A stretch of DNA of 64,000 nt, taken from Psammoneis japonica (Eukaryota). The stretch spans positions 434,001 through 498,000 of the forward strand of contig QPGO01000012.1 in assembly GCA_008632985.1 (NCBI GenBank), in the 5' to 3' direction. Positions 1-64,000 of this stretch are shown piece by piece. Under the pieces are notes generated by a model, which ran no database searches, was not told where the DNA came from, and saw nothing but the letters and a program-made list of their open reading frames with translations. Both the position numbers and the translations under genes were made by a program. Positions within the stretch are counted from its first letter, which is position 1. Each line of letters starts with the position of its first letter.

Positions 1-351
1 GCACTGAACTGTGCGCGATGCGTCAGAATTCGGATTGATGCGCACGATGATGCGTCTCGTGTTGCTCATCACAACACCCACAAAAACAGCTTGCAATGGT
101 GACACTCACAAAGATGGTCACTGTCCTCACATGTGTGACAGGTGTGAAGGGACTGCGGCATTGGGCGACATGCCCGAGCGTTTGCCCAACAATGTCGGTT
201 GACATGAGCGACACAGGACTGATCGCCCTGACGTCGGGTGGCTGTGTGAACCCGTCATCACAACACAGAGAAAGTGCAGCAATCATGACCATGCAGACTC
301 ACAGCTGCATGTTCCTGGTGTGGGACCTTTGTGCCCTTTCTCCATTGTGGG

Positions 352-1895
352 ATGGCAGCAGCGGCAGCACCAGCAGCAGCACTTGCGGCGTCAGCCGCGG
401 CAGCTGACGTTGACGCAGTTTTGCAAGTTTGTGGTGTTGCTGACCAGAACGCAAGGGCGAGGTTGGTCTTCCATGAAGGGTCCACGACTTTGGAAAACAT
501 CGCAGTGATGGAGAGTGACCACGATGTGGAAGATGTGGCACAGAGGGCGTCTCGTCGCACGGTGGCCGACGGATGTGTGACTCTTGGGACTGTTCAGATC
601 AAGAACTTACAGGCGCCAGTGTGGTGGTGCCAGGATTTGCTCAAACAGAATCAGCCATTGGTTGCGGCAGACTTTAATGCAGCAGCTGTGGCTGCGGCCC
701 GGGATGGCAGGCACATCGAAAAGGAGCGCACGGATTCGGACGCGTCGGTGAGCGGTCTCGTAAAGTTCAAGCCCGATGACTTCAATGTGTGCGAAGATGC
801 TTTCTTGAATCTCTTGGCACAGAAATTTGGCGTGTTGAAAGAACCCCTTGCCATGTCGTAAGGACAATGCCAGCTCCGGCTGCATTCACGGATGCTCAAC
901 AACAGTGCACGCACCAGATGCCATTGAATGGTGCCACATGTGACGAGGACAACCGCAGCGTTTGCCATGTGTTGAAGGAACACTTGGTCGACACGGCAGG
1001 ATGGGCATGGATTGAACCGTTTGACGCGACAGAAGACGGACGTGGAGCATTCAACACATGGGTTGACCATTGCAATGGACAGGGTGAGTTGAGCAAGCGC
1101 ATCCATCTGGCTGCGGGAACTGTTGAAACCTTGTTTTGTAAAAAGGAAGGATCGCTCCCGTTCGAAAAGTTCAATGAGAAACTTGCCAGTGCTTTCGCCA
1201 CTTTGAACAAATCACCGGACGACCGCAAATCTGAACGACAGAAAGTTGACATTCTTCTAAAAGGGATCCGAACGGATGACACTCGTCTCATTGCAGCAAC
1301 GGCTGTCATCAGCAGTCAGCACCCACGTGACTTCGCGGGGGCATGTGCTTGTTTCTCATCCGAAGTCTCTCATTTGCACGCAGGTGCTCAGTTGGAAGCC
1401 CGGCATCACTCGAAGCGCAAGATTTCTGAAATGAGCCGTGGTGGCGGTGGTGGCCGCGGTTTTTATCAAGGTCGCGGTTGCGGAGGAAGATTTGGACGTG
1501 GGGGTGGACGCGGACGCGGTGGTGGCCATCAAGGCAGAGGTGGCGACCACACTACGATGATCAATGGAGTCGATGCATCCAACCCCACAAGGAGCTTTAG
1601 TGCTCAAGAATGGGAAAAGTCACAGTGTGATGGAGGCATGAGCCACGTGTTCCAAGCTCGCGAACGAATGGGTCATGGACGCGGTGGTGGCCGTGGGTCT
1701 CCCGCAGGTCGACAAGGACGCGATGGGGGCGGCAGGCATGCAGCTGAAGCCCAAGTCCATCAAGATGGCCAAGGCCAAACCCAACAACAGGATCAGGAGC
1801 AAAGGAGCAGCGGGCGTGGACGCGGCGCTGACCGGGATCGCGGTGGACGCAATGGACGTGCCTTCGGTCGGGGAGCCTACAATGGTTCCACCTGA
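352..1895 (+). pseudogene. gag, frameshifted near 850-860
   Basis: ORF 331..861 continues in the frame of ORF 789..1895 (EPL/CHVVR junction). Contains the DGRGAFNTWVDHCNGQGE gag-like motif and a Gly/Arg-rich tail. Confidence 0.8.
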
Positions 1896-2099
1896 CTCCT
1901 TGGGGTGGCAACAGCCACTGGAGCATTGGCGCACTTGGTGCACTTGTCGTTTTTGCTTGTGTCACTCTTCTTGCTGTTGGCCAGGCCCCACCCAACATCT
2001 CATTTCAAAGGAAAGGCGACAAAGAGGCACATTGCCGTGACATCAAAACGTGTGATCCGATCGACGAGTTCTGCACAGATGACAAATTTGACGACACCT

Positions 2100-5000
2100 G
2101 GTTTGTCGCTCGAAATGAATGTGATGCTCACGCGGACACTTGTTGCGCTGGGGCGAACTGGAAGCTCATGGAGATGACAAATGAAGTGTGCGAGGTACAT
2201 CCATTTCTGGACTCTTGTGAGCCAATCAAACAGGTTCCTGTGGCATGTTGTTGCACCGCATGGACAGATCTGGAAACGACTCATGAACATTCACTGGTTG
2301 GTGATCAAATGCTCTGGTTTGGGACCGACATGGAACACTCACTTTTGAATCCTAACCAACTCCGTGCGCACAACACACCCGCACACGACAACCCTTGCGA
2401 CACCCGAAACGGATTTGGCATTGAAGCTGACGAAGCTTTCATCCCTTTCAATGCCACGGGGACAATTGTGTCTTTCAAGTCTCGTGTTTCGACGGATTGG
2501 GAAGTGCAGAACTTGCCGGTTGTGCTGTTGACAGGTGATGTGTGGGATCCAGCACAGATGGACATGGGCTTGCTGGAGCGCGCTAGAGAGCAGGCGGAGA
2601 TGCGCACTGTTTGATCATTGACCTCTGTCATGCGACAAGAACAGGTCTCGGAATTAAGGAGCGAGAAGGCAAAGTCCCAAGCAGCATGCTGGGGCGAGGT
2701 CGAAATGCAACTGTCGTCTGTGTCTCCCATCTGTCAACTTCAATCGTTTTGCAACAGGCTTGTCAGCTCAGTGAATGTGGCTTGTGCATGTCGCGACGAC
2801 GTGGACAAGAGGCAGAGGGCAGTCAAAGATTTATGTGGCAAGGATCGGCACTCAAAGGTTGACGCTGAAGAGCTGGCCCAAAAATGGAGTGTCGGTTTAG
2901 AAACAGCAAAAGATGCTCTCAATGCAACAACTCAGCGCGGTGTACGAATGGCGACCCAGCCGATGTCACGAAGAGTGAGGGTGGATCATCTTGACTTGCG
3001 TCGGAAGCATCTGAAAGGAACATGGTTTGTGGACACTTTGATGTCCAAGGTGAAGTCTTCACTCGGCAACACATGTGCCAATGTTCACACTCAGGGCAAA
3101 TTCGTGAAGGTTGTGCCGATGACCGCCAGGTCAGAGGCAGGTTTGTCTCTTGTTGAATTCACAGACGATGTGGGTGCACCAGAATGTCTCATGTCGGACG
3201 GGGCAGGAGAGTTCACAGGAAGGAGCACCGAATTTGTGAGACACGCACGACGCATGAGAGTGCAATTGAGAACATCAGAGCAGGGTCGGAAGAACCAGAA
3301 CCAGGCAGCAGAGCGCGAAATTGGTTTCTTAGCCAAACGTTGGCGGCTGCGGATGACGAAGAAGAAGGTGCCAAAGCGATCATGGGATTTTGGTCTTGTT
3401 TGCGAGTCAGAATTAGTGTCGCGCATGGCAAGAGGCAGGGATGAGAGGACTGGATGTGAAGAGGTCACTGGGCAGACACCAGAGACAGGCGAGCATTTGG
3501 ATTTTGGTTTCTACGATGTGGCATGGTGGTGGGACAGGCCCAACAAGCCGAGTGCAACTGACGATCCTCGAAGGCTTGGACGGTGGCTTGGCATCTCACA
3601 CAAAGTTGGCTCGGATGTGTGCCATTGGATCATTGCGGAAAGCGGGAAGATTGTCTCCAAAACATCGGTCGAGCACGTGACACAGGCTGACATGGTGCAA
3701 CCGGATGTTCGCGTCAAGGTCGACAACTTTAATGAGCAGCTGGAGAAGCGATTGGACGATGCCAACTTTGTCTTAAAAGGCAATGAAGCTGTGCCCGCAT
3801 TCATGTTGGACGATCTTGCAATTGACGGCAACCTCGGTGTGGAACATGAGGGTGGTGTCACGCCAGAGGACGAGGAACATGGCAACATGCTGTCACCCAA
3901 CGAGTGACCAGACGACGACAACGAGCAGGCAATCGATCAACACCTGGGAATGGAACTTGTGTTTGACATCGGAACCGACGGCGAGCGACGTGGTGTTGTA
4001 ACGAAACGTGCAAGAGGACAGGATGGGCGTCCAATTGGGACTCGGCATCAAAACCCATTGTTTGACACTCGCGGGTGCGAAGTGGAACACACCGACGGAA
4101 CCACAGACAAGCACACAGCCAATGTCATTGCCGAGAACATGTTTGCTCAGGTCGACAGTGAGGGCAACCAGTGTTCCATCTTACACGAGACACAGGACCA
4201 CGAGAGGAGTGACGATGCGGTGTCGGTTGCTGACGGCACCGCACGAACCGCTGACGGGAAGGAGAAGAAGAAGATCACAACAAAAGGATGGAAGTCATTG
4301 GTTGGATGGAAGGATGGCAGCTCATCTTGGGTCAAACTCAAAGATCTAAAGGACTCTGACCCCATTGAAGTTGCTGAGCATGCTGTTGCGAACAGGTTGA
4401 CGGAAGAACCTGCTTTTGCTTGGTGGGTCACACATGTCCCACGCAAACGGAACCGCATTGCATCCAAGGTCAAGAAGAAGTGCTGGCACACGACTCACAA
4501 GTTTGGGGTCCGATTGCCCAAGTCCACGGAGGACGCTTTGCGGATTGATCAGGAAACGGGGACAGATCATTGGGCTCGTGCAATCAACAAGGAGATGGCA
4601 AAGGCAAAGGTGGCATGGCGCGAGCACGAAGCTGAAACCCCTCAAGTCATCCGGGAAGGCAAGAGTGCAACTTTGCGTGGTTGTCAGGAGATCAGGTGCC
4701 ACATGGCACTCGACATTAAAATGGATTTCACCAGAAAGGCAAGGTTTTCAGCTGGCGGACACACGACAGAGGCCCCAGCATCGATCACTCACTCTGGTGT
4801 GGTTTCCAGAGACAGTGTGCGACTTGGATTCTTGTCAGCAGCCTTGAATGGTGTCGACATTGCGGCGATTGATCTGGAGAATGCTCATCTCAATGCACCG
4901 TGCGCAGAAAAGACATGGTTTGAAGGCGGAAAGGAATGCGGCGAGCACAAAGGAAAGGTGCTTGTTGTCACTCGGGCGTCACATGGCTTAAAGAGCTTGG

Positions 5001-6226
5001 GATGCTCTTGGAGGTCTGCACTGTCATCAGTCTTGCGTGACTCAGGCTTCGAATCGACAAGAGCGGACCCAGATGTCTGCTTGCGTGCGGCGACTCGTGA
5101 GGATGGGCATGAGTGTCATGAAATGCTTTTGGTTTGTGTCGATGACATGCCAATCATTTCCCATCAAGGGAAGTCTGTTGTTGCTGCAACAGGTGAACAC
5201 TGCACCGTGAAGCCCGGCAGCAAAGGAGAACCAGAAGCTCATCTTGGAGCTAACGTTGAGAAGGTTCAGACTCAGGATGGGCGCACAATCTGGGCGAGTT
5301 CACCGAGGTCACATGTCAAATCGGCGATTGAGACTGTGGAAGGCCCATTGGATGAAGACGGCAATGGAGAGGTTCTGAAGAACAGTGCAAAGGATCCACC
5401 ACCCCCAAAGTGCAAACCGGAACTGGGCGTGACGGACGAGTCAGGCCCTGACTTGGTGGACAGGCATTTGCAGCTGATGGGGATTTGTCGTTGGGCGATC
5501 GAGTTGGGTCGCATCGACATCTTGCATGAGGTTTCAATCCTATCTCAATGTCAAGCTAATCCAAGGAAAGGACATCTTGAGGCATTGTGTCACGCGTTTG
5601 CGCACATGAAGAAACACCAGAACGTCGGACGCATCGGATTTGATCCAAAGGAACCGGTGATTGATGAATCTATTTTCAATTCGAACGCAGACTGGACCGA
5701 GTTTTACGGGGACGTCGAGGAGGAACCACCGCCACGGGCACCGAAGCCTCGTGGCAATCCGGCAAACATCTGTGCATTTGTTGATGCTAACCATGCAGGG
5801 AATGTTGTCACTCGCAGGTTGCATGGCGGGACTCTGACATTCGTCAACAACGCACCAGTGGTGTGGTTCAGCAAGCGGCAGAACACGGTGGAATCGGCAA
5901 CGTTTGGAAGTGAATTGGTTGCGATGCGGATTTGCAAGGAATTGATTGTTGCTTTGCGTTGCAAGCTTCGTATGTTTGGGGTTCCCCTTGAAGGACCGGC
6001 AAGCATCTTTTGTGACAATCGCGGTGTTGCAAAGAATGCAAGTGCACCCGAGTCGGTTTTGCACAAGAAGCATGATGCCATCAACTGCCATGTTGCACGA
6101 GAAGCGGTCGCAGCGGGAATTGTTCGTGTTGGCAAGGAGGATGCGGAAACGAACTTGGCCGATCTACTTGCGAAGGTGGTCACAGGAGAGCGGCGATGGA
6201 AGCTTTGCTCGTGCATTTTTTGGCAA
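2100..6226 (+). pseudogene. pol (protease-integrase-RT-RNase H), inactivated
   Basis: In-frame TGA at 2612-2614 and 3905-3907. The RT catalytic YVDD motif reads CVDD. Only about 2 Tyr occur in about 1200 codons between 2618 and 6226. Confidence 0.9.
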
Positions 6227-7189
6227 TGTCCCGACACCAAGGCCAGGTGCCTGTGGCTCGTGCCCACGTATCGTGGCCTCCCAAGCCAGTGTGTCTGGTG
6301 GTTTAATTTGGGTTCTTGTGGTTTGCCTCTCTGTGAGAGGATGTTGCATGTTCAGACGAATCGGCACTGTCATTGCCGTTTCGCGGGGACCGAGTAAATC
6401 TGGATGGAGTGCTGTGTTGCAGTTGGTGATTGGTCAAGATGTGTGGATCAAGTGGTGCTGCAGCGACACGCTCACAATCTAATCAGGTTTAGGTTCGCAT
6501 TGTCAGTGTTGCCACTTTCCATTTAGACTTGAGGTGTTGTGCTTGTTCTTTCGTTGCATCGAGATTTGTTCGACAGCACTCTTGCCAGCTGCTGCTCAAG
6601 GCCAGCTTCAATGACAAGCTGGAGAATTTTCATTGGAGTTCAGCTGAACATGCTGGTGTTTAATGTTGTGCATCTGGCCATGTGATTCTTCACCTCAGAA
6701 AGAGAAAAAACAGAGTGTGGTGCAGTCAAACAAATGGACTCACAAGTTGGAATCTTTGGTTTCTCTCTGGCAGAAGGCACAGCACTCTGGCCAGCTGCTT
6801 TGAAACAAAGATTGCTGTGTTGTGCTTTCAGTCTTTTGTCTTTCTGCTTCCATTGAAAAAAGGTTTCAAAGAGTGTTTCAAAAGATTGAGGCACACCAAT
6901 GTCAAAAACTGACACACAGAAACAGGTCGAGTGGGGCAACATTGCCTCAATGCACTTGTTGGAAAAATGTGGCATGTTGCACAATTGCATTGTGGCAGGA
7001 GAGGTTCAGCAGCAAAATGGACTTGGCTGATTTTTGCACGGTGAAGTGCAGCAGACACAAGAAAAATGCTGTTTCATGTTCTCTCCAACTGGAGGGTCAG
7101 TTGAGATGGTTGACACCTTGTCAGAGATGTGAGAGCTTCTGCCATTGATGTCGGTCACTGTTGACATCATAAAAGCCGCAACGACATTC

Positions 7190-7755
7190 CAAAAATGCAA
7201 ACGAATTGTTGTCACACAAAAAAACTCAAAAATTTTCAGTTGTTGCCAGTCATCTGGGCACCATGTGTGCACTTTGAACTCATGCCCTCTCTCTCTCCCT
7301 CCTCCTTTTCCTCTTCCTCATCTTCAAAATTCTGAGCTGCCTGCATGACCAGACACATGCCTTCTCCTGACAATCCTCCAGCCACGTGCACAGGCAGCTC
7401 TTCATCAATCATGCTGGAAATGTGCTGGAACTTGTGCAGAATCCTTTGATGACACAACTCCATTTCCATGATGACAAGTGGAAATGAATGGTTCAATCCA
7501 GCCAGTGTGCATTGCACAAAACAACATGAAAGAGGGAATTCTCTTGATTCCCTCAATTCAATGAGCAACAAGCTGCAATGAGAAAAATGCAAACAAATCA
7601 TTGCCATGCAAAAAATTCAAAATTTTTCAGTTGTTGCAAGTCATCTGGGCATCATGCATTTGCTTTGAGCTCACGCCCTCTCTCTCTCCCTCCTCCATTT
7701 CCTCTTCCTTATCTTCACAAAGTTAGAGCCACCTGTGTGACTGGACATGTGTCCT
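7190..7755 (+). repeat. Diverged direct duplication (~7190-7350 and ~7580-7755)
   Basis: Shared AAAATGCAAAC...TTTTCAGTTGTTGC.AGTCATCTGGGCA...GCCCTCTCTCTCTCCCTCCTCC.TTTCCTCTTCCT.ATCTTCA. Confidence 0.85.
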
Positions 7756-10700
7756 TTCTTCCATTCCCACCACCTCCAGCCCAGTCCAATGGACACAGGC
7801 ACACACCTGCCCAAAAAGTGGCTTGCTTGCTGATGCACAGCAAAAACTCCCTTGGAAACATGTGGCTCTGCCATGAGACCACCATGACCTGTGAATCAAT
7901 TCCGGTCCTGCTGCAATCAAAATTGCAGGCAACAGGCAACCACACAATTGGACATCTGAACAAGTCAGTGCACTGGCTTAAACATGAAATTAGCTTGCCA
8001 GCTCCAGACAAGCCACACGTCGGACAAGCGCACAATGTTGCGGCAAGTCTCCATGCCATGCTTGACACAGGCCAACATCTTTGGCACACAAGCAGCTCTT
8101 TCATTGCCAGACCTGTCAGCAGCAATGCTGGCAGAATGCAGCACACCTTTCCCAGCAAACTTGCTGTCACTTTTGGCAAAGGTTGGTGTTGCAAAACAAG
8201 CTGCCAGTGCTCCAGGCGGTCTGGGTGCCTCACGGTGGCTGCTGTCAAGAACATTGGTGAAAGGCATGCCGCCGTTGTTTTCTTGGAATTCGAGCTGTTT
8301 TCAAGCATGCCCATCTCATTCAAGTGGTTTGCATCTGACATCATGGCACCAGGACACAATTCATGATTGCCAAGCCAGCCACACAACTGAAGAAATGTGC
8401 CTCCTTTTGCAATGTTGCCACCACAGCATGATGAACAAGTGATCCGCTGCAGCCATGCTGTGCAAGACTTGTGCAGGGGCACTCCAGCATTGCCCCATGA
8501 GATTGGTCATTTGTTTCTGCATTTCTAATTCCAGAGAGGGTCTTGCAGGTCATTGTCCTGCCTTTCAGAGCACACATGGGCCAACTCGCCTGCAATGCCA
8601 ACACCATCTCCAACTTGCTGCCGACAACACTGGCGATTGTTTCCTTTCACTTTGTTCCACATGAGGACATGGCAGCCACCATGGTGGGGACAGTTTCACC
8701 AAAGGCAAATTTGCAGTGGAGGAACCATTCCTCAAACCATGTCACAGTCAAGACATGCCAAGTGTCCCATTGCAAATGGCAATGGCATGACTTAGAAGCC
8801 TTTCCACATCAGCACAACCAGTCTGAGCTTTGACTTGGTGTGGTCACACCACTCCTTGTTGTGTGCACTTTCTTCTCACCCAGCATTGCAAAGCACTTGT
8901 TGGCAGGGGGCAGTTGCATGATGTGAACCCCGAGACCACTGGCCTCCAACAATTTGTTTGGGATGGCCTTCAAGTTTGCATCTGGGGCCATCACTTCAGT
9001 GATGCACTGCTTCTTGAGCCTCTGATCTGCCAACTCCCCTTCTGCTCCATCCTTTTTGCTGTCAATCTCAAGCTGTTCTAGCTGGACCAGCTTCTGATGA
9101 TCATTCCAGTCCAGTCACTCCATTTCTGCATTCTTCCTCTGGCTGCATGGTGGACTTGACTCCTGCCACCACAGGCATGCTGAACTTTGCAGCAGCAACA
9201 AAGCTTTGCTTGACAATGCCATCCTCGCCGGTTGATGTGCGCAGAAATCACTGTGCAGACAGACCGCCACTGTGATTCTCACTGCAAGTGGTGACACCCA
9301 ATCTGTTCCAAACCTCTGCTGATGCCCCATCCCTGAGCAGAGGTCCATGGAATTGGTTGTGATGTGGCAGAAGTTTTGCAGTGCAGCGCATGTGGCACAC
9401 CAACACATCATGCCTCTCTTTGGTTGATGCTTTTTGGGTGCATTCCTCTGCAGTTCTTCTTGTCTTTGGCATTGGAGCATTTGTGAAAGGGTTGATTTTG
9501 TTGCTCCTTCATCTGAAAAATGCACTTGTTTGTGGGGTTTGCTTTGTTGGCACTTGCTGGTTTGTTTGTGTTTGACTTCAGAGTGGGGAGAGAGACTGTG
9601 CATTTCAGCGCACCTGCTTGTGATGCCCAGACAATTTGCACATGTCAGGCCTGCCAGCCAACACAAAATGAGAGGAAGATGAGGGATGAGAAGGGATGGT
9701 GATGCAACCCACCAATGTTGTGGGTGCTTCCAGCTCCCAGTTGAAAGCACCAAAAACAAACAAGCACAGCAGACCAGACCAAAGTCAGCCAACAAAATGC
9801 ATGTGCAAAGGCAGCTGCAAGTTGCAAATGCACAAGGAAAAATCCAACAATTCCAAAGTGTGTGCCTTCCATGACCCTGCAGTCTCTCAAGCACCAGAAA
9901 TGAGGTGACTTTCATCAATGTTTCAAAGGTGTCTGTTCTTCTTGCCCTCTGCTCACTCCAAGATGCACAAGGGCCCTTTCTTTCAAACCACACAGAGGAG
10001 ATGCTGTCTGCATCATCATCTCAAAACTCTTGGCCCTCTTGCTGGCCTTTGCCGCCCCCTGGAGCACAACTTGTTCACAGCTTCACCCATCCCACCATGC
10101 CCCTTGTTCCATGCACCACTTTCTGGCTTGAAGCTCAGGCACAGTGGGCCCAAAGATTAACTTTTTTGACTGTGAAATTGCTTGCTTTGAATGATGAATG
10201 TAAAAAGGCTTCTAAAGGGAGCATTTCCTTGGTTGCAACAGAGCACATGTGGCAAACACCACACACAGAATGCATGCATCAAAAATTGCCTCTGCCAGTC
10301 TCCAACATGCAAACTCGTGTGTGAAGGACCACCCTTGGTTCACCCCAGCAATGCGCTTGTACAAATTCTTTGAGCTGATTTTTTCCATTGGCCTTTTCAT
10401 GGCAACCTGCTCATCTCCTGAACATGTTGCTTCTCCATGAAGCTGGGAGATCTGACAAAGACACTGCACATTGGACTCTTCTTTTTTCATGACCAAGGCC
10501 CAGCAACAATGACTGCAGTGTTGCTCTTGCTCTTCAATGGGTGCTTGGTGCGCACACTGCAATTCTTGGGAAGAAAATTTTGTTTGGCAGCACTTGTTTC
10601 CTGCTGCCATTGTTGAGACATCAACAATGGTGGCCAGTTGTGGATGACAGCTTGGGAGATCTGCAAAGCACAAGAAGAGGGTGGACAAGGTGGGGTGGCT

Positions 10701-10869
10701 CTCATCACAAATGTGCTCCATGGCATGTTGTTCCAACAAGCAATTTGGAAATGATGGGGCATCATCAAAAGAGGTTGCATGCCTCTTGCTTGCAAAGAGG
10801 CATCTTGGGCAACTCTTGCTCTTGAGCAACCCGGTCTGATGCCACAACAAGCACACTTCACTCTTGTGC

Positions 10870-12340
10870 AGTTGTGGGTTCAATCTTTAAAATGTTGGTG
10901 GATGAGTGTACAACAATCCAGGCAAAATGCACAACAGCTTGTCCAGTGCTGAGCTGCTGGCCTTGTGTGTCAAATTCTTTCAAGCCAACCTGGCAGAGCA
11001 AACAACAATGCTGTGGCTTGATGGCCAAATGCCACAACTGGGCTGCCACTCATCCAAATGACAAAACATGACACACAAGCTTTGCAGTCTCAAAGTTGAC
11101 CCATTTCCAGACACACTCAAACCAGCACCAATCAACTGGCCACAGCACTGGTGGCTGTCATGCTCAAGATGTTTGCATGCACAGGCAATGAGCCCACAGT
11201 CCACCACAGTCTCCCAATGCCCAAATGATGACACCAAATGTTTCCCCTCTCTGGCATGTGACTTTTTTTTCACAAAGAGTGGCACAGCTCTGACAGCTTG
11301 CATTTTGGCCACCCATCACACCCGACTGAGGAAAATGTTGTTTGTGCACTTGTGCTGCCACAAGCTGCAATCCTCAATTGCACGTTGATGAGGTGAGGGA
11401 TTCTGCAGTTGGATGCAGTCAACATTGTGTGGATCAGGACACATTGCCCAGCTGATTCTCTGAAATGGTGCAAGGAGCATCTGGAAGGTGGCATCCTCTT
11501 GCTGGTTCTGCCAATGTTGTTGCACCAGCCCAGCAACAAAAGAAGCATGGTGCATGATGCGAGGAGCATCCACAAAGGAAACAGCGGGTGCTGGGAGAGA
11601 TCCACACCAAAAGTGCAGATGAAGCAGCAAAAACCAAGGAAACGAGGCTCTCAAAGGTGCAGCTGCACAAGGATGAAAAGTTGCTGGAGAGATGACTGCT
11701 GATGAAAACAATCAGTTGAAGAATGAAAACATGGCATTGCAGAAGAAGCTTGCCAAAGTTGTGGATCCAAGATTCTGCTGTCATGTGATGAGCTGAGACC
11801 TCTTGGTTGAGTGGTGGTCTCATCCTTGTCAGCAATGTGTGCAGAAACCTGACACACCTTGACGGCACTCTTCAACCCTGATGCCATGGCAAGTGCAATC
11901 CATTCTTGAACAATTGTGAGTTCAAACATTGGTGGAAAAATGCACAATCCAAATGAGGTGCAACAGCTTGTGCAGCCCCAAATTTGCATGTGCTGCAGTG
12001 CTTTGTGCATTGCTCCAAAACTGCTCAGCAGCAAACAATGTTGCAGCTTGACAGCCAGGTGCCACATCTGTGCTGCCATGCATCCAAAAACAACAAAGCA
12101 TGACACACACATGCATTTAGTGCCAGACTCAAAGTTGGTCCATTTGACACACTCAAATCAGCACACAAGAGAATTGGCCACAGTGCTGCTGGCAGCACTG
12201 CAGCCAGTCAGAGACGGTTTTTGCACACACACGGGCAATGTGGGCCGCAGCCCTGACACATCCAAATGATGACATCAAATGATGTTTTTGACCCTCTTTT
12301 TGCACAAAAAGCAGCATGGCTCTGATGGCTCATGTTTTGG
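10870..12340 (+). repeat. Older diverged direct duplication (~10870-11310 and ~11915-12340)
   Basis: Collinear shared words: CAACAGCTTGT, AAACAATG.TG..GCTTGA, TGCCACA, CATCCAAA, CATGACACACA, CTCAAAGTTG..CCATTT, GACACACTCAAA.CAGCAC, CCAAATGATGACA.CAAATG. Confidence 0.7.
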
Positions 12341-13633
12341 CCACTCACACGTGGCTGTTTCTCCTGCAAATGATCTTGCACAAAATGTTCACAGGGCATC
12401 AACACCATCTGTTGAATGCACAGGGGTGTTGGCATTTTGGTTTTTAAAAAGTTTTTGCTGGACAAAAACACAGCAAAATTGAGCACTGTTTTGGCATCTG
12501 TCCTGTTTTCCCATTTTCTCCAAGGACAACAGCCAGCAGAAAGCTGGCCAGTTTGGCAGGGCTTGAAAATTCTCTCTCTGTGTGTGTCTGTGCAAGGTCC
12601 ATGTAAAATTCCAAACATTTCTGGCAATGACATGTGTCAGCAGAATCCCACAATGCCCTTGAAGGCCTTTGTCAGCACAGTCTTGGAGCTCGCAACCAAA
12701 GAGAGATCACTGCAAAATGCCCAACAATTGAAATTTCTTTGACAATTTTTCAGTCTGCCTCAACAAAAGTTCAACAAAATTGGCACAGTTTGAATGGCAC
12801 CACGCACCCCCCCCCCCCAAGAACTTCTCAGCACACACATGACTCTGGTGCTGACAACTGACAGATCAGGAAAAAATGCAGAATTGCGTCAAGTTTGACA
12901 ATGGCCATCAAATGCAAATTTGTCTGCACCTCCTGCTTGCCCAATGCTGATCCACAATCAAGGCCATTGCATGCTGCCACACGTGTGGGAGGGAAGTTGG
13001 GTTCACCCACTGGCTGCTGGCTCAACTCATGGAGAATCACAGGGAACTTCATCACATGCCATGGGTGCAATGATGCCCAATCAACAAGCAACAAATTGCA
13101 TTGATGCAGTGATGACTTCACCATTGAAGAGTTGCTGCAGCTCCGCTTTGCGGAACCAAGCTGGATGCCCTCGGCGTCCACCACCCAGGCAGTGGGTCAG
13201 GAAGCCGTGGTGCACATGCTTCATTCCAAGCTCCCTGCAAGCCCCAATGGAGCACCAGTGGCAACCCTTTGATCTGCAGGGTTGTTCTGCATTGCACCAC
13301 ATGTCGTGCAGTCCACTGTGCTGCTGCTTCCATTTCCTCGTTGCAATGACAATTGTTGCTTGCTCGTTTGACGGAAGCAATCATTTTGTTTTTCTTGCCG
13401 CCAACAACACATGATGTCAGAGCACCAGCCACACGTGCATGATTTGCTGCCTTTTCATCCATGACAATTGTCAGGTGTTTCGTGGCATTCCACGCTCCAC
13501 CACTCTCCATCGTGAGTCCATCCATGCGACCAGGTGTGCTAAGCGCGCAAGCAACGGCTGACGTACAGACTCACGATGGCCGGTAACGAAAGTCTAATCG
13601 TCGTGCTCGTCTGCGCTGAGAGCATCATGCATC

Positions 13634-15352
13634 ATGCATCATGCAAATTCAGCCGAAACCATGACGAGTCATCAGGGAGAGGTACTTGCGGAGGAATTCG
13701 ATGCGAGAGCAGACGCTGGACGACTCTTTTCTCCCGTTAATACCAGAACCCGTGGGACGAAATTGACTCCTGCCGAGGTCACCGAGAGAGAGAATTGGAT
13801 GACGGAGAAGAATAGACTTTGCCGCAGTCATGCTCCAGGACTGCAAGAATTTGTTTCCTCGCAAGAGGAACTTCTGACTTCGCGAGTGCTGCCACCGGTC
13901 TTGGCTGCAGAAGGAGCCTCCGATCGCAGCGGAACGAATGACCGACGATCAAAGAGAGTGTATCCACACGCCATTTACGGATGGTCTGAATTTGAACGTG
14001 GGATAAACACGTTTCAAGGGAGTGACGAGACCATTCTGAATGGGATCGTGAACCCTCTAAAGATCTCCCTTTTAGATATGGCACCTTGTCGCGAAGAAGA
14101 GGATGAAGCGCATTATCTCTGGGGAAAAGTTCTTTTCCCTTTGAATGAAGTGAAGCTTTCTAGCTACCAGAACCACGCAAAGGATAGAATTATCAACGGA
14201 CTTCCCGATGGCATTGTGTTTAGTGGCGAAGATGTTAAAGCATGTGCTGAACTCAAGAGTACTCAAAATCTATTACTCCCACCTTCTCTCAAGGATCTGA
14301 TCTGTCAATACAATGAAGCTGTGCAGACGCAGAAACGGACGAAAGAGCGAGATCTCTTGTGGTCAAGAGTTTCTCACCCGATTGGCCAATTGGCTGGCTA
14401 CATGGTGGACAATAGGGCTGCATGCGGCGTTCTTTCATGTGGCACTAGGACACACTTTCTTTTGCTCGAAGGTGAGAACTTGAGGATCACCCGCGCTTTT
14501 TTCATCGGCGAAGCGAACTATCTCCGCGCTTGGGCCTATTTTTCGCATTTGGCAGAGCTGAAGCCACAGCTTTCCACGAATGAGATACCAGTGAGTTGGC
14601 TCGAGAACACGCCACTCCCGTCTCCGGAGGAAGAGGCCAATGATTCTGTGCCCAACGTCTCTTCGCCAAGTACGGATGAAGAAGATTATGGACTTGGAGG
14701 GAAAGCAGAAACGAGGCCCGAAAGAAAGACGAAGAGAAGGCAGCAAGGTCAGCCTAGGACGCATAAGAGGAGCAAGCGCAACGACAATAAGTATGATGGC
14801 AAGGTGGCAGCAGCCGCGATGCTCCCATTCACGCCAAGTTTCAAATCGGACAGTGTTGAATTCAACCTGACATCACATCTTCCGTCTGTCGATCTAGCGC
14901 TCCTTCAAGACAAGTCTCGTCTAGGATGTGGCCGGAATGGTACCACATTTCCTGCAACTTGGAACAATCGACAAGTCGCTGTGAAACAGTTTGATCTGTG
15001 GAAGAATGCTCAAGGTCTTCAGAATGAATCTGAAGCATATTGTTTTCTCAAAAATGATTGGGGACGCTTAGTTCCTGAACCTTTGTTTTGGAGTCAGTCA
15101 TGGTCAGGAAACGTGCTATATTTGGGTATGCAGCTTGGGCGCTCTCTGTCAGAGAGTTCCATGACGGAAGAACAACTGAAAAGGTCTTACAATTGCACTC
15201 TCCGAGGCCTGCGACGATTATATGGCTTCCATCAACAGGATATGTCTGACAAGAACTGTGTTATTGTGACGGGGGAGGATGAAAAGGAGCATGTGGTCAT
15301 GATTGATTTGGAAGTCTGGGAGCTGGGAGTGAAATCATGGGCAAAAGACTGA
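13634..15352 (+). CDS. Intronless 572-aa protein: PD-(D/E)XK restriction-endonuclease-like domain plus C-terminal protein kinase-like domain (Crinkler/RHS effector-type architecture)
   Basis: N-terminal half has GLPDGIV...AELKS...GQLAGYM...GVLS. C-terminal half has LGCGRNG, VAVK, E in helix C, HQQDMSDKN and MIDLE. Tyr and TpA content are normal. The start could be the ATG at 13634 or 13661. Confidence 0.8.
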   Translation: MHHANSAETMTSHQGEVLAEEFDARADAGRLFSPVNTRTRGTKLTPAEVTERENWMTEKNRLCRSHAPGLQEFVSSQEELLTSRVLPPVLAAEGASDRSGTNDRRSKRVYPHAIYGWSEFERGINTFQGSDETILNGIVNPLKISLLDMAPCREEEDEAHYLWGKVLFPLNEVKLSSYQNHAKDRIINGLPDGIVFSGEDVKACAELKSTQNLLLPPSLKDLICQYNEAVQTQKRTKERDLLWSRVSHPIGQLAGYMVDNRAACGVLSCGTRTHFLLLEGENLRITRAFFIGEANYLRAWAYFSHLAELKPQLSTNEIPVSWLENTPLPSPEEEANDSVPNVSSPSTDEEDYGLGGKAETRPERKTKRRQQGQPRTHKRSKRNDNKYDGKVAAAAMLPFTPSFKSDSVEFNLTSHLPSVDLALLQDKSRLGCGRNGTTFPATWNNRQVAVKQFDLWKNAQGLQNESEAYCFLKNDWGRLVPEPLFWSQSWSGNVLYLGMQLGRSLSESSMTEEQLKRSYNCTLRGLRRLYGFHQQDMSDKNCVIVTGEDEKEHVVMIDLEVWELGVKSWAKD

Positions 15353-15879
15353 CTCATCGCAGGATTCCCAGAGCCATTATTGCTATGATACGAGCACTAA
15401 ACCACTCTCATCTCATTCGATCAAGAGTCTCTCGCCATATCCGCGATAAATCAAAACACTCATCGACAGATTCGATTTGATGAACATCGACTCGTTCCAT
15501 TATGTATGCTCAGAAAAAGCAATGCTACTGTACTACCTCTCTAGAGTAACTTCAATCCATCATGCCGAGATGTCACACCCAGAAATCCGTTGACGACTGT
15601 CCTCGTTTCATGTCTCACTATTCCTTGATGAATGTCGACATTTTGATACAAAAGGCGGTTCTGTTCCACGAATCGTCATGTCCATACCTTCGAAAGAAGT
15701 TCCTCGCAAATACTGTATCACTCGATGGTGTGCTCCGCAAGTTCAAACACTTTTAGATACTCCCCAAAAGACACATAACAGTCGACTACACTCCACAATG
15801 AAGGGTGGCACCATGACCGATTCAATTGATTTTGGCGATGCGCAAGCCTCCTGGACAACCACAAACAACATAAACATTG

Positions 15880-18800
15880 GTCCACTTCATTGACGAAGCG
15901 TCCCAAAAGAATTGGCTGATGCTCCTCAAGATTGTTTGTTCTTTCGCTGCATCAATGGCACTCAAATTCAGTTGTGTTTGGATTCCTCTGGTGTGGAGAC
16001 AACCACCCTTTTGCACAAGCACAACATCTTTTGTGAACCATCCGGTTGCCTGCAACTGCCAAGCTGGTGTGCAGAGTGCTCCCACCAATGACTGCAATGG
16101 GTGTTTTGCATGATGTGTCCCCAAAATCACACCCTGGCCCACCACCTTCTTTCCATGATTGTGCCAAACCTTCAACATGTGACTCTGGAAACATTGGATT
16201 GTTGGTTTGTTGCAAATTGTTTCTCTAAACACCTTTGCTTGCTCCAGTCATTTTTGTTTCCATGGGGTCTGGATTCAAGAAAAGCCAAAACTTGACAAAA
16301 ATCTGTTTCTTGATTGTGTGCCAAATTTCTGTCAAGCTCTGGAGTGCACTCCTTTCCTCTTGCAGTCCAAGATTGTGTCAAGCACATTGGCGCCAAGGCT
16401 GCCCCCTTGGCCAGTTCTGTGACCCCTCCAATGAAATGTCAAAGGAGCTGGTCCCCCCAATGAAGTGCTCACACAATTTGTGTGCCATGCCCCATGTCTC
16501 TGCCTCTCAATGGCTTTGGAGTGACTTGTCTCAAGATGGCCTTGTTGCCACATTGAAAGTGGATTGGCCCAAGATTGCATTTTTTTGTGCAGTGTGTGAC
16601 ATCACAGGGTGCAGTTTTGCACTTTTGCTTCTTTTGCACACTTTCATGTGCCATGCCAGCATGTCAAACAAAAGCAAGGCCAATGATGCTCACTCTTTTT
16701 GATGCCACAGTCAGACGGACAAAAGCAGGGCTCCACAAAACATTTTTTTTTTGGAAGTTTCTCTCCACAGGTCCCATCTCTGCTGTCCAAGGAGCCAAGT
16801 GGTCCAGATGGTGATTCCCAGAGTGCTGTTTTCAAGCAGCAGGAGTGTGCAAAAATCTCATGGAAATGGCCGCGCAAGCAGCATCAGTGGTTGAGCAGTC
16901 CTGTTCTTTTGCACTGCTGTCTTCTTGGAATGCTGGCATGTTGATCCTTTTTGTTCTGTCAGGGCAAGTGCAACAGGACAGCACCCAAAACAAGAAGAAA
17001 GGGAGGAAAAAATGTTCCCACACACGTGCTTGTGCACCGGCCTGGTTTTGGCCTGGATTTTTGGAAGCAGAGACAATCTGGTCTCATCGACACATGAGAG
17101 GTGTGTTCACATTGATCGCAATGTCAAAAATGGTGGGGACAGGGGTGGGGTGCAGAAAAAGTGAGATGATTTGACCTCTTTTTTTGTTTGCTGACACCAA
17201 GCCGCAAACCCCGCCAATCATGGGTCAGAGAGATGAGGGGAGCAAGGAGTGGCCAGGATGAAAAGGAAACAAAATGCTTGGTCTGGCATGGAGAAAGCTT
17301 CTTCACCAACCTGACACATGATGCAGAATCCCAAACGGCAACAGCAAAAAGTTGAGATGAAGTTCACTGCTCTTTTGTTTGTGTGTCTGAAAAAATGAGA
17401 TCACAATGGCGTCATGCTCATGCACAGAACAAAAACAATGAATGATTGACATTGACATTGGCATCATAAATGCATGTGATTGCATGGGTCAAATGGTCCA
17501 TCCATTGAACGATTTTTGATTTCACTTTGTTTTGGTGGCATCTGTGCACAGTTCTGCATGACACACACCAAGATTGCCACCAAGAAATCACTGTTTGACA
17601 AGATGCTCCATGGCATTGTCACCACTGCTCCTGCCTCACACTGAAGCTTTGTGGCCCATCCTGCAAGACTTCCTTTCATTGCAATGGTCAAGAATGTGTG
17701 CAAGCACAATGAAGAAAGGGGGTCCGTTGGTGAAGAAAACCTTCTTGAACCTCTAGTCTGCCACAAATTGCTGCTGCCAAGCCCAGTAAATCAGAAACAT
17801 GTGAGAATGCAGAATGGCACCACTGGGTGTTCTGCGCAGAGACTGGTGCATCAGATGCACTGAAAGACACTGATGCTGCCAATTGGAAGAACCAGAAACA
17901 GCAGAAAGATCAACGGTCACATTGTGCTCTTCCAGTTTGTCTTGCTTTGTTTGGCCCGGCACTGTCAAATGACAGCAGCAAATTGGTGGATGAATCTGTT
18001 GTCAAAGGAAGAGCAAAAGTCAGCACAAGAAAGGTTGAGGTTGAGGAACAAGCAGCGCTGCTGTCTTTTGAAGATGACGAGTCAGACAATGATGATGGCT
18101 GTTGTGATTTTGGTTTGCCATGCAAAACTGACTCAACAATTGCACTTCCAGTGTCTTGCAATGACCCACATCTGTGGTGTGACAAAATGCTGGCAGCTCC
18201 GATGGGCCCAGAAGTGGGGACTGGGCCATTGGTGCTTGTGTCTTTTGGTGCATTGTGCTGCATCAATGCCGCCACATCTGTCAATTGGTCATTCCATTGC
18301 AGGTGACAAAAGTTGAGGTGCCAACCAATCTCACAATGTGCACCCAGTTCTTTTCTGTGACCCATTGGGTGCAATGTTGTTGACTTTAGTCAAACAGAGC
18401 TGCTGATCTGGCTCAGCCAAATGCATTTAATGTGGCGTCTTCTTTGAATTTTTCTCAAAGGCAGTTGTCGCTTCTCTGATCCTGATTCATTCTGCTCAAG
18501 GAGTGCAAGGTCTTCTTCATCAAATGTCTGCTCCAGCTTTGGAAACCCACTTTCAATTTGGCAATTCTGGAACTCTTCATTGTGTTAAAGTCTTTTTTCT
18601 TCATGTGAGCCAGAGCAGGTGACTTGAGATTCTTGAAATCTGGCTCATTCACAAGGAACTGCATTTGTGCAAGAGCATCCAGGGGGTGTTCTCATCAAGC
18701 AGATTTTTCCAGTTGACTCTGGGCATTCAAGAGAGCTTGTTGTCACAGCAGCAGCAATTTGTGGTCAGCTCTTTTGTGGGCATCAACCAGCGCACCATCA

Positions 18801-19740
18801 ACGACCACATGTTAAATGCCCTCCTGCATCTTCACCATGTGCAATTTTCAATTCTGCACTGCCTGCTGTCAGCATCACCCCCGTCTTCAGGTGCCAATTT
18901 TGTGTGATGTGTTCAGAAGCCTTTGCAGTGCCAGTGGCCAATGCAGACATGTTGTCACTTTGAAGCAGCAAGAGCACATCCAATGACAGAATCTCTTGAG
19001 TTGTGAAAAACATTGGACCCGCATTTGATGGCAGAACCCACCTTAACTTGCAACTCTCACAATTGGGTCTGTTGTCATTCTGACAGCCAATGCCAATGAG
19101 TCGTTGCCCAGTCTCCCTTGCTTCTTCATGGTCTCCACAAAAGCGTTCATGTCAGTCTGTCAGTGTCGTTGGTGGCACAAATGCAAAAATGGACAGAAGC
19201 AAGGCCGTTCTGTTTTCTTCTGACATGAGGTGTTTGAACACATTTTTTGAGCTCATTGGCTCAGCCCTGTTTCCAGTCACAGTCACAGACAAAAGCAGGG
19301 ATGACATGTTCTTGAAGACATTCGCAACAGCAAGTTTCAACCACAACTTGCTCTGTGAGCAGTGGGCCATCCACTCCGATTGTGTTCCTCGTGCCGTGCC
19401 ATCGCTTTGTTTCTCCCGGCCGGAGCGGTGTTCCAACGTTCGTGACTTGGTGGGGTGTGGGGTTCGTCTTTTTTCTTTTTCTTGACAGGAGCTGGGCATT
19501 CAAACTCGTCTTCACTTTTTTCTGATTCACGATTTCTCTTTTGGATGGTGTGAACTGTCTTGTGGCTGGTGACGCATTGAACACAATGCACTGGGCTCTG
19601 GGATGTCTTTTCCACTGGCAAATGAACCATGCAGTGAAGACAAATTTTGCAGCCACAAGGAGTCAAACTGATGATGCACTCCTCCTCTTGCTCCTCACTA
19701 CATTCAACACATGCAAGCATCATTTTCAATTGTCGTCGTT
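15880..19740. other. Degenerate TpA-depleted block
   Basis: Same TA-poor, TG/CA-rich composition as the first block. CpG reappears from ~19090 while TpA stays absent until ~19740. Confidence 0.8.
19500..19729 (-). pseudogene. Possible decayed RING-finger-like coding remnant
   Basis: CVEC...PCGCKICLHC...HCVQC spacing resembles a RING domain, but Cys is inflated in this mutated DNA. Confidence 0.3.
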
Positions 19741-20136
19741 GTCATCGTATTCCGCTGGAGTCACAGTGAGGTGTGTGGAGGGAAGAATGAGCGGTTTCAC
19801 GTGCACCTCACAAATTTCGAAAATTTGCATGCTGGATGCGGCATTATTTTTTGTCAACCGCAAATGGCGACGGCAAAAGTTCAAGTCGAGATGAAGTTCA
19901 CTGCGTGTGTCTGCTTGTTGATGGACGTTTAAATCGAAAGAGCAAGAGTGATGAGGAGTCGAGTGAGCTGACAAAGGGTGATGTAGTTCATCATCGCTTT
20001 CTGTCGCGCGTGGTGAGATCAGCCAATAAATGTTTTTGGGAGGCGATGGTCAGAGTTCTCTTTTGCCGCGGAGCTCAACAACAATGCGGGACGAAGCCAT
20101 CGACACACAAAATCACAACCAAACAAATCAACAACA

Positions 20137-21971
20137 ATGCTTCGCCTTCTACTTGTTGCTTCCACACTGTCCTTGGCTGCCGTTGCTACGAGTGGCGAAA
20201 TTGAGAATGCTCCCGTGCTTGTGGTTCCCTTTCAAGCAAGCGCCTTGAACTATTTCGCATACGACCTTGAAAACCCACAAGCCACGGGAGACTGCCCAGT
20301 TGGCTCCATAAGTGCACAGTATACAAGCGATTCTGCAGCTTGCCCATTTGACTGCCACTTGTTCAAGCTAAAACCCGGTGATAGAGTTCGGTACAAGTTC
20401 AAGACTTTGAATAGAGTCAAACTGGATTATTACTTTATTGTCGCCAGTGACGACAAGGACGCCAAGTTCAGTATCACGGTGAATAACAAGAAAAAATTCT
20501 CCCGAGACCTTAGTTTTAGAGGCAATCAGAAGTTTCAGCGAGTGCGTGGAATTCTTCCCGTAAGATCCTTGGATCCAGGAGCGTACGTGCTGGACCTAAA
20601 AATCCAGCAAGGCACAATCAACATTTGTTCGGTCGAAACGGTCCTTGGCCACACAGTCGTGCCTGATGTCAATGGGATTAGTTCCACGGATTTTCAGCAC
20701 GCCTCTCGACTGATTCCAGCAAAAGATGTAATCATTTCAGAAAAGCGTCGCCGACCCCGAACTCGGGCAGGCGGGGCTCTGCTTTACAAGGTATTGGTGC
20801 AAGAATCCGGCACCTTTCAAATAATGACTCGCATTGCGAGTAAGTCTGCAGACAAGACATATCAAATAGAAGTAGATGGAACACCCGTGACAGGAAATAG
20901 CCGCACCCAATCCAAAATCTGGCAGGTTGAAATTCCGAGAAGTACTTGCCGTGCCACAAGTGTTCTTGACCAAGGGATTTCACAAAATTTTCATTCGATT
21001 TCATTCCAAAAAGGTCGTACTAGACAAATTCAAAGTGAGACCCTTCAAGGTGGAGGAAAAGAAAACGTTTGACGTTGGTGAGTTTGGTCTACAAGTTTGC
21101 GCATCCTTCTACAGATTGGTCGTCACTTTTATAACCATTCACTCGTCTATCACTCTTTTAGCTGTCTTTGCCATTGAACACCTGAAAACTTGCCTCCTTT
21201 ACAAGGACTGTAACCCGGATCGCATTGCTGATCCAGACTTGTCCAACTGCATCACCATGAGGGACCCGTATACCTTTGGTGGGTACAATCCGGACGACTT
21301 TTTGGCCTTGTCCTTGGATAGTATTTCGTCCGTCTACCAATTCCAGCTACTCTGTGCTACCAGGCTTTACCGAGCTTTGCACAGACTTCCACGGTGCCGT
21401 AGATTTAAACGAGGACAAGCAGATTACTCGTCTTAGTGAATACGTGAGCGATTGGTCCAATGGAGATGTCGAGCTGAAATTTCATACAATTGGAATTCCT
21501 TCTCTTGACTTGGCACTGGACCAGACAACAGCTTTGTTTTATCCCGGTCCCACCAGCATGAAGGATGTTATCGAGTCCACACTTGATTTTGCTCCAGACT
21601 TTGTGTTTGTGCAATCGTCCAATGAAGAAGATAGTTTTTGGGTGTTTTCGGCAGCGGCACAACGGAGCAAGTTCTGCCCCGTCACATTGGTTGGCCCCGA
21701 CGGAGTCGGTGGAGCGGCGGGGTACACGTGGATTGGTAGATTTCAAGATCCAGAATATGGCCATGATTGCTTAGGGCCGTCCGGCGATCGTCTCATTTTT
21801 GATTTGTTTTTGGAGCAATTCAAATGGGCGTACGAAAATGTATCACCGCGCCAGCCATTTGACGGAACCTGGAAAGCAGGCACCAACTTTATTGCCAATC
21901 ACTGCAAGGACAGAATCAAGAACTTTAGTGAGACGGGTATTGACACCGGGGGACCATGTTTTAGCATTTAA
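20137..21971 (+). CDS. Secreted protein with two CBM6/35-like beta-sandwich modules and an unassigned C-terminal domain (spliced; apparent frameshift near 20890)
   Basis: Signal peptide MLRLLLVASTLSLAAVA. Repeated pattern GD.VRY.F...IVAS...FSITVN / GALLYKV.VQESGTFQIMTRIAS...YQIEVDG. GTGAGT donor at ~21078. Last exon lies in ORF 21276..21971. Confidence 0.65.
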
Positions 21972-22676
21972 CAACAGCCGGGGGGTCAGGCATTTGATGT
22001 TGTTGGTTACTTGTCAGTCACAACTCCCTTTTCGCTGCTATTTCCACACAATGCACTCCGAATGGCGTTCGTTGTATTGCCAAAAGCGCCACCTCTCTCG
22101 CGAAAATTCATGCGGCATGGACATGGCCCAACATCCAGGTTGTGTTCGTTGGCATCCCTTTCTAATCTGTCGCAGCCTCCTCGACACGAATATGAAAAAA
22201 ACACATTAGAAGCCACTCTAGAGTGGACTAGAGTGCCATGCTGCACCGAGGGGCCGGCACCGTCACGTCACTTAGCTATCAGTTACTGGCAGTTACTTCT
22301 CTCTACTCTACTAGCTCTAGAGTAGAGAGTAGAGTAGAGTTAGTTATTAGTTTTTATTTTCGTCCTACCTACCCCGAAGCGAAGCAAAGCACACGAAACT
22401 GTGACTGATTACATATGACCAGGCTCACTATTTTTTCGTTGTTGGTCGGCGCTTATGTGCCAGTCACGAATAAAATCATATGCTCCTAAAATATATGTAT
22501 ATCTAAATGTATTAATGTTTGTGTTACTTATGAATACCCACGCAATGAAAATGCTTTTTATTTTCGTCAACAGCAATTGATTTTGATCCGTTCACATTTC
22601 ATTCGTTGCAACATCTCCATGTCGATGAACAGTTTTCTTCAAGCATTGTATCAGCAACAGCAAGAGATATATATTG

Positions 22677-23876
22677 ATGGTATCTGTGACTCGCAGTAAC
22701 AAGAAACGCCACCGAATAAATGTCGGCGCCGCTTACTTGGCTTTTCTCGTCATTAATGTCGTTGTCGTTGTGATTGTAAACGTGAGAATCTCGGCAAGGG
22801 TATTACTCCTATCTGACACCGCGACATTTGATGCAAAACATCACAAAAAGCGGCGATCATCACTCCGATTTGATTGGACAAACCTTCCTCCACTCACGCC
22901 TCTTGGAAAAAGGATAGCGGAATCCCAGTCGAAATGTTTTCGGCACAAAAATGAAAAGAGTCCTCCTCAACTTGTCGTTACCAAGACATTGCGGTTCTCT
23001 GGATTAGGATCCTCCCTTCATACTTGGTCTCAGAGCTTATGCCATGCCGTTGAGTATGATCAAGTCCTTGACACAAGACAACATCTTTGGAATTGGTATG
23101 ACAAGCGCCGTTGTCCCCTTCTGAACGAATCTGAATCGCCACTGTCTTGTTACTTTGGACAGCACGTGTCTGCCGCACGATTGTGTCCTGCTAGTCGTGT
23201 GAAAGTGGTTAATAAAGGAGCGTTTGAACCTAGCGACTGTGATCAGCTAAAGAAAGAATTTACTCTTTCTGGGGTTCGAGCGGCAGCAATGGAATGGCTA
23301 TTTCAGAATGTGACGACACTCGTTCTCGATGAAGCAGAAAGTCAAATGCGTGACATATTCGGAGAAACGAATAGCAACAATGTTACAACTGTGAAGATTC
23401 CTAAAGATTTGATTACAGTTCACATTCGATGGGGAGATAAAGGTCGAGAGAATCCGCTTTTGCCTGTTGAGGCTTACATCAATTACACCAAAGCCTTGCT
23501 TCACCCCGATGAGCTTGTGGGTATCAAACAACCACACATTTACTTGGCAAGTGAAGATCCAACAGCCTTCTTAAAGTTCCGTTCAAACGCTCCACCGCAT
23601 TGGAGAGTGTATGCTTCAGGGCCAAAGAACCCCGACGAGAAATCCAGTATGGTGACTCTCGGTGGTTCATCTAATGGTTCCGCGGGATTGGAATCGATTG
23701 CCGCACTCTTGATATCGTTGGAAGCCAATCGCTATGTTTTGGCGACAGGAAGTAATTGGAGTCGCTTGATCAATGAGTTGCGAAAAAATATCGTTGATCC
23801 GCGCTGCTCGAACTGCACCCGCATGATCAACATTCACGACATCGTGCATGGCGAAGAAAATTACGGCGAGTGTTGA
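22677..23876 (+). CDS. Alpha-1,6-fucosyltransferase-like glycosyltransferase (GT23/NodZ-like), type II membrane protein
   Basis: N-terminal TM helix. Motifs GLGSSLH, TVHIRWGDK (GDP-fucose motif I), IYLASEDP (motif II) and SNWSRLINEL (motif III). Confidence 0.85.
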   Translation: MVSVTRSNKKRHRINVGAAYLAFLVINVVVVVIVNVRISARVLLLSDTATFDAKHHKKRRSSLRFDWTNLPPLTPLGKRIAESQSKCFRHKNEKSPPQLVVTKTLRFSGLGSSLHTWSQSLCHAVEYDQVLDTRQHLWNWYDKRRCPLLNESESPLSCYFGQHVSAARLCPASRVKVVNKGAFEPSDCDQLKKEFTLSGVRAAAMEWLFQNVTTLVLDEAESQMRDIFGETNSNNVTTVKIPKDLITVHIRWGDKGRENPLLPVEAYINYTKALLHPDELVGIKQPHIYLASEDPTAFLKFRSNAPPHWRVYASGPKNPDEKSSMVTLGGSSNGSAGLESIAALLISLEANRYVLATGSNWSRLINELRKNIVDPRCSNCTRMINIHDIVHGEENYGEC

Positions 23877-24843
23877 CTCTTTTCGATGGTCGTGGTGGTT
23901 GCATATATGTGACGATTACAGCTGAACAACAGAGCATGATGATGGTAGTATCCTAAGCAACTTTCTAGACCAATCACCAAGCCTTCCGTTTTATAAAAAA
24001 CTCCATCATAACAAAAGAACTCGACCTAATTCCATAAAATGTCTGCGTTTGTCATATCAACCCAGTTTCTCAAGGTTTCGAACAGAATAGTGTTGCTCTT
24101 GTTGTTGATTATCAGCGTGATGGCGAGAAATGGAATAAATACCAGCGGCCTGTTCAAAATTCGAGAGACCGAAGCTCGCCTTGTTCGTAGCGATGCACAA
24201 AATAATTCACCGCCAAGACACACTTCGTATTGCCTTCGTCATACAACTCGTTCCTTTTCTCGTCGAATTATTTGTATTAGTTGTGTTGCAAGGAATCTCA
24301 TCGGATCGATCTGGCACCCACATCAACCTGATCCAGTGGGATGGATTTCTTTCAACGGTGTTCCACCCGACGAGCTTTTTTAAATGATGACAAATGTTCA
24401 GTGACATTTCCTGATTGTGTTCCCGCTGGTTCCAAAGCAGCTCAGAGCGGGTTTTCGATTTTCTTTTGATGGCTTTGAAATCATGATGGAGTTTTCATCA
24501 GAACTACTCGTCACGATGACGACTCCCGGCATGACAAGCGAATTGTTTGAAAGGGCCGAGGACAAATAATGAGGGGTGTGCGGCAGGACGCACGACTCCG
24601 CCTCCGCCATTATGGCGCGCCGTGGTCCTACTATTACGTAGGCGGCAATTTCAGTATGTCTTGCGTAGAAATGAACGTGGATGACATCATCGCATGGAAA
24701 TTCTCCCACCGACCGGTTTCTCGCGTCCGTAGTCAGCAGACAACGCATCAATGTTCGTTTTTTCCAAACGGTTTGCTGTTGTTCTTACTTCTTACCTTGG
24801 TTGTGTTTGTTATCGGCAACATTGGCCTTTAGTCTCGTCTATC

Positions 24844-26688
24844 ATGTATAAATTGAGGCCAACAAGGAGAAGAAAAGCAAACTGTTTAATTGCAGCTTGT
24901 TGTCTCAGTTTTCTGCCGACAAGCAATGGGTTCCTTGTGCCCCCGCATTCAAACTTGGTTATTGGGCTTCGTCGTTCCTGCCATTTTCCCCGTTTTGCAA
25001 TGGAAACAGATGTGATTGAAGAAGCAAAACAACAACAAGAAGCTGTGATACCGGAGCTTTGCGAGGAGCCCATTGGGCAAATTGACACACTTGAGGGAGA
25101 AACGGCACGCAGCGGAGTTCAAGAATGGTTAAAGGAAAAGGTGTTTTTAGGAATAACACCGACGCCGGAAATTATCGTGAGTCACAAGTTGATTTGCGTA
25201 TTGTTTACGCCAATCGCTTCTTTATCTTATTGATTGTTTTCTTTAAAAAAAATCATGCATAGGCAATCATGACGATATATTTTGTAGAAGGAGCCTTGGG
25301 CCTTGCTCGATTGGCACAAACATTTCTGCTCAAGGATGAGCTGCATTTGGGGCCAGCAGAAATGTCGGCGCTTACCGGAATTTTTACCTTGCCATGGACC
25401 ATAAAGCCGCTGTACGGGTTTCTTTCGGACGGAGTACCACTCTTTGGCTATCGACGGAGATCGTATTTGGTGTTGGCTGGAATTCTGGGTTGCTTAAGTT
25501 ACACCATGGTCGGAGCCGACTTTTGGGGGCTGCTGGACGCGGGCACTGCTACCGCGGATGCATCGGTTTCGTTGCTTTCGGGACATGTATTCGTCTTGCA
25601 AGCCACTGTTGCGGCATTGCTTGTAAGCAGCGCTTGTATCGCCTTTTCCGATGTAGTGGCAGATGGAATTGTTGTTCAGAGAACTCGTGATTCCTCGGAT
25701 CCAAAAGTCGCGGGTGGGTTGCAGTCCTTGTGCTGGGGAAGCGCGGCTATCGGAGGTCTCATATCTGCTTATTTCAGTGGCTCGCTTCTTGAGACCATGA
25801 GCGCGAGAGATGTGTTTTCCATCACTGCTGTCTTGCCCTTTCTCGTTTCGGCCATATCACTTCTCATTGATGAGAAACCAGTATCGCAGTTAAAAGCAAC
25901 AAACGGACAAGCCGCGCCTGTATTGCCAGAAAGCATCCAGGATCAAGTATCGTCGCTATGGTCAGCTGTAAAGCAACCGGCAATTTGGCGTCCTGCTCTG
26001 TTTTTATTTCTCTGGCAATCGACACCCACAAGCGATGGCGCATTTCTCTACTTTATGACCAATGACTTGGGTATGGGACCAGAGTTCTTGGGGCGTGTTA
26101 GACTTGTCACTGCGTTTGCTGGCTTGATTGGAGTCTGGATGTACCAAAAGTTTCTTCGCACCGTACGTGATGTCAAGAAGTCTTTCTCTTACTCATTTTC
26201 AAGAATCCTTTTGCTCATTTCTCACCAGACTCGTCCTTTTTGTTGCTCAGGTCCCGATAAAAGACATATTGTTTTGGTCATCGATTGCTTCGGCACCGCT
26301 TGGCCTGTCTACACTTTTACTCATTACACACGCCAACCGTTCGCTCGGCATTCCAGACGGTGCTTTTGTCTTTGGGGATGATGTTGCATTGGCTATACTG
26401 GGGGAGCTTGCCTTTTTGCCAACCCTTGTTTTGGCGGCACGTATATGTCCTCCTGGAGTCGAAGCTGTGCTGTTTGCGACACTTATGAGTATTTTCAACG
26501 GCGCGTCAACGGTTGGAACCGAAATTGGTGCTGCTCTTACGAAATGGTTGGGCGTGACCGAAAACAACTTTGACAATCTTGGGCTCCTCACGATTATATG
26601 TAACATATCTTCGCTGTATCCGCTATTTTTCATCGGGTGGTTGGATGAAGTGGGCTCCAAGTCAGAGGAAGAACTGGAGAATTCATAG
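24844..26688 (+). CDS. Folate-biopterin transporter (BT1/FBT family, MFS), 3 exons, probably plastid-targeted
   Basis: IYFVEGALGLARLA, LPWTIKPLYGFLSDGVPLFGYRRRSYL and AARICPPGVEA.LFATLMSI motifs. Introns 25177-25262 and 26163-26250 (GT..AG). Signal peptide ends SNG|FLVP, resembling the ASAFAP-type bipartite signal. Confidence 0.93.
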
Positions 26689-27419
26689 ACGGCAGCTGAG
26701 GTGGTGGTAAAAGGACGTCGCGGGGCCGCCCGGTATGGTACGTCTCCGTCTCAGTCTCGTTGCAATGTACACTATATGAAAGAGAGACTAAACAATTAAG
26801 TATGGATACCCTGCTATCATCGGGCATGGTACTGGGGAAATCTCATGATGCTGACTTACAAGTCTTAAATGAAACCAATTGTAATTGATTTGGAGTTGCT
26901 ATGATCTCCTTGACTATTGAATAGACTCGCTGTTATCCCGACTCGAACACCACTGGTGATTGGGGCGATTTTCTTTTAGTAGTGACGACTGTAAGATAGT
27001 AAGGTGAAACTTGGGATAATTGATTTTAGCTTTTGAATTTCCACAGTTCTCCCTGCTAATGACCCTGCAGAAACCGTTTTCATTTTCGTCTCGAAGCCAC
27101 AAAGTACATCTCAGAAGTGCCGTTCAAACTGGTTCAAGTTTCAGAAGGATACTGTACGTGTGTGGCCGTAATCGGCCTGTTTGGCACTAACTGCAGTGGA
27201 CGGAGTGACGGGGAGTGATGAAAGAGACGAAAGAATAGAATGCAATTGGTCACATGATATGGATTAGGTTAGAATACATGTTTGGGACTGAGAATTGGAT
27301 TTCGTTCTCAATTATCTATGTATCATGAGATGATCTTGATTCGTTTTCTATTGCCCAGAATCCGTCGATTGCTACAACATCAATGACACCTTTCTCTTTT
27401 CGATTGGTCGATCAATGAG

Positions 27420-28481
27420 CTAGTCACCACTGCTGCCTGAAAAGGCCTGGTCCGAAATGTAAATACTGCATGGGCAGACGCAACCGTAGATGAAGCAGTT
27501 ACAAAACGTAATGGACGTGCCATTCGCTTCACGGCCGCACATGTCGTTGTCTCGTTCAAAAAACATGTAATCCGTGAGAACCATGGTGGAAAGAACGTTT
27601 GCTTTCTGTAGAGGCGTCACATCCGCTTCCTTAAAGGCTACATCGTAAAGGTCCGAGTCGGTAAACGCTTCACGCAGTGCTTGCGTAAAGGATTTGGGTC
27701 TGATTTTTGTAATGGAGGCGTAATCAAAGGTGAGCTGATGAATCTCATCCACGCCCATGCCATCCTTGGACTTGGACATTCCAAATTCGCTATCACAACA
27801 CAACTCCGAGCATCCTCCAAAGAAGCACGGGCCTCGAACAGCGGCAAACTGAGTCGTTTTCTCCGTCGTGTCGTCACCACGGTCCATAATTTGCAACACG
27901 GGCTTGAATTTTCCGCCATTGATTGGCTGAACGGTCTCTCCAAGCATATTGGACTTGTCTCTTGTTCCTTTTGTAGATCCGGGGATTGCGCCTTCTCCAA
28001 AATCTCCGGCATACAAGATTGCCCGGTCGGAACACTCGGGCTTGCACGCAAACCAACACAAACAGGGCTTGGGACATGGGTCAAAGCAATCGCATCCTTC
28101 CCGTTCCATCGTCATGACGGGCACGCCCACTTGTTCTCCCATGTCATCCACAAGAAAGAAATGCGCAAAGAGAGAATGGTTGGGCGCACAGCAACAACGG
28201 TTCAAGTCGCCCGATTCCTCTTGAACGACAAAGAGCTTCCTTTTCGTTTCCTTTTCAAAAATGTCATAAATGTTTTTCTGTTCAAAGCTGCGGAAAACAC
28301 AATGTCATTCATCCATGTGGCACAGACAATAGATGATCTACAGCAATGGAATCTTCTCCACAAAAAAAAGAACTCACCAACCCTGTGTGATGGCTTCTCC
28401 CCAGCGAATTCGCTGTTGAATGTAAAACTCGTCCACCTCTGCCAGCACCTCTAGGACTCGAGGATCAAGTCTAGCCGTCAT
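27420..28481 (-). CDS. Phospholipid scramblase-family protein, 2 exons
   Basis: Exon 1 reads MTARLDPRVLEVLAEVDEFYIQQRIRWGEAITQG. Intron at ~28377-28288. Cys-rich RCCCAP, GPCFFGGC, REAFTDSDLYDVAF and KANVL....LTDYMFFE are typical scramblase motifs. Confidence 0.85.
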
Positions 28482-29253
28482 GATGCACAAACAACTGTCC
28501 TCTTGGTTCGTCTAGCTAGTAGCGTCAAATGTCAACTGTTTGGAATCACAAAGGCAGGAACACTGTTCTTGCGCACCCGCACTTCTTGGAGTTCTCTTTT
28601 CGAAAGATCGCATCTTTTGGATGGATTCTCCTTGGTTTCGAAAATTTGATAGACGTATCCATCGATGAATACACTTTATCCGTTACTCATCCGTCATCCG
28701 GGACTTGAAACTTGACTGAACATCTCCACACCCCGTATCACTGACAAACTTACAGAAAGAGAATCAGGAATTTCGATCGATTGCGTTATCACTCACGAAT
28801 CTCGGCGGTATTCCCGTTCTTGAATCCAAGATTCCTTTTCGGGTTTGAATTCAATAAGTTTTGTTCAGTCTTGAATATATTATATTTTGAATCTCACTCC
28901 AAGATGATTTTCTGTTGGCCTTCTCATATGACGTCATTCTGATTTCTGATTGGCTAAAATACAAGTAACGGTATTTCCAAAACGTCAGACCTCCATCCGA
29001 CGTCATTGTGCCAGAGCAGAATTTGGCGGCGACGCGTCCTGTCAGCAAACCAACGGTTTTCGCACAGAGTGACACGCAAATGCACGATTTGAAAATAAAC
29101 GCGTCTCGCGCAGATTCTCTCACAGTGTCAACGAATCTCGTGTGTGTGTGTCATTGTGTGTATTCAAAAAAGACATTCCTTTCCCTTCATAAAACTTACA
29201 GTCTGAGAGAGAGACGACTACAGCTGCTTGTTGTTTTGATTATTTACGGTACA

Positions 29254-31233
29254 ATGCATATGAGTTCACAACGACGACGACTTGTTGTTGCAGCGGCATT
29301 GCTGCTGTTGCTGCCGCTCCATGTCGCGGCACTTCAGTTGAGACTGCCCTTGACTACAAGTCGCATCCAAACAACAACAACAAAATTGCAATATCGAGTT
29401 TTAGATCAAGAAGAAGAAGAATACTCGACAACACGACGACGGCTACGCATGCCGTCCTTTTGGAAAGAAAACAACAACGACGATGAATTGCATCAACCCA
29501 ATCACTTAAGTGAACAACAACAACAACTTGCGTCCGAACAAAACAAGAAGAAACAACGAAAATCGATCAAAACTGTAGACGAACTACGCCAAGCCATTCT
29601 CGATGATGGATTGGAACTCAAGGAGCTCGACAATGACGCAACGGAAACGGACGTGTCCATGGAGGAATTATTGAATCATGAGGTCATTTCGTTGCTTGCC
29701 AAACGCTTTCACGAACATTCGGTGCCGGGTCACCGCAGCAAGGACGACACGGCCAAATTGGCATTGAGCATTGAGGGCGGCGGGATGCGGGGTGCCGTCA
29801 GTGCCGGTATGGCATCGGCCGTGGCGTGTTTGGGACTCTGTGATGCCTTTGATGCCATTTATGGAGCCTCGGCGGGATCGATTATCGGTGCCTACATGGT
29901 GTCGAGACAAATGTGTGTCGATGTTTATACGCAAGTGCTGCCGGCGGCCAAGCAAAAGTTTGTCTGCAAAAAGCGACTCGTGGCGAGTCTTGCCGTGAGT
30001 GCCATGGAATTGCTTTTTCGCAAAACGGGAGTGCCGGGATATAATGCGGGAAGTGGTGGCAAATTGAGAAACCCCGGCATGAACATTTCGTTTGTGTTGG
30101 ATGGAATCATGGATCAAGAGACGGGATTGCGGCCGTTTGATTTTGAATCCTTTGCCCACAACAATGTCAAGCAACCGCTGCGAGTCGCCTCGTCGGGAGT
30201 ACGCGGTGGACAGTTGGAATCGCTTTGTTTTGGATCGGACGATTTCTTTTCCAACAACAATTCCACAGACGGTCTCTTTGCGTGTCTTCAAGCCAGCATG
30301 ACGGTACCCGGTGCCACGGGACCACCCGTACCCGTGTGGCATGACGGCAAACTCAAGCAGTGCTTTGATGCCTTTTGCTTTGAACCCGTCCCGTACCGAT
30401 CGGCCGTGGCGGAGGGAGCGACTCACGTGTTGGTCCTACGAAGTCGTCCACAGGGATTTGTGGCCAAAACGAAACCGGGCGTGTACGAAAAGGCCGTCAC
30501 ACCTCTTTACTTTGCTACTCATGGACAGCCCAAGGTTTCCGAGTTTTTTGAACGAGGTGGACAACAATATATTTATTTGGAAGATATTTTGACCTTGGAA
30601 CAGGGCAAGAACTCTCCCCAAGATGCCGTTTTTGTTCCACCCGCCGACATTTTATACGGCGTTGATCCCACCACCAAGACCTTGTCGCAAAGCACCAGTC
30701 GCGACCAATGGAACAAGGCTCACTTGTTACCCATTACGTTGCCCAAAGGCACGTTGGAATTGTCCACGTTGGAACAAGACCAAACCAAGGTACTCGAAGC
30801 CGTCCGCCACGGCTTTTCGACGGCATACGACTTGTTGGCACCCGCGATTGGACTTTCGTTTGATGATGAAATGACGGGACAAAAATTGGCCGAGTTGGTC
30901 TTTCCCAATGATACAACGTCATTTGAAGAAATTCTCGAAACACCCCTGGCCGTCAATGGGACGGTCATTTTGCCATCCGCTGCGCCCAAACGAAAAGGAC
31001 GACGACGACGTGTCCTTGTCAGTGGTGTCTTGAATTACGCACGACGCAAAAGCACACGGGTGCGATCTCTGTTTAGCAAACGAAGAAACAATAACAAGCT
31101 CACATTGGCGCAACTCCAACAAGAAGAGGAGGCCGCCATGGATGCTACCGTGGCGAGTTTGTTGCAGCACTTGCCCGGCATCAAGGAAGTGCCGCATTTG
31201 GCCCGAGGATTGCAACAAGAGCGGCAAGCGTAA
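29254..31233 (+). CDS. Patatin-like phospholipase with N-terminal signal/transit peptide
   Basis: EGGGMRG oxyanion motif, GASAG nucleophile and catalytic Asp in CFDAF. A hydrophobic signal follows the ATG at 29254/29260. Confidence 0.9.
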   Translation: MHMSSQRRRLVVAAALLLLLPLHVAALQLRLPLTTSRIQTTTTKLQYRVLDQEEEEYSTTRRRLRMPSFWKENNNDDELHQPNHLSEQQQQLASEQNKKKQRKSIKTVDELRQAILDDGLELKELDNDATETDVSMEELLNHEVISLLAKRFHEHSVPGHRSKDDTAKLALSIEGGGMRGAVSAGMASAVACLGLCDAFDAIYGASAGSIIGAYMVSRQMCVDVYTQVLPAAKQKFVCKKRLVASLAVSAMELLFRKTGVPGYNAGSGGKLRNPGMNISFVLDGIMDQETGLRPFDFESFAHNNVKQPLRVASSGVRGGQLESLCFGSDDFFSNNNSTDGLFACLQASMTVPGATGPPVPVWHDGKLKQCFDAFCFEPVPYRSAVAEGATHVLVLRSRPQGFVAKTKPGVYEKAVTPLYFATHGQPKVSEFFERGGQQYIYLEDILTLEQGKNSPQDAVFVPPADILYGVDPTTKTLSQSTSRDQWNKAHLLPITLPKGTLELSTLEQDQTKVLEAVRHGFSTAYDLLAPAIGLSFDDEMTGQKLAELVFPNDTTSFEEILETPLAVNGTVILPSAAPKRKGRRRRVLVSGVLNYARRKSTRVRSLFSKRRNNNKLTLAQLQQEEEAAMDATVASLLQHLPGIKEVPHLARGLQQERQA

Positions 31234-31621
31234 AGAATGTACAATAATTGTAACTATACTATAATATTCTAGCATTTATGTTCTATTTCTTGAAACATGC
31301 ACATTTTTCTCCCTGACGCGCAGCAAAAGCCATACACGGATTCATTCTTGCGCTAGTTTCCTGAAAAAGCCTGAAGTATTAGGTACAGTTAGCTATGCAA
31401 CTCAAAAGAGCGGAACAAAGGAACATGTTTCCTAACGAGCCTTAAATCTAAATGTTAATGACTGGCCACTCGTTTCAATACAAAGATACTGTAGAGCACT
31501 CCAGTAAGTAGGTTTTTCCGCGCACAACCATGCTCCACCCACGTCCGAGACAACAAGAGTCATTGTACACCACAAACCATACAATGCCCGCAAAACCACA
31601 TTACTGCAATTCTTTTCCACC

Positions 31622-31987
31622 TTATTTCCACCACGAGTTTCCTCCTTCTTTGGCTGCTTCCGTCGCTGCAGCTTGACTCGTCGAAGCGGTAGCACTTGCC
31701 CTGCTGCTCGCTCGTCGTTCTCCGCCACCCCACTTGCTCGATTGCTGTTTTCTTGACGACGACCATTTTTCTTGCAAGGACTGTTTCTTTTGAGCTCGTT
31801 CCCGTTTCTTTTGTTCAAATTCTTCGACACGTTCCTTGTGACGGCGTTCCTGCTCGCGAGCGCTCACGGGCTGACTTTTTTTCGGGACATTGCTCAGTGA
31901 CTTTTGACCCGTGGCTTCATTCAAAAAGTCGGTTGTTTGCTTTTTCGCATTGGCTACCGCCATGACTGCGGATGCGTCGTTGCCCAT
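31622..31987 (-). CDS. Small coiled-coil hypothetical protein (121 aa), possible N-myristoylation (MGN...)
   Basis: ATG-initiated ORF with a charged helical core (REQERRHKERVEEFEQKKRER) and a plausible 5' leader. Confidence 0.6.
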   Translation of the reverse strand: MGNDASAVMAVANAKKQTTDFLNEATGQKSLSNVPKKSQPVSAREQERRHKERVEEFEQKKRERAQKKQSLQEKWSSSRKQQSSKWGGGERRASSRASATASTSQAAATEAAKEGGNSWWK

Positions 31988-32169
31988 TGTATTGTTGTTA
32001 TTTTAGAGTTGTATAGAGATGCTCTCTACTTCTACACAAGAGGCTTTGTTGTTTGTTGGTTTTTTGTTTGTGCGTTTGCGTTGGGCACGATCGCGATCCA
32101 CGGGTCACTCTTGTGTGAGTTTGTCGGTGATTTTTGCGGGGGGTGCGAAGTGACAGACAGACGTGTGTA

Positions 32170-33350
32170 GATGTTTCAACCATGCCAAGGGATTGTACAC
32201 CTTCGTGAGAAGGACTGTTTCGATTCTTGGGAGACACCTGACCTGCACACCGAAGCGATTGGTGAGTTTCATGAGTCAAGTCTTCTGAATCAAGAGATGG
32301 CAAAGGAAATGCGAGAACATCACTGGGTGGAAGATGGGTTGCCTCTTGACCCTTCTTCACCTGGTGCGCCGCTGGGTCGGCCCAACACGTGCTTGAATTA
32401 ATCCTCCCAGAGATGAAGGGTGAACTTGATGTCCATGCAAAGCTCTCAAGCGCAGTGTGGATGATGCTGTCAACTTCTTGATGCAGTGGTTTGGAGATGA
32501 GATGTGACGTTGTTGATGCAATGGAGGCAGCGGCAAACACCGCCGGCCGGGAACAAGTCATCAAAAGGGTGGGCATTTGAACTCAAACAGCTGGAGGTGA
32601 TGAAGAAAGCACATTGTGCAGTTCTTCATCTGAGGTGCATGTCTCATTCACTGACCATGGCATCGTCTTTCAACCCACACACATGAGGCTCACTGTGACT
32701 CCACAAATCTCCACAAAGAGAAATGGACGAGAGCAACGCATTCATTGTTTGGTGTCTGAAGTGGGACTCCAAGGCTGTGTTCTGACATTGCCACTTGCAG
32801 CAACAGGACCCTTCACATTGCCAGTGTCAATGATTTGGGACAAATCAACTTTTCTCAATGCGAGCCGTTGCAGTTCTGAAGACACACACCCAGACACATG
32901 TGCAAAAAAGCCCGGGACAACAGAAAAATGGTTGACACTAAAGTCTGAGCATTGCAAGGATGGTCCATGGAGAGCACACATCCTGCCAAGCCTTCCAGAA
33001 GTGCTGCAAGAGGAGGGAGCGAAGGGCACGCTGCTCATTTTCCGAAAAATTGCGAGAGCTCTCCCAAAAACGCACCTCAACTCGAAGATCCATCCCCAAG
33101 CTTGCCAGAACAAGTTGCTCAACCTTTCCACTTGAACAAAGAACTCTCTGAGACGGTCTTTGGTGCTGGGCTTTCTCTGGCAGCTAGAGAGTGGCCACCA
33201 GCAGTGAAGAGGGGCCACCCGGCCCGGGCGTTTATCCATTTGCTTTGCTTGACACGTCAGCAACTTGCAGCACAGGAGACCATACCTGTTGACGCTTGCA
33301 CGCCACGCAACACGCAACACGCAAACTTGGAACTCATGAAAGAATGTTGA
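32170..33350. other. Isolated 1.2-kb TpA-depleted island (unidentified decayed repeat or gene fragment)
   Basis: Only about 6-7 TA dinucleotides in 1.2 kb by manual count, between flanks with normal TA content. Confidence 0.7.
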
Positions 33351-33402
33351 GAGTTGTTGCAAAGAACAAACTATAAAAGAAGTCTTTCAGCATATTTCAA
33401 AA

Positions 33403-34650
33403 ATGATGTCACGTGGACGAATAAGGGTCCAATTGGAATGGTGTGTCGTAATCCTTTTGGCTAGTTTACTGCTCGCAACAATGCCTTCTTGTACCGCGTT
33501 TTTGCCTGTGCATCATCCACCACGCAGCAGAGGTGCAAGTCCAACAGCATTGCACGCTTCTTCTTTTTCCACTGAAAAAGCTTTGTCCAATGATAAAGAA
33601 AACAATTACTCGGCAGTTGAATTTGTGGATTCGGAAACCAATACAAAAGTCGTCTTGTTGGGATGTCTCCATGGTTCCAAGTCGTCGGCGGCACACGTGG
33701 AACAAGCATTACTACTCGACGAAAACACAAATGTCCTCGTCTTGGAGCTCTGTGCGTCACGGTTTGCCGATTTGAAACGAGCCATTCATGACGAGCCACA
33801 GTCTCAACAACAAGGCCTTCGATGGTTCCAAGTTTTACTGGAGACGATTCAAAAACGTGGAATCGCCACGGGATTTGCCACGGCTGTGTTGGGCGGGGCG
33901 TCGGGATTGCAAACGGCCCTTGGTGGATTTGAACCCGGTTTGGAATTTACGACCGCCATGAAACTTGTTTCGAATAACGAAAAACTAAAGGATTGTGATG
34001 TCATTTTGGCGGATCAAACCGTCGAGGAAACACTCGAAAGATTTGGATCGTTGCTCAGCGAGTCACTCGATATGATGCAAGAATTTGTGGAGCGCGGCTT
34101 GAGTTGGGAGGAAACCTATGGACGGGAATCGACCGCGCTACAATGTGCCGTGTTTGGTGATTTGGAATACCAACCCACACAACAAGTCAACATGGGTCGG
34201 TTCTTGACACAAGATCCACAGGTGCGGAGTGATTTGATCCGATTGACATTGGCTCCGTTGGTGTTTGTACAGATTTTCGTTTCCGTCCTGGCGCATGTTT
34301 TGTTTCAAACACATACTGGATCCTTATCACTATTGGATCAAGTTGGACTCATCATGGACATGTCGTCCTTGTCGTCCACCGACATGCTTTTTTTGGCGTC
34401 CAATGTCGCTTCGGATTTGATATCCAGCGCGGCACTCTTGGGTTTGGGATATGTCACGCTGGCATTGCCTGCCACACGATTAATCTTGTGTGAACGTGAT
34501 GATCAGTTGGCACGAGGTGTACAAGCCGCGTGTCGATTGGCGGCTCGACAGAAGAAAAACAACAACGACAATGCAAGAGTCGTGGTGGTGCTGGGACTAC
34601 TGCACGTCAATGGGGTAGCAAAACGATTGCTTTCCAAACAAAACCAATAG
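33403..34650 (+). CDS. TraB/PrgY-domain protein with signal peptide
   Basis: VVLLGCLHGSKSSA, VLVLELCASRF, GLEF, VILADQ, LCERDDQL and VVVVLGLLHVNG match TraB family motifs. Signal ends CTA|FLP. Confidence 0.85.
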   Translation: MMSRGRIRVQLEWCVVILLASLLLATMPSCTAFLPVHHPPRSRGASPTALHASSFSTEKALSNDKENNYSAVEFVDSETNTKVVLLGCLHGSKSSAAHVEQALLLDENTNVLVLELCASRFADLKRAIHDEPQSQQQGLRWFQVLLETIQKRGIATGFATAVLGGASGLQTALGGFEPGLEFTTAMKLVSNNEKLKDCDVILADQTVEETLERFGSLLSESLDMMQEFVERGLSWEETYGRESTALQCAVFGDLEYQPTQQVNMGRFLTQDPQVRSDLIRLTLAPLVFVQIFVSVLAHVLFQTHTGSLSLLDQVGLIMDMSSLSSTDMLFLASNVASDLISSAALLGLGYVTLALPATRLILCERDDQLARGVQAACRLAARQKKNNNDNARVVVVLGLLHVNGVAKRLLSKQNQ

Positions 34651-34838
34651 TACCAAAAATTTGAGACGAGTCGTCGCCTCGCAATTTTAATAGAGCACAA
34701 ATTTTTGTACAATGATGTTTTGAATGTTAGACTACGGTACGTCCGAGTCTGTATTCCAAGAGACTCAGAATAAAAGACATTTGAATTGTTCACCATTCTC
34801 ATAAACGCACAAATACAACTCCCTCGCTATCCCCATCT

Positions 34839-35397
34839 CTAATGATTGTCTTGCACATCCGCACCCGCCATGGTCAAGGTATCGAGAAGAATGGCATTTT
34901 CTACCAGCATCATGTTCATGTCGTTACGAATCGTTTCCAAATCGCGAATCCATGTGGCGGCTTGCTCTACCAAGGGTGAGTAGGTTGGTAGTAGTGAGTC
35001 GGCTTGTTGAAAGGGGACGTTATTTTCCGTCTGCTCGTGGGGTTCGTGAGAAAAGGAGTTTTCGTTGAATGAAACCGTAGTATCCATGTTTGGAGAACGA
35101 GCATCGTCTTCGAATCCACCACGTTTCTCTTCATACTCGTCCTCCAATCCATCAATATTATCACGACCCGCCTGATGAGATTTCTGCTGCTGCTGCTGAA
35201 TGGAATACAATCGATGATTCGGCGGCGGTGGCGTAGCGTCCACCACGTGGGACGATGATGATCGTCATCATTATGCCTTTTGCCGCACGACGACGGGTCT
35301 CACTCGGAGTTACAAACGTGGACGACGGACTAGCAAGTAGACTCATATTGACATTATCCAGTGTCGGAGGCGGCATGGTGGGACTTTGAAAGCTCAT
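34839..35397 (-). CDS. Hypothetical low-complexity protein, apparent frameshift near 35250-35280
   Basis: Two overlapping ORFs (35161..35433, 34839..35246). The C-terminus WIRDLETIRNDMNMMLVENAILLDTL is coiled-coil-like. Confidence 0.4.
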
Positions 35398-36169
35398 ATT
35401 GCAGATAGAAGCGTTGTTGTGATGTGTTTGCAATGTCGATTGTTTGTGTCATTGTTTGATGGCGGAAGCGAGTAGAAGCGTGACTCGAAGCCTGCGCGAA
35501 CTGCGCGAATTATGATACAGCATTTGGCGCGGAATTTGAGAATCAATCGTGATGGAACGGATAAGGTTTAGAATTATTTTGATTTTTGAAAGAAACCGAT
35601 GATGCTCTATTTAATACTAGCTACTAGAGTAGCGAGTAGAAGTATGTGAGAAGCGTGGTGCGTCAATGCTATTTCACTGAACAATCATGGCTCCTGTCCT
35701 CTTGTTTTCTTTTTGTTTTCCGTTGGATTCCTCGTGCTCAGTGTGGTTGTGGCTTTGGCATTTCCATGTCCAGTCGCGGGAAAAGACTCCGGGGCAGATT
35801 TTGTTAGGGCACTACATTGGAAGCATCAGATTGGAACTGACATTCGTGATTTGGTGTCATGCAGGAGAGATGCGAAAAAGCAACGTCTGTGAGTCGCTGC
35901 TGGGTCGGAAAAAAGTGCAGATTACTAGAAGTACAATATATATGTTCCTTGCAACATGCGCGGTTTCATTTCAGGAAAGGAGATGAACGTACATCTGATC
36001 TCGCTGGTGGAGTGTGGCGAAACCACGCACCCATGTTCTGCTTCGCACCGCGTGTGAACTTCAAATTGGTTTGCACGCAATACGAGCTTGCAAGTGCAAC
36101 AGCTCAAAAGGGCGTGGTTGACAACGACCCTTTGTCGAGAGACTATGAAATTGCTGAAGAGACCCGGTA

Positions 36170-37796
36170 CTAGTTTGATTCAAGAACGGAACTGGATTCC
36201 AAATTGTCAAAGTAATACGTCTCCTCGCCAAGACTGCCTGGCTCAAACAAGAGCACAAGCGTGTCTACTTGAGTTTCGGCTGCATCTGGTTGATCCAGCA
36301 AGATAAAGGACAAACGGTGCCAAACTCCGGAACTCGCACTCTCTGGAAGCCTTGCCTGATACCGACTGTGTCTACCAATGGGAAAGTTTCCTGGATTGGC
36401 TCTTGCGCTGTTTTCGAGTTGAAGCATGATGGTTGTTTGTCCAGAAACGAAACGTAAAAGATCCATGGAAAAGATTCTCCTCGGTCCATGCAGATAATCG
36501 CCAAGGTGGGTCATGGGTCGAGTATGGAACATAATGGTGTCATAGAGCACCCCGCTGTTGCGAACATATTCAACCACGTATTGTGATGGTTGGTAGAATC
36601 CACGCTTGGGTTGGGGACGGTTCTGTAAGTTCCTGTAGCTGAAAGCAGTGTAGCTTTTCGAGGCTCGTATCGGCTCCATCGACAAAGGTCAGGTCAACGA
36701 CCGAGGACCTCACGGTTATGCCAATGGAGAATTCCTTGCTAATACCGCACGCTTCGCTATGAGCTGTCACTTGTATCCTTGCGGAAGGCTCGTCACCAAA
36801 GTCAACAAGGATGGAATTACCGGTAATTTTCACAAGTTTGATCGTGTCGGACACGTCCCAGTCAAACGAACTCCATATTGTTGATCCTAGGACAGAATAC
36901 TCCACACGAGTTTCATTCCGCTGTACAATCCTTGGTCCAACCAAGCGCCCAAAGCTCGCAGTGTCACTATAAGCACGAACATGATCGACCTCCATAACTT
37001 GCGGGAATGTTGTGGTATCATCAGGATATCCAGGCCAGTCACCACCAATCGCGACGTTTAGGATGAAATGAAAGGCTTCCTCAAACGGCCATGTTGAAAC
37101 ACTGGTGCTCTCTACGGTAAAATACTCGGATCCATCCACAAACCATCGTATTATCCCCTCACTCTTTTCAATGGCAAACTCGTGAAAGTCAAGAGACAAC
37201 TTCACGCCATCATGGTTGACCGATTGCGTTTGATACTGGTGCCCACCATTAGAATCAGCATAGTGAACCGTCCCATGAATCGTAGACACTTCATGGCCAA
37301 TGTTTTCCATAATATCAATCTCGCCGCTTTTCGGCCAAATGCCATAAACACTGTCGGTTGGCATCATCCAAAAGGCGGGCCAAATACCTTGGCCGAACGG
37401 CAGTTTGATGCGTGCTTCAAAGCGACCGTGCTCAAACTGTGATGCAACTCCAATACTACGAATGCGACTCGATGTGTAATTTCCATTCTTGTTATCGAGT
37501 GCGAGAATTTTCAGAGTCCCATTCGAGACAATTGTGTTTTGTTTCGTATAATACTGCAACTCGTTGTTTCCCCAACCACACAAGTGCATTTCACAGCCGT
37601 TGCCCAATTGGAATTCCCAGAAACTCGTGTTGAGCTCGGCACCGTCAAATTCGTCGCTCCAAAGCAAGACCGGACATTCCTGTGGCTGCTGAGCCTTGGG
37701 TATGGATGACGGATTTCCAAACCCGAGTAGTAGAACAAGTCCGACAATAAGCAGCAACAGCGCAAACAGAATTGTTCTCCCGATGACACCATTCAT
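36170..37796 (-). CDS. GH16 beta-1,3-glucanase (laminarinase-like) with N-terminal anchor, Ig/PKD-like module and C-terminal CBM-like domain
   Basis: LLWSDEFDG, GWGNNELQYY, GIWPAFWM, catalytic SGEIDIME and FHFILNVAIGGDWPG. The C-terminal domain (ORF 36170..36685) is joined through two apparent 1-nt frameshifts near 36645 and 36590. Confidence 0.9.
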
Positions 37797-38314
37797 CTGG
37801 GCAAAAGCAAAAGAGTTTTGAGTGTTTTGAAAGCGGAAAATCTGACACCGACACAGTGCCGTTTGTACACGATTTCATAGGGCGCGAAGCCTGTAAAAAA
37901 TCGCGCATGTCTTTTGAATTGCACGAACCGCCGAAACACCATGGCGAGCGTCGCGTGCGGACGCAAGTGCTTACTAGAGCCTACTTCAAAATGGGCAAGT
38001 GGATGGATTGAAAGTTTTGGAAAGAAAACGCGGTCTCAAGTTTTCGGTCGCGCTTCTGATGCCAAAATCGCACCATATGTTGTCAGAGGCTGGACTTTTG
38101 ACCCCCAGTACAGTCCTTCCTCTGCATAGAGACACGTTTGAATGGCTTCGTGATCTTGTGAGACATCCTGGTACGGTAAAAGGAATCCCATAGTCTGATG
38201 CTAGGAGGCGAGTGTGATTGTGAACCGCATCTCTATCTACTGTTTCTTTGCGCTTCTTCGTTCAACATGTGTAATTTACTATGTATCCTAAGCTCTTTCT
38301 GGACGTATCTCAAC

Positions 38315-41300
38315 TCACTTGAAGAGTTGTGCGAGACTAAACTCATCCCCAGAGAAGTTGATGCGGGACGGGCAAATGGCATTCAAATCAGCTTCATCCG
38401 TGATACCCATCCACCTAGCGACACTAGGCCAAATCTGTGACCAACTTTTCGTTGGCAAGAACCTTCCGCGGCCTAAATTCAAATCACCATCATCGCTCCA
38501 GTCAACCGGATATTCTCCCAAGATTTGGCCTCCGTTCACATCTCCGCCAAACATGAAATAGTTTCCGCCCCACGCGTGGTCTGATCCACCTCCGCTGTTT
38601 GAAGTAATAGTTCTTGCAAAATCCGACACTTGAACAACAGTTGTGTTACTCCAGACACCTTCAGATTTTAGCTCAGCGACAAAGGCAGTCAAAGCGGCAT
38701 TGAGTTCCTCAAAACCGTCGCTCAAACGCGAAGTCAAGTCGTCGTGATGATCCCAGCCTGAATACTCGATAAAGAACACGTCCATGTCACGAGATCGGTC
38801 ATTGCGGGCCTTGATAAGTCTCGACACCACTTCCAACTGCATTCCAATTGTTGAAGTACCAAAGTTGCCATTGATGGTGGTGGCATCCAAGGCATCCGCA
38901 AGCGCCTCGTTTTGATTGAGGGACCGCAGCATGGATTTGGAAAATGTGTGGGCAAAGACGCCGCTGTCTTTCTTGGTGGCATTATTGAAGTTCGCCACCT
39001 CGCCTAAAAAGTCTTCCTTGCTCATGACGGATTCTCCCACTTCGAAACGAGTGACTCCATTGGTGCCGACAGTAATGGGTGGTTGTGTCTCACCCACCAA
39101 TGCGTCCGAAGGGGCGTCGATCGAAATGGATCCCACCGAATGAGAATCCCGATTGAGCACATCGACCATTCTACCCAAGACTCCCGTCCCGGCACGTGAA
39201 TCGAAAGGATCACTCTCTTGTGTTTCCTTTTGCATTGTGTTGTGCGCAAAGAGCTGTACCGGCGTGTCTACTAGATAGGTGCTCTTGGAAGACGGACGTC
39301 CCAAGACTCCAGTGTTTGCAAAGAAGAGGAGGTCGTCGTTGATAAACATATCTCTCAAGATTGGCAACTTCTTATGGATGCCAAATTCGCTGCAGTCCAC
39401 GAGGGGTTGGGAGCTGCCATCAATCGACAAGAGCTGGTCTTGTGTCAAATGCAAGGGTTCTCTAGCACTCTGATACTGTGAGTAAGCGTTGGAATTGCAT
39501 GTCTTGGGCACAAGCATATTAAAGGAGTCGCAGCCACCTGCCAACATGAGCATGACGACAGCCTTGTAGTTTCCGTCTTGAACTTCGCCTGGAGAAGGTG
39601 GCACAGGCAGAGCATCACCACTAAGCTTGATGGTGTTTGTGGTGTGGAACTCGGGAGTCGTAATCATTAGCTGCTGGGCAAGCCTTAACGCGGCATGCAT
39701 GTCGGTGGTAAGGAGGGCATTGTCATAGGCATTCACAATTGCTTGGCGGCTCTCGAAGTTGAGACGACCAGCGGTAAGGAGGGTGGACAGCTCGTCGATA
39801 ATGCCTTCCGTTCCTGCAGCTGTGGCGGAGCTGGAGGGAACATAAGTGAGAGTTCCAGTCGCGCGGCTGTAGCTGCCATCGTCTACACAAGCCAGATTCG
39901 AGGTTTTTGCGCGGTCAAATCCGAAGCCATAGCCACAAGTCGAAAGGCCAAACTTGATGAGGCCGGAAATTCCATTCAGAAGGTCCACTGTTTTAGGCAT
40001 CTACAAGAGAGAAATTGAAATATAATGAGGAGATAGAATTAGCTGGCCGCCACTGATGACATGAGCGCAGGATCTGCTTTAGTATCCGTGTACTTACATC
40101 CAATAGCTGAGCCTCTGGAGACACCAACTGTGCTTTGGACACTCTACCTTCCGGTGCATATTCTGATCTGAAGAATGAGAAAAGGCAGATGATATGTTTG
40201 AGAAGAAAGGGCGTCACAGCAAGAGAGAGAAGGCAGATTGCACGTACCTGAAAAATGAAAAGACGGTAGGACTCTCGTGCGCCATTTGTCCAATGTTCTC
40301 ATCCAGCTCCTCAAACGTCACCATTGGTGGGGCTCCAGGAAGATCCAAGGGTTGGAAATCCATGCTCCTCATGAAGCTAATCACTCGGATAAGTGGTTCT
40401 CTAAGTGACCCCTGGAATGGATCAACATCGAGCACCACAGAACGCGCCTCTCTATCAAGCACGATTGAAGCCACTGTCGCTGCAAGATCGCCGTACCCGG
40501 TTGTGCCAAAGATCTCTCCGGTATCAGCTGTGTAGGAGCCACTACGAAAGGCAGTCGAGCATTCCTTGACATATCGCGGAGTAGGGTTAGAGATACCGAA
40601 TCGTTGAATGAAACGAATGCACAAAAAGGGGGCAGTATTGTCGTGATACAACAAATGCTCCAGCAACGCATTAACCTCGTAAATGACATCCCGAGCGTTC
40701 GACTCGGACGGGATGAGACTCATGAAGTGAACTGGGTTCCGGAATGAATAAGAATAAGCTCCACCTTGCACGTTCACGGCTGATTTCACATTCCTGAGAA
40801 AGCGCTTCTGACCATATACAGTAACCTCAAAGATGGTGTCGAGGTCGTAGTTGGCTCCTGTTTTGTGAACGGTAATGCCGTTCACTTGGACAGAAGAGCT
40901 ATAAACGTCGCCATCGAATGAGCTTGGGTTAGGCGCACCAACGTGAACTTGTGCAAGAACTGACTGGACGTCCGGCGGATCTGACGTAAATACCGGAGTC
41001 TCCTGCACTGTCGTATCGCACAAGCAGTTGTTTCCAGTGATGGTGGCACATGGACCACAGCCTTCCGACGCTTTAGGGAAAGCATCCCCTTCCCAACCGA
41101 CTTGAAAGAAGTTTGTATTGCTCTCAGCCACATGTGGGACCTTCCTGGCACCGTTTGCCGTTGTCACATCATGCACGATCGCAATCTCTCCACTTGGATT
41201 AACTTTAACTTGAATCCAACAGTTGGTGGAAGCCCAGTGGTAAACGTCGTCATTAATCCACCAATTGGTACCATTGTCCACTCGAGTGTACTCGCAAGAT

Positions 41301-44300
41301 TCCAAATTGGCAGCTAAGCACCTCGCCTTCTGTGTGTCGAACTTCATTCTTTCGATCTCGTAAAGATTATGATTTTCCGCTTCGATCCAGTCGTTATTTG
41401 ATGGTAAGCAGCAAGCTGAGGTTGCAATTGGGAGTAAGGGATTCCCGCATATTGCATCGTTAGTATTGAGTTTCAAGTTAAGCTTCACCGCCCCTTCGTA
41501 AAACCCATGTTCCACGCACGGAGGTTGAATGTACTCGTAAAAGATGTTCTGAGCGACTTCCACGACTCGAACTGTGTCAACATCGCACTCGTCCTCGAAG
41601 CAAACCAGATTATCAACTAAAGTCACTTCGACGGGAAATGTACCGGTACACGATCCACAAAGCCGCGACCGCAGATTCGATGCTTCCTGAAGTACAAATC
41701 TCGCGGTTAATTCTGCACGGTCAGTCATCAGCTCCGGAAGTGGACTTCTCCCAAGAAGCCTGTACTTTGCGCCATTTCTAAGAAACATCCTCTCCGGCAG
41801 GTCGACGCACCGAGGGTATCCATCACCCAAGTATCCTCCATATAAGTTTGATTTCGGGAAGCGATCATGCCATTCCGCATCGATATCCATTGGATCAATT
41901 CGATTGCGAGAGTCAAAGCTTTCGGTGTTCCCGCGATGTTCTTGCCATTTAAACCCTGTCCAGACTCGAGCAATCGATCGGATTTCATCGTTCGTGTACA
42001 CTTGCTGAACGTTGCCGTTGCCATCGAGGTTGGGTGTGCCATCAACATTCAATAGTATCAGCCCAGTCGTAAAGAGCTGCATTATTTCTCTCGCAAAGTT
42101 TTCATCGGCAAATTCGACTCTTTGCGTAGTCTCAAAGACGTAGGCCTGTGACTTTGACTCCAAGTAAGACAGGTTCTCGGCCATCAAAGGTGAGTAGCAT
42201 ATCTCACGCAGCACATCAAAGAAATTACCAAACGCTTGTCTGACAAAGATGTCGTAAAACTGAAGAAAGGTCTCGACATTGCGCTCCTGAACTTTAATGG
42301 ATTCTTTCGCGAGCGCGAATACTTGGCTGAGGGCCCAAGCCATCCGTTGACGGAGCTGATCTTGTGAGTAGAGTGCAACCATTGTCCAGACAATTTCCCT
42401 TTGTCTGTTGATATCTCCTCTGAATGTAGTGTCGCGAAACACTTCAGACTGAAGAACAAAGTGAGCACCCTTTGTCGGATCGTTCTCAACTTCGCCGGGC
42501 GAACCGCAAACCACGACAGCATCGCCTGCTGGGGCTGTCGGGACACCATAGTAATCGACAACTTGGTCGAGTCGGAGCTCGTTCGGCAGGTTCTTGTAGA
42601 ACACAGTGTCGCCGTAGCGGCCAACGCGCTCGAACTTTGTATAGTGAGCGTCCCACCGGCTTTGCGAGTGAGGAAATGTCGGGTGACCACTTGGGTACAC
42701 AAGGATGTGGCTGCCACTGTCGAGCCATTTTTTAATCGGGTGGTCGTGCCCGTCGTCCGCGGCAACTTTATTTCCAGGATGCGTGTCTAGGCGAGTCCAG
42801 TACGTCATATCAAATACGCTCAAGTGCTCAGGGTGAACATGCCTCCAACAGTTGCCGTCCTGGGAGAGCAAAGTATTACCTCATGGTTAGGATACAGGGT
42901 TAGACAAAAACGACAAGAGCAACAGAGATACTCCGTACCACTTGAACATCGATCTCAACGTCGTTGTCGCCTTCAGTACAATCCAAACCTTCTGACGGGA
43001 ATGTTATGTCCCGAATAAACGGGTTTGTATCGGTGGACGCGGACAGGAGCTCGCTTAGAGCCTGATTTGTCAGGGGTGGAGCCGAAGGATCACAGCCCGA
43101 TGATACCTTCTCCCATCTGCTTCGTAAACCCGCTTTACACGGGTGATCGATTTGCTCGTTGAAAGCTGGCTGGCTTGCATTCAACCCATTAATAGCATAC
43201 ACATATCTCCCTGTGAGATTGTGGAGCTGCAAAATGTTGGTGAATCCAAAACGATTGCAATGTCTGGTGTTGTCGTGGTCTCACAAGCAGTCTCTTCCCT
43301 AGAAAGCTTACATCCTTCCGCGTTCAAAAACGTTCGGGGCACATTGGAACAAATGGTCTGTGATGCCGTTTTGAGTTGGGTTTCGCCGCCGCCATCAGGC
43401 ATGGGGTCGTCTACGGTGTTCTTTTCCATAATTAGTCGCGGGTCCCAGATCAAAAGTCCAGCGTCTGGATGCTTCATAAACACTGGAGCGTCGAAATCCT
43501 CGATTTGCTCAGGAATCGATTCGCATTTCGCAGCGTCAAGGCCGCTGTCGAGCAAAAACATATCACCGTCGTCTGGACTCGCTATATCTCGCCAACTGTC
43601 TACGACCGTGAGAGTATCTGAGCTGTTAACGTTGAGTACGTGTGGTCCCATATACGCCTCAAAACCAGAAGGAAAGCTAATTGGAGGATTCGCTGGGTTC
43701 CAAAGAGTAATACCCGGCGGGGGAGCATTTGCATAACGTACGCGTGAGCATAGGCCGTTAGACGCTCCATCGTAAGGTTTTGATTTTAAGAAAACCTGCC
43801 CCCCTACGAATTCATCTGCCCACATACACATTTCGTAGCCATGATCAGGGTCCCAGTCAGGGAATTCTCCGCGCAAGGATCCTGAGGAGAAAGAGAAGAA
43901 AGCGTTAGCAAAATTTTGGTATGTAATCGCCAGAATCGGTATCCTACCGGTACGGTACGCACCACTCTTCCACTCAATGTCATCGACAACAGATCTTGCA
44001 TACCCATCCACGAAGAGGATGTATGGACCCCCCGATTCGGTGGTGTTTTTGATGTAGAGATGACCAGAGACCGGAGCGCCTTCCTTATACCTGTCTTTTC
44101 TCGTGAATGCAAATCTCCGCCAGCGAGAGTTTTGGTCGCACGGATGATCCGACCTACCTACATCTTGTGAATACATCCACTGCAAAATCAACGAGATAAC
44201 AACAACAGATATGAGAAAACATCATTTTGCACTGGTGGAAGCAAAGTGAGCCGGGAAGAAGTTTACATACCCGTGGATTCGCTCTCTCTCTGTAATACTC

Positions 44301-46530
44301 GCGATGACTGGTCATTTGCACCGTGTTCATCTGATCCGAGATCCATGAGGCATAGCTAGCGGAAGTCCAATCGAGATCGCCTTTTGTCGGGCCGAACGTT
44401 GTCATCTCCAAAAACCTTGAAATCTCATTTTTTGCGTCGGCGGTGTACTCGTACGAAGAGAGGACGTAGGACTCATCATTGGTAAGGGGAGGGAGTGGTA
44501 TCGTACATGCACCCGAATTGCAATCAAACACCGGCGTGTCAAATGCATCGGCGGCGAACACCCCTGCCGCACTCTCCCACTCCTTGTTGTCGTAAGAGCG
44601 AGCCACGGGAACGACAACCGTCTCATTAGTAGCTGAATCAGTTGAAACCTTTGTCAGAGTGCACAAGCCGCCGGAAAACACGACGAAGGCTCCTTCTGGG
44701 TCAACATCATCCGCTTCCTGACCGAATTCGGGACATACGTTGTCAGAGGATGGAGTAGTTTCGGTTGGACTCTCCGATGGCGACTGGGAGGGGTAAGAGG
44801 ACGAGTGCCCCACGGTTGGCGATTGGGATTGGGAGGGGTAAGAGCTTGGACTTTCCGATGGCGATTGAGAGGGGTAAGAAGACGGACTCTCCGAAGGCTC
44901 CGCGGTTGGCGATTGGGAGGGATAAGAGGTTGGACTCTCCGATGGCGAAAGTGAGGGGAAAGACGACGGACTCTCCGATGGCGACGGTGTAGCGACGGTT
45001 GGAGAATTGGTGGGGAAAGGGGTAGCCGCAACTGGGGAACTCGTTGGGCTTCTTGTGGAACCAAATCGTTTGATCACGAAATTGTCGAACACAATGTCAA
45101 GATTCGAGCCCACGTCGCGGATCAAAACTTGCACCTTGGCAGGATTTATGACTTTGCTTGGAACTAAGAAAAAGTAAACTCATGTGAGTTGGCATTGATA
45201 AAACAAGACCATTGATTCATATGGCAAACTACGAACCGAACCCACCTGTAAACGTATCCTTCAATTTGTTAAACCTAGTCGGGTCCCATTCTGAAGCGTA
45301 TGCATTTTTGCGGATCCTCTTCTTCCACACAGCGGTACTAAGATTGCCTTCATTATAAATCCATATTTTCACGGACGGGCAAGCCCCTTTGTTTGCATTT
45401 TTCTCCGAGATATCGCAATCAGCAGGGTTATTCGTCCCAGCGTAATAGAGCTTAAAGTCTGCTTCGATTTCCCATTTAGTTCCTGCGGTCAAGCATCGAT
45501 AGTCGAGAAGATGCTTGGAAAACTGTGGACCGTGTTTGAAGCTAGTCCTATCAATGTACCGGAGTGCCCTCGATCCATCCACACCATAATGCTGCAGCGT
45601 GCCCTGGAGATACGGTTCCCAATATCCCACGTGCCCGAGTTCCATGTCATAGTTAGCGGTGAGTTCGCCTTCGCACTGTTCCACTTTCACCGCGATAGAC
45701 ACGTCATCAACGACAATGGTGTTGCTCGAGAGTGTGTTAACGTAGATTTTAAGAACACTGTTCTCGTCTGCGTCCAATGGTGATGCCTCAAACGTTCCAT
45801 ACATGCGACTCCATCCATCGTCCCACTGTAATCCGGCCGCCCATGCAACATCTTTATCGAGCGCTGTTGCTCCCTGTGTTGTTTTCAAAGTCATTATTGG
45901 ACTATCAGCAACACAGAAGAAAAAGGAGGAAACTGTCAATAAAACAAAAGCAAACGCAAAGCAGACAAGAAAAGCGGAGAAGGGATGTGCTCACCATTGT
46001 GTGACGGCGTCCTCCGCACAATCAAACTCGTTGCCTGTGCTGTCTACCAGCTTATACTTGAAATGCACCTGAGAATACCATCAGATATCAAAAGGAATGA
46101 ATTATTGCGAAACAAAAGGCTGCCGAACAAAGAGACGAGACCGTTGGTGCCTTACCTCGTATATCTTTCCAATATCCAAACAACCTGTCCGGATATTTTG
46201 TACCAAACCCCCACCGACATCTTTCACAGCAAAATCACTTGGCCCACCTGTCCCTTGCACTAGCTGAAGATCACCGGAAAACATGTCACCCCAGTGCTCC
46301 TTACCCGAGGCGAAATCTCCGTTGAAAACAAGTTCCGAGCAATCATCGAGCCGTCTCACCGAAGTGCTGTCGCTAGACTGAAACTGAAGCTCTTCTTCTT
46401 GAACTAACGCCTCCATGAGAACCCTATCTGACACTTCAGCCTCCCTGGCCGCTCTCAGGTTCCTCGTTCCTTGCGTTTCTGCACCATTGGCAACAGCAAG
46501 GAGGAGTGCAAGACTGAGTGCCAGCCACAT
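38315..46530 (-). CDS. Very large secreted multi-exon protein: CBM4/9-like modules, Ser/Pro/Thr linker, DUF1800 domain and C-terminal DUF1501 domain
   Basis: Signal peptide MWLALSLALLLAVANG. ELVFNGDF and ELTANYDME start CBM-like modules. DUF1800 motifs: SRFLEMTTFGPT, DQLRQRMAWALSQ, DENFAREIMQLF, LREP. DUF1501 motifs: LAGGCDSFNMLVP, QLFAHN, GWDHH, SDFART, GSDHAWGG. Several short GT-AG introns. Confidence 0.88.
44765..45045 (-). repeat. Coding tandem repeat (~36-nt unit, PSESPSSYPSQS-like mucin-type linker)
   Basis: Recurrent GGACTCTCCGATGGCGA and GAGGGGTAAGA words. Confidence 0.85.
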
Positions 46531-47271
46531 GGCTGAAGTTTACCTGTTTGGTTCCTTAGATAACAACAACACATTCAACCCGAAAAGATCCTTTCGTTTC
46601 TTTCGGGTTGTGTTCTCCTGCGTTTCTTTTGTCCTCTTGTGATGCCGAAGTTGCGTGATGATAAGGTAAATAAATGTTTTGACAAATGTTGGTCTTGCCG
46701 CCGAGAAGGAATCTTATGATCATTTAACACAATTATTGAATGATCATTCTAACGTACGGGGATGATTATTGAACCGTTCAAAGTTTCCCGCCATTTTTGT
46801 GGAGTCGATTTGTCCGTCTCTCGTAGTAATGACCCTGGCAAACAATTAATGCAGTCATCTTCAGATTTATGAATCATCTTATGTACTGTACACTAGGGCC
46901 TACCTCATGTCGAAACACTTTGGGCCCCCTATGTCCAAAATTTTTATCTATGGTATCCATTAGGATTTATGCTACTTAGGGCCCTAGTACGTCCCTATTG
47001 TACCATTCCTCAGAGAATACATGTTCTAAGTATTTCTCTTTATGAACCTCAGTTGCGGTCATATCACTACCATAATTAAACTTGCCAAATACCGGGGGAA
47101 AATTTCAGAATTTTGTCTTGTCGTGTCATGAAAAAATGTCCAATGACTCGTGAAAAGACTGGATCCGACCGCATGAAAAAAGTTCAAGATTCCTGATTCC
47201 GTACTCGTCCGAGCCCTCGCTGCTGCACGTCGCAATGGGCCGTTGCCCGTTGCCCGTTACATACTCTCACC

Positions 47272-48174
47272 ATGATGTTGTCTTGGGTGCTCCGCAATAC
47301 GCGTACCTCTATACCACTGAGGGCATCTACTTCTTCGTGTCGTGTCTCTCTATCAACCATGACACCAGAAAGAGAAAAAATCACTTTTCTGGGTCTCCAC
47401 AATCTCGCAGACAATCCGGGCGCCGTTCAGCAGGTGAGACGAAAGAAAAAACGGCGTGCACCGCAAAGATGATTGTTTGCACTCTGTTTCCGGTTGTAAT
47501 TTCTTTCTTATCATTCTCTAACTTTTACAAATTTCAGAAACGCCGCGTAGGACGAGGCGTCGGCTCTGGAAGAGGAAAGACGAGTCGGCGTGGCCACAAA
47601 GGACAGAAGTCGAGGGCGGGCGGATCGATTCATCCCACATTTGAGGGTGGCCAAACGAAATTCTACAAGCTCTTACCGAAACGGGGATTCAACAACAAAG
47701 TACATGGAAAGCCCATGGTGCCGCTCAATGTTGGAACGCTGCAGGATTACATTGATATGGGACGTCTCGTTGTTCCTGCCGAGAATGAACCGCCCATCGA
47801 TTTGAAAGATTTGGAACGCTGGAATCTTTAAAGTGAGTGCCGTCAAGCACGGTGTCAAGCTATTGGCAAAAGGATCTGAACGCTTAAAGACACCGGTTCG
47901 CATCAATGTCAGTCGGGCATCACACAGTGCTATTGATGCAATTGAAGAGGTGGGAGGTGAGGTGACAACGGTACATTACAACCGATTGGCTCTACGGGCG
48001 CTGTTGAGACCCGACAAATTTGATATCCTTCCCCGGCGGGCACTTCCTCCACCTAAACTCATGACATACTACACCAATTGGAAGAATCGGGGATATCTGA
48101 GTCCCCAAGCACAAATGAGAAAACTGCTCAAGGAACGACCGGAACTCGGAGAAAAGGTAACCGTACAAGAATAG
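47272..48174 (+). CDS. MRPL15: Mitochondrial ribosomal protein uL15m, 2 exons, apparent frameshift at ~47820
   Basis: [10 protein letters not shown] | [44 protein letters not shown] and [11 protein letters not shown]. Intron 47434-47537. Arg/Ser-rich presequence. Confidence 0.93.
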
Positions 48175-51100
48175 GTAGCATGGGCTTTTTGATTGCTAAG
48201 CTTCTTTGTATTTTAACTGATGTTGAGTGGCATGGCAATAGAAATCGAAAGCTGGTTAAACCTGAGAATGTGCCAATAAGTAGCATGTTGATGACTGCTT
48301 GGAATTGTTCGGGTTTTAGAAACATTTGATCTTGACAAAATTTGTCACCCAAACAAAGCCCTGCTTGTGGCGTGAACCCAAATCATGTGAGAAAAGCGGT
48401 TGGGCTGGGATGCTGAAGTGCCGCCCTGTGCCCACACCATCCGCACAAGAAACTACCATTGTGCTGCTGCCCTGTGCCAACAGGGATGAAATCATTGCCA
48501 TGTGTGTTTGAACCTTCACCCAGACACGCAGAGTTTGAACAAAAGACCCTGATTTTTGTTTTCTTCAATTTGCCTTCAATGGCTTTCTGATGTGCATCAA
48601 CTTGCGCTCAACTGTTTTGAGCTGGCTGGTTGCACACCTGGCCACCCTCAGCTGCTGTTGTGCTCATCAAAGAGAGCCAGCTGCTGGCTGGGAAGCTCAA
48701 GACATGAACCCAAATCATGCAAGAGAAGGGCTGCAGCAGCTTCAACGGCAGTTGGGCCATGCACCATTGCACACCCTGTGCCCACACGAACTGTAAAAAA
48801 ACAAAAGTGTCCACACTCACTTTTTCTTCACATGTGAAATGTGTGCCTCTGAGGATTTGCTGCATGCTGCTCCTGGTGCCAACTGCCAACTGGGATGAAA
48901 ACATTGCAATTGTGTGTGTTTGAACCTTTTCAACATGCAGTGTTGAGTTTGATGTGTGCGGAAAATGACATTTACCCTGATTGTTGGTGTGTGCACAATT
49001 TTCAATTTGTGTTTCCCTTGCAGCTTTCTCTGTTGTGCTCAAACTTGTTTCCTTCTCTTTTGAGCCAGCCAGTCATGCCCAGCTGCTCTCTGCTGCTGTT
49101 GCTGCACTTTTGTTGATGGAGAGGGCCTCAGGCCACACATGTGAGATGGTGTTAAATGAAGGTTCTGCCACATTTTGTCATATGCATGTGTGAAAGTCAA
49201 TGGGCACACAGACAATTTTCAAATTGGCTCTCACTCCTGCCATGCAAAAAGCCTTTTTTCCGGAAATTTGGCACTTTGCGCAGCAGTGAACTCATGTCTC
49301 ACGGATGCTCTCAATGACAAACCTGCAAAAGCTGCCTTTGCAAATGCCTTGGAAGCAAACACCAGTCTGTCAAAAACAGCTGCACTCATCATCAGGCAGC
49401 TGCCATCTGCGCCCATGCCTGCAGCGCCACCTGGTTTGAACATGAGATGACAGTCAGCTTGGGGAGCATGTCACTCTGTCTTGGCTGGGGTCACACAAAA
49501 GAGCCCCTCACATCAGCTTGGCTTGCATTGAAGTTGAAAGAGTGTTTGACCCCCCTCCCCTCCCCCAGGGCATTGTCAACAGCACATCCCATGAGGCAAC
49601 ATGCCTCTTTGTGGCATTTTCTCATCTTTGCAAAAAAGCAGATCTCTGCTCCTGGGCACATGCCTTCAACAGCACTGCTGCTGCCACATTTTTTTTATGG
49701 GTCAGGCATGACGTTGCATGCCAATGTCTGCAAGCCACCACATGACACCACTGCCACCACCTCTGCACCACAGCCAACATGCTGCCACTGCCAGCAGCAA
49801 ATGGTGCACCACCACCACAGTGCAATGTTGCAATCTGATCACTGTTCAATCCTCTGCACATTGGCAACTTTTAGATGCCAGCACCTCCTCAACATGAAGG
49901 TGCTGGCACAGCTGGGCACACACACCAGCTGGCAGCTGCCCCCCACCAATTGCTCCTTGGCTTGTCCGCTGCCACCAAACAGCAGCAAGAAGAACCACAC
50001 AAAAGATTGACCCTTGTCAAATCCCTTGATCTCCTTTGTTCACATGCCTGGATTGCCTGTTCCCATTTGCAATCCAAAGTTGATGCTTTGGGAGGAACAA
50101 GCTGTGCACACTGCCTCCACCACCTGCTGATTCTTGGGAATGGTGACCAGACTTTCACATCATCATGACAAAATGTCTTGGAGAATCTGATGTTGAAGGA
50201 AGCCATTTTTGACAAACTTCTTTGTGAGATTTCTGCATTGCACAAAATTCTGAACATTAAAAAAGCAAGCAAGCCATCACATGAACTCATGACAAGATTG
50301 CATCTCTCTGTTGAAATGACAAGAATCATCTCCACAGCATTAGATTTTGCACAATTCGCCATTGCAGCAGCACATCAATGTCAAAACGCAAGCATTGATG
50401 CCAGTTTGTCTGCATTGAAATGACAAGAATTTGGGTTTCAAGCAGAGCTTGCAGCACAAATGCACACATGCCAGTGTCATCAGACAGCATGTGTGCTGCT
50501 TGATTGTTGCTTGGGCTGACTCTTTGGTTGCATGATGCTGGACACTGGCAATGAGCCAAATCATCAAATCCTCACACAAAATCTTGCCAGAAACAGCAGC
50601 AGAAACAACTGGCAGAGCCCAGTTTCTTGCAATGAAGTTTGTTCACTGTGTTGGAATCTTCCTTCTTGCTTGCACTCTTTGTAAAAAATGAAACCTCATT
50701 GGGTTGCTCATTCCATCTTCTTTCCAACACAACACTCAGCCAATGCTTTTTGTCTTCAGACTGCAGCCCTTGGCTTTGGTGAAGCAACTGAAGAAGATGG
50801 TGAGGTTTCAAAGCTGCTCATGTGTGGTGCAAAACATTCTGCAGTGGAGACATCTCATTGTTGAGGGACAATCTCACACATCAATGTGTGTCATTTTTTG
50901 GCATGAACAGATGGGAAAACAGCGCCAGTTGTGCCAATGGTGTGTGCAGCACCTGAGCAGCTGGAGCCATTGAAGCACTCCATCTCCAACTGGGTGCTCT
51001 CATCCACATTCCACCAGCAGCTCAATCTGCTCCAGGAACAAGCAGTGTTCAAGCAACAGCTGCAGATGGTCAGTTGCATTTGGGACATGCAGCATGTTGT

Positions 51101-52214
51101 GCATTGCTCTCACTTGCTTCTGGCTGTGTGACCCTGCCTGCCAAGCAATGTTGTTGTGCACCAGTGCCAGTGTGAGCATCTTTGGGTGGACAGTGCTCCT
51201 CCTGTCAAAAACCTTTTCCATTTTGTTGCCGCATTGTCAAGGGTGGATACAAAAAATTCAGTTGCCTTTGTCATCTTTGACATCTCCACCCAGAAGCATC
51301 ACTCACACCATGCAGATGCAGCTGACAGAGCCAGCTTTCACACTGTGTGATGAAGTTCATTTGTTGTGCCAGAAACTTTCTGCTTGCCACCTTTCTTGCA
51401 TTGAGTGGAACAGCCAATGGAGACCCCATGCCAACATCCATCACAATGCTCAGGAAGGTTGGGTGCAGGGGAGCATCCCCATGCTGCAAACACTTGGTGT
51501 GACAAGTGTGCAGCAACAGCCGTGCTCCAGCTTTGGTGCTGTCATGGTCAACAACTCTGGCTTTGAGGTCAGGTGGAGTCCTGAGGGTCATCTTGAGGGT
51601 CTCTTCAGCGTGCATTTTTGCTTTCTTCTTGGCTGCCTCTTGCTTCACTTTGCACACAATTTCATTGTGGGCTGCTGAAGCAAATGCAGTGCAGCCACCA
51701 AGTGAGCCAGTCACTCAGGATGAGCATGCAAGAGCGCTTGTTTCTTCACAGCTTTGCTCCACAGACTCCACTGGGTGGGAATGAGGTGCACATCTTCCCA
51801 AGTCTTTTCACAGTGCATGTCCAAGAGTGGCCTGGAAACGAGGGGGGGGTGCAAAAGATAAACCAGCAAGCAAAGGAATCAGGTCACACCATTCAGCGAC
51901 ATGACATGTGATGTCAGCACTCCTCACAAATGCCCTCCTCTCCTTTTTGTTTTTGATTCACATCTCGCCCATCAAGTGGCAGGATCCATGACACAACATT
52001 TATCTTCTCATGCATGTTTCACGCCGCAACTGCTTTCATGTGGGGTGCACAAGGCCCAATGTGCTTTAAATCTAAAACATTGAGTCAGCGGCCACCTTTG
52101 CATGTCAGAGCCCGGAGGTCTTTGCAAACCGTGAAATGCAAACCTCATGCATTGTGCAAGTGCTGTTTTTGTCACATCACATCTGGTTGTTCCACGAAAT
52201 CAACCTTGTGCTCT

Positions 52215-52481
52215 TCTTCAAAAGAAATCGTCATCAGCGAATCCCGCCATTGGGAATGAGCAAGCGAACTCTGATGCCTCCTTTCGAATCACTGCATGAG
52301 AGCCAGGTCAACAGAAGGGCTGCCACCGGTGCACATTTCCTTGATTTTTTCCTTGTTTGGCATTCTTTAGCTTGACAGCAATTGCGATCACCCTGTCAAA
52401 GAACTCAGCAACCTTGGCAAATTCATCTTCATTGAAACCTCGTGAAGCAAGAGCTGGTGTTCCCATGCAAATGCCGCCAGG
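52215..52481 (-). pseudogene. SHMT: C-terminal fragment of serine hydroxymethyltransferase
   Basis: Manual translation gives [39 protein letters not shown]...KEASEFACSFPMAGF, against the family motif PGGIRMGTPALTSRG. It has frameshifts and stops. Confidence 0.85.
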
Positions 52482-52917
52482 GTGAGTGTTGAGGTGTTGC
52501 CTTGAATGGTGTCATTGTTGCATGCAATGCAAGCAGGCTTGAGAACGCACATTCAAACAAACACCGTCGATTCTAAAGGATGCCTTGATGCCTGCAACAC
52601 AACAGGGTGGTTGTCCGTGCCACCACCGACAAGTGAGAAGCCCTTGCTGGCAAGTTTGTCTGCCAAGTGGGAGCAGTTCTTGAGATGTGCTCGAGCATGT
52701 CAACACTTCCAATGGCACCCAGGATGGGGCCTGCGAAATGGTTGTCACTGAGATCAGGAAATCAAAGAGCTGCCCATGGCTGAATTTTTTTGGCGAACAC
52801 GTGCGCATTTGGTGCGGTGCATCCTCGTTTTTTTCAAAAAATTACGAGCTCGCAAAAAGACAGACACCTCTGCTTGCCGATCCATCCTTAAAAGTCGTGT
52901 GAATGCAAAGGGCGAGT

Positions 52918-54340
52918 GCAAGTGAAAAACTGGTCTGTCCTTTGCCTTTTGGCATCTGTGTAAAAGTTGATTTTGTTTCCAAAATCAATTGGTTTTTCAC
53001 TGTGCAGTGCTTCTTACGACGTCTGACATTGTCAATTGACATGCTCCCATGCCTGCATTTGCCAGGTTTGCAGTTCTGAATGCCATTGCTGCTGTTGCAA
53101 GAAGGGCCTTTTTTTGCTCCAAGAGGACAGACCGGTCATCTGCAGAATTCTTCGTGGCAATGCACCGAGAAATTTGCACAGTTTTTTTGGCATCCAACGT
53201 CAAACACTTCGCCATTGTCTCTCACAGCGGCATCATGGCAAGTCCACAACACACACTCTTGTCGAGCAATGTGGGCCCACAAGCTCTCATTCATTGTTGT
53301 TTTGCCTTGTTGCTGGCATTTTGCATGCAGTCATGTGTCACAAATTAGAAATGCACAATGCAAATGACATGCATCAATGAGGACAGTCAATGATGGAAAA
53401 TCTGTGCAAATTCTCAAACCACAGATGTCTTTTAGAAAATGGCCATGCGCCATCTTTGGCCCTCAATTGTGCTGTGATGCAGCACTCTTTTGTCCCGCTG
53501 TTTTCACAAAGATCTTCATTGACCTTCTGACTGACACCAGCAGATGGGGTTTGCATGTGAAACAATGGGAAGCCACTCTTAGAGTGGTTTTGCACAGTTT
53601 GCTCTTCCAAGAGGACAGACCAGTTTTTTGCTTGTCAACAACTGCAAGTGAAAAACCGGTCTGTCCTTTGCCTTTTGGCATCTGTGTAAAAGTTGATTTT
53701 GTTTCAAAATTGATTGGTTTTTCATGCTTCTTGCGTCTTCCAACATTGTCAATTGACGTGCTCCCATGCCTGCATTTGCCAGGTTTGCGGTTCTGAATGC
53801 CATTGCCACCGTCGCAAGAAGGGCCTTTTTTTGCTCCAAGAGGACAGACCAGCAGTCTGCAGAATTCTGCATGGCAATGTGCCGAGAAATTTGCACAGTT
53901 TTTTTGCATCTGGCGTTGAATGCTTCACCATTGTCTCTCACAGTGGCATCATGGTGAGTCCACAACACATGCTCTTGTTGAGCAATGTGGGCCCACAAGC
54001 TCTCATTCATTGTTGTTTTGCCTTGTTTCTGGCATTTTGCATGCAGTCGTGTGTCACGAATTAGAAATGCACAATGCAAACAACATGCATCAACGAGGAT
54101 GGTCAATGACAGAAAATCTGTGTAAATTCTCAAACCACAGATGTCTTTTAGAAAATGGCCATGTGCCGTCTTTGGCCCTCATGATTGTGCTGTGATGCAG
54201 CACTCTTTCATCCCGCTGTTTTCACAAAGATCTTCATTGACCTTCTGACCAACACCAGCAGATGGGGTTTGCATGTGAAACAATGGGAAGCCACTCTTAG
54301 AGTGGTTTTACACAGTTTGCTCTTCCAAGAGGACAGACCG
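52918..54340 (+). repeat. Tandem duplication, ~726-bp unit, 2 copies
   Basis: GCAAGTGAAAAAC.GGTCTGTCCTTTGCC occurs at 52918 and 53644. Both copies end in GCTCTTCCAAGAGGACAGACC. Confidence 0.93.
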
Positions 54341-56506
54341 GTTGGAAGAGAACAGACCAGTTTTTTGCTGCTTGCATGTGCCTGCCCACTCTCTCTAGAG
54401 AGCAGAGAGAGCCAGCTTCCTCGAAACAGCTTCATCATTTTTCCATGCGTGCACTTCTGGGGCAAATCCGTCACCACGCATCATGGCTGCTTTCATCTTT
54501 TTCAGCTTGGACTCGGATGGCACAATCTGAAGGGACGTCTCTTGGAACTCTTTGTGCACACTGGGAGATGCAAGCCAGAGAGAAAGAGCCACTCAGACAA
54601 CACCCACCAAACACTCAAGAGCCATGTGTTTGCCGGCCATCTTCTTGCCGTGCTTTTTGATTTCGTCCAACATGAGGGCCACAATTTTCTCACGTTCGTC
54701 ATCATCCATTTTCGACCCACCTTGATCTTCTGTCTCAAGCTTGAGCAAGACTGAAACTGTCTTTTTCCGAAATGCTGCCTTGTTTTCCTTGCTGGCAGCA
54801 AAGGCTTTCTCCGAGACTGACTTCATTTGCTCGTTGCTGTCCTGTGCCTTGATCTTGTCGTTCAATTCTTTTGTCAATCTGGCTTCCAACGCTTGAATTT
54901 GATTTGGTGCTTCTTCTTTTCGATTTGCACGTTGCCGAGTCGTTTGTCTTTAGCCCCGGGGCTCAAGCAGCAGAGATTTGTTTTGGAGTTGCTCGCGGTT
55001 TGTTGCTTGTGGTTGCTTTCCTTTCGCTTGGTTTGCCTGGCTGCATTCTGCAGTGTGTGCTTGCAAGAACAGCACTCGTTTGCTTGCGGAGTCTGTTCCT
55101 CCGTAAGATGAATTCCACTGCAGTCGGGAGATCGCTGCTTGCTGCATCGATGAAGGTGCAATCCGCTCTCAAGCTTGATTGGGAAGCAGCATCTTTCATG
55201 CAATTCCAGCAAACGAATGAGTTGGTTGACCTTGCGTGAGTTCAGAAAGCTGGGTGCATTCTTGTCAGACGACTTCCACTGGACAGCAAGTTTGAAAGAC
55301 ATTTGATCAATTGACGGCAGCATCTCTTGCATGGAATGCTCTTCAACAAAGAGAAATGGGAACCTGTCCTTTCGGATGTTTTGGTCGCAACAGAAGCATT
55401 TGTCACACTGCTGAGTTGCACTCTTTGGAGATTCTGCACCTGTGCATTCAAGGCTGCACCACACTTTGTTCCTTCAATCGCAACCAAAGAACTCCATGCA
55501 GTTTCCGCAAATGTGAGCGGACGTCACGCATCGTTCGAGTCTTCTGTTTTGCATGCTGACACAGCATGAGCCATTGCCATCTTGCAGTGGTTTCCCACTC
55601 TCGCTTGGCGTGGGATTCGGCAGAGGCGGTTGGGGCTGGTTTTGCACCGGTCGGCACGAGTCAAGGGTCATCTCGTGGTCCAGATCTGGCACTCTTGATG
55701 TTGACGGCGGTGGTGTGATGCGAAACATGCCAGTGGCATTGCACTCTGATTGCATTTCTGACGCGTTCCAGCCCTGGGGGGGACTCCGTGTGACATTGGG
55801 CCCGCAGAATTCCACGTGCGAGCTCCGCAGTGTGAGAATTTAATTGACGGATGCATTTGTCTTCAACATCAAATAAACGGCCAAGTTTGTGGTGCAATTG
55901 TGCCACTCACCACTCGACGTTTTTGCAAAAGTGCCTGCCCTGCGCAATTCTCAAGACATTGTAGAATTGCGCTGCAACAAAAAATGTCAAAAGTTGTTGG
56001 ATGGATCGCTCAATGAGTGCACCGTAAAATGATGCAAAATGTTGCAAAAATCATGTAGAAATCTACGTGCGCGACATGCGACGCGATTCAAAAAACTGTC
56101 GATGTCACAGTTCAGCAGTGCGAGGTCCCACCCAGACCTGGAACGCATCTTCTTTGGGATTGTCGACAGGATTCGGAAGAGGCGGTTGGGAGTCAAGGGT
56201 CTCCTTGTGGTCAACATCGGCCACTGCGATCATGGCAACCAATCTTGATTTTGAAGGGGTGTCATTGGTTCCGGTGCTGGAAGCATTCCGTGTGAGGTGC
56301 CTTCCACATCAATCATCTCCGCATCAGGCGATGCTTGAAGCACTTGCGATGCTTGTGACGAGGAGGACAAGCTGTCAATGAAAGCTGTGACAACATCTTG
56401 TCTACAGCAAGGTGCTTGAACAAACAGTGTGTTGTTTTCGTCGATGACGTCGCGGCTGTCATTCACACTGAACGAGTCCGCTTCGTCACGAGAAAGCGGT
56501 TGTGTC

Positions 56507-56782
56507 TGACAGAAATTGAAGGCAAATGGCAAGAATTCAAACAATGACTCCTCACTGCTGCCTAAACAGCAGATGAGTCTCCACTCAGAGACCGTCACAG
56601 GAGCCGAAAGACGTGTAAGTTGGTGTGATCGGGCTGCTGTTGTTGTTCTTGTGAGCCTTGTGGCTCGAAAGCAAACTACATCGCGCACGAACGCGCGGAA
56701 CCAAAGCACACAAAACTGTGCACGGCAAACTAAACAGCACGCGACATTTCGCGCGCACCCAAATCCTGTTCAAATCCTGTCA
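56507..56782 (-). repeat. 3' LTR (276 bp)
   Basis: Homologous to 59859-60026 and to the reverse complement of 60121-60396. TG...CA ends. Confidence 0.9.
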
Positions 56783-56793
56783 CTCCCCAGTTT
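56783..56793 (-). other. Polypurine tract
   Basis: Minus-strand AAACTGGGGAG lies immediately before the TGACAGG start of the 3' LTR. Confidence 0.75.
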
Positions 56794-56976
56794 GCTTGAG
56801 GAGTCACAGAAACAGATTCGACTTTGGATTGACTAAAGAACTTTGGAGTCAAAGCACCAAAACATGAGGAGACAAGAAAGGATCAAGATCCTAGAGCAAT
56901 GTTGCATTCTCCAAGTGGGTCATCTTGAGATGAGCTGCGTCTCCCCAATTGCAGATGCCATTGTGCTTTTCAAAGC

Positions 56977-58905
56977 TCAAGGCACACTTGGGATCTTGTG
57001 GGATTCCACATCCGCACTTGCAATGGAAGGAGCAAAGCTTGGTCTGGTTGACAATGTTGAACGGCGGGGCAACATCGCAGGACAATGCAAACAAGTTGAC
57101 ATCGCCTTCACTTCCTGAGCGAAGGTCGTAAAGACTGATGGCGTCTGTTGGTTCTTGGAATGGTTGCCACACTGGGCTGCTGCTAGAAAAGCAGAGCAGT
57201 GCTTGTGCAGGGTGGCATGGCATTTGCACGACTCGGGGAACAGAGCAAGCATGAGTTCAAAGGCACAAGCGGTGGTCTTGTGTTCCACCAATCTGATTGC
57301 AAGCTCAGCTGCATCTCCTGAGAGACTGATCCAATTGGAGAAACGAGTCTCAAGGTGCAAGCCTTCAGGGATCAGATTGGAGCAAGACATCTTGTGGTGC
57401 AAGGCTGCAGATGTCTGATTGGGGCAATGAGTCCCGTGCTGCAAGACTTCTGGGATCCAAAAGGACTTGCCAGTCTTGTGACACGAGTCTTCAGGGATCC
57501 AATCAGGAGGCCAAGTCTTGAGGTGCGAGACTTGGGGGATCCAATCAGGAGGCCGAGTCTTGTGGCGCAAGACTTGAGGGATCCAATCCGGAGGCCGAGT
57601 CTTGAGGTACGAGACGTGGAGGATCCAATTGGGAGGCCCGGTCTCGAGGCACGAGACGTGGAGAGTCCAGTTGGGAGGCCTGGTCTCAAGGCACGAGACT
57701 TGGGGCATCCGATCAGGAGGCCCAGTCTCGATGTACGAGACTTGAGGCATCCGATCAGGAGGCCTGGTCTCGAGGTACGAGACTTGGGGGATCCAACCAG
57801 GAGGCCCAGTCTCGAGGCACGAGACTTGAGGCATCCAATCAGGAGGCCTGGTCTCGAGGCACGAGACTTGGGGCATCCAACCAGGAGGCCCAGTCTCGAG
57901 GCACGAGACTTGAGGCATCCAATCAGGAGGCCTGGTCTCGAGGTACGAGACTTGGGACATCCAACCAGGAGGCCCAGTCTCGAGGCACGAGACTTGAGGC
58001 ATCCAATCAGGAGGCCCAGTCTCGAGGTACGAGACTTGGGGCATCCAATCAGGAGGCCTCGTCTCGTTGTGCGATGCTTGGAGGATCCGAAGACAACAAA
58101 GCTGCTTGGATGTCCTGAACTCCCCATCTGCTGATGAACCGGTTGAACTGTTGTGAACAGATTCAATGACAGGAAAAGGAGGCTCCCTGTCAGGAGATGC
58201 GAGAAGCAAGTTGTCATCTCCATCACTTCCCAAACGAAGACTGTGAAGGGTGACAGCGGTCGACACGTGGAGGTTGGCAGCACATGGTTTGCGGGGTGCA
58301 AAGGCTGCAGCTTTGGAAGCCATGGGTGGAGTGTCCCAACTGGTCTCGAAGTGCGGGCCTGCGCAAGGGCTGCAATCCTGCACTGGGCCAAGGTTGCTTG
58401 TGGGCGGGTTGGTCAAGACATGCGGGGCGCAACTGACACCACTTCCAGGGGACACCTGAGTGGCGGCACAGTGCAAGGCTGGTGTCAAAATGGCACTGGG
58501 TTCACCTGGTTTGGATGGCAAGGGACTTGGCACAGGTGCGGAGGGTGCTGCGACAGTGGCTAGAGAGGTCAAGCAGTCCGGACCAAGGCGGCAGTTGCGA
58601 AATTCCTCGGGTGTGAGCAACTGGGGTTCATTGGTCACATCATCACCGTTGCAAACTTTGACAAAGCAGAAGCTGATCAAAGCTGCCAGGAGGTTTCTGT
58701 GGGTCCGTGGCAAAGGCACTGCATTGGCGCCGTCTCTGTGAGTGAGGGCGTCAATTTGGGTGGGTGAGAATGTGAACAATTCCTCACACGATTCAATCCC
58801 GTTGATGGACAGGGCAGAACGAAGAGGGCTGTCATCATCTTGATTGAGCACAGTGCCTAGAATGTATTTGAAGCTTTCAGTTTGTTGCTGTCGCGTGAGA
58901 ACCAT
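56977..58905 (-). CDS. Gag N-terminus fused in frame to a 14-aa repeat array (probably non-functional now)
   Basis: MVLTRQQQ...SPLR..L is homologous to the gag at 61332, followed by (ETRPPDWMPQVSYL)n. Confidence 0.55.
   Translation of the reverse strand: MVLTRQQQTESFKYILGTVLNQDDDSPLRSALSINGIESCEELFTFSPTQIDALTHRDGANAVPLPRTHRNLLAALISFCFVKVCNGDDVTNEPQLLTPEEFRNCRLGPDCLTSLATVAAPSAPVPSPLPSKPGEPSAILTPALHCAATQVSPGSGVSCAPHVLTNPPTSNLGPVQDCSPCAGPHFETSWDTPPMASKAAAFAPRKPCAANLHVSTAVTLHSLRLGSDGDDNLLLASPDREPPFPVIESVHNSSTGSSADGEFRTSKQLCCLRILQASHNETRPPDWMPQVSYLETGPPDWMPQVSCLETGPPGWMSQVSYLETRPPDWMPQVSCLETGPPGWMPQVSCLETRPPDWMPQVSCLETGPPGWIPQVSYLETRPPDRMPQVSYIETGPPDRMPQVSCLETRPPNWTLHVSCLETGPPNWILHVSYLKTRPPDWIPQVLRHKTRPPDWIPQVSHLKTWPPDWIPEDSCHKTGKSFWIPEVLQHGTHCPNQTSAALHHKMSCSNLIPEGLHLETRFSNWISLSGDAAELAIRLVEHKTTACAFELMLALFPESCKCHATLHKHCSAFLAAAQCGNHSKNQQTPSVFTTFAQEVKAMSTCLHCPAMLPRRSTLSTRPSFAPSIASADVESHKIPSVP
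57430..58065 (-). repeat. 42-bp tandem array, about 15 units, degenerating toward lower coordinates
   Basis: Unit ~CGAGG(T/C)ACGAGACTTG(A/G)GGCATCCAATCAGGAGGCC(CA/TG)GTCT. Confidence 0.95.
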
Positions 58906-59858
58906 GACGGAGGACGGTGCAGCAGAAACAAAAGACAGGAACCAATCTAGAGCGCGATCTTGACTCGGAGTTTTGACTTGGAACTTGGCTTGAAAAAGAC
59001 TTGACTTGAGCTAGACTTGACTTGAAATCTTGGACTGTCTTAAAATCAGAAGTCGCCGGGTTGTGCTATCCCGTTCGTAGCCATGTGCTGAACTTCCTGT
59101 CCGGTCTGCAGAGTTGTGCCGGCACGTCCGAACCCGCAGCTGGCGATGCTTTGGGTTGCTTGCGAGCGGAGTAGCGGGTTGTAAACCCCTGCAGGTGAGC
59201 TGACCAGAGGTGGACAAGACCCCCGAACCGTTCTCATTTTATGTCGGTTGGATTTCCCGATCAGGCTGGCCAGTTGATGTGGGCGTTGGGCGCTGTGGAC
59301 GAACTGACAAACGCCGGAAAACACCCTCGCCCCAACGCAGGCTGCAATCACGGCTGCTTGCTCTCACAGTCGTCCTCGTGGACCCAGTGGGACTGTGGAG
59401 CACCAGCAGTCCGGGGTAGATCAGGTGCAATGGACTCGGTGTGCTTGTAGAGTGGTGGCAAAGCCGCAGTCCAAAGAGTGGGTTCAAGTTCTCGGCCGTG
59501 AAGATGTGCACATGTGTGTGTCTTCAGCGACCAAGATCCTCAAACATGCAGGGTTCTTGACCGTTGGCTGTTGAATGGGTGTGTCAAGGGATGAGGATCA
59601 AGGATGGACTTGGACACAACCGTTGAATGCATGTCTTCAGCGACAAAAGGTGGCACAATGAATCAAGACATCCAGCGACAAGGAGACTTGACGGCGACAT
59701 TAAATTCCTGCCGATGCCTGGCATTGAATGCATGCAGACTTGCCGATGTACGTAGAACACACACGGAGGTCCGCGCAGAATTGAAATGGCGTCGTCGGCA
59801 AATCAACGACGACGATGGCGGTTGCTCAATGGGTTGACAATGAGCAAGACTGTCAATC

Positions 59859-60026
59859 TGACAGAAATTGAAGGCAAATGGCAAGAATTCAAACAACAAC
59901 TCCTTGCTGCTGTCTAAATGGCAGATGAGTCTCCGCTCAGAGACCGTTGCAGGAGCCGAAAGACGTGTGAGTCGGCACAATCGGGCTGCTTTTCGCGCGC
60001 ACCTAAATCCTGTTCAAATCCTGTCA
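59859..60026 (-). repeat. 5' LTR of the left element (about 108 bp deleted internally)
   Basis: Both termini are shared with the other two LTR copies; the middle segment is missing. Confidence 0.88.
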
Positions 60027-60120
60027 GCGTCCATTGTGGTCTCCTGGTGAGGGAGTTTCGGAAATTCCAAAACTCTCTTGGCCAATTGTGCGCAGCAATG
60101 CAACAAACTTTTGTTTGTGA

Positions 60121-60396
60121 TGACAGGATTTGAACAGGATTCAGGTGCGCGCGACATGTCGCGCGCTGTTCAGTTCACCGCGCACAGTTTTGTGTGCTTT
60201 GGTTCCACGCGTTCGCGCACGATGCAGTTTGCTTTCGAGCCACAAGGCTCACAAGAATGATGACAGTGGCCCAATCACACCGACTCACACGTCTTTTGGC
60301 TCCTGCAACGGTCTCTGAGCGGAGACTCATCTGCTGTTTAGACAGCAGCAAGGAGTTGTTGTTTGAATTCTTGCCATTTGCCTTCAATTTCTGTCA
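60121..60396 (+). repeat. 5' LTR of the right element (276 bp)
   Basis: TGACAGGATTT...AATTTCTGTCA, the reverse complement of 56507-56782. Confidence 0.9.
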
Positions 60397-63300
60397 GATT
60401 GACAGTCTTGCTCATTGTCAACCCATTGAGCAACCGCCATCGTCGTCGTTGATTTGCCGATGACGCCACTTCAATTCTGCGTGGACCTCCGCATGTGTTC
60501 TACGTACATTGGCAAGTCTGCGCGCATTCAATGCCAGGCATCTGCAGGAATTTAACGTCACCGTCAAGTCTCCTTGCCGCTGGACATCTGGATTGATCAC
60601 ACTGCTTTTCATCGCTGAAGACATGCATTCAACGGTCACATCCAAGTCTGTCCTTGATCCTCATCCCTTGACACACCCATTCAACGGTTGACGGTCAAGA
60701 ACCCTGCATGTTCAAGGATCTTCGTCGCTGAAGACATGCACATGCATGTCTTCACGGCCAAGGACTTGAACCCACTCTTTGGACTGCGGCTTTGCTGCCA
60801 CTCTACAAGCACACTGAGTCTGTTGCACCTGATCCACCCCAGATTGCTGGTGCTCTGCAGTTCCACCAGGTCCACGAGGACAACTGTGAGAGCAAGCAGC
60901 CGTGATTGCAGCCTGCGTTGGGGCGAGGGTGTTTTCCCGCATTTGTTCGTTCATCCACAGCGCCCAATGCCTGCGTCAGCTGGCCAGCCTGATCGGGAAA
61001 TCCAACCGACACAAAATGAGAATGGCTCAGGGGTCTTGTCCACCTCTGGTCAGCTCACCTGCAGGGGTTTGCAACCCACTGCTCCGCTCGCAAGCAACCC
61101 AAAGTGCCGCCAGCTGCGGGTTCGGACGTGCCGGCACAACTCTACGGACCGGATGGGAAGTTTAGCACTCAACAACGAACGGGATGGCACACCCCGGCGA
61201 CTTCTGATTTTCAAGACAGTTCAAGATTTCAATTCAAGTCCACTTCAAGTCAAGTCCATTCTCACCCAAGTTTCAAGTCCACCTTCGCGTCCCAACAAGA
61301 ATCGCTTGTCCTGACACCGCTTTTGTCTGTCGTGGTTCTCACTCGTCAGCAACAAACCGATGGTTTCGAGCACGTTGTTGGAACCATGCTTGCCCAAGGT
61401 GCTGGAAGCCCTCTTCGTTTGGCTTTGACCCATGACGGCACGGACTCGCACCAAGAACTGTTCACGTTCATGCCGTCCCAAATCAACTCGCTTGAGCACG
61501 ATGACGGCATTGATGTGATCCCTTTGCCCCACGGTTATAAGAACATGTTAGCAGCTCTAGTTAGTCTGCACATTGTCAAAGCACACAAAGGTCTCGACGT
61601 TGCCAATGACTCCTCGTTGTTCACGCATGAGGAGTTCCTTGCCTGCCGCCTCAGCCCCGACTGCATGTCTTCTGTGTCCGTCGGCAGCTCGCCCCTCGCA
61701 CCTCCGCATGTCACCAACCCGACCAAGGCACGCGACCCAGTGCAAGACTTCAAGCGAGGCATCAAGCGTGACCCCACCGCTTTCACAGCTCTCAAATCCG
61801 ACAAGCAGTGGCACACTTGGCACACCTCACTTGTGGCACAAGCCCGTGCCCAAGACATTGAGTGCATTCTAGACTCGTCGTACAAACCGTCCAGCCCTGA
61901 AGACAAACTGCTCTTTGCTGAACAGCAAAAGCACATGTTCGCCGTCTTCGAATGCATCCTTCTCACCGACAAGGGCAAGGCTCTCATTCGCGAAAATGTG
62001 GGGTCTTCTGACGCCCAGACCGTCTGCCACGCCTTGTCCGAGCATGCGCTTGCCTCCACCCGCGCTTCCATCGAGTCCTCCACCTTGCTCACGTGCCTCA
62101 CCACCGCACGTCTTGGTGATGGCACTTGGAAAGTTCCGATCCACGGGTTCATCCTTCATTGGCAAGATCAGTTGCGCAAGTGCAAGGCACTCATCCCGGC
62201 CAGCGACCACTTCTCTGAAGGACAGAAGTGCGTCATGCTCGAGAATGCCGCACATCCTGTCGAGGAACTCCGCGCCGTCAAGAACCAAGCTGATCAGCAT
62301 CACACGCAGAGTGGCAAGAGCCTCACATGCGATCAACATTGTGGCTTGCTCCTCTCCGCGGCGGCTCAATGCGACAGTGCGTTTCAACCCAAGACGACAC
62401 CTTGAGCTCCCCGACGCACCATGTGCGCACATGACGTCTTCTCCGAGGAACCATCCGATGATGTGTTCTGTGACATCGACAGCGACATTGACGTCCTTCA
62501 GGCCAACGCTGCCTGCACCCGTGGTCCCAGCCTCACCGGTGACCAATGGAAACGTCTCCCTCCCGACCACCAACAGATTTGGGATTCGTTGCCCCATTCC
62601 TCCAAGGCGATCATCCTTGAGCATTCTCGTCCGCCTCCCCGCAACCCGCAAGCCAGCAACCACCATGAGTCCATTGCGGCCAACCTTCACGACCAACGAC
62701 TTGGGAGTGACGGTGATGTCAACTTGTCCAACACGACTCCTGCTGACTCTGGTGACCCTGCTCCAAATGTGGGTGCCACTTCAGACAATCCCATTCTGGC
62801 GCACCTCACCAAGTGCAAGCCACTGCCACCCGGTGATCTGCAACACCTGTTGTCTCCCAACCAAGCCCCCAACGCCAGTCGACCGGGCCCATCCGCCAAC
62901 TCCCTCTACCTCGCCTGCTCCTGCAGATGACATGGAACTCAACGGCCGCACTTGCCGCCGCGTCAATGACCACAATGTCATTTGCTCTGCCTCCGCTCAT
63001 CGCTCCACATGCACTGGTGCTCTGGTCCATCGTGGAGCCAACGGCGGCATTGCTGGTGACGACGTTCGCGTCATTGCACGCACCTCTCGCCAAGTCGACG
63101 TTCAGGGCATTGACGACCATCAATTGGTGGACATCCCCATTGTCACTGCTGGTGCCGTCATTGAGACACAGTGTGGTCCCGTCATCGCCATCCTCCATCA
63201 GTGCACATGCACGGGAAAGGGCAAGACCATTCATTCCTGCGGCCAGCTCGAATGGTGCAAACATGATGTCAACGATCGCTCTGTCACGGTGCCCAACGGC

Positions 63301-64000
63301 TTGCAATGTGTCGCCACCCCTGATGGCCATGTCATCCCAATTGACATCAAGGGCGGCCTGCCTCATGTTGCCATGCGTCCCTGCACTGACGCCGAATGGG
63401 ACACCCTGCCCCATGTCATCCTCACCGGTGATGACACATGGGATCCTTCCGTCCTCGATCACTCCATCACTGATGACGACCAGTGGTGCGACGCGATCTC
63501 TGACCTGCAGGACGATCCCACTGCCAACCCATTTGACGAGTGCGGCAACTGCCGTCACCGTGTCGTTGTCAACAAGGCCATCATGTCCGCCTCCTTGTCT
63601 GCTGATCACGCGTCCATCCTCGATGACCACCTCATTCCGAATGACGACGTGTTCTGCGAGTGTCATCTACACGCGATTGACCCCAAGGACGACAACGTTC
63701 CGCCCCCGGAGCGCACTGTGCAGCCCAAGGACCCCCCCTGCGAGTCTCTTCGGCCTCACTTTGGTTTCCAACCTGCCGATGCGGTTCGTCGTACTTTCGA
63801 CTGCACCATGCAGTGCGCCCGCATGCCCGCCGGTGCACACCTTAAGAAGGCCCACAAATCGCCCAACCCCACCCTTAATGTGCACCGCCGCAACGAGCCC
63901 ATCACCACTGACACCGTTTGTGCCGACACCCCGGCCGTCGACTCTGGTTGCACCAGCGCCCAACTGTTTGTTGCCACCGAGTCTACCGTCACTGACGTCT
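60121..64000 (+). mobile_element. Degenerate Ty1/copia (CoDi-like) element: LTR, long leader, gag, protease and start of integrase; runs off the window
   Basis: gag starts at 61332 (GTG in place of ATG) with DFKRGIKRDPTAF and FILHWQDQLR. Protease reads ALVHRGANGG (normally LVDRGANGG), then LPHVILTGDDTWDPS and HRRNEPITTDTV. Stops at 62403 and 62928. Tyr->Cys/His throughout. Confidence 0.92.

What the first reader, a model, noticed from the sequence alone, without database searches (positions are those of the whole stretch)
1..64000. Candidate repeat-targeted TpA->TpG/CpA hypermutation system (an inverse-RIP-like genome defence)
Seen: every transposon or repeat block has lost nearly all TA dinucleotides on both strands. 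A manual count gives roughly 35 TA in the first 6.2 kb, while neighbouring genes have normal TA. Established: fungal RIP and 5mC deamination act on C (CpA->TpA, CpG->TpG) and create TA or TG; neither removes TA. Here A:T->G:C transitions occur specifically at TpA. Inference: a dedicated mutator acts on repeats or heterochromatin. Candidates are adenine deamination in TA context, decay of a modified A or T, or error-prone repair. Because TA is palindromic, the sequence cannot show whether A or T carries the lesion. I know of no named pathway that does this, but I could not search the literature. No gene in this window is an evident effector.
Basis: partly seen in the sequence, partly recalled or inferred. 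Interest (0 to 1): 0.95.

Follow-up and report, generated by a model that had tools for sequence, protein, structure and literature searches.

The report
TpA-erasing hypermutation of diatom repeats
In this stretch of a diatom genome every transposon and repeat block, but not the genes between them, has had almost all of its TA dinucleotides converted to TG or CA, the footprint of a targeted mutation process so far reported only once, in 2026, in an unrelated alga.

Summary
The window splits sharply into four TA-poor blocks (34.5 kb, 170 TA, TA observed/expected 0.05-0.10) and three gene blocks (29.5 kb, 1085 TA, 0.47-0.55). TG and CA are equally enriched.

The loss comes from mutation, not composition. 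In the Copia element at 1-6400, 21 of 23 conserved tyrosine positions have changed, 19 of them to His or Cys (TAY>CAY/TGY). YVDD reads CVDD. Repeat copies within the window differ by 61 adjacent CA<->TG swaps, against 5 or fewer for any other adjacent double change. So TA decayed independently in each copy, in place, after DNA duplication.

None of 80 related environmental Copia loci is TA-poor. Independently assembled contigs at about 65x word depth reproduce the TA-free sequence.

The host is a diatom. A 2026 preprint shows de novo TpA>TpG/CpA hypermutation in integrated viruses of Bigelowiella natans. My seven literature searches found no report for diatoms.

Verdict: a genuine, repeat-targeted TpA hypermutation, and a new member of a very recently described kind. 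The effector and the chemistry are unknown.

The parts
1..6400 (+). Degenerate Ty1/Copia-type LTR retrotransposon (diatom CoDi-like). The polyprotein frame 2615-6397 is TA-depleted (38 TA, o/e 0.11) while CpG is nearly intact (0.85).
   Evidence: The RVT_2 Pfam hit is only E 1.5e-8. There are 229 and 1707 homologues, with best identities of 61-67%. The frame has 1261 codons with 2 stops, and YVDD reads CVDD. Tyr is 0.2% against a median of 3.6%. Conserved Tyr is kept at 2 of 23 columns, with H 11 and C 8. With closer relatives it is kept at 1 of 23, with H 11 and C 10. Summed contig depth is 1400-2700 against about 65 for single-copy DNA.
6401..13500 (.). Old repeat relic without a recognisable protein. 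It shows the strongest depletion: TA o/e 0.04, CpG o/e 0.16, TG 1.92, CA 1.84.
   Evidence: Searches give the composition. No Pfam hit was found in 11 ORFs. Logan contigs at depth 65-69 cover 7153-12820 with 1 and 0 differences, so the block is now close to single copy.
13501..15800 (+). Spared 2.3-kb island between two TA-poor blocks, holding ORF 13598-15352 (584 aa).
   Evidence: TA o/e is 0.47 and CpG 0.92. The edges are sharp. There is no Pfam hit. A kinase-like match in the Atlas is a lead only.
15801..20100 (.). TA-poor repeat relic (16 TA, o/e 0.05; CpG 0.33).
   Evidence: Searches give the composition. No Pfam hit was found in 6 ORFs.
20101..32200 (.). Gene block with ordinary composition (TA o/e 0.53, CpG 1.03). 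It holds a BT1 transporter at 25263-26381 (+), a scramblase-like ORF at 27423-28304 (-) and a patatin-like ORF at 28969-31233 (+).
   Evidence: The best BT1 hits are diatom proteins, at most 76% identical.
32201..33200 (.). Isolated 1-kb TA-poor island inside the gene block (3 TA, o/e 0.05; CpG 0.45). Its identity is unknown.
   Evidence: No terminal repeats or Pfam hits were found.
33201..48300 (.). Gene block with ordinary composition (TA o/e 0.55, CpG 1.01). It holds GH16 at 36570-37874 (-), DUF1501 at 38315-40000 (-) and DUF1800 at 40214-42880 (-).
48301..52000 (.). TA-poor and CpG-poor relic (TA o/e 0.05, CpG 0.13, TG 1.95, CA 1.88).
   Evidence: No credible Pfam hit.
52917..54350 (+). 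Tandem duplication of a unit of about 716 bp (91.4% identity) inside a TA-poor block. The two copies differ by 14 CA<->TG swaps.
56505..61673 (.). Inverted repeat (58564-59986 against 60269-61673; 82.9% identity over 1397 bp, 89.6% in its inner 943 bp) next to a 42-bp satellite at 57305-58186. TA o/e is 0.15 and CpG 0.71.
   Evidence: The inner part alone has 24 CA<->TG swaps. In 14 satellite monomers, columns 13-14 read CA 7, TA 5, TG 1 and CG 1.
61701..64000 (.). GC-rich (0.58) TA-poor block running off the window (8 TA, o/e 0.08; CpG 0.89). It may be another LTR-element fragment.
   Evidence: The Atlas lead is to diatom hypothetical proteins, one cluster carrying gag_pre-integrs in 34% of members, at low recognition. 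No Pfam hit.

Best explanation
The TA-poor blocks are transposons, satellites and old repeat relics of a diatom nuclear genome. They have been hit in place, at the DNA level, by a mutational process that changes one base pair of a TpA step from A:T to G:C. The result is TpG or CpA with equal probability. Adjacent expressed genes are spared, with edges sharper than about 100 bp.

This is the same kind of process as the TpA-restricted hypermutation measured de novo in integrated viruses of the chlorarachniophyte Bigelowiella natans. Here it is seen as a near-saturated long-term footprint on all repeat DNA.

What is shown:
- the direction of change;
- the dinucleotide specificity;
- strand symmetry;
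- action after DNA duplication;
- restriction to repeat blocks;
- an estimated rate about 7 times that of CpG decay and roughly 90 times that of other transitions in the same sequences;
- a flank hierarchy, with ATA/TAT almost eliminated and YTAR most often surviving.

What is inferred:
- Targeting follows silent chromatin or a transposon-recognition signal rather than present-day copy number.
- The lesion is enzymatic. My split is about 40% deamination of adenine in a 5'-T context on either strand (A>I, read as G), about 30% decay or mispairing of a modified A or T placed at TpA in silent chromatin, and about 30% something else.

The confidence given is for the core claim, a real DNA-level, TpA-specific, repeat-directed mutational process. 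It is not for any one chemistry.

Consequences: tyrosine codons and TAA/TAG stops are erased, catalytic motifs are destroyed, GC content rises, and long false ORFs appear.
For: Direction and specificity:
- With 40 homologues, 349 of 437 conserved columns are kept overall but only 2 of 23 Tyr columns, with H 11 and C 8. Fisher p = 5e-14.
- With the 20 closest homologues (62-67% identity), Tyr is kept at 1 of 23, with H 11 and C 10, against 416 of 516 columns kept overall.
- Of 67 single-step changes, 25.0 are TA>CA and 12.7 TA>TG. Other A:T>G:C transitions number 4.0, CpG changes 6.0, other G:C>A:T 1.0 and transversions 18.3.
- Ile>Val/Thr/Ala/Met, Leu>Ser/Pro and Val>Ala are the other losses, and all are TA>TG/CA within or across codons.

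Action in place on DNA: four non-overlapping repeat pairs (2416 aligned bp), including a tandem duplication, show 61 adjacent CA<->TG swaps. Every other adjacent double difference occurs 5 times or fewer. About 6.4 swaps are expected from CpG. A satellite column is caught mid-conversion.

Not a family trait:
- 120 of 120 listed 'longer' homologues have Tyr of 1% or more.
- 119 of 120 'near' homologues have Tyr of 1.5% or more.
- 80 of 80 metagenome Copia loci have TA o/e 0.44-0.92. None of their 671 1-kb windows falls below 0.25, against 66 of 127 in this window.

Not an assembly artefact: three Logan contigs at word depth 64-69 cover 7153-16000 with 1, 0 and 1 differences.

Precedent: in B. 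natans, 230 of 231 mutations in two viral regions were A>G or T>C, and the authors state that all of them lie at TpA. They also report TpA-depleted CDS enriched for reverse transcriptase and DDE domains (Results read).
Against: - Only one 64-kb window was seen. No whole genome is held, so 'all repeats' and 'genome-wide' are extrapolations, and no effector could be sought.
- Polarity rests on protein consensus from elements of other organisms (47-67% identity), not on a same-family DNA consensus. The 18.3 'transversions' show that part of the mismatch is ordinary divergence.
- The decay is not uniform. Nine TA/TA pairs survive where 0.66 are expected under one rate. At places 2925 and 5203, all 11 and 9 laid paralogous contigs read T, which gives TA where the window has CA.
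- Only 40 of 1105 variant places were shown, so the paralogue spectrum could not be tabulated by context.
- Run X1 is probably the sample the window was assembled from and its library type is not on record. It is an independent assembly, not independent DNA.
- Genes also have a lowish TA o/e (about 0.5).
- Nothing here shows that the process is still active, that it is enzymatic, or that it benefits the host.
Confidence: 0.85

Rival explanations
1. The loss is a by-product of an epigenetic mark rather than the work of a mutator. This is a rival on mechanism only, within the same real mutational process. On this view silent chromatin in this diatom carries a base modification placed symmetrically at TpA (a modified adenine or thymine). 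The modified base decays or mispairs, as 5mC does at CpG, so TA erodes wherever the mark sits.
For: - The target is palindromic and the two products are equal in number.
- The domain-like blocks have sharp edges.
- The process coexists with classical CpG decay in the same domains.
- The close-to-single-copy relic at 7153-13500 is the most depleted, which fits a chromatin mark better than homology sensing.
Against: - No TpA-specific DNA modification is known to me in diatoms (recalled, not searched specifically).
- The estimated rate, about 7 times CpG decay and about 90 times other transitions, is high for spontaneous decay.
- In B. natans the process switched on in only 11 of 15 lines, which the authors read as regulated activity.
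- Sequence alone cannot separate this from an active deaminase.
Confidence: 0.25
2. The changes come from RNA-level editing during retrotransposition. On this view an ADAR-like enzyme edits UA in double-stranded transposon RNA, and the edits are fixed by reverse transcription and integration.
For: ADAR prefers U 5' of the edited A, as stated in the preprint's Discussion. The best-characterised TA-poor element here is a retrotransposon.
Against: - A tandem DNA duplication, an inverted repeat and a 42-bp satellite carry independent CA/TG outcomes at the same sites, which requires mutation after DNA-level duplication.
- Relics without any retroelement signature are the most depleted.
- Sense-strand TA>CA (His 11) and TA>TG (Cys 8-10) are equally common in the Copia frame. 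A single-stranded genomic RNA would not give that.
- From recall only: diatoms are not known to have ADARs.
Confidence: 0.05
3. The pattern is a sequencing, base-calling or polishing artefact at modified TpA sites.
For: The library type of the only holder runs is not on record, and they come from one sample.
Against: - Logan's separate assembly, at about 65x word depth, gives exact contigs of 2.6-5.4 kb across TA-free DNA. That is not expected from noisy reads.
- Copies with 83-91% identical context carry CA in one copy and TG in the other at 61 sites, whereas a context-driven miscall would repeat itself.
- The Copia frame stays open over 1261 codons with clean codon-level Tyr>His/Cys and no indel noise.
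- Tyr-free Copia fragments also occur in other public records: P0342 and P0352 (Logan), P0328 (JGI/IMG) and P0463 (ENA).
Confidence: 0.03
4. The blocks have an intrinsic or selected TA-poor composition, because the elements evolved to avoid TA (for example to avoid a TA-specific nuclease or integration target).
For: All the different kinds of repeat share the trait.
Against: - Conserved Tyr positions are replaced and the YVDD catalytic motif is destroyed, with two in-frame stops.
- Relatives have ordinary Tyr and TA.
- Copies diverge by CA<->TG swaps after duplication.
Confidence: 0.02

Closest known systems
TpA-restricted hypermutation of integrated NCLDV and virophage DNA in Bigelowiella natans (Mettrop et al., bioRxiv 10.64898/2026.01.13.699255, 2026)
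   Same: - A:T>G:C transitions occur only at TpA, giving TpG and CpA.
- The process is confined to discrete blocks of foreign or mobile DNA while the rest of the genome is ordinary.
- The long-term footprint is TpA depletion with CpA+TpG enrichment, and TpA-poor CDS are enriched for reverse transcriptase and DDE domains (read).
   Different: - The host is a diatom (stramenopile), not a rhizarian.
- The evidence here is a fixed footprint, not de novo mutations.
- The depletion is far deeper and covers every repeat block seen: o/e 0.04-0.15, against Rho 0.45 for their NCLDV region, while their virophage region is not depleted.
- The targets seen here are a Copia element, satellites and anonymous relics, not giant-virus inserts.
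- A flank hierarchy (ATA/TAT >> YTAR) and a rate relative to CpG decay are estimated here.
- Their supplements, which hold the per-mutation contexts, could not be seen.
Fungal repeat-induced point mutation (RIP)
   Same: Both cause transition-only hypermutation that inactivates repeated and mobile DNA, leave a dinucleotide footprint and spare neighbouring genes.
   Different: The chemistry is the opposite. RIP changes C:G to T:A, mostly CpA>TpA, and so creates TA and lowers GC. Here TA is destroyed and GC rises. RIP needs duplicated sequence, and that dependence is not shown here.
5-methylcytosine deamination at CpG in methylated transposons
   Same: A palindromic YpR dinucleotide decays to TpG/CpA in silent DNA. 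This process is itself present in the sub-blocks 6401-13500, 15801-20100 and 48301-52000.
   Different: It acts on C, not on A:T, and cannot remove TA. TA loss is complete in blocks whose CpG is nearly intact (1-6400 at CpG o/e 0.85; 61701-64000 at 0.89). TA loss is about 6.6 times faster in the same repeats.
ADAR / ADAT-TadA adenosine deaminases
   Same: These convert A to I, which is read as G, and they prefer or require a 5' U/T. The ADAR preference is stated in the preprint's Discussion. The U33-A34 context of tRNA deaminases is recalled.
   Different: Their natural substrates are RNA. No such gene is in the window and none could be sought in the genome. The 3' preference seen here (T > C > G, A) does not match the ADAR preference for a 3' G (recalled).

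Membership tests
TpA>TpG/CpA localized hypermutation (B. natans type) | Changes are almost exclusively A:T>G:C transitions. | tested here: met
   Polarised by homologue consensus, 41.7 of 67 single-step changes are A:T>G:C against 7.0 G:C>A:T. The 18.3 transversions are attributable to lineage divergence. 261 of 355 differences between repeat copies are transitions.
TpA>TpG/CpA localized hypermutation (B. natans type) | The mutated base lies in a TpA dinucleotide. | tested here: met
   37.7 of 41.7 inferred A:T>G:C changes are at TpA. Tyr codons are kept at 2 of 23 and 1 of 23 columns, with His or Cys at 19 and 21. ApT is unchanged.
TpA>TpG/CpA localized hypermutation (B. natans type) | Both products (TpG and CpA) arise, so both strands are hit. 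| tested here: met
   TG and CA o/e are equal in every block. There are 61 CA<->TG swaps between copies. His 11 against Cys 8-10.
TpA>TpG/CpA localized hypermutation (B. natans type) | The process is confined to discrete regions of foreign or mobile DNA, with the rest of the genome ordinary. | tested here: met
   There are four TA-poor blocks and three gene blocks with edges under about 100 bp. One block is a Copia element. Others are tandem, inverted and satellite repeats. This was tested within this one window only.
TpA>TpG/CpA localized hypermutation (B. natans type) | De novo occurrence at a rate orders of magnitude above background, intermittent between lines. | not testable with these tools
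   This needs mutation-accumulation lines or population resequencing. The only available figure is an indirect estimate of about 90 times other transitions, from repeat pairs.
Fungal RIP | C:G>T:A transitions, typically CpA>TpA, which raise TpA and lower GC. | tested here: not met
   TA o/e is 0.04-0.15 and GC is 0.47-0.58 in the affected blocks. The direction of change is A:T>G:C.
Fungal RIP | Dependence on sequence duplication. | tested here: inconclusive
   The Copia element is multi-copy (summed depth 1400-2700). The most depleted block, 7153-13500, lies in contigs at single-copy depth of 65-69. It may have been repeated when it was mutated.
5mC deamination at CpG | CpG depletion with TpG/CpA gain, with no effect on TpA. 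| tested here: not met
   CpG decay is present in sub-blocks (o/e 0.13-0.33) but absent where TA is equally depleted (CpG 0.85-0.89). It therefore cannot account for the finding.
ADAR-type editing of retroelement RNA | Edits are acquired through an RNA intermediate and are restricted to transcribed retroelements. | tested here: not met
   A tandem DNA duplication, an inverted repeat, a satellite and anonymous relics all show independent TA>CA/TG after duplication.
Ty1/Copia LTR retrotransposon (element at 1-6400) | RVT_2 reverse transcriptase within a gag-pol polyprotein homologous to Copia elements. | tested here: met
   RVT_2 hit at E 1.5e-8, 35 bits against a cut-off of 31.6. Full-length homology to diatom Copia polyproteins (E = 0, 61-67% identity), which include sequences named for Fistulifera, Chaetoceros and Fragilaria.
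Ty1/Copia LTR retrotransposon (element at 1-6400) | An intact catalytic YxDD motif and an open frame, meaning an active copy. | tested here: not met
   The motif reads CVDD, and there are two in-frame stops in 1261 codons. LTRs were not delimited.

The most novel reading that the evidence does not exclude
Diatoms and chlorarachniophytes share, by descent within SAR or by transfer, a dedicated chromatin-guided DNA editor. It deaminates adenine (or attacks a marked thymine) at TpA in double-stranded silent DNA. In this diatom it runs constitutively and outpaces CpG decay several-fold. That makes it the main way transposons are permanently killed: Tyr codons and TAA/TAG stops are wiped out, in a true chemical mirror image of fungal RIP. 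Comparing the two lineages with TA-normal relatives would then name the enzyme, a natural TpA-specific dsDNA A-to-G editor.
Probability: 0.3. Interest if true: 0.92.

Novelty: new member of a known kind. Interest (0 to 1): 0.78.

Why it matters
Until 2026 the known repeat-directed mutators and the mutational decay of methylated CpG in eukaryotes all acted on cytosine. The B. natans preprint gave the first case acting on A:T at TpA, with the effector unknown.

A second, phylogenetically distant host with a much deeper footprint adds three things:
- It shows that the process is not a curiosity of one alga or of giant-virus inserts.
- It shows that ordinary transposons, satellites and old relics are targets.
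- It makes the effector findable by comparative genomics, by looking for genes shared by the two hosts and missing from TA-normal diatoms.

There are also practical consequences. Because TAA and TAG are erased, hypermutated DNA yields long false ORFs (63 ORFs of 130 aa or more in 34.5 kb). Tyr-free 'proteins' of this kind are already in public protein collections. Profile searches also nearly miss such elements: the RVT_2 hit here is only E 1.5e-8.

A natural TpA-specific A:T>G:C activity on double-stranded DNA would also interest base-editing work.

Tried and rejected
- The whole genome is not held. Genome-wide TA/CpG maps, transposon family consensus sequences and a search for deaminases or methyltransferases were therefore impossible.
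- Earlier findings of this scan returned nothing, by place or by words.
- Pfam on 37 ORFs from TA-poor blocks gave no credible hit other than RVT_2. Pfam on ORFs from the gene blocks gave no deaminase or methyltransferase.
- Sequencing runs: no RNA holder is listed. Three rows come from one sample and one study, and the library type is not on record. X2 covers little of the stretch apart from one 1922-bp contig at 13654-15575. X3 laid nothing. I draw no conclusion on expression from these.
- Only 40 of 1105 variant places and 16 of about 2600 contig pieces were shown. The paralogue spectrum by context could not be tabulated.
- I tried to infer which of the two base pairs mutates as a function of the flanks. 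Tyr codons gave too few cases (22). Trinucleotide gains against the gene blocks were confounded by composition. This is left open.
- The 1-kb island at 32201-33200 showed no terminal repeats or target-site duplication. Its identity is unknown.
- The metagenome scan returned only TA-normal Copia loci. The DNA behind the Tyr-free public proteins was therefore not examined, and their organisms are unknown.
- P. tricornutum mutation-accumulation data (PMC6604790, passages only) report an ordinary GC>AT bias. They do not list TpA among the mutagenic contexts, so that model diatom gives no support.
- A UV 'TA photoproduct' or lack of transcription-coupled repair (both recalled) was considered as a passive cause and rejected. 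AT-rich intergenic spacers inside the gene blocks keep dense TA, for example 31231-31700.

Full report
**1. The observation**

The window has 1255 TA dinucleotides (observed/expected 0.30). CA (1.45) and TG (1.43) are in excess. The deficit is not spread evenly.

A two-state segmentation on TA counts per 100 bp gives four TA-poor blocks:
- 1-13500
- 15801-20100
- 32201-33200
- 48301-64000

Together these cover 34.5 kb and hold 170 TA, with o/e 0.05-0.10. The three ordinary blocks (13501-15800, 20101-32200, 33201-48300) cover 29.5 kb and hold 1085 TA, with o/e 0.47-0.55. The difference in density is 7.5-fold.

The edges are sharp. No TA occurs between 12604 and 13540, then one every 10-90 bp. 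The reverse happens at 15787/15871/16226 and at 48317/48454/48794.

TG and CA are enriched equally in every TA-poor block (1.40-1.95). ApT is unchanged.

CpG is also depleted, but only in part of the TA-poor DNA. Its o/e is 0.13-0.33 at 6401-13500, 15801-20100 and 48301-52000. It is nearly intact (0.85-0.89) at 1-6400 and 61701-64000.

**2. What the DNA is**

The gene blocks carry a BT1 transporter, patatin-like, GH16, DUF1501, DUF1800 and scramblase-like ORFs. The BT1 protein finds diatom proteins. The named ones are from Cylindrotheca, Chaetoceros, Coscinodiscus, Attheya and Pseudo-nitzschia, at no more than 76% identity. The host is therefore a diatom that is not itself named among the hits.

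Block 1-6400 is a Ty1/Copia element. It has a weak RVT_2 hit (E 1.5e-8) but full-length homology to hundreds of diatom Copia polyproteins.

Other TA-poor DNA comprises:
- a tandem 716-bp duplication at 52917-54350;
- a 1.4-kb inverted repeat at 58564-61673;
- a 42-bp satellite at 57305-58186;
- anonymous relics without any Pfam hit.

No whole genome is held.

**3. The loss is mutational and has a direction**

The Copia frame 2615-6397 runs for 1261 codons with two stops and only 3 Tyr (0.2%). Cys is 3.3% and His 3.9%. The RT motif YVDD reads CVDD.

All 120 listed 'longer' homologues have Tyr of 1% or more (median 3.6%, Cys 1.2%, His 2.7%).

Aligned with 40 homologues, 349 of 437 columns conserved at 70% or more are kept in the window. 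Only 2 of 23 Tyr columns are kept, with His 11, Cys 8, Ser 1 and Val 1. Fisher p = 5e-14.

With the 20 closest homologues (62-67% identity), Tyr is kept at 1 of 23 columns (His 11, Cys 10, Glu 1). Overall 416 of 516 columns are kept. Gly, Trp, His and Arg are kept at 94-100% in both alignments.

The other eroded residues are Ile (>Val/Thr/Ala/Met), Leu (>Ser/Pro) and Val (>Ala). These are the changes expected from TA>TG/CA inside ATA, TTA, CTA and GTA codons or across codon borders.

There are 88 mismatched conserved columns, of which 67 can be explained by one base change. Those 67 divide as follows:

| Inferred change | Count |
|---|---|
| TA>CA | 25.0 |
| TA>TG | 12.7 |
| other A:T>G:C transitions | 4.0 |
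| CpG changes | 6.0 |
| other G:C>A:T transitions | 1.0 |
| transversions | 18.3 |

The transversions probably reflect ordinary divergence from a consensus built on other species' elements. That is the main weakness of this polarisation.

**4. The process acted in place, on DNA, after duplication**

I aligned four non-overlapping repeat pairs inside the window (2416 bp): the inverted repeat, the tandem duplication and two short pairs. They differ at 355 positions, of which 261 are transitions.

Sixty-one adjacent double differences are CA in one copy against TG in the other. Every other class of adjacent double difference occurs 5 times or fewer. A CA<->TG swap is what two independent hits on an ancestral TA (or CG) produce.

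From the retained and half-retained CpG sites (53 and 52), only about 6.4 swaps are expected from CpG. About 55 therefore come from TpA. This implies that about 93% of TA sites mutated per copy since duplication, against about 33% of CpG sites. The rate ratio is about 6.6, and the rate is roughly 90 times that of other transitions per base. These are rough estimates that assume independence.

Nine TA/TA pairs survive where 0.66 are expected, so some sites are refractory.

In the satellite, one dinucleotide column reads CA 7, TA 5, TG 1 and CG 1 among 14 monomers.

Because a tandem DNA duplication and a satellite are affected, and both products occur on the sense strand of the Copia element, editing of a retrotransposon RNA cannot be the main cause.

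**5. Flanking context**

The 170 surviving TA are not a random sample of contexts:

| Context | TA-poor blocks | Gene blocks |
|---|---|---|
| ATAC | 1 | 87 |
| ATAT | 1 | 91 |
| ATAG | 0 | 47 |
| GTAT | 4 | 88 |
| TTAA | 28 | 48 |
| TTAG | 26 | 56 |
| CTAA | 18 | 42 |

With strands pooled, TAT is 0.15-0.35 times as frequent among survivors as among TA sites in the gene blocks, while TAAA is 3.0 times and TAGA 2.6 times as frequent.

The apparent preference is therefore ATA/TAT > GTA/TAC > YTAR. Some survivors may be newly created TA.

Which of the two base pairs mutates as a function of the flanks could not be settled.

**6. Not a trait of the family**

Eighty related Copia loci were kept from public metagenomes, out of 147 confirmed among 289 pattern matches. 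The search pattern contains no Tyr. Their TA o/e is 0.44-0.92. None of their 671 1-kb windows falls below 0.25, against 66 of 127 in this window.

Among protein relatives a few are Tyr-free with raised Cys and His:
- 3 of 150 cluster representatives: P0342 and P0352 from Logan, and P0328 from JGI/IMG;
- 1 of 120 'near' homologues: P0463 from ENA.

These show the same motif changes, with RALYGL reading RALCGL or HALHGL and YVDD reading HVDD or CTDD. The footprint therefore exists in a few other public records. Their DNA and their organisms could not be examined.

**7. Not an assembly artefact**

One public run (X1) holds 95% of the sampled words of 10001-20000.

Laid on 1-16000, its separately assembled contigs at word depth 64-69 cover the following stretches:
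- 7153-10248, with 1 difference;
- 10220-12820, with 0 differences;
- 12803-16000, with 1 difference.

These include 6.3 kb of TA-free DNA. Exact multi-kb contigs at that depth imply accurate reads. However, the library type is not on record and the run is probably the assembly's own sample. This is an independent assembly, not independent DNA.

Over the Copia element the summed depth is 1400-2700, which means tens of related copies. The longer laid pieces differ by about 14-21%.

The kinds of change are A>G 234, C>T 250, G>A 232 and T>C 199, against 17-28 for each transversion. Of the 22 best-supported places that I put in context, 21 lie in the Copia region. Nine of those are CpG against TpG/CpA differences, two are window CA against TA in all other contigs, and two adjacent places form one CA<->TG swap. 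Only 40 of 1105 places were shown.

**8. Targeting**

The most depleted block (7153-13500) lies in contigs at single-copy depth. Present-day repetition is therefore not required, although the block may have been repeated when it was mutated.

TA loss is complete in elements whose CpG is almost untouched. It is therefore not a side effect of CpG methylation decay, and it proceeds faster.

A 2.3-kb ORF-bearing island (13501-15800) between two TA-poor blocks is spared. A 1-kb island (32201-33200) inside a gene block is hit.

Domain-like targeting by silent chromatin or by a transposon-recognition signal is the simplest reading, but it is inferred.

**9. Comparison with what is known**

Seven full-text searches found one relevant work: Mettrop et al., bioRxiv 10.64898/2026.01.13.699255. 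I read its abstract, Introduction, Results and Discussion. Its supplements could not be seen.

In Bigelowiella natans mutation-accumulation lines, 231 of 302 nuclear single-nucleotide mutations fell in two integrated viral regions. Of these, 230 were A>G or T>C, and the authors state that all of them lie at TpA. The rates were about 1000 times background, in 11 of 15 lines.

They also found:
- 324 TpA-poor CDS enriched for reverse transcriptase and DDE domains;
- 124 clusters of TpA-poor, CpA+TpG-rich windows;
- an ADAT2-like adenosine deaminase as a proposed candidate effector.

That paper does not mention diatoms (0 occurrences).

The P. tricornutum mutation-accumulation study (PMC6604790, passages only) reports an ordinary GC>AT bias. 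It lists CG, CC and TG, not TA, as the mutagenic contexts.

A diatom DNMT survey (PMC9998398, passages only) notes DNMT4 enzymes related to fungal RID but reports no mutational footprint.

Within the held library I therefore found no description of this footprint in diatoms.

RIP and 5mC decay fail their defining features here (see the membership test).

**10. Verdict**

The claim that nothing of the kind is known is superseded by the 2026 preprint.

I file the finding as a new member of that very young kind. It sits in a second eukaryotic lineage, with a near-saturated footprint on ordinary transposons, satellites and relics.

The chemistry, the effector, whether the process is still active and whether it serves as a defence all remain open. 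They need the whole genome and experiments.

Noticed in passing
window 1-13500, 15801-20100, 48301-64000: Erasing TAA and TAG leaves TGA as the only stop, so TA-poor DNA is full of long open frames on both strands. There are 63 stop-to-stop ORFs of 130 aa or more in 34.5 kb, against 38 in 29.5 kb of gene blocks. Gene callers will turn these into Tyr-free 'proteins', and examples are already in public collections (P0342, P0352, P0328, P0463).
   Followed up: partly
window 38315-42880 (- strand): Adjacent DUF1501 (E 1.2e-33) and DUF1800 (E 1.3e-42) ORFs lie in a diatom gene block. From recall, this pair is typical of bacteria such as planctomycetes, so it may be an old horizontal acquisition. 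This was not examined.
   Followed up: no
window 13598-15352 (+): A 584-aa ORF with no Pfam hit sits on a TA-normal island between two TA-poor blocks. The Atlas feature search points to protein-kinase-like clusters (score 0.98, 220 shared features), which is a lead only. One 1922-bp contig of run X2 covers 13654-15575 exactly. The kind of that run is not on record.
   Followed up: partly
window 32201-33200: A 1-kb island with 3 TA and CpG o/e 0.45 lies between the patatin-like gene and ORF 33340-34650. It has no repeats, terminal structures or Pfam hits. It may be a small old insertion.
   Followed up: partly
window 6401-13500 and 48301-52000: The GpC dinucleotide is enriched (o/e 1.34 and 1.41) in the oldest relics. 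GTA>GCA and TAC>TGC would have this effect. It could serve as a secondary marker of the process.
   Followed up: no
window 44763-44984 (inside ORF 44157-45179, - strand): Imperfect 36/84-bp tandem repeats lie inside a gene-block ORF that has a weak PT-repeat hit. They encode a low-complexity repeat protein and their TA content is ordinary.
   Followed up: no
window 1-6400 against run X1: Among the 21 best-supported differences in the Copia region between this copy and all other laid contigs, nine are CpG against TpG/CpA. Six of these are private CpG losses in the window copy, at 316, 574, 749, 784, 2687 and 3856. CpG decay is therefore also at work in this element, even though its CpG o/e is still 0.85.
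   Followed up: partly
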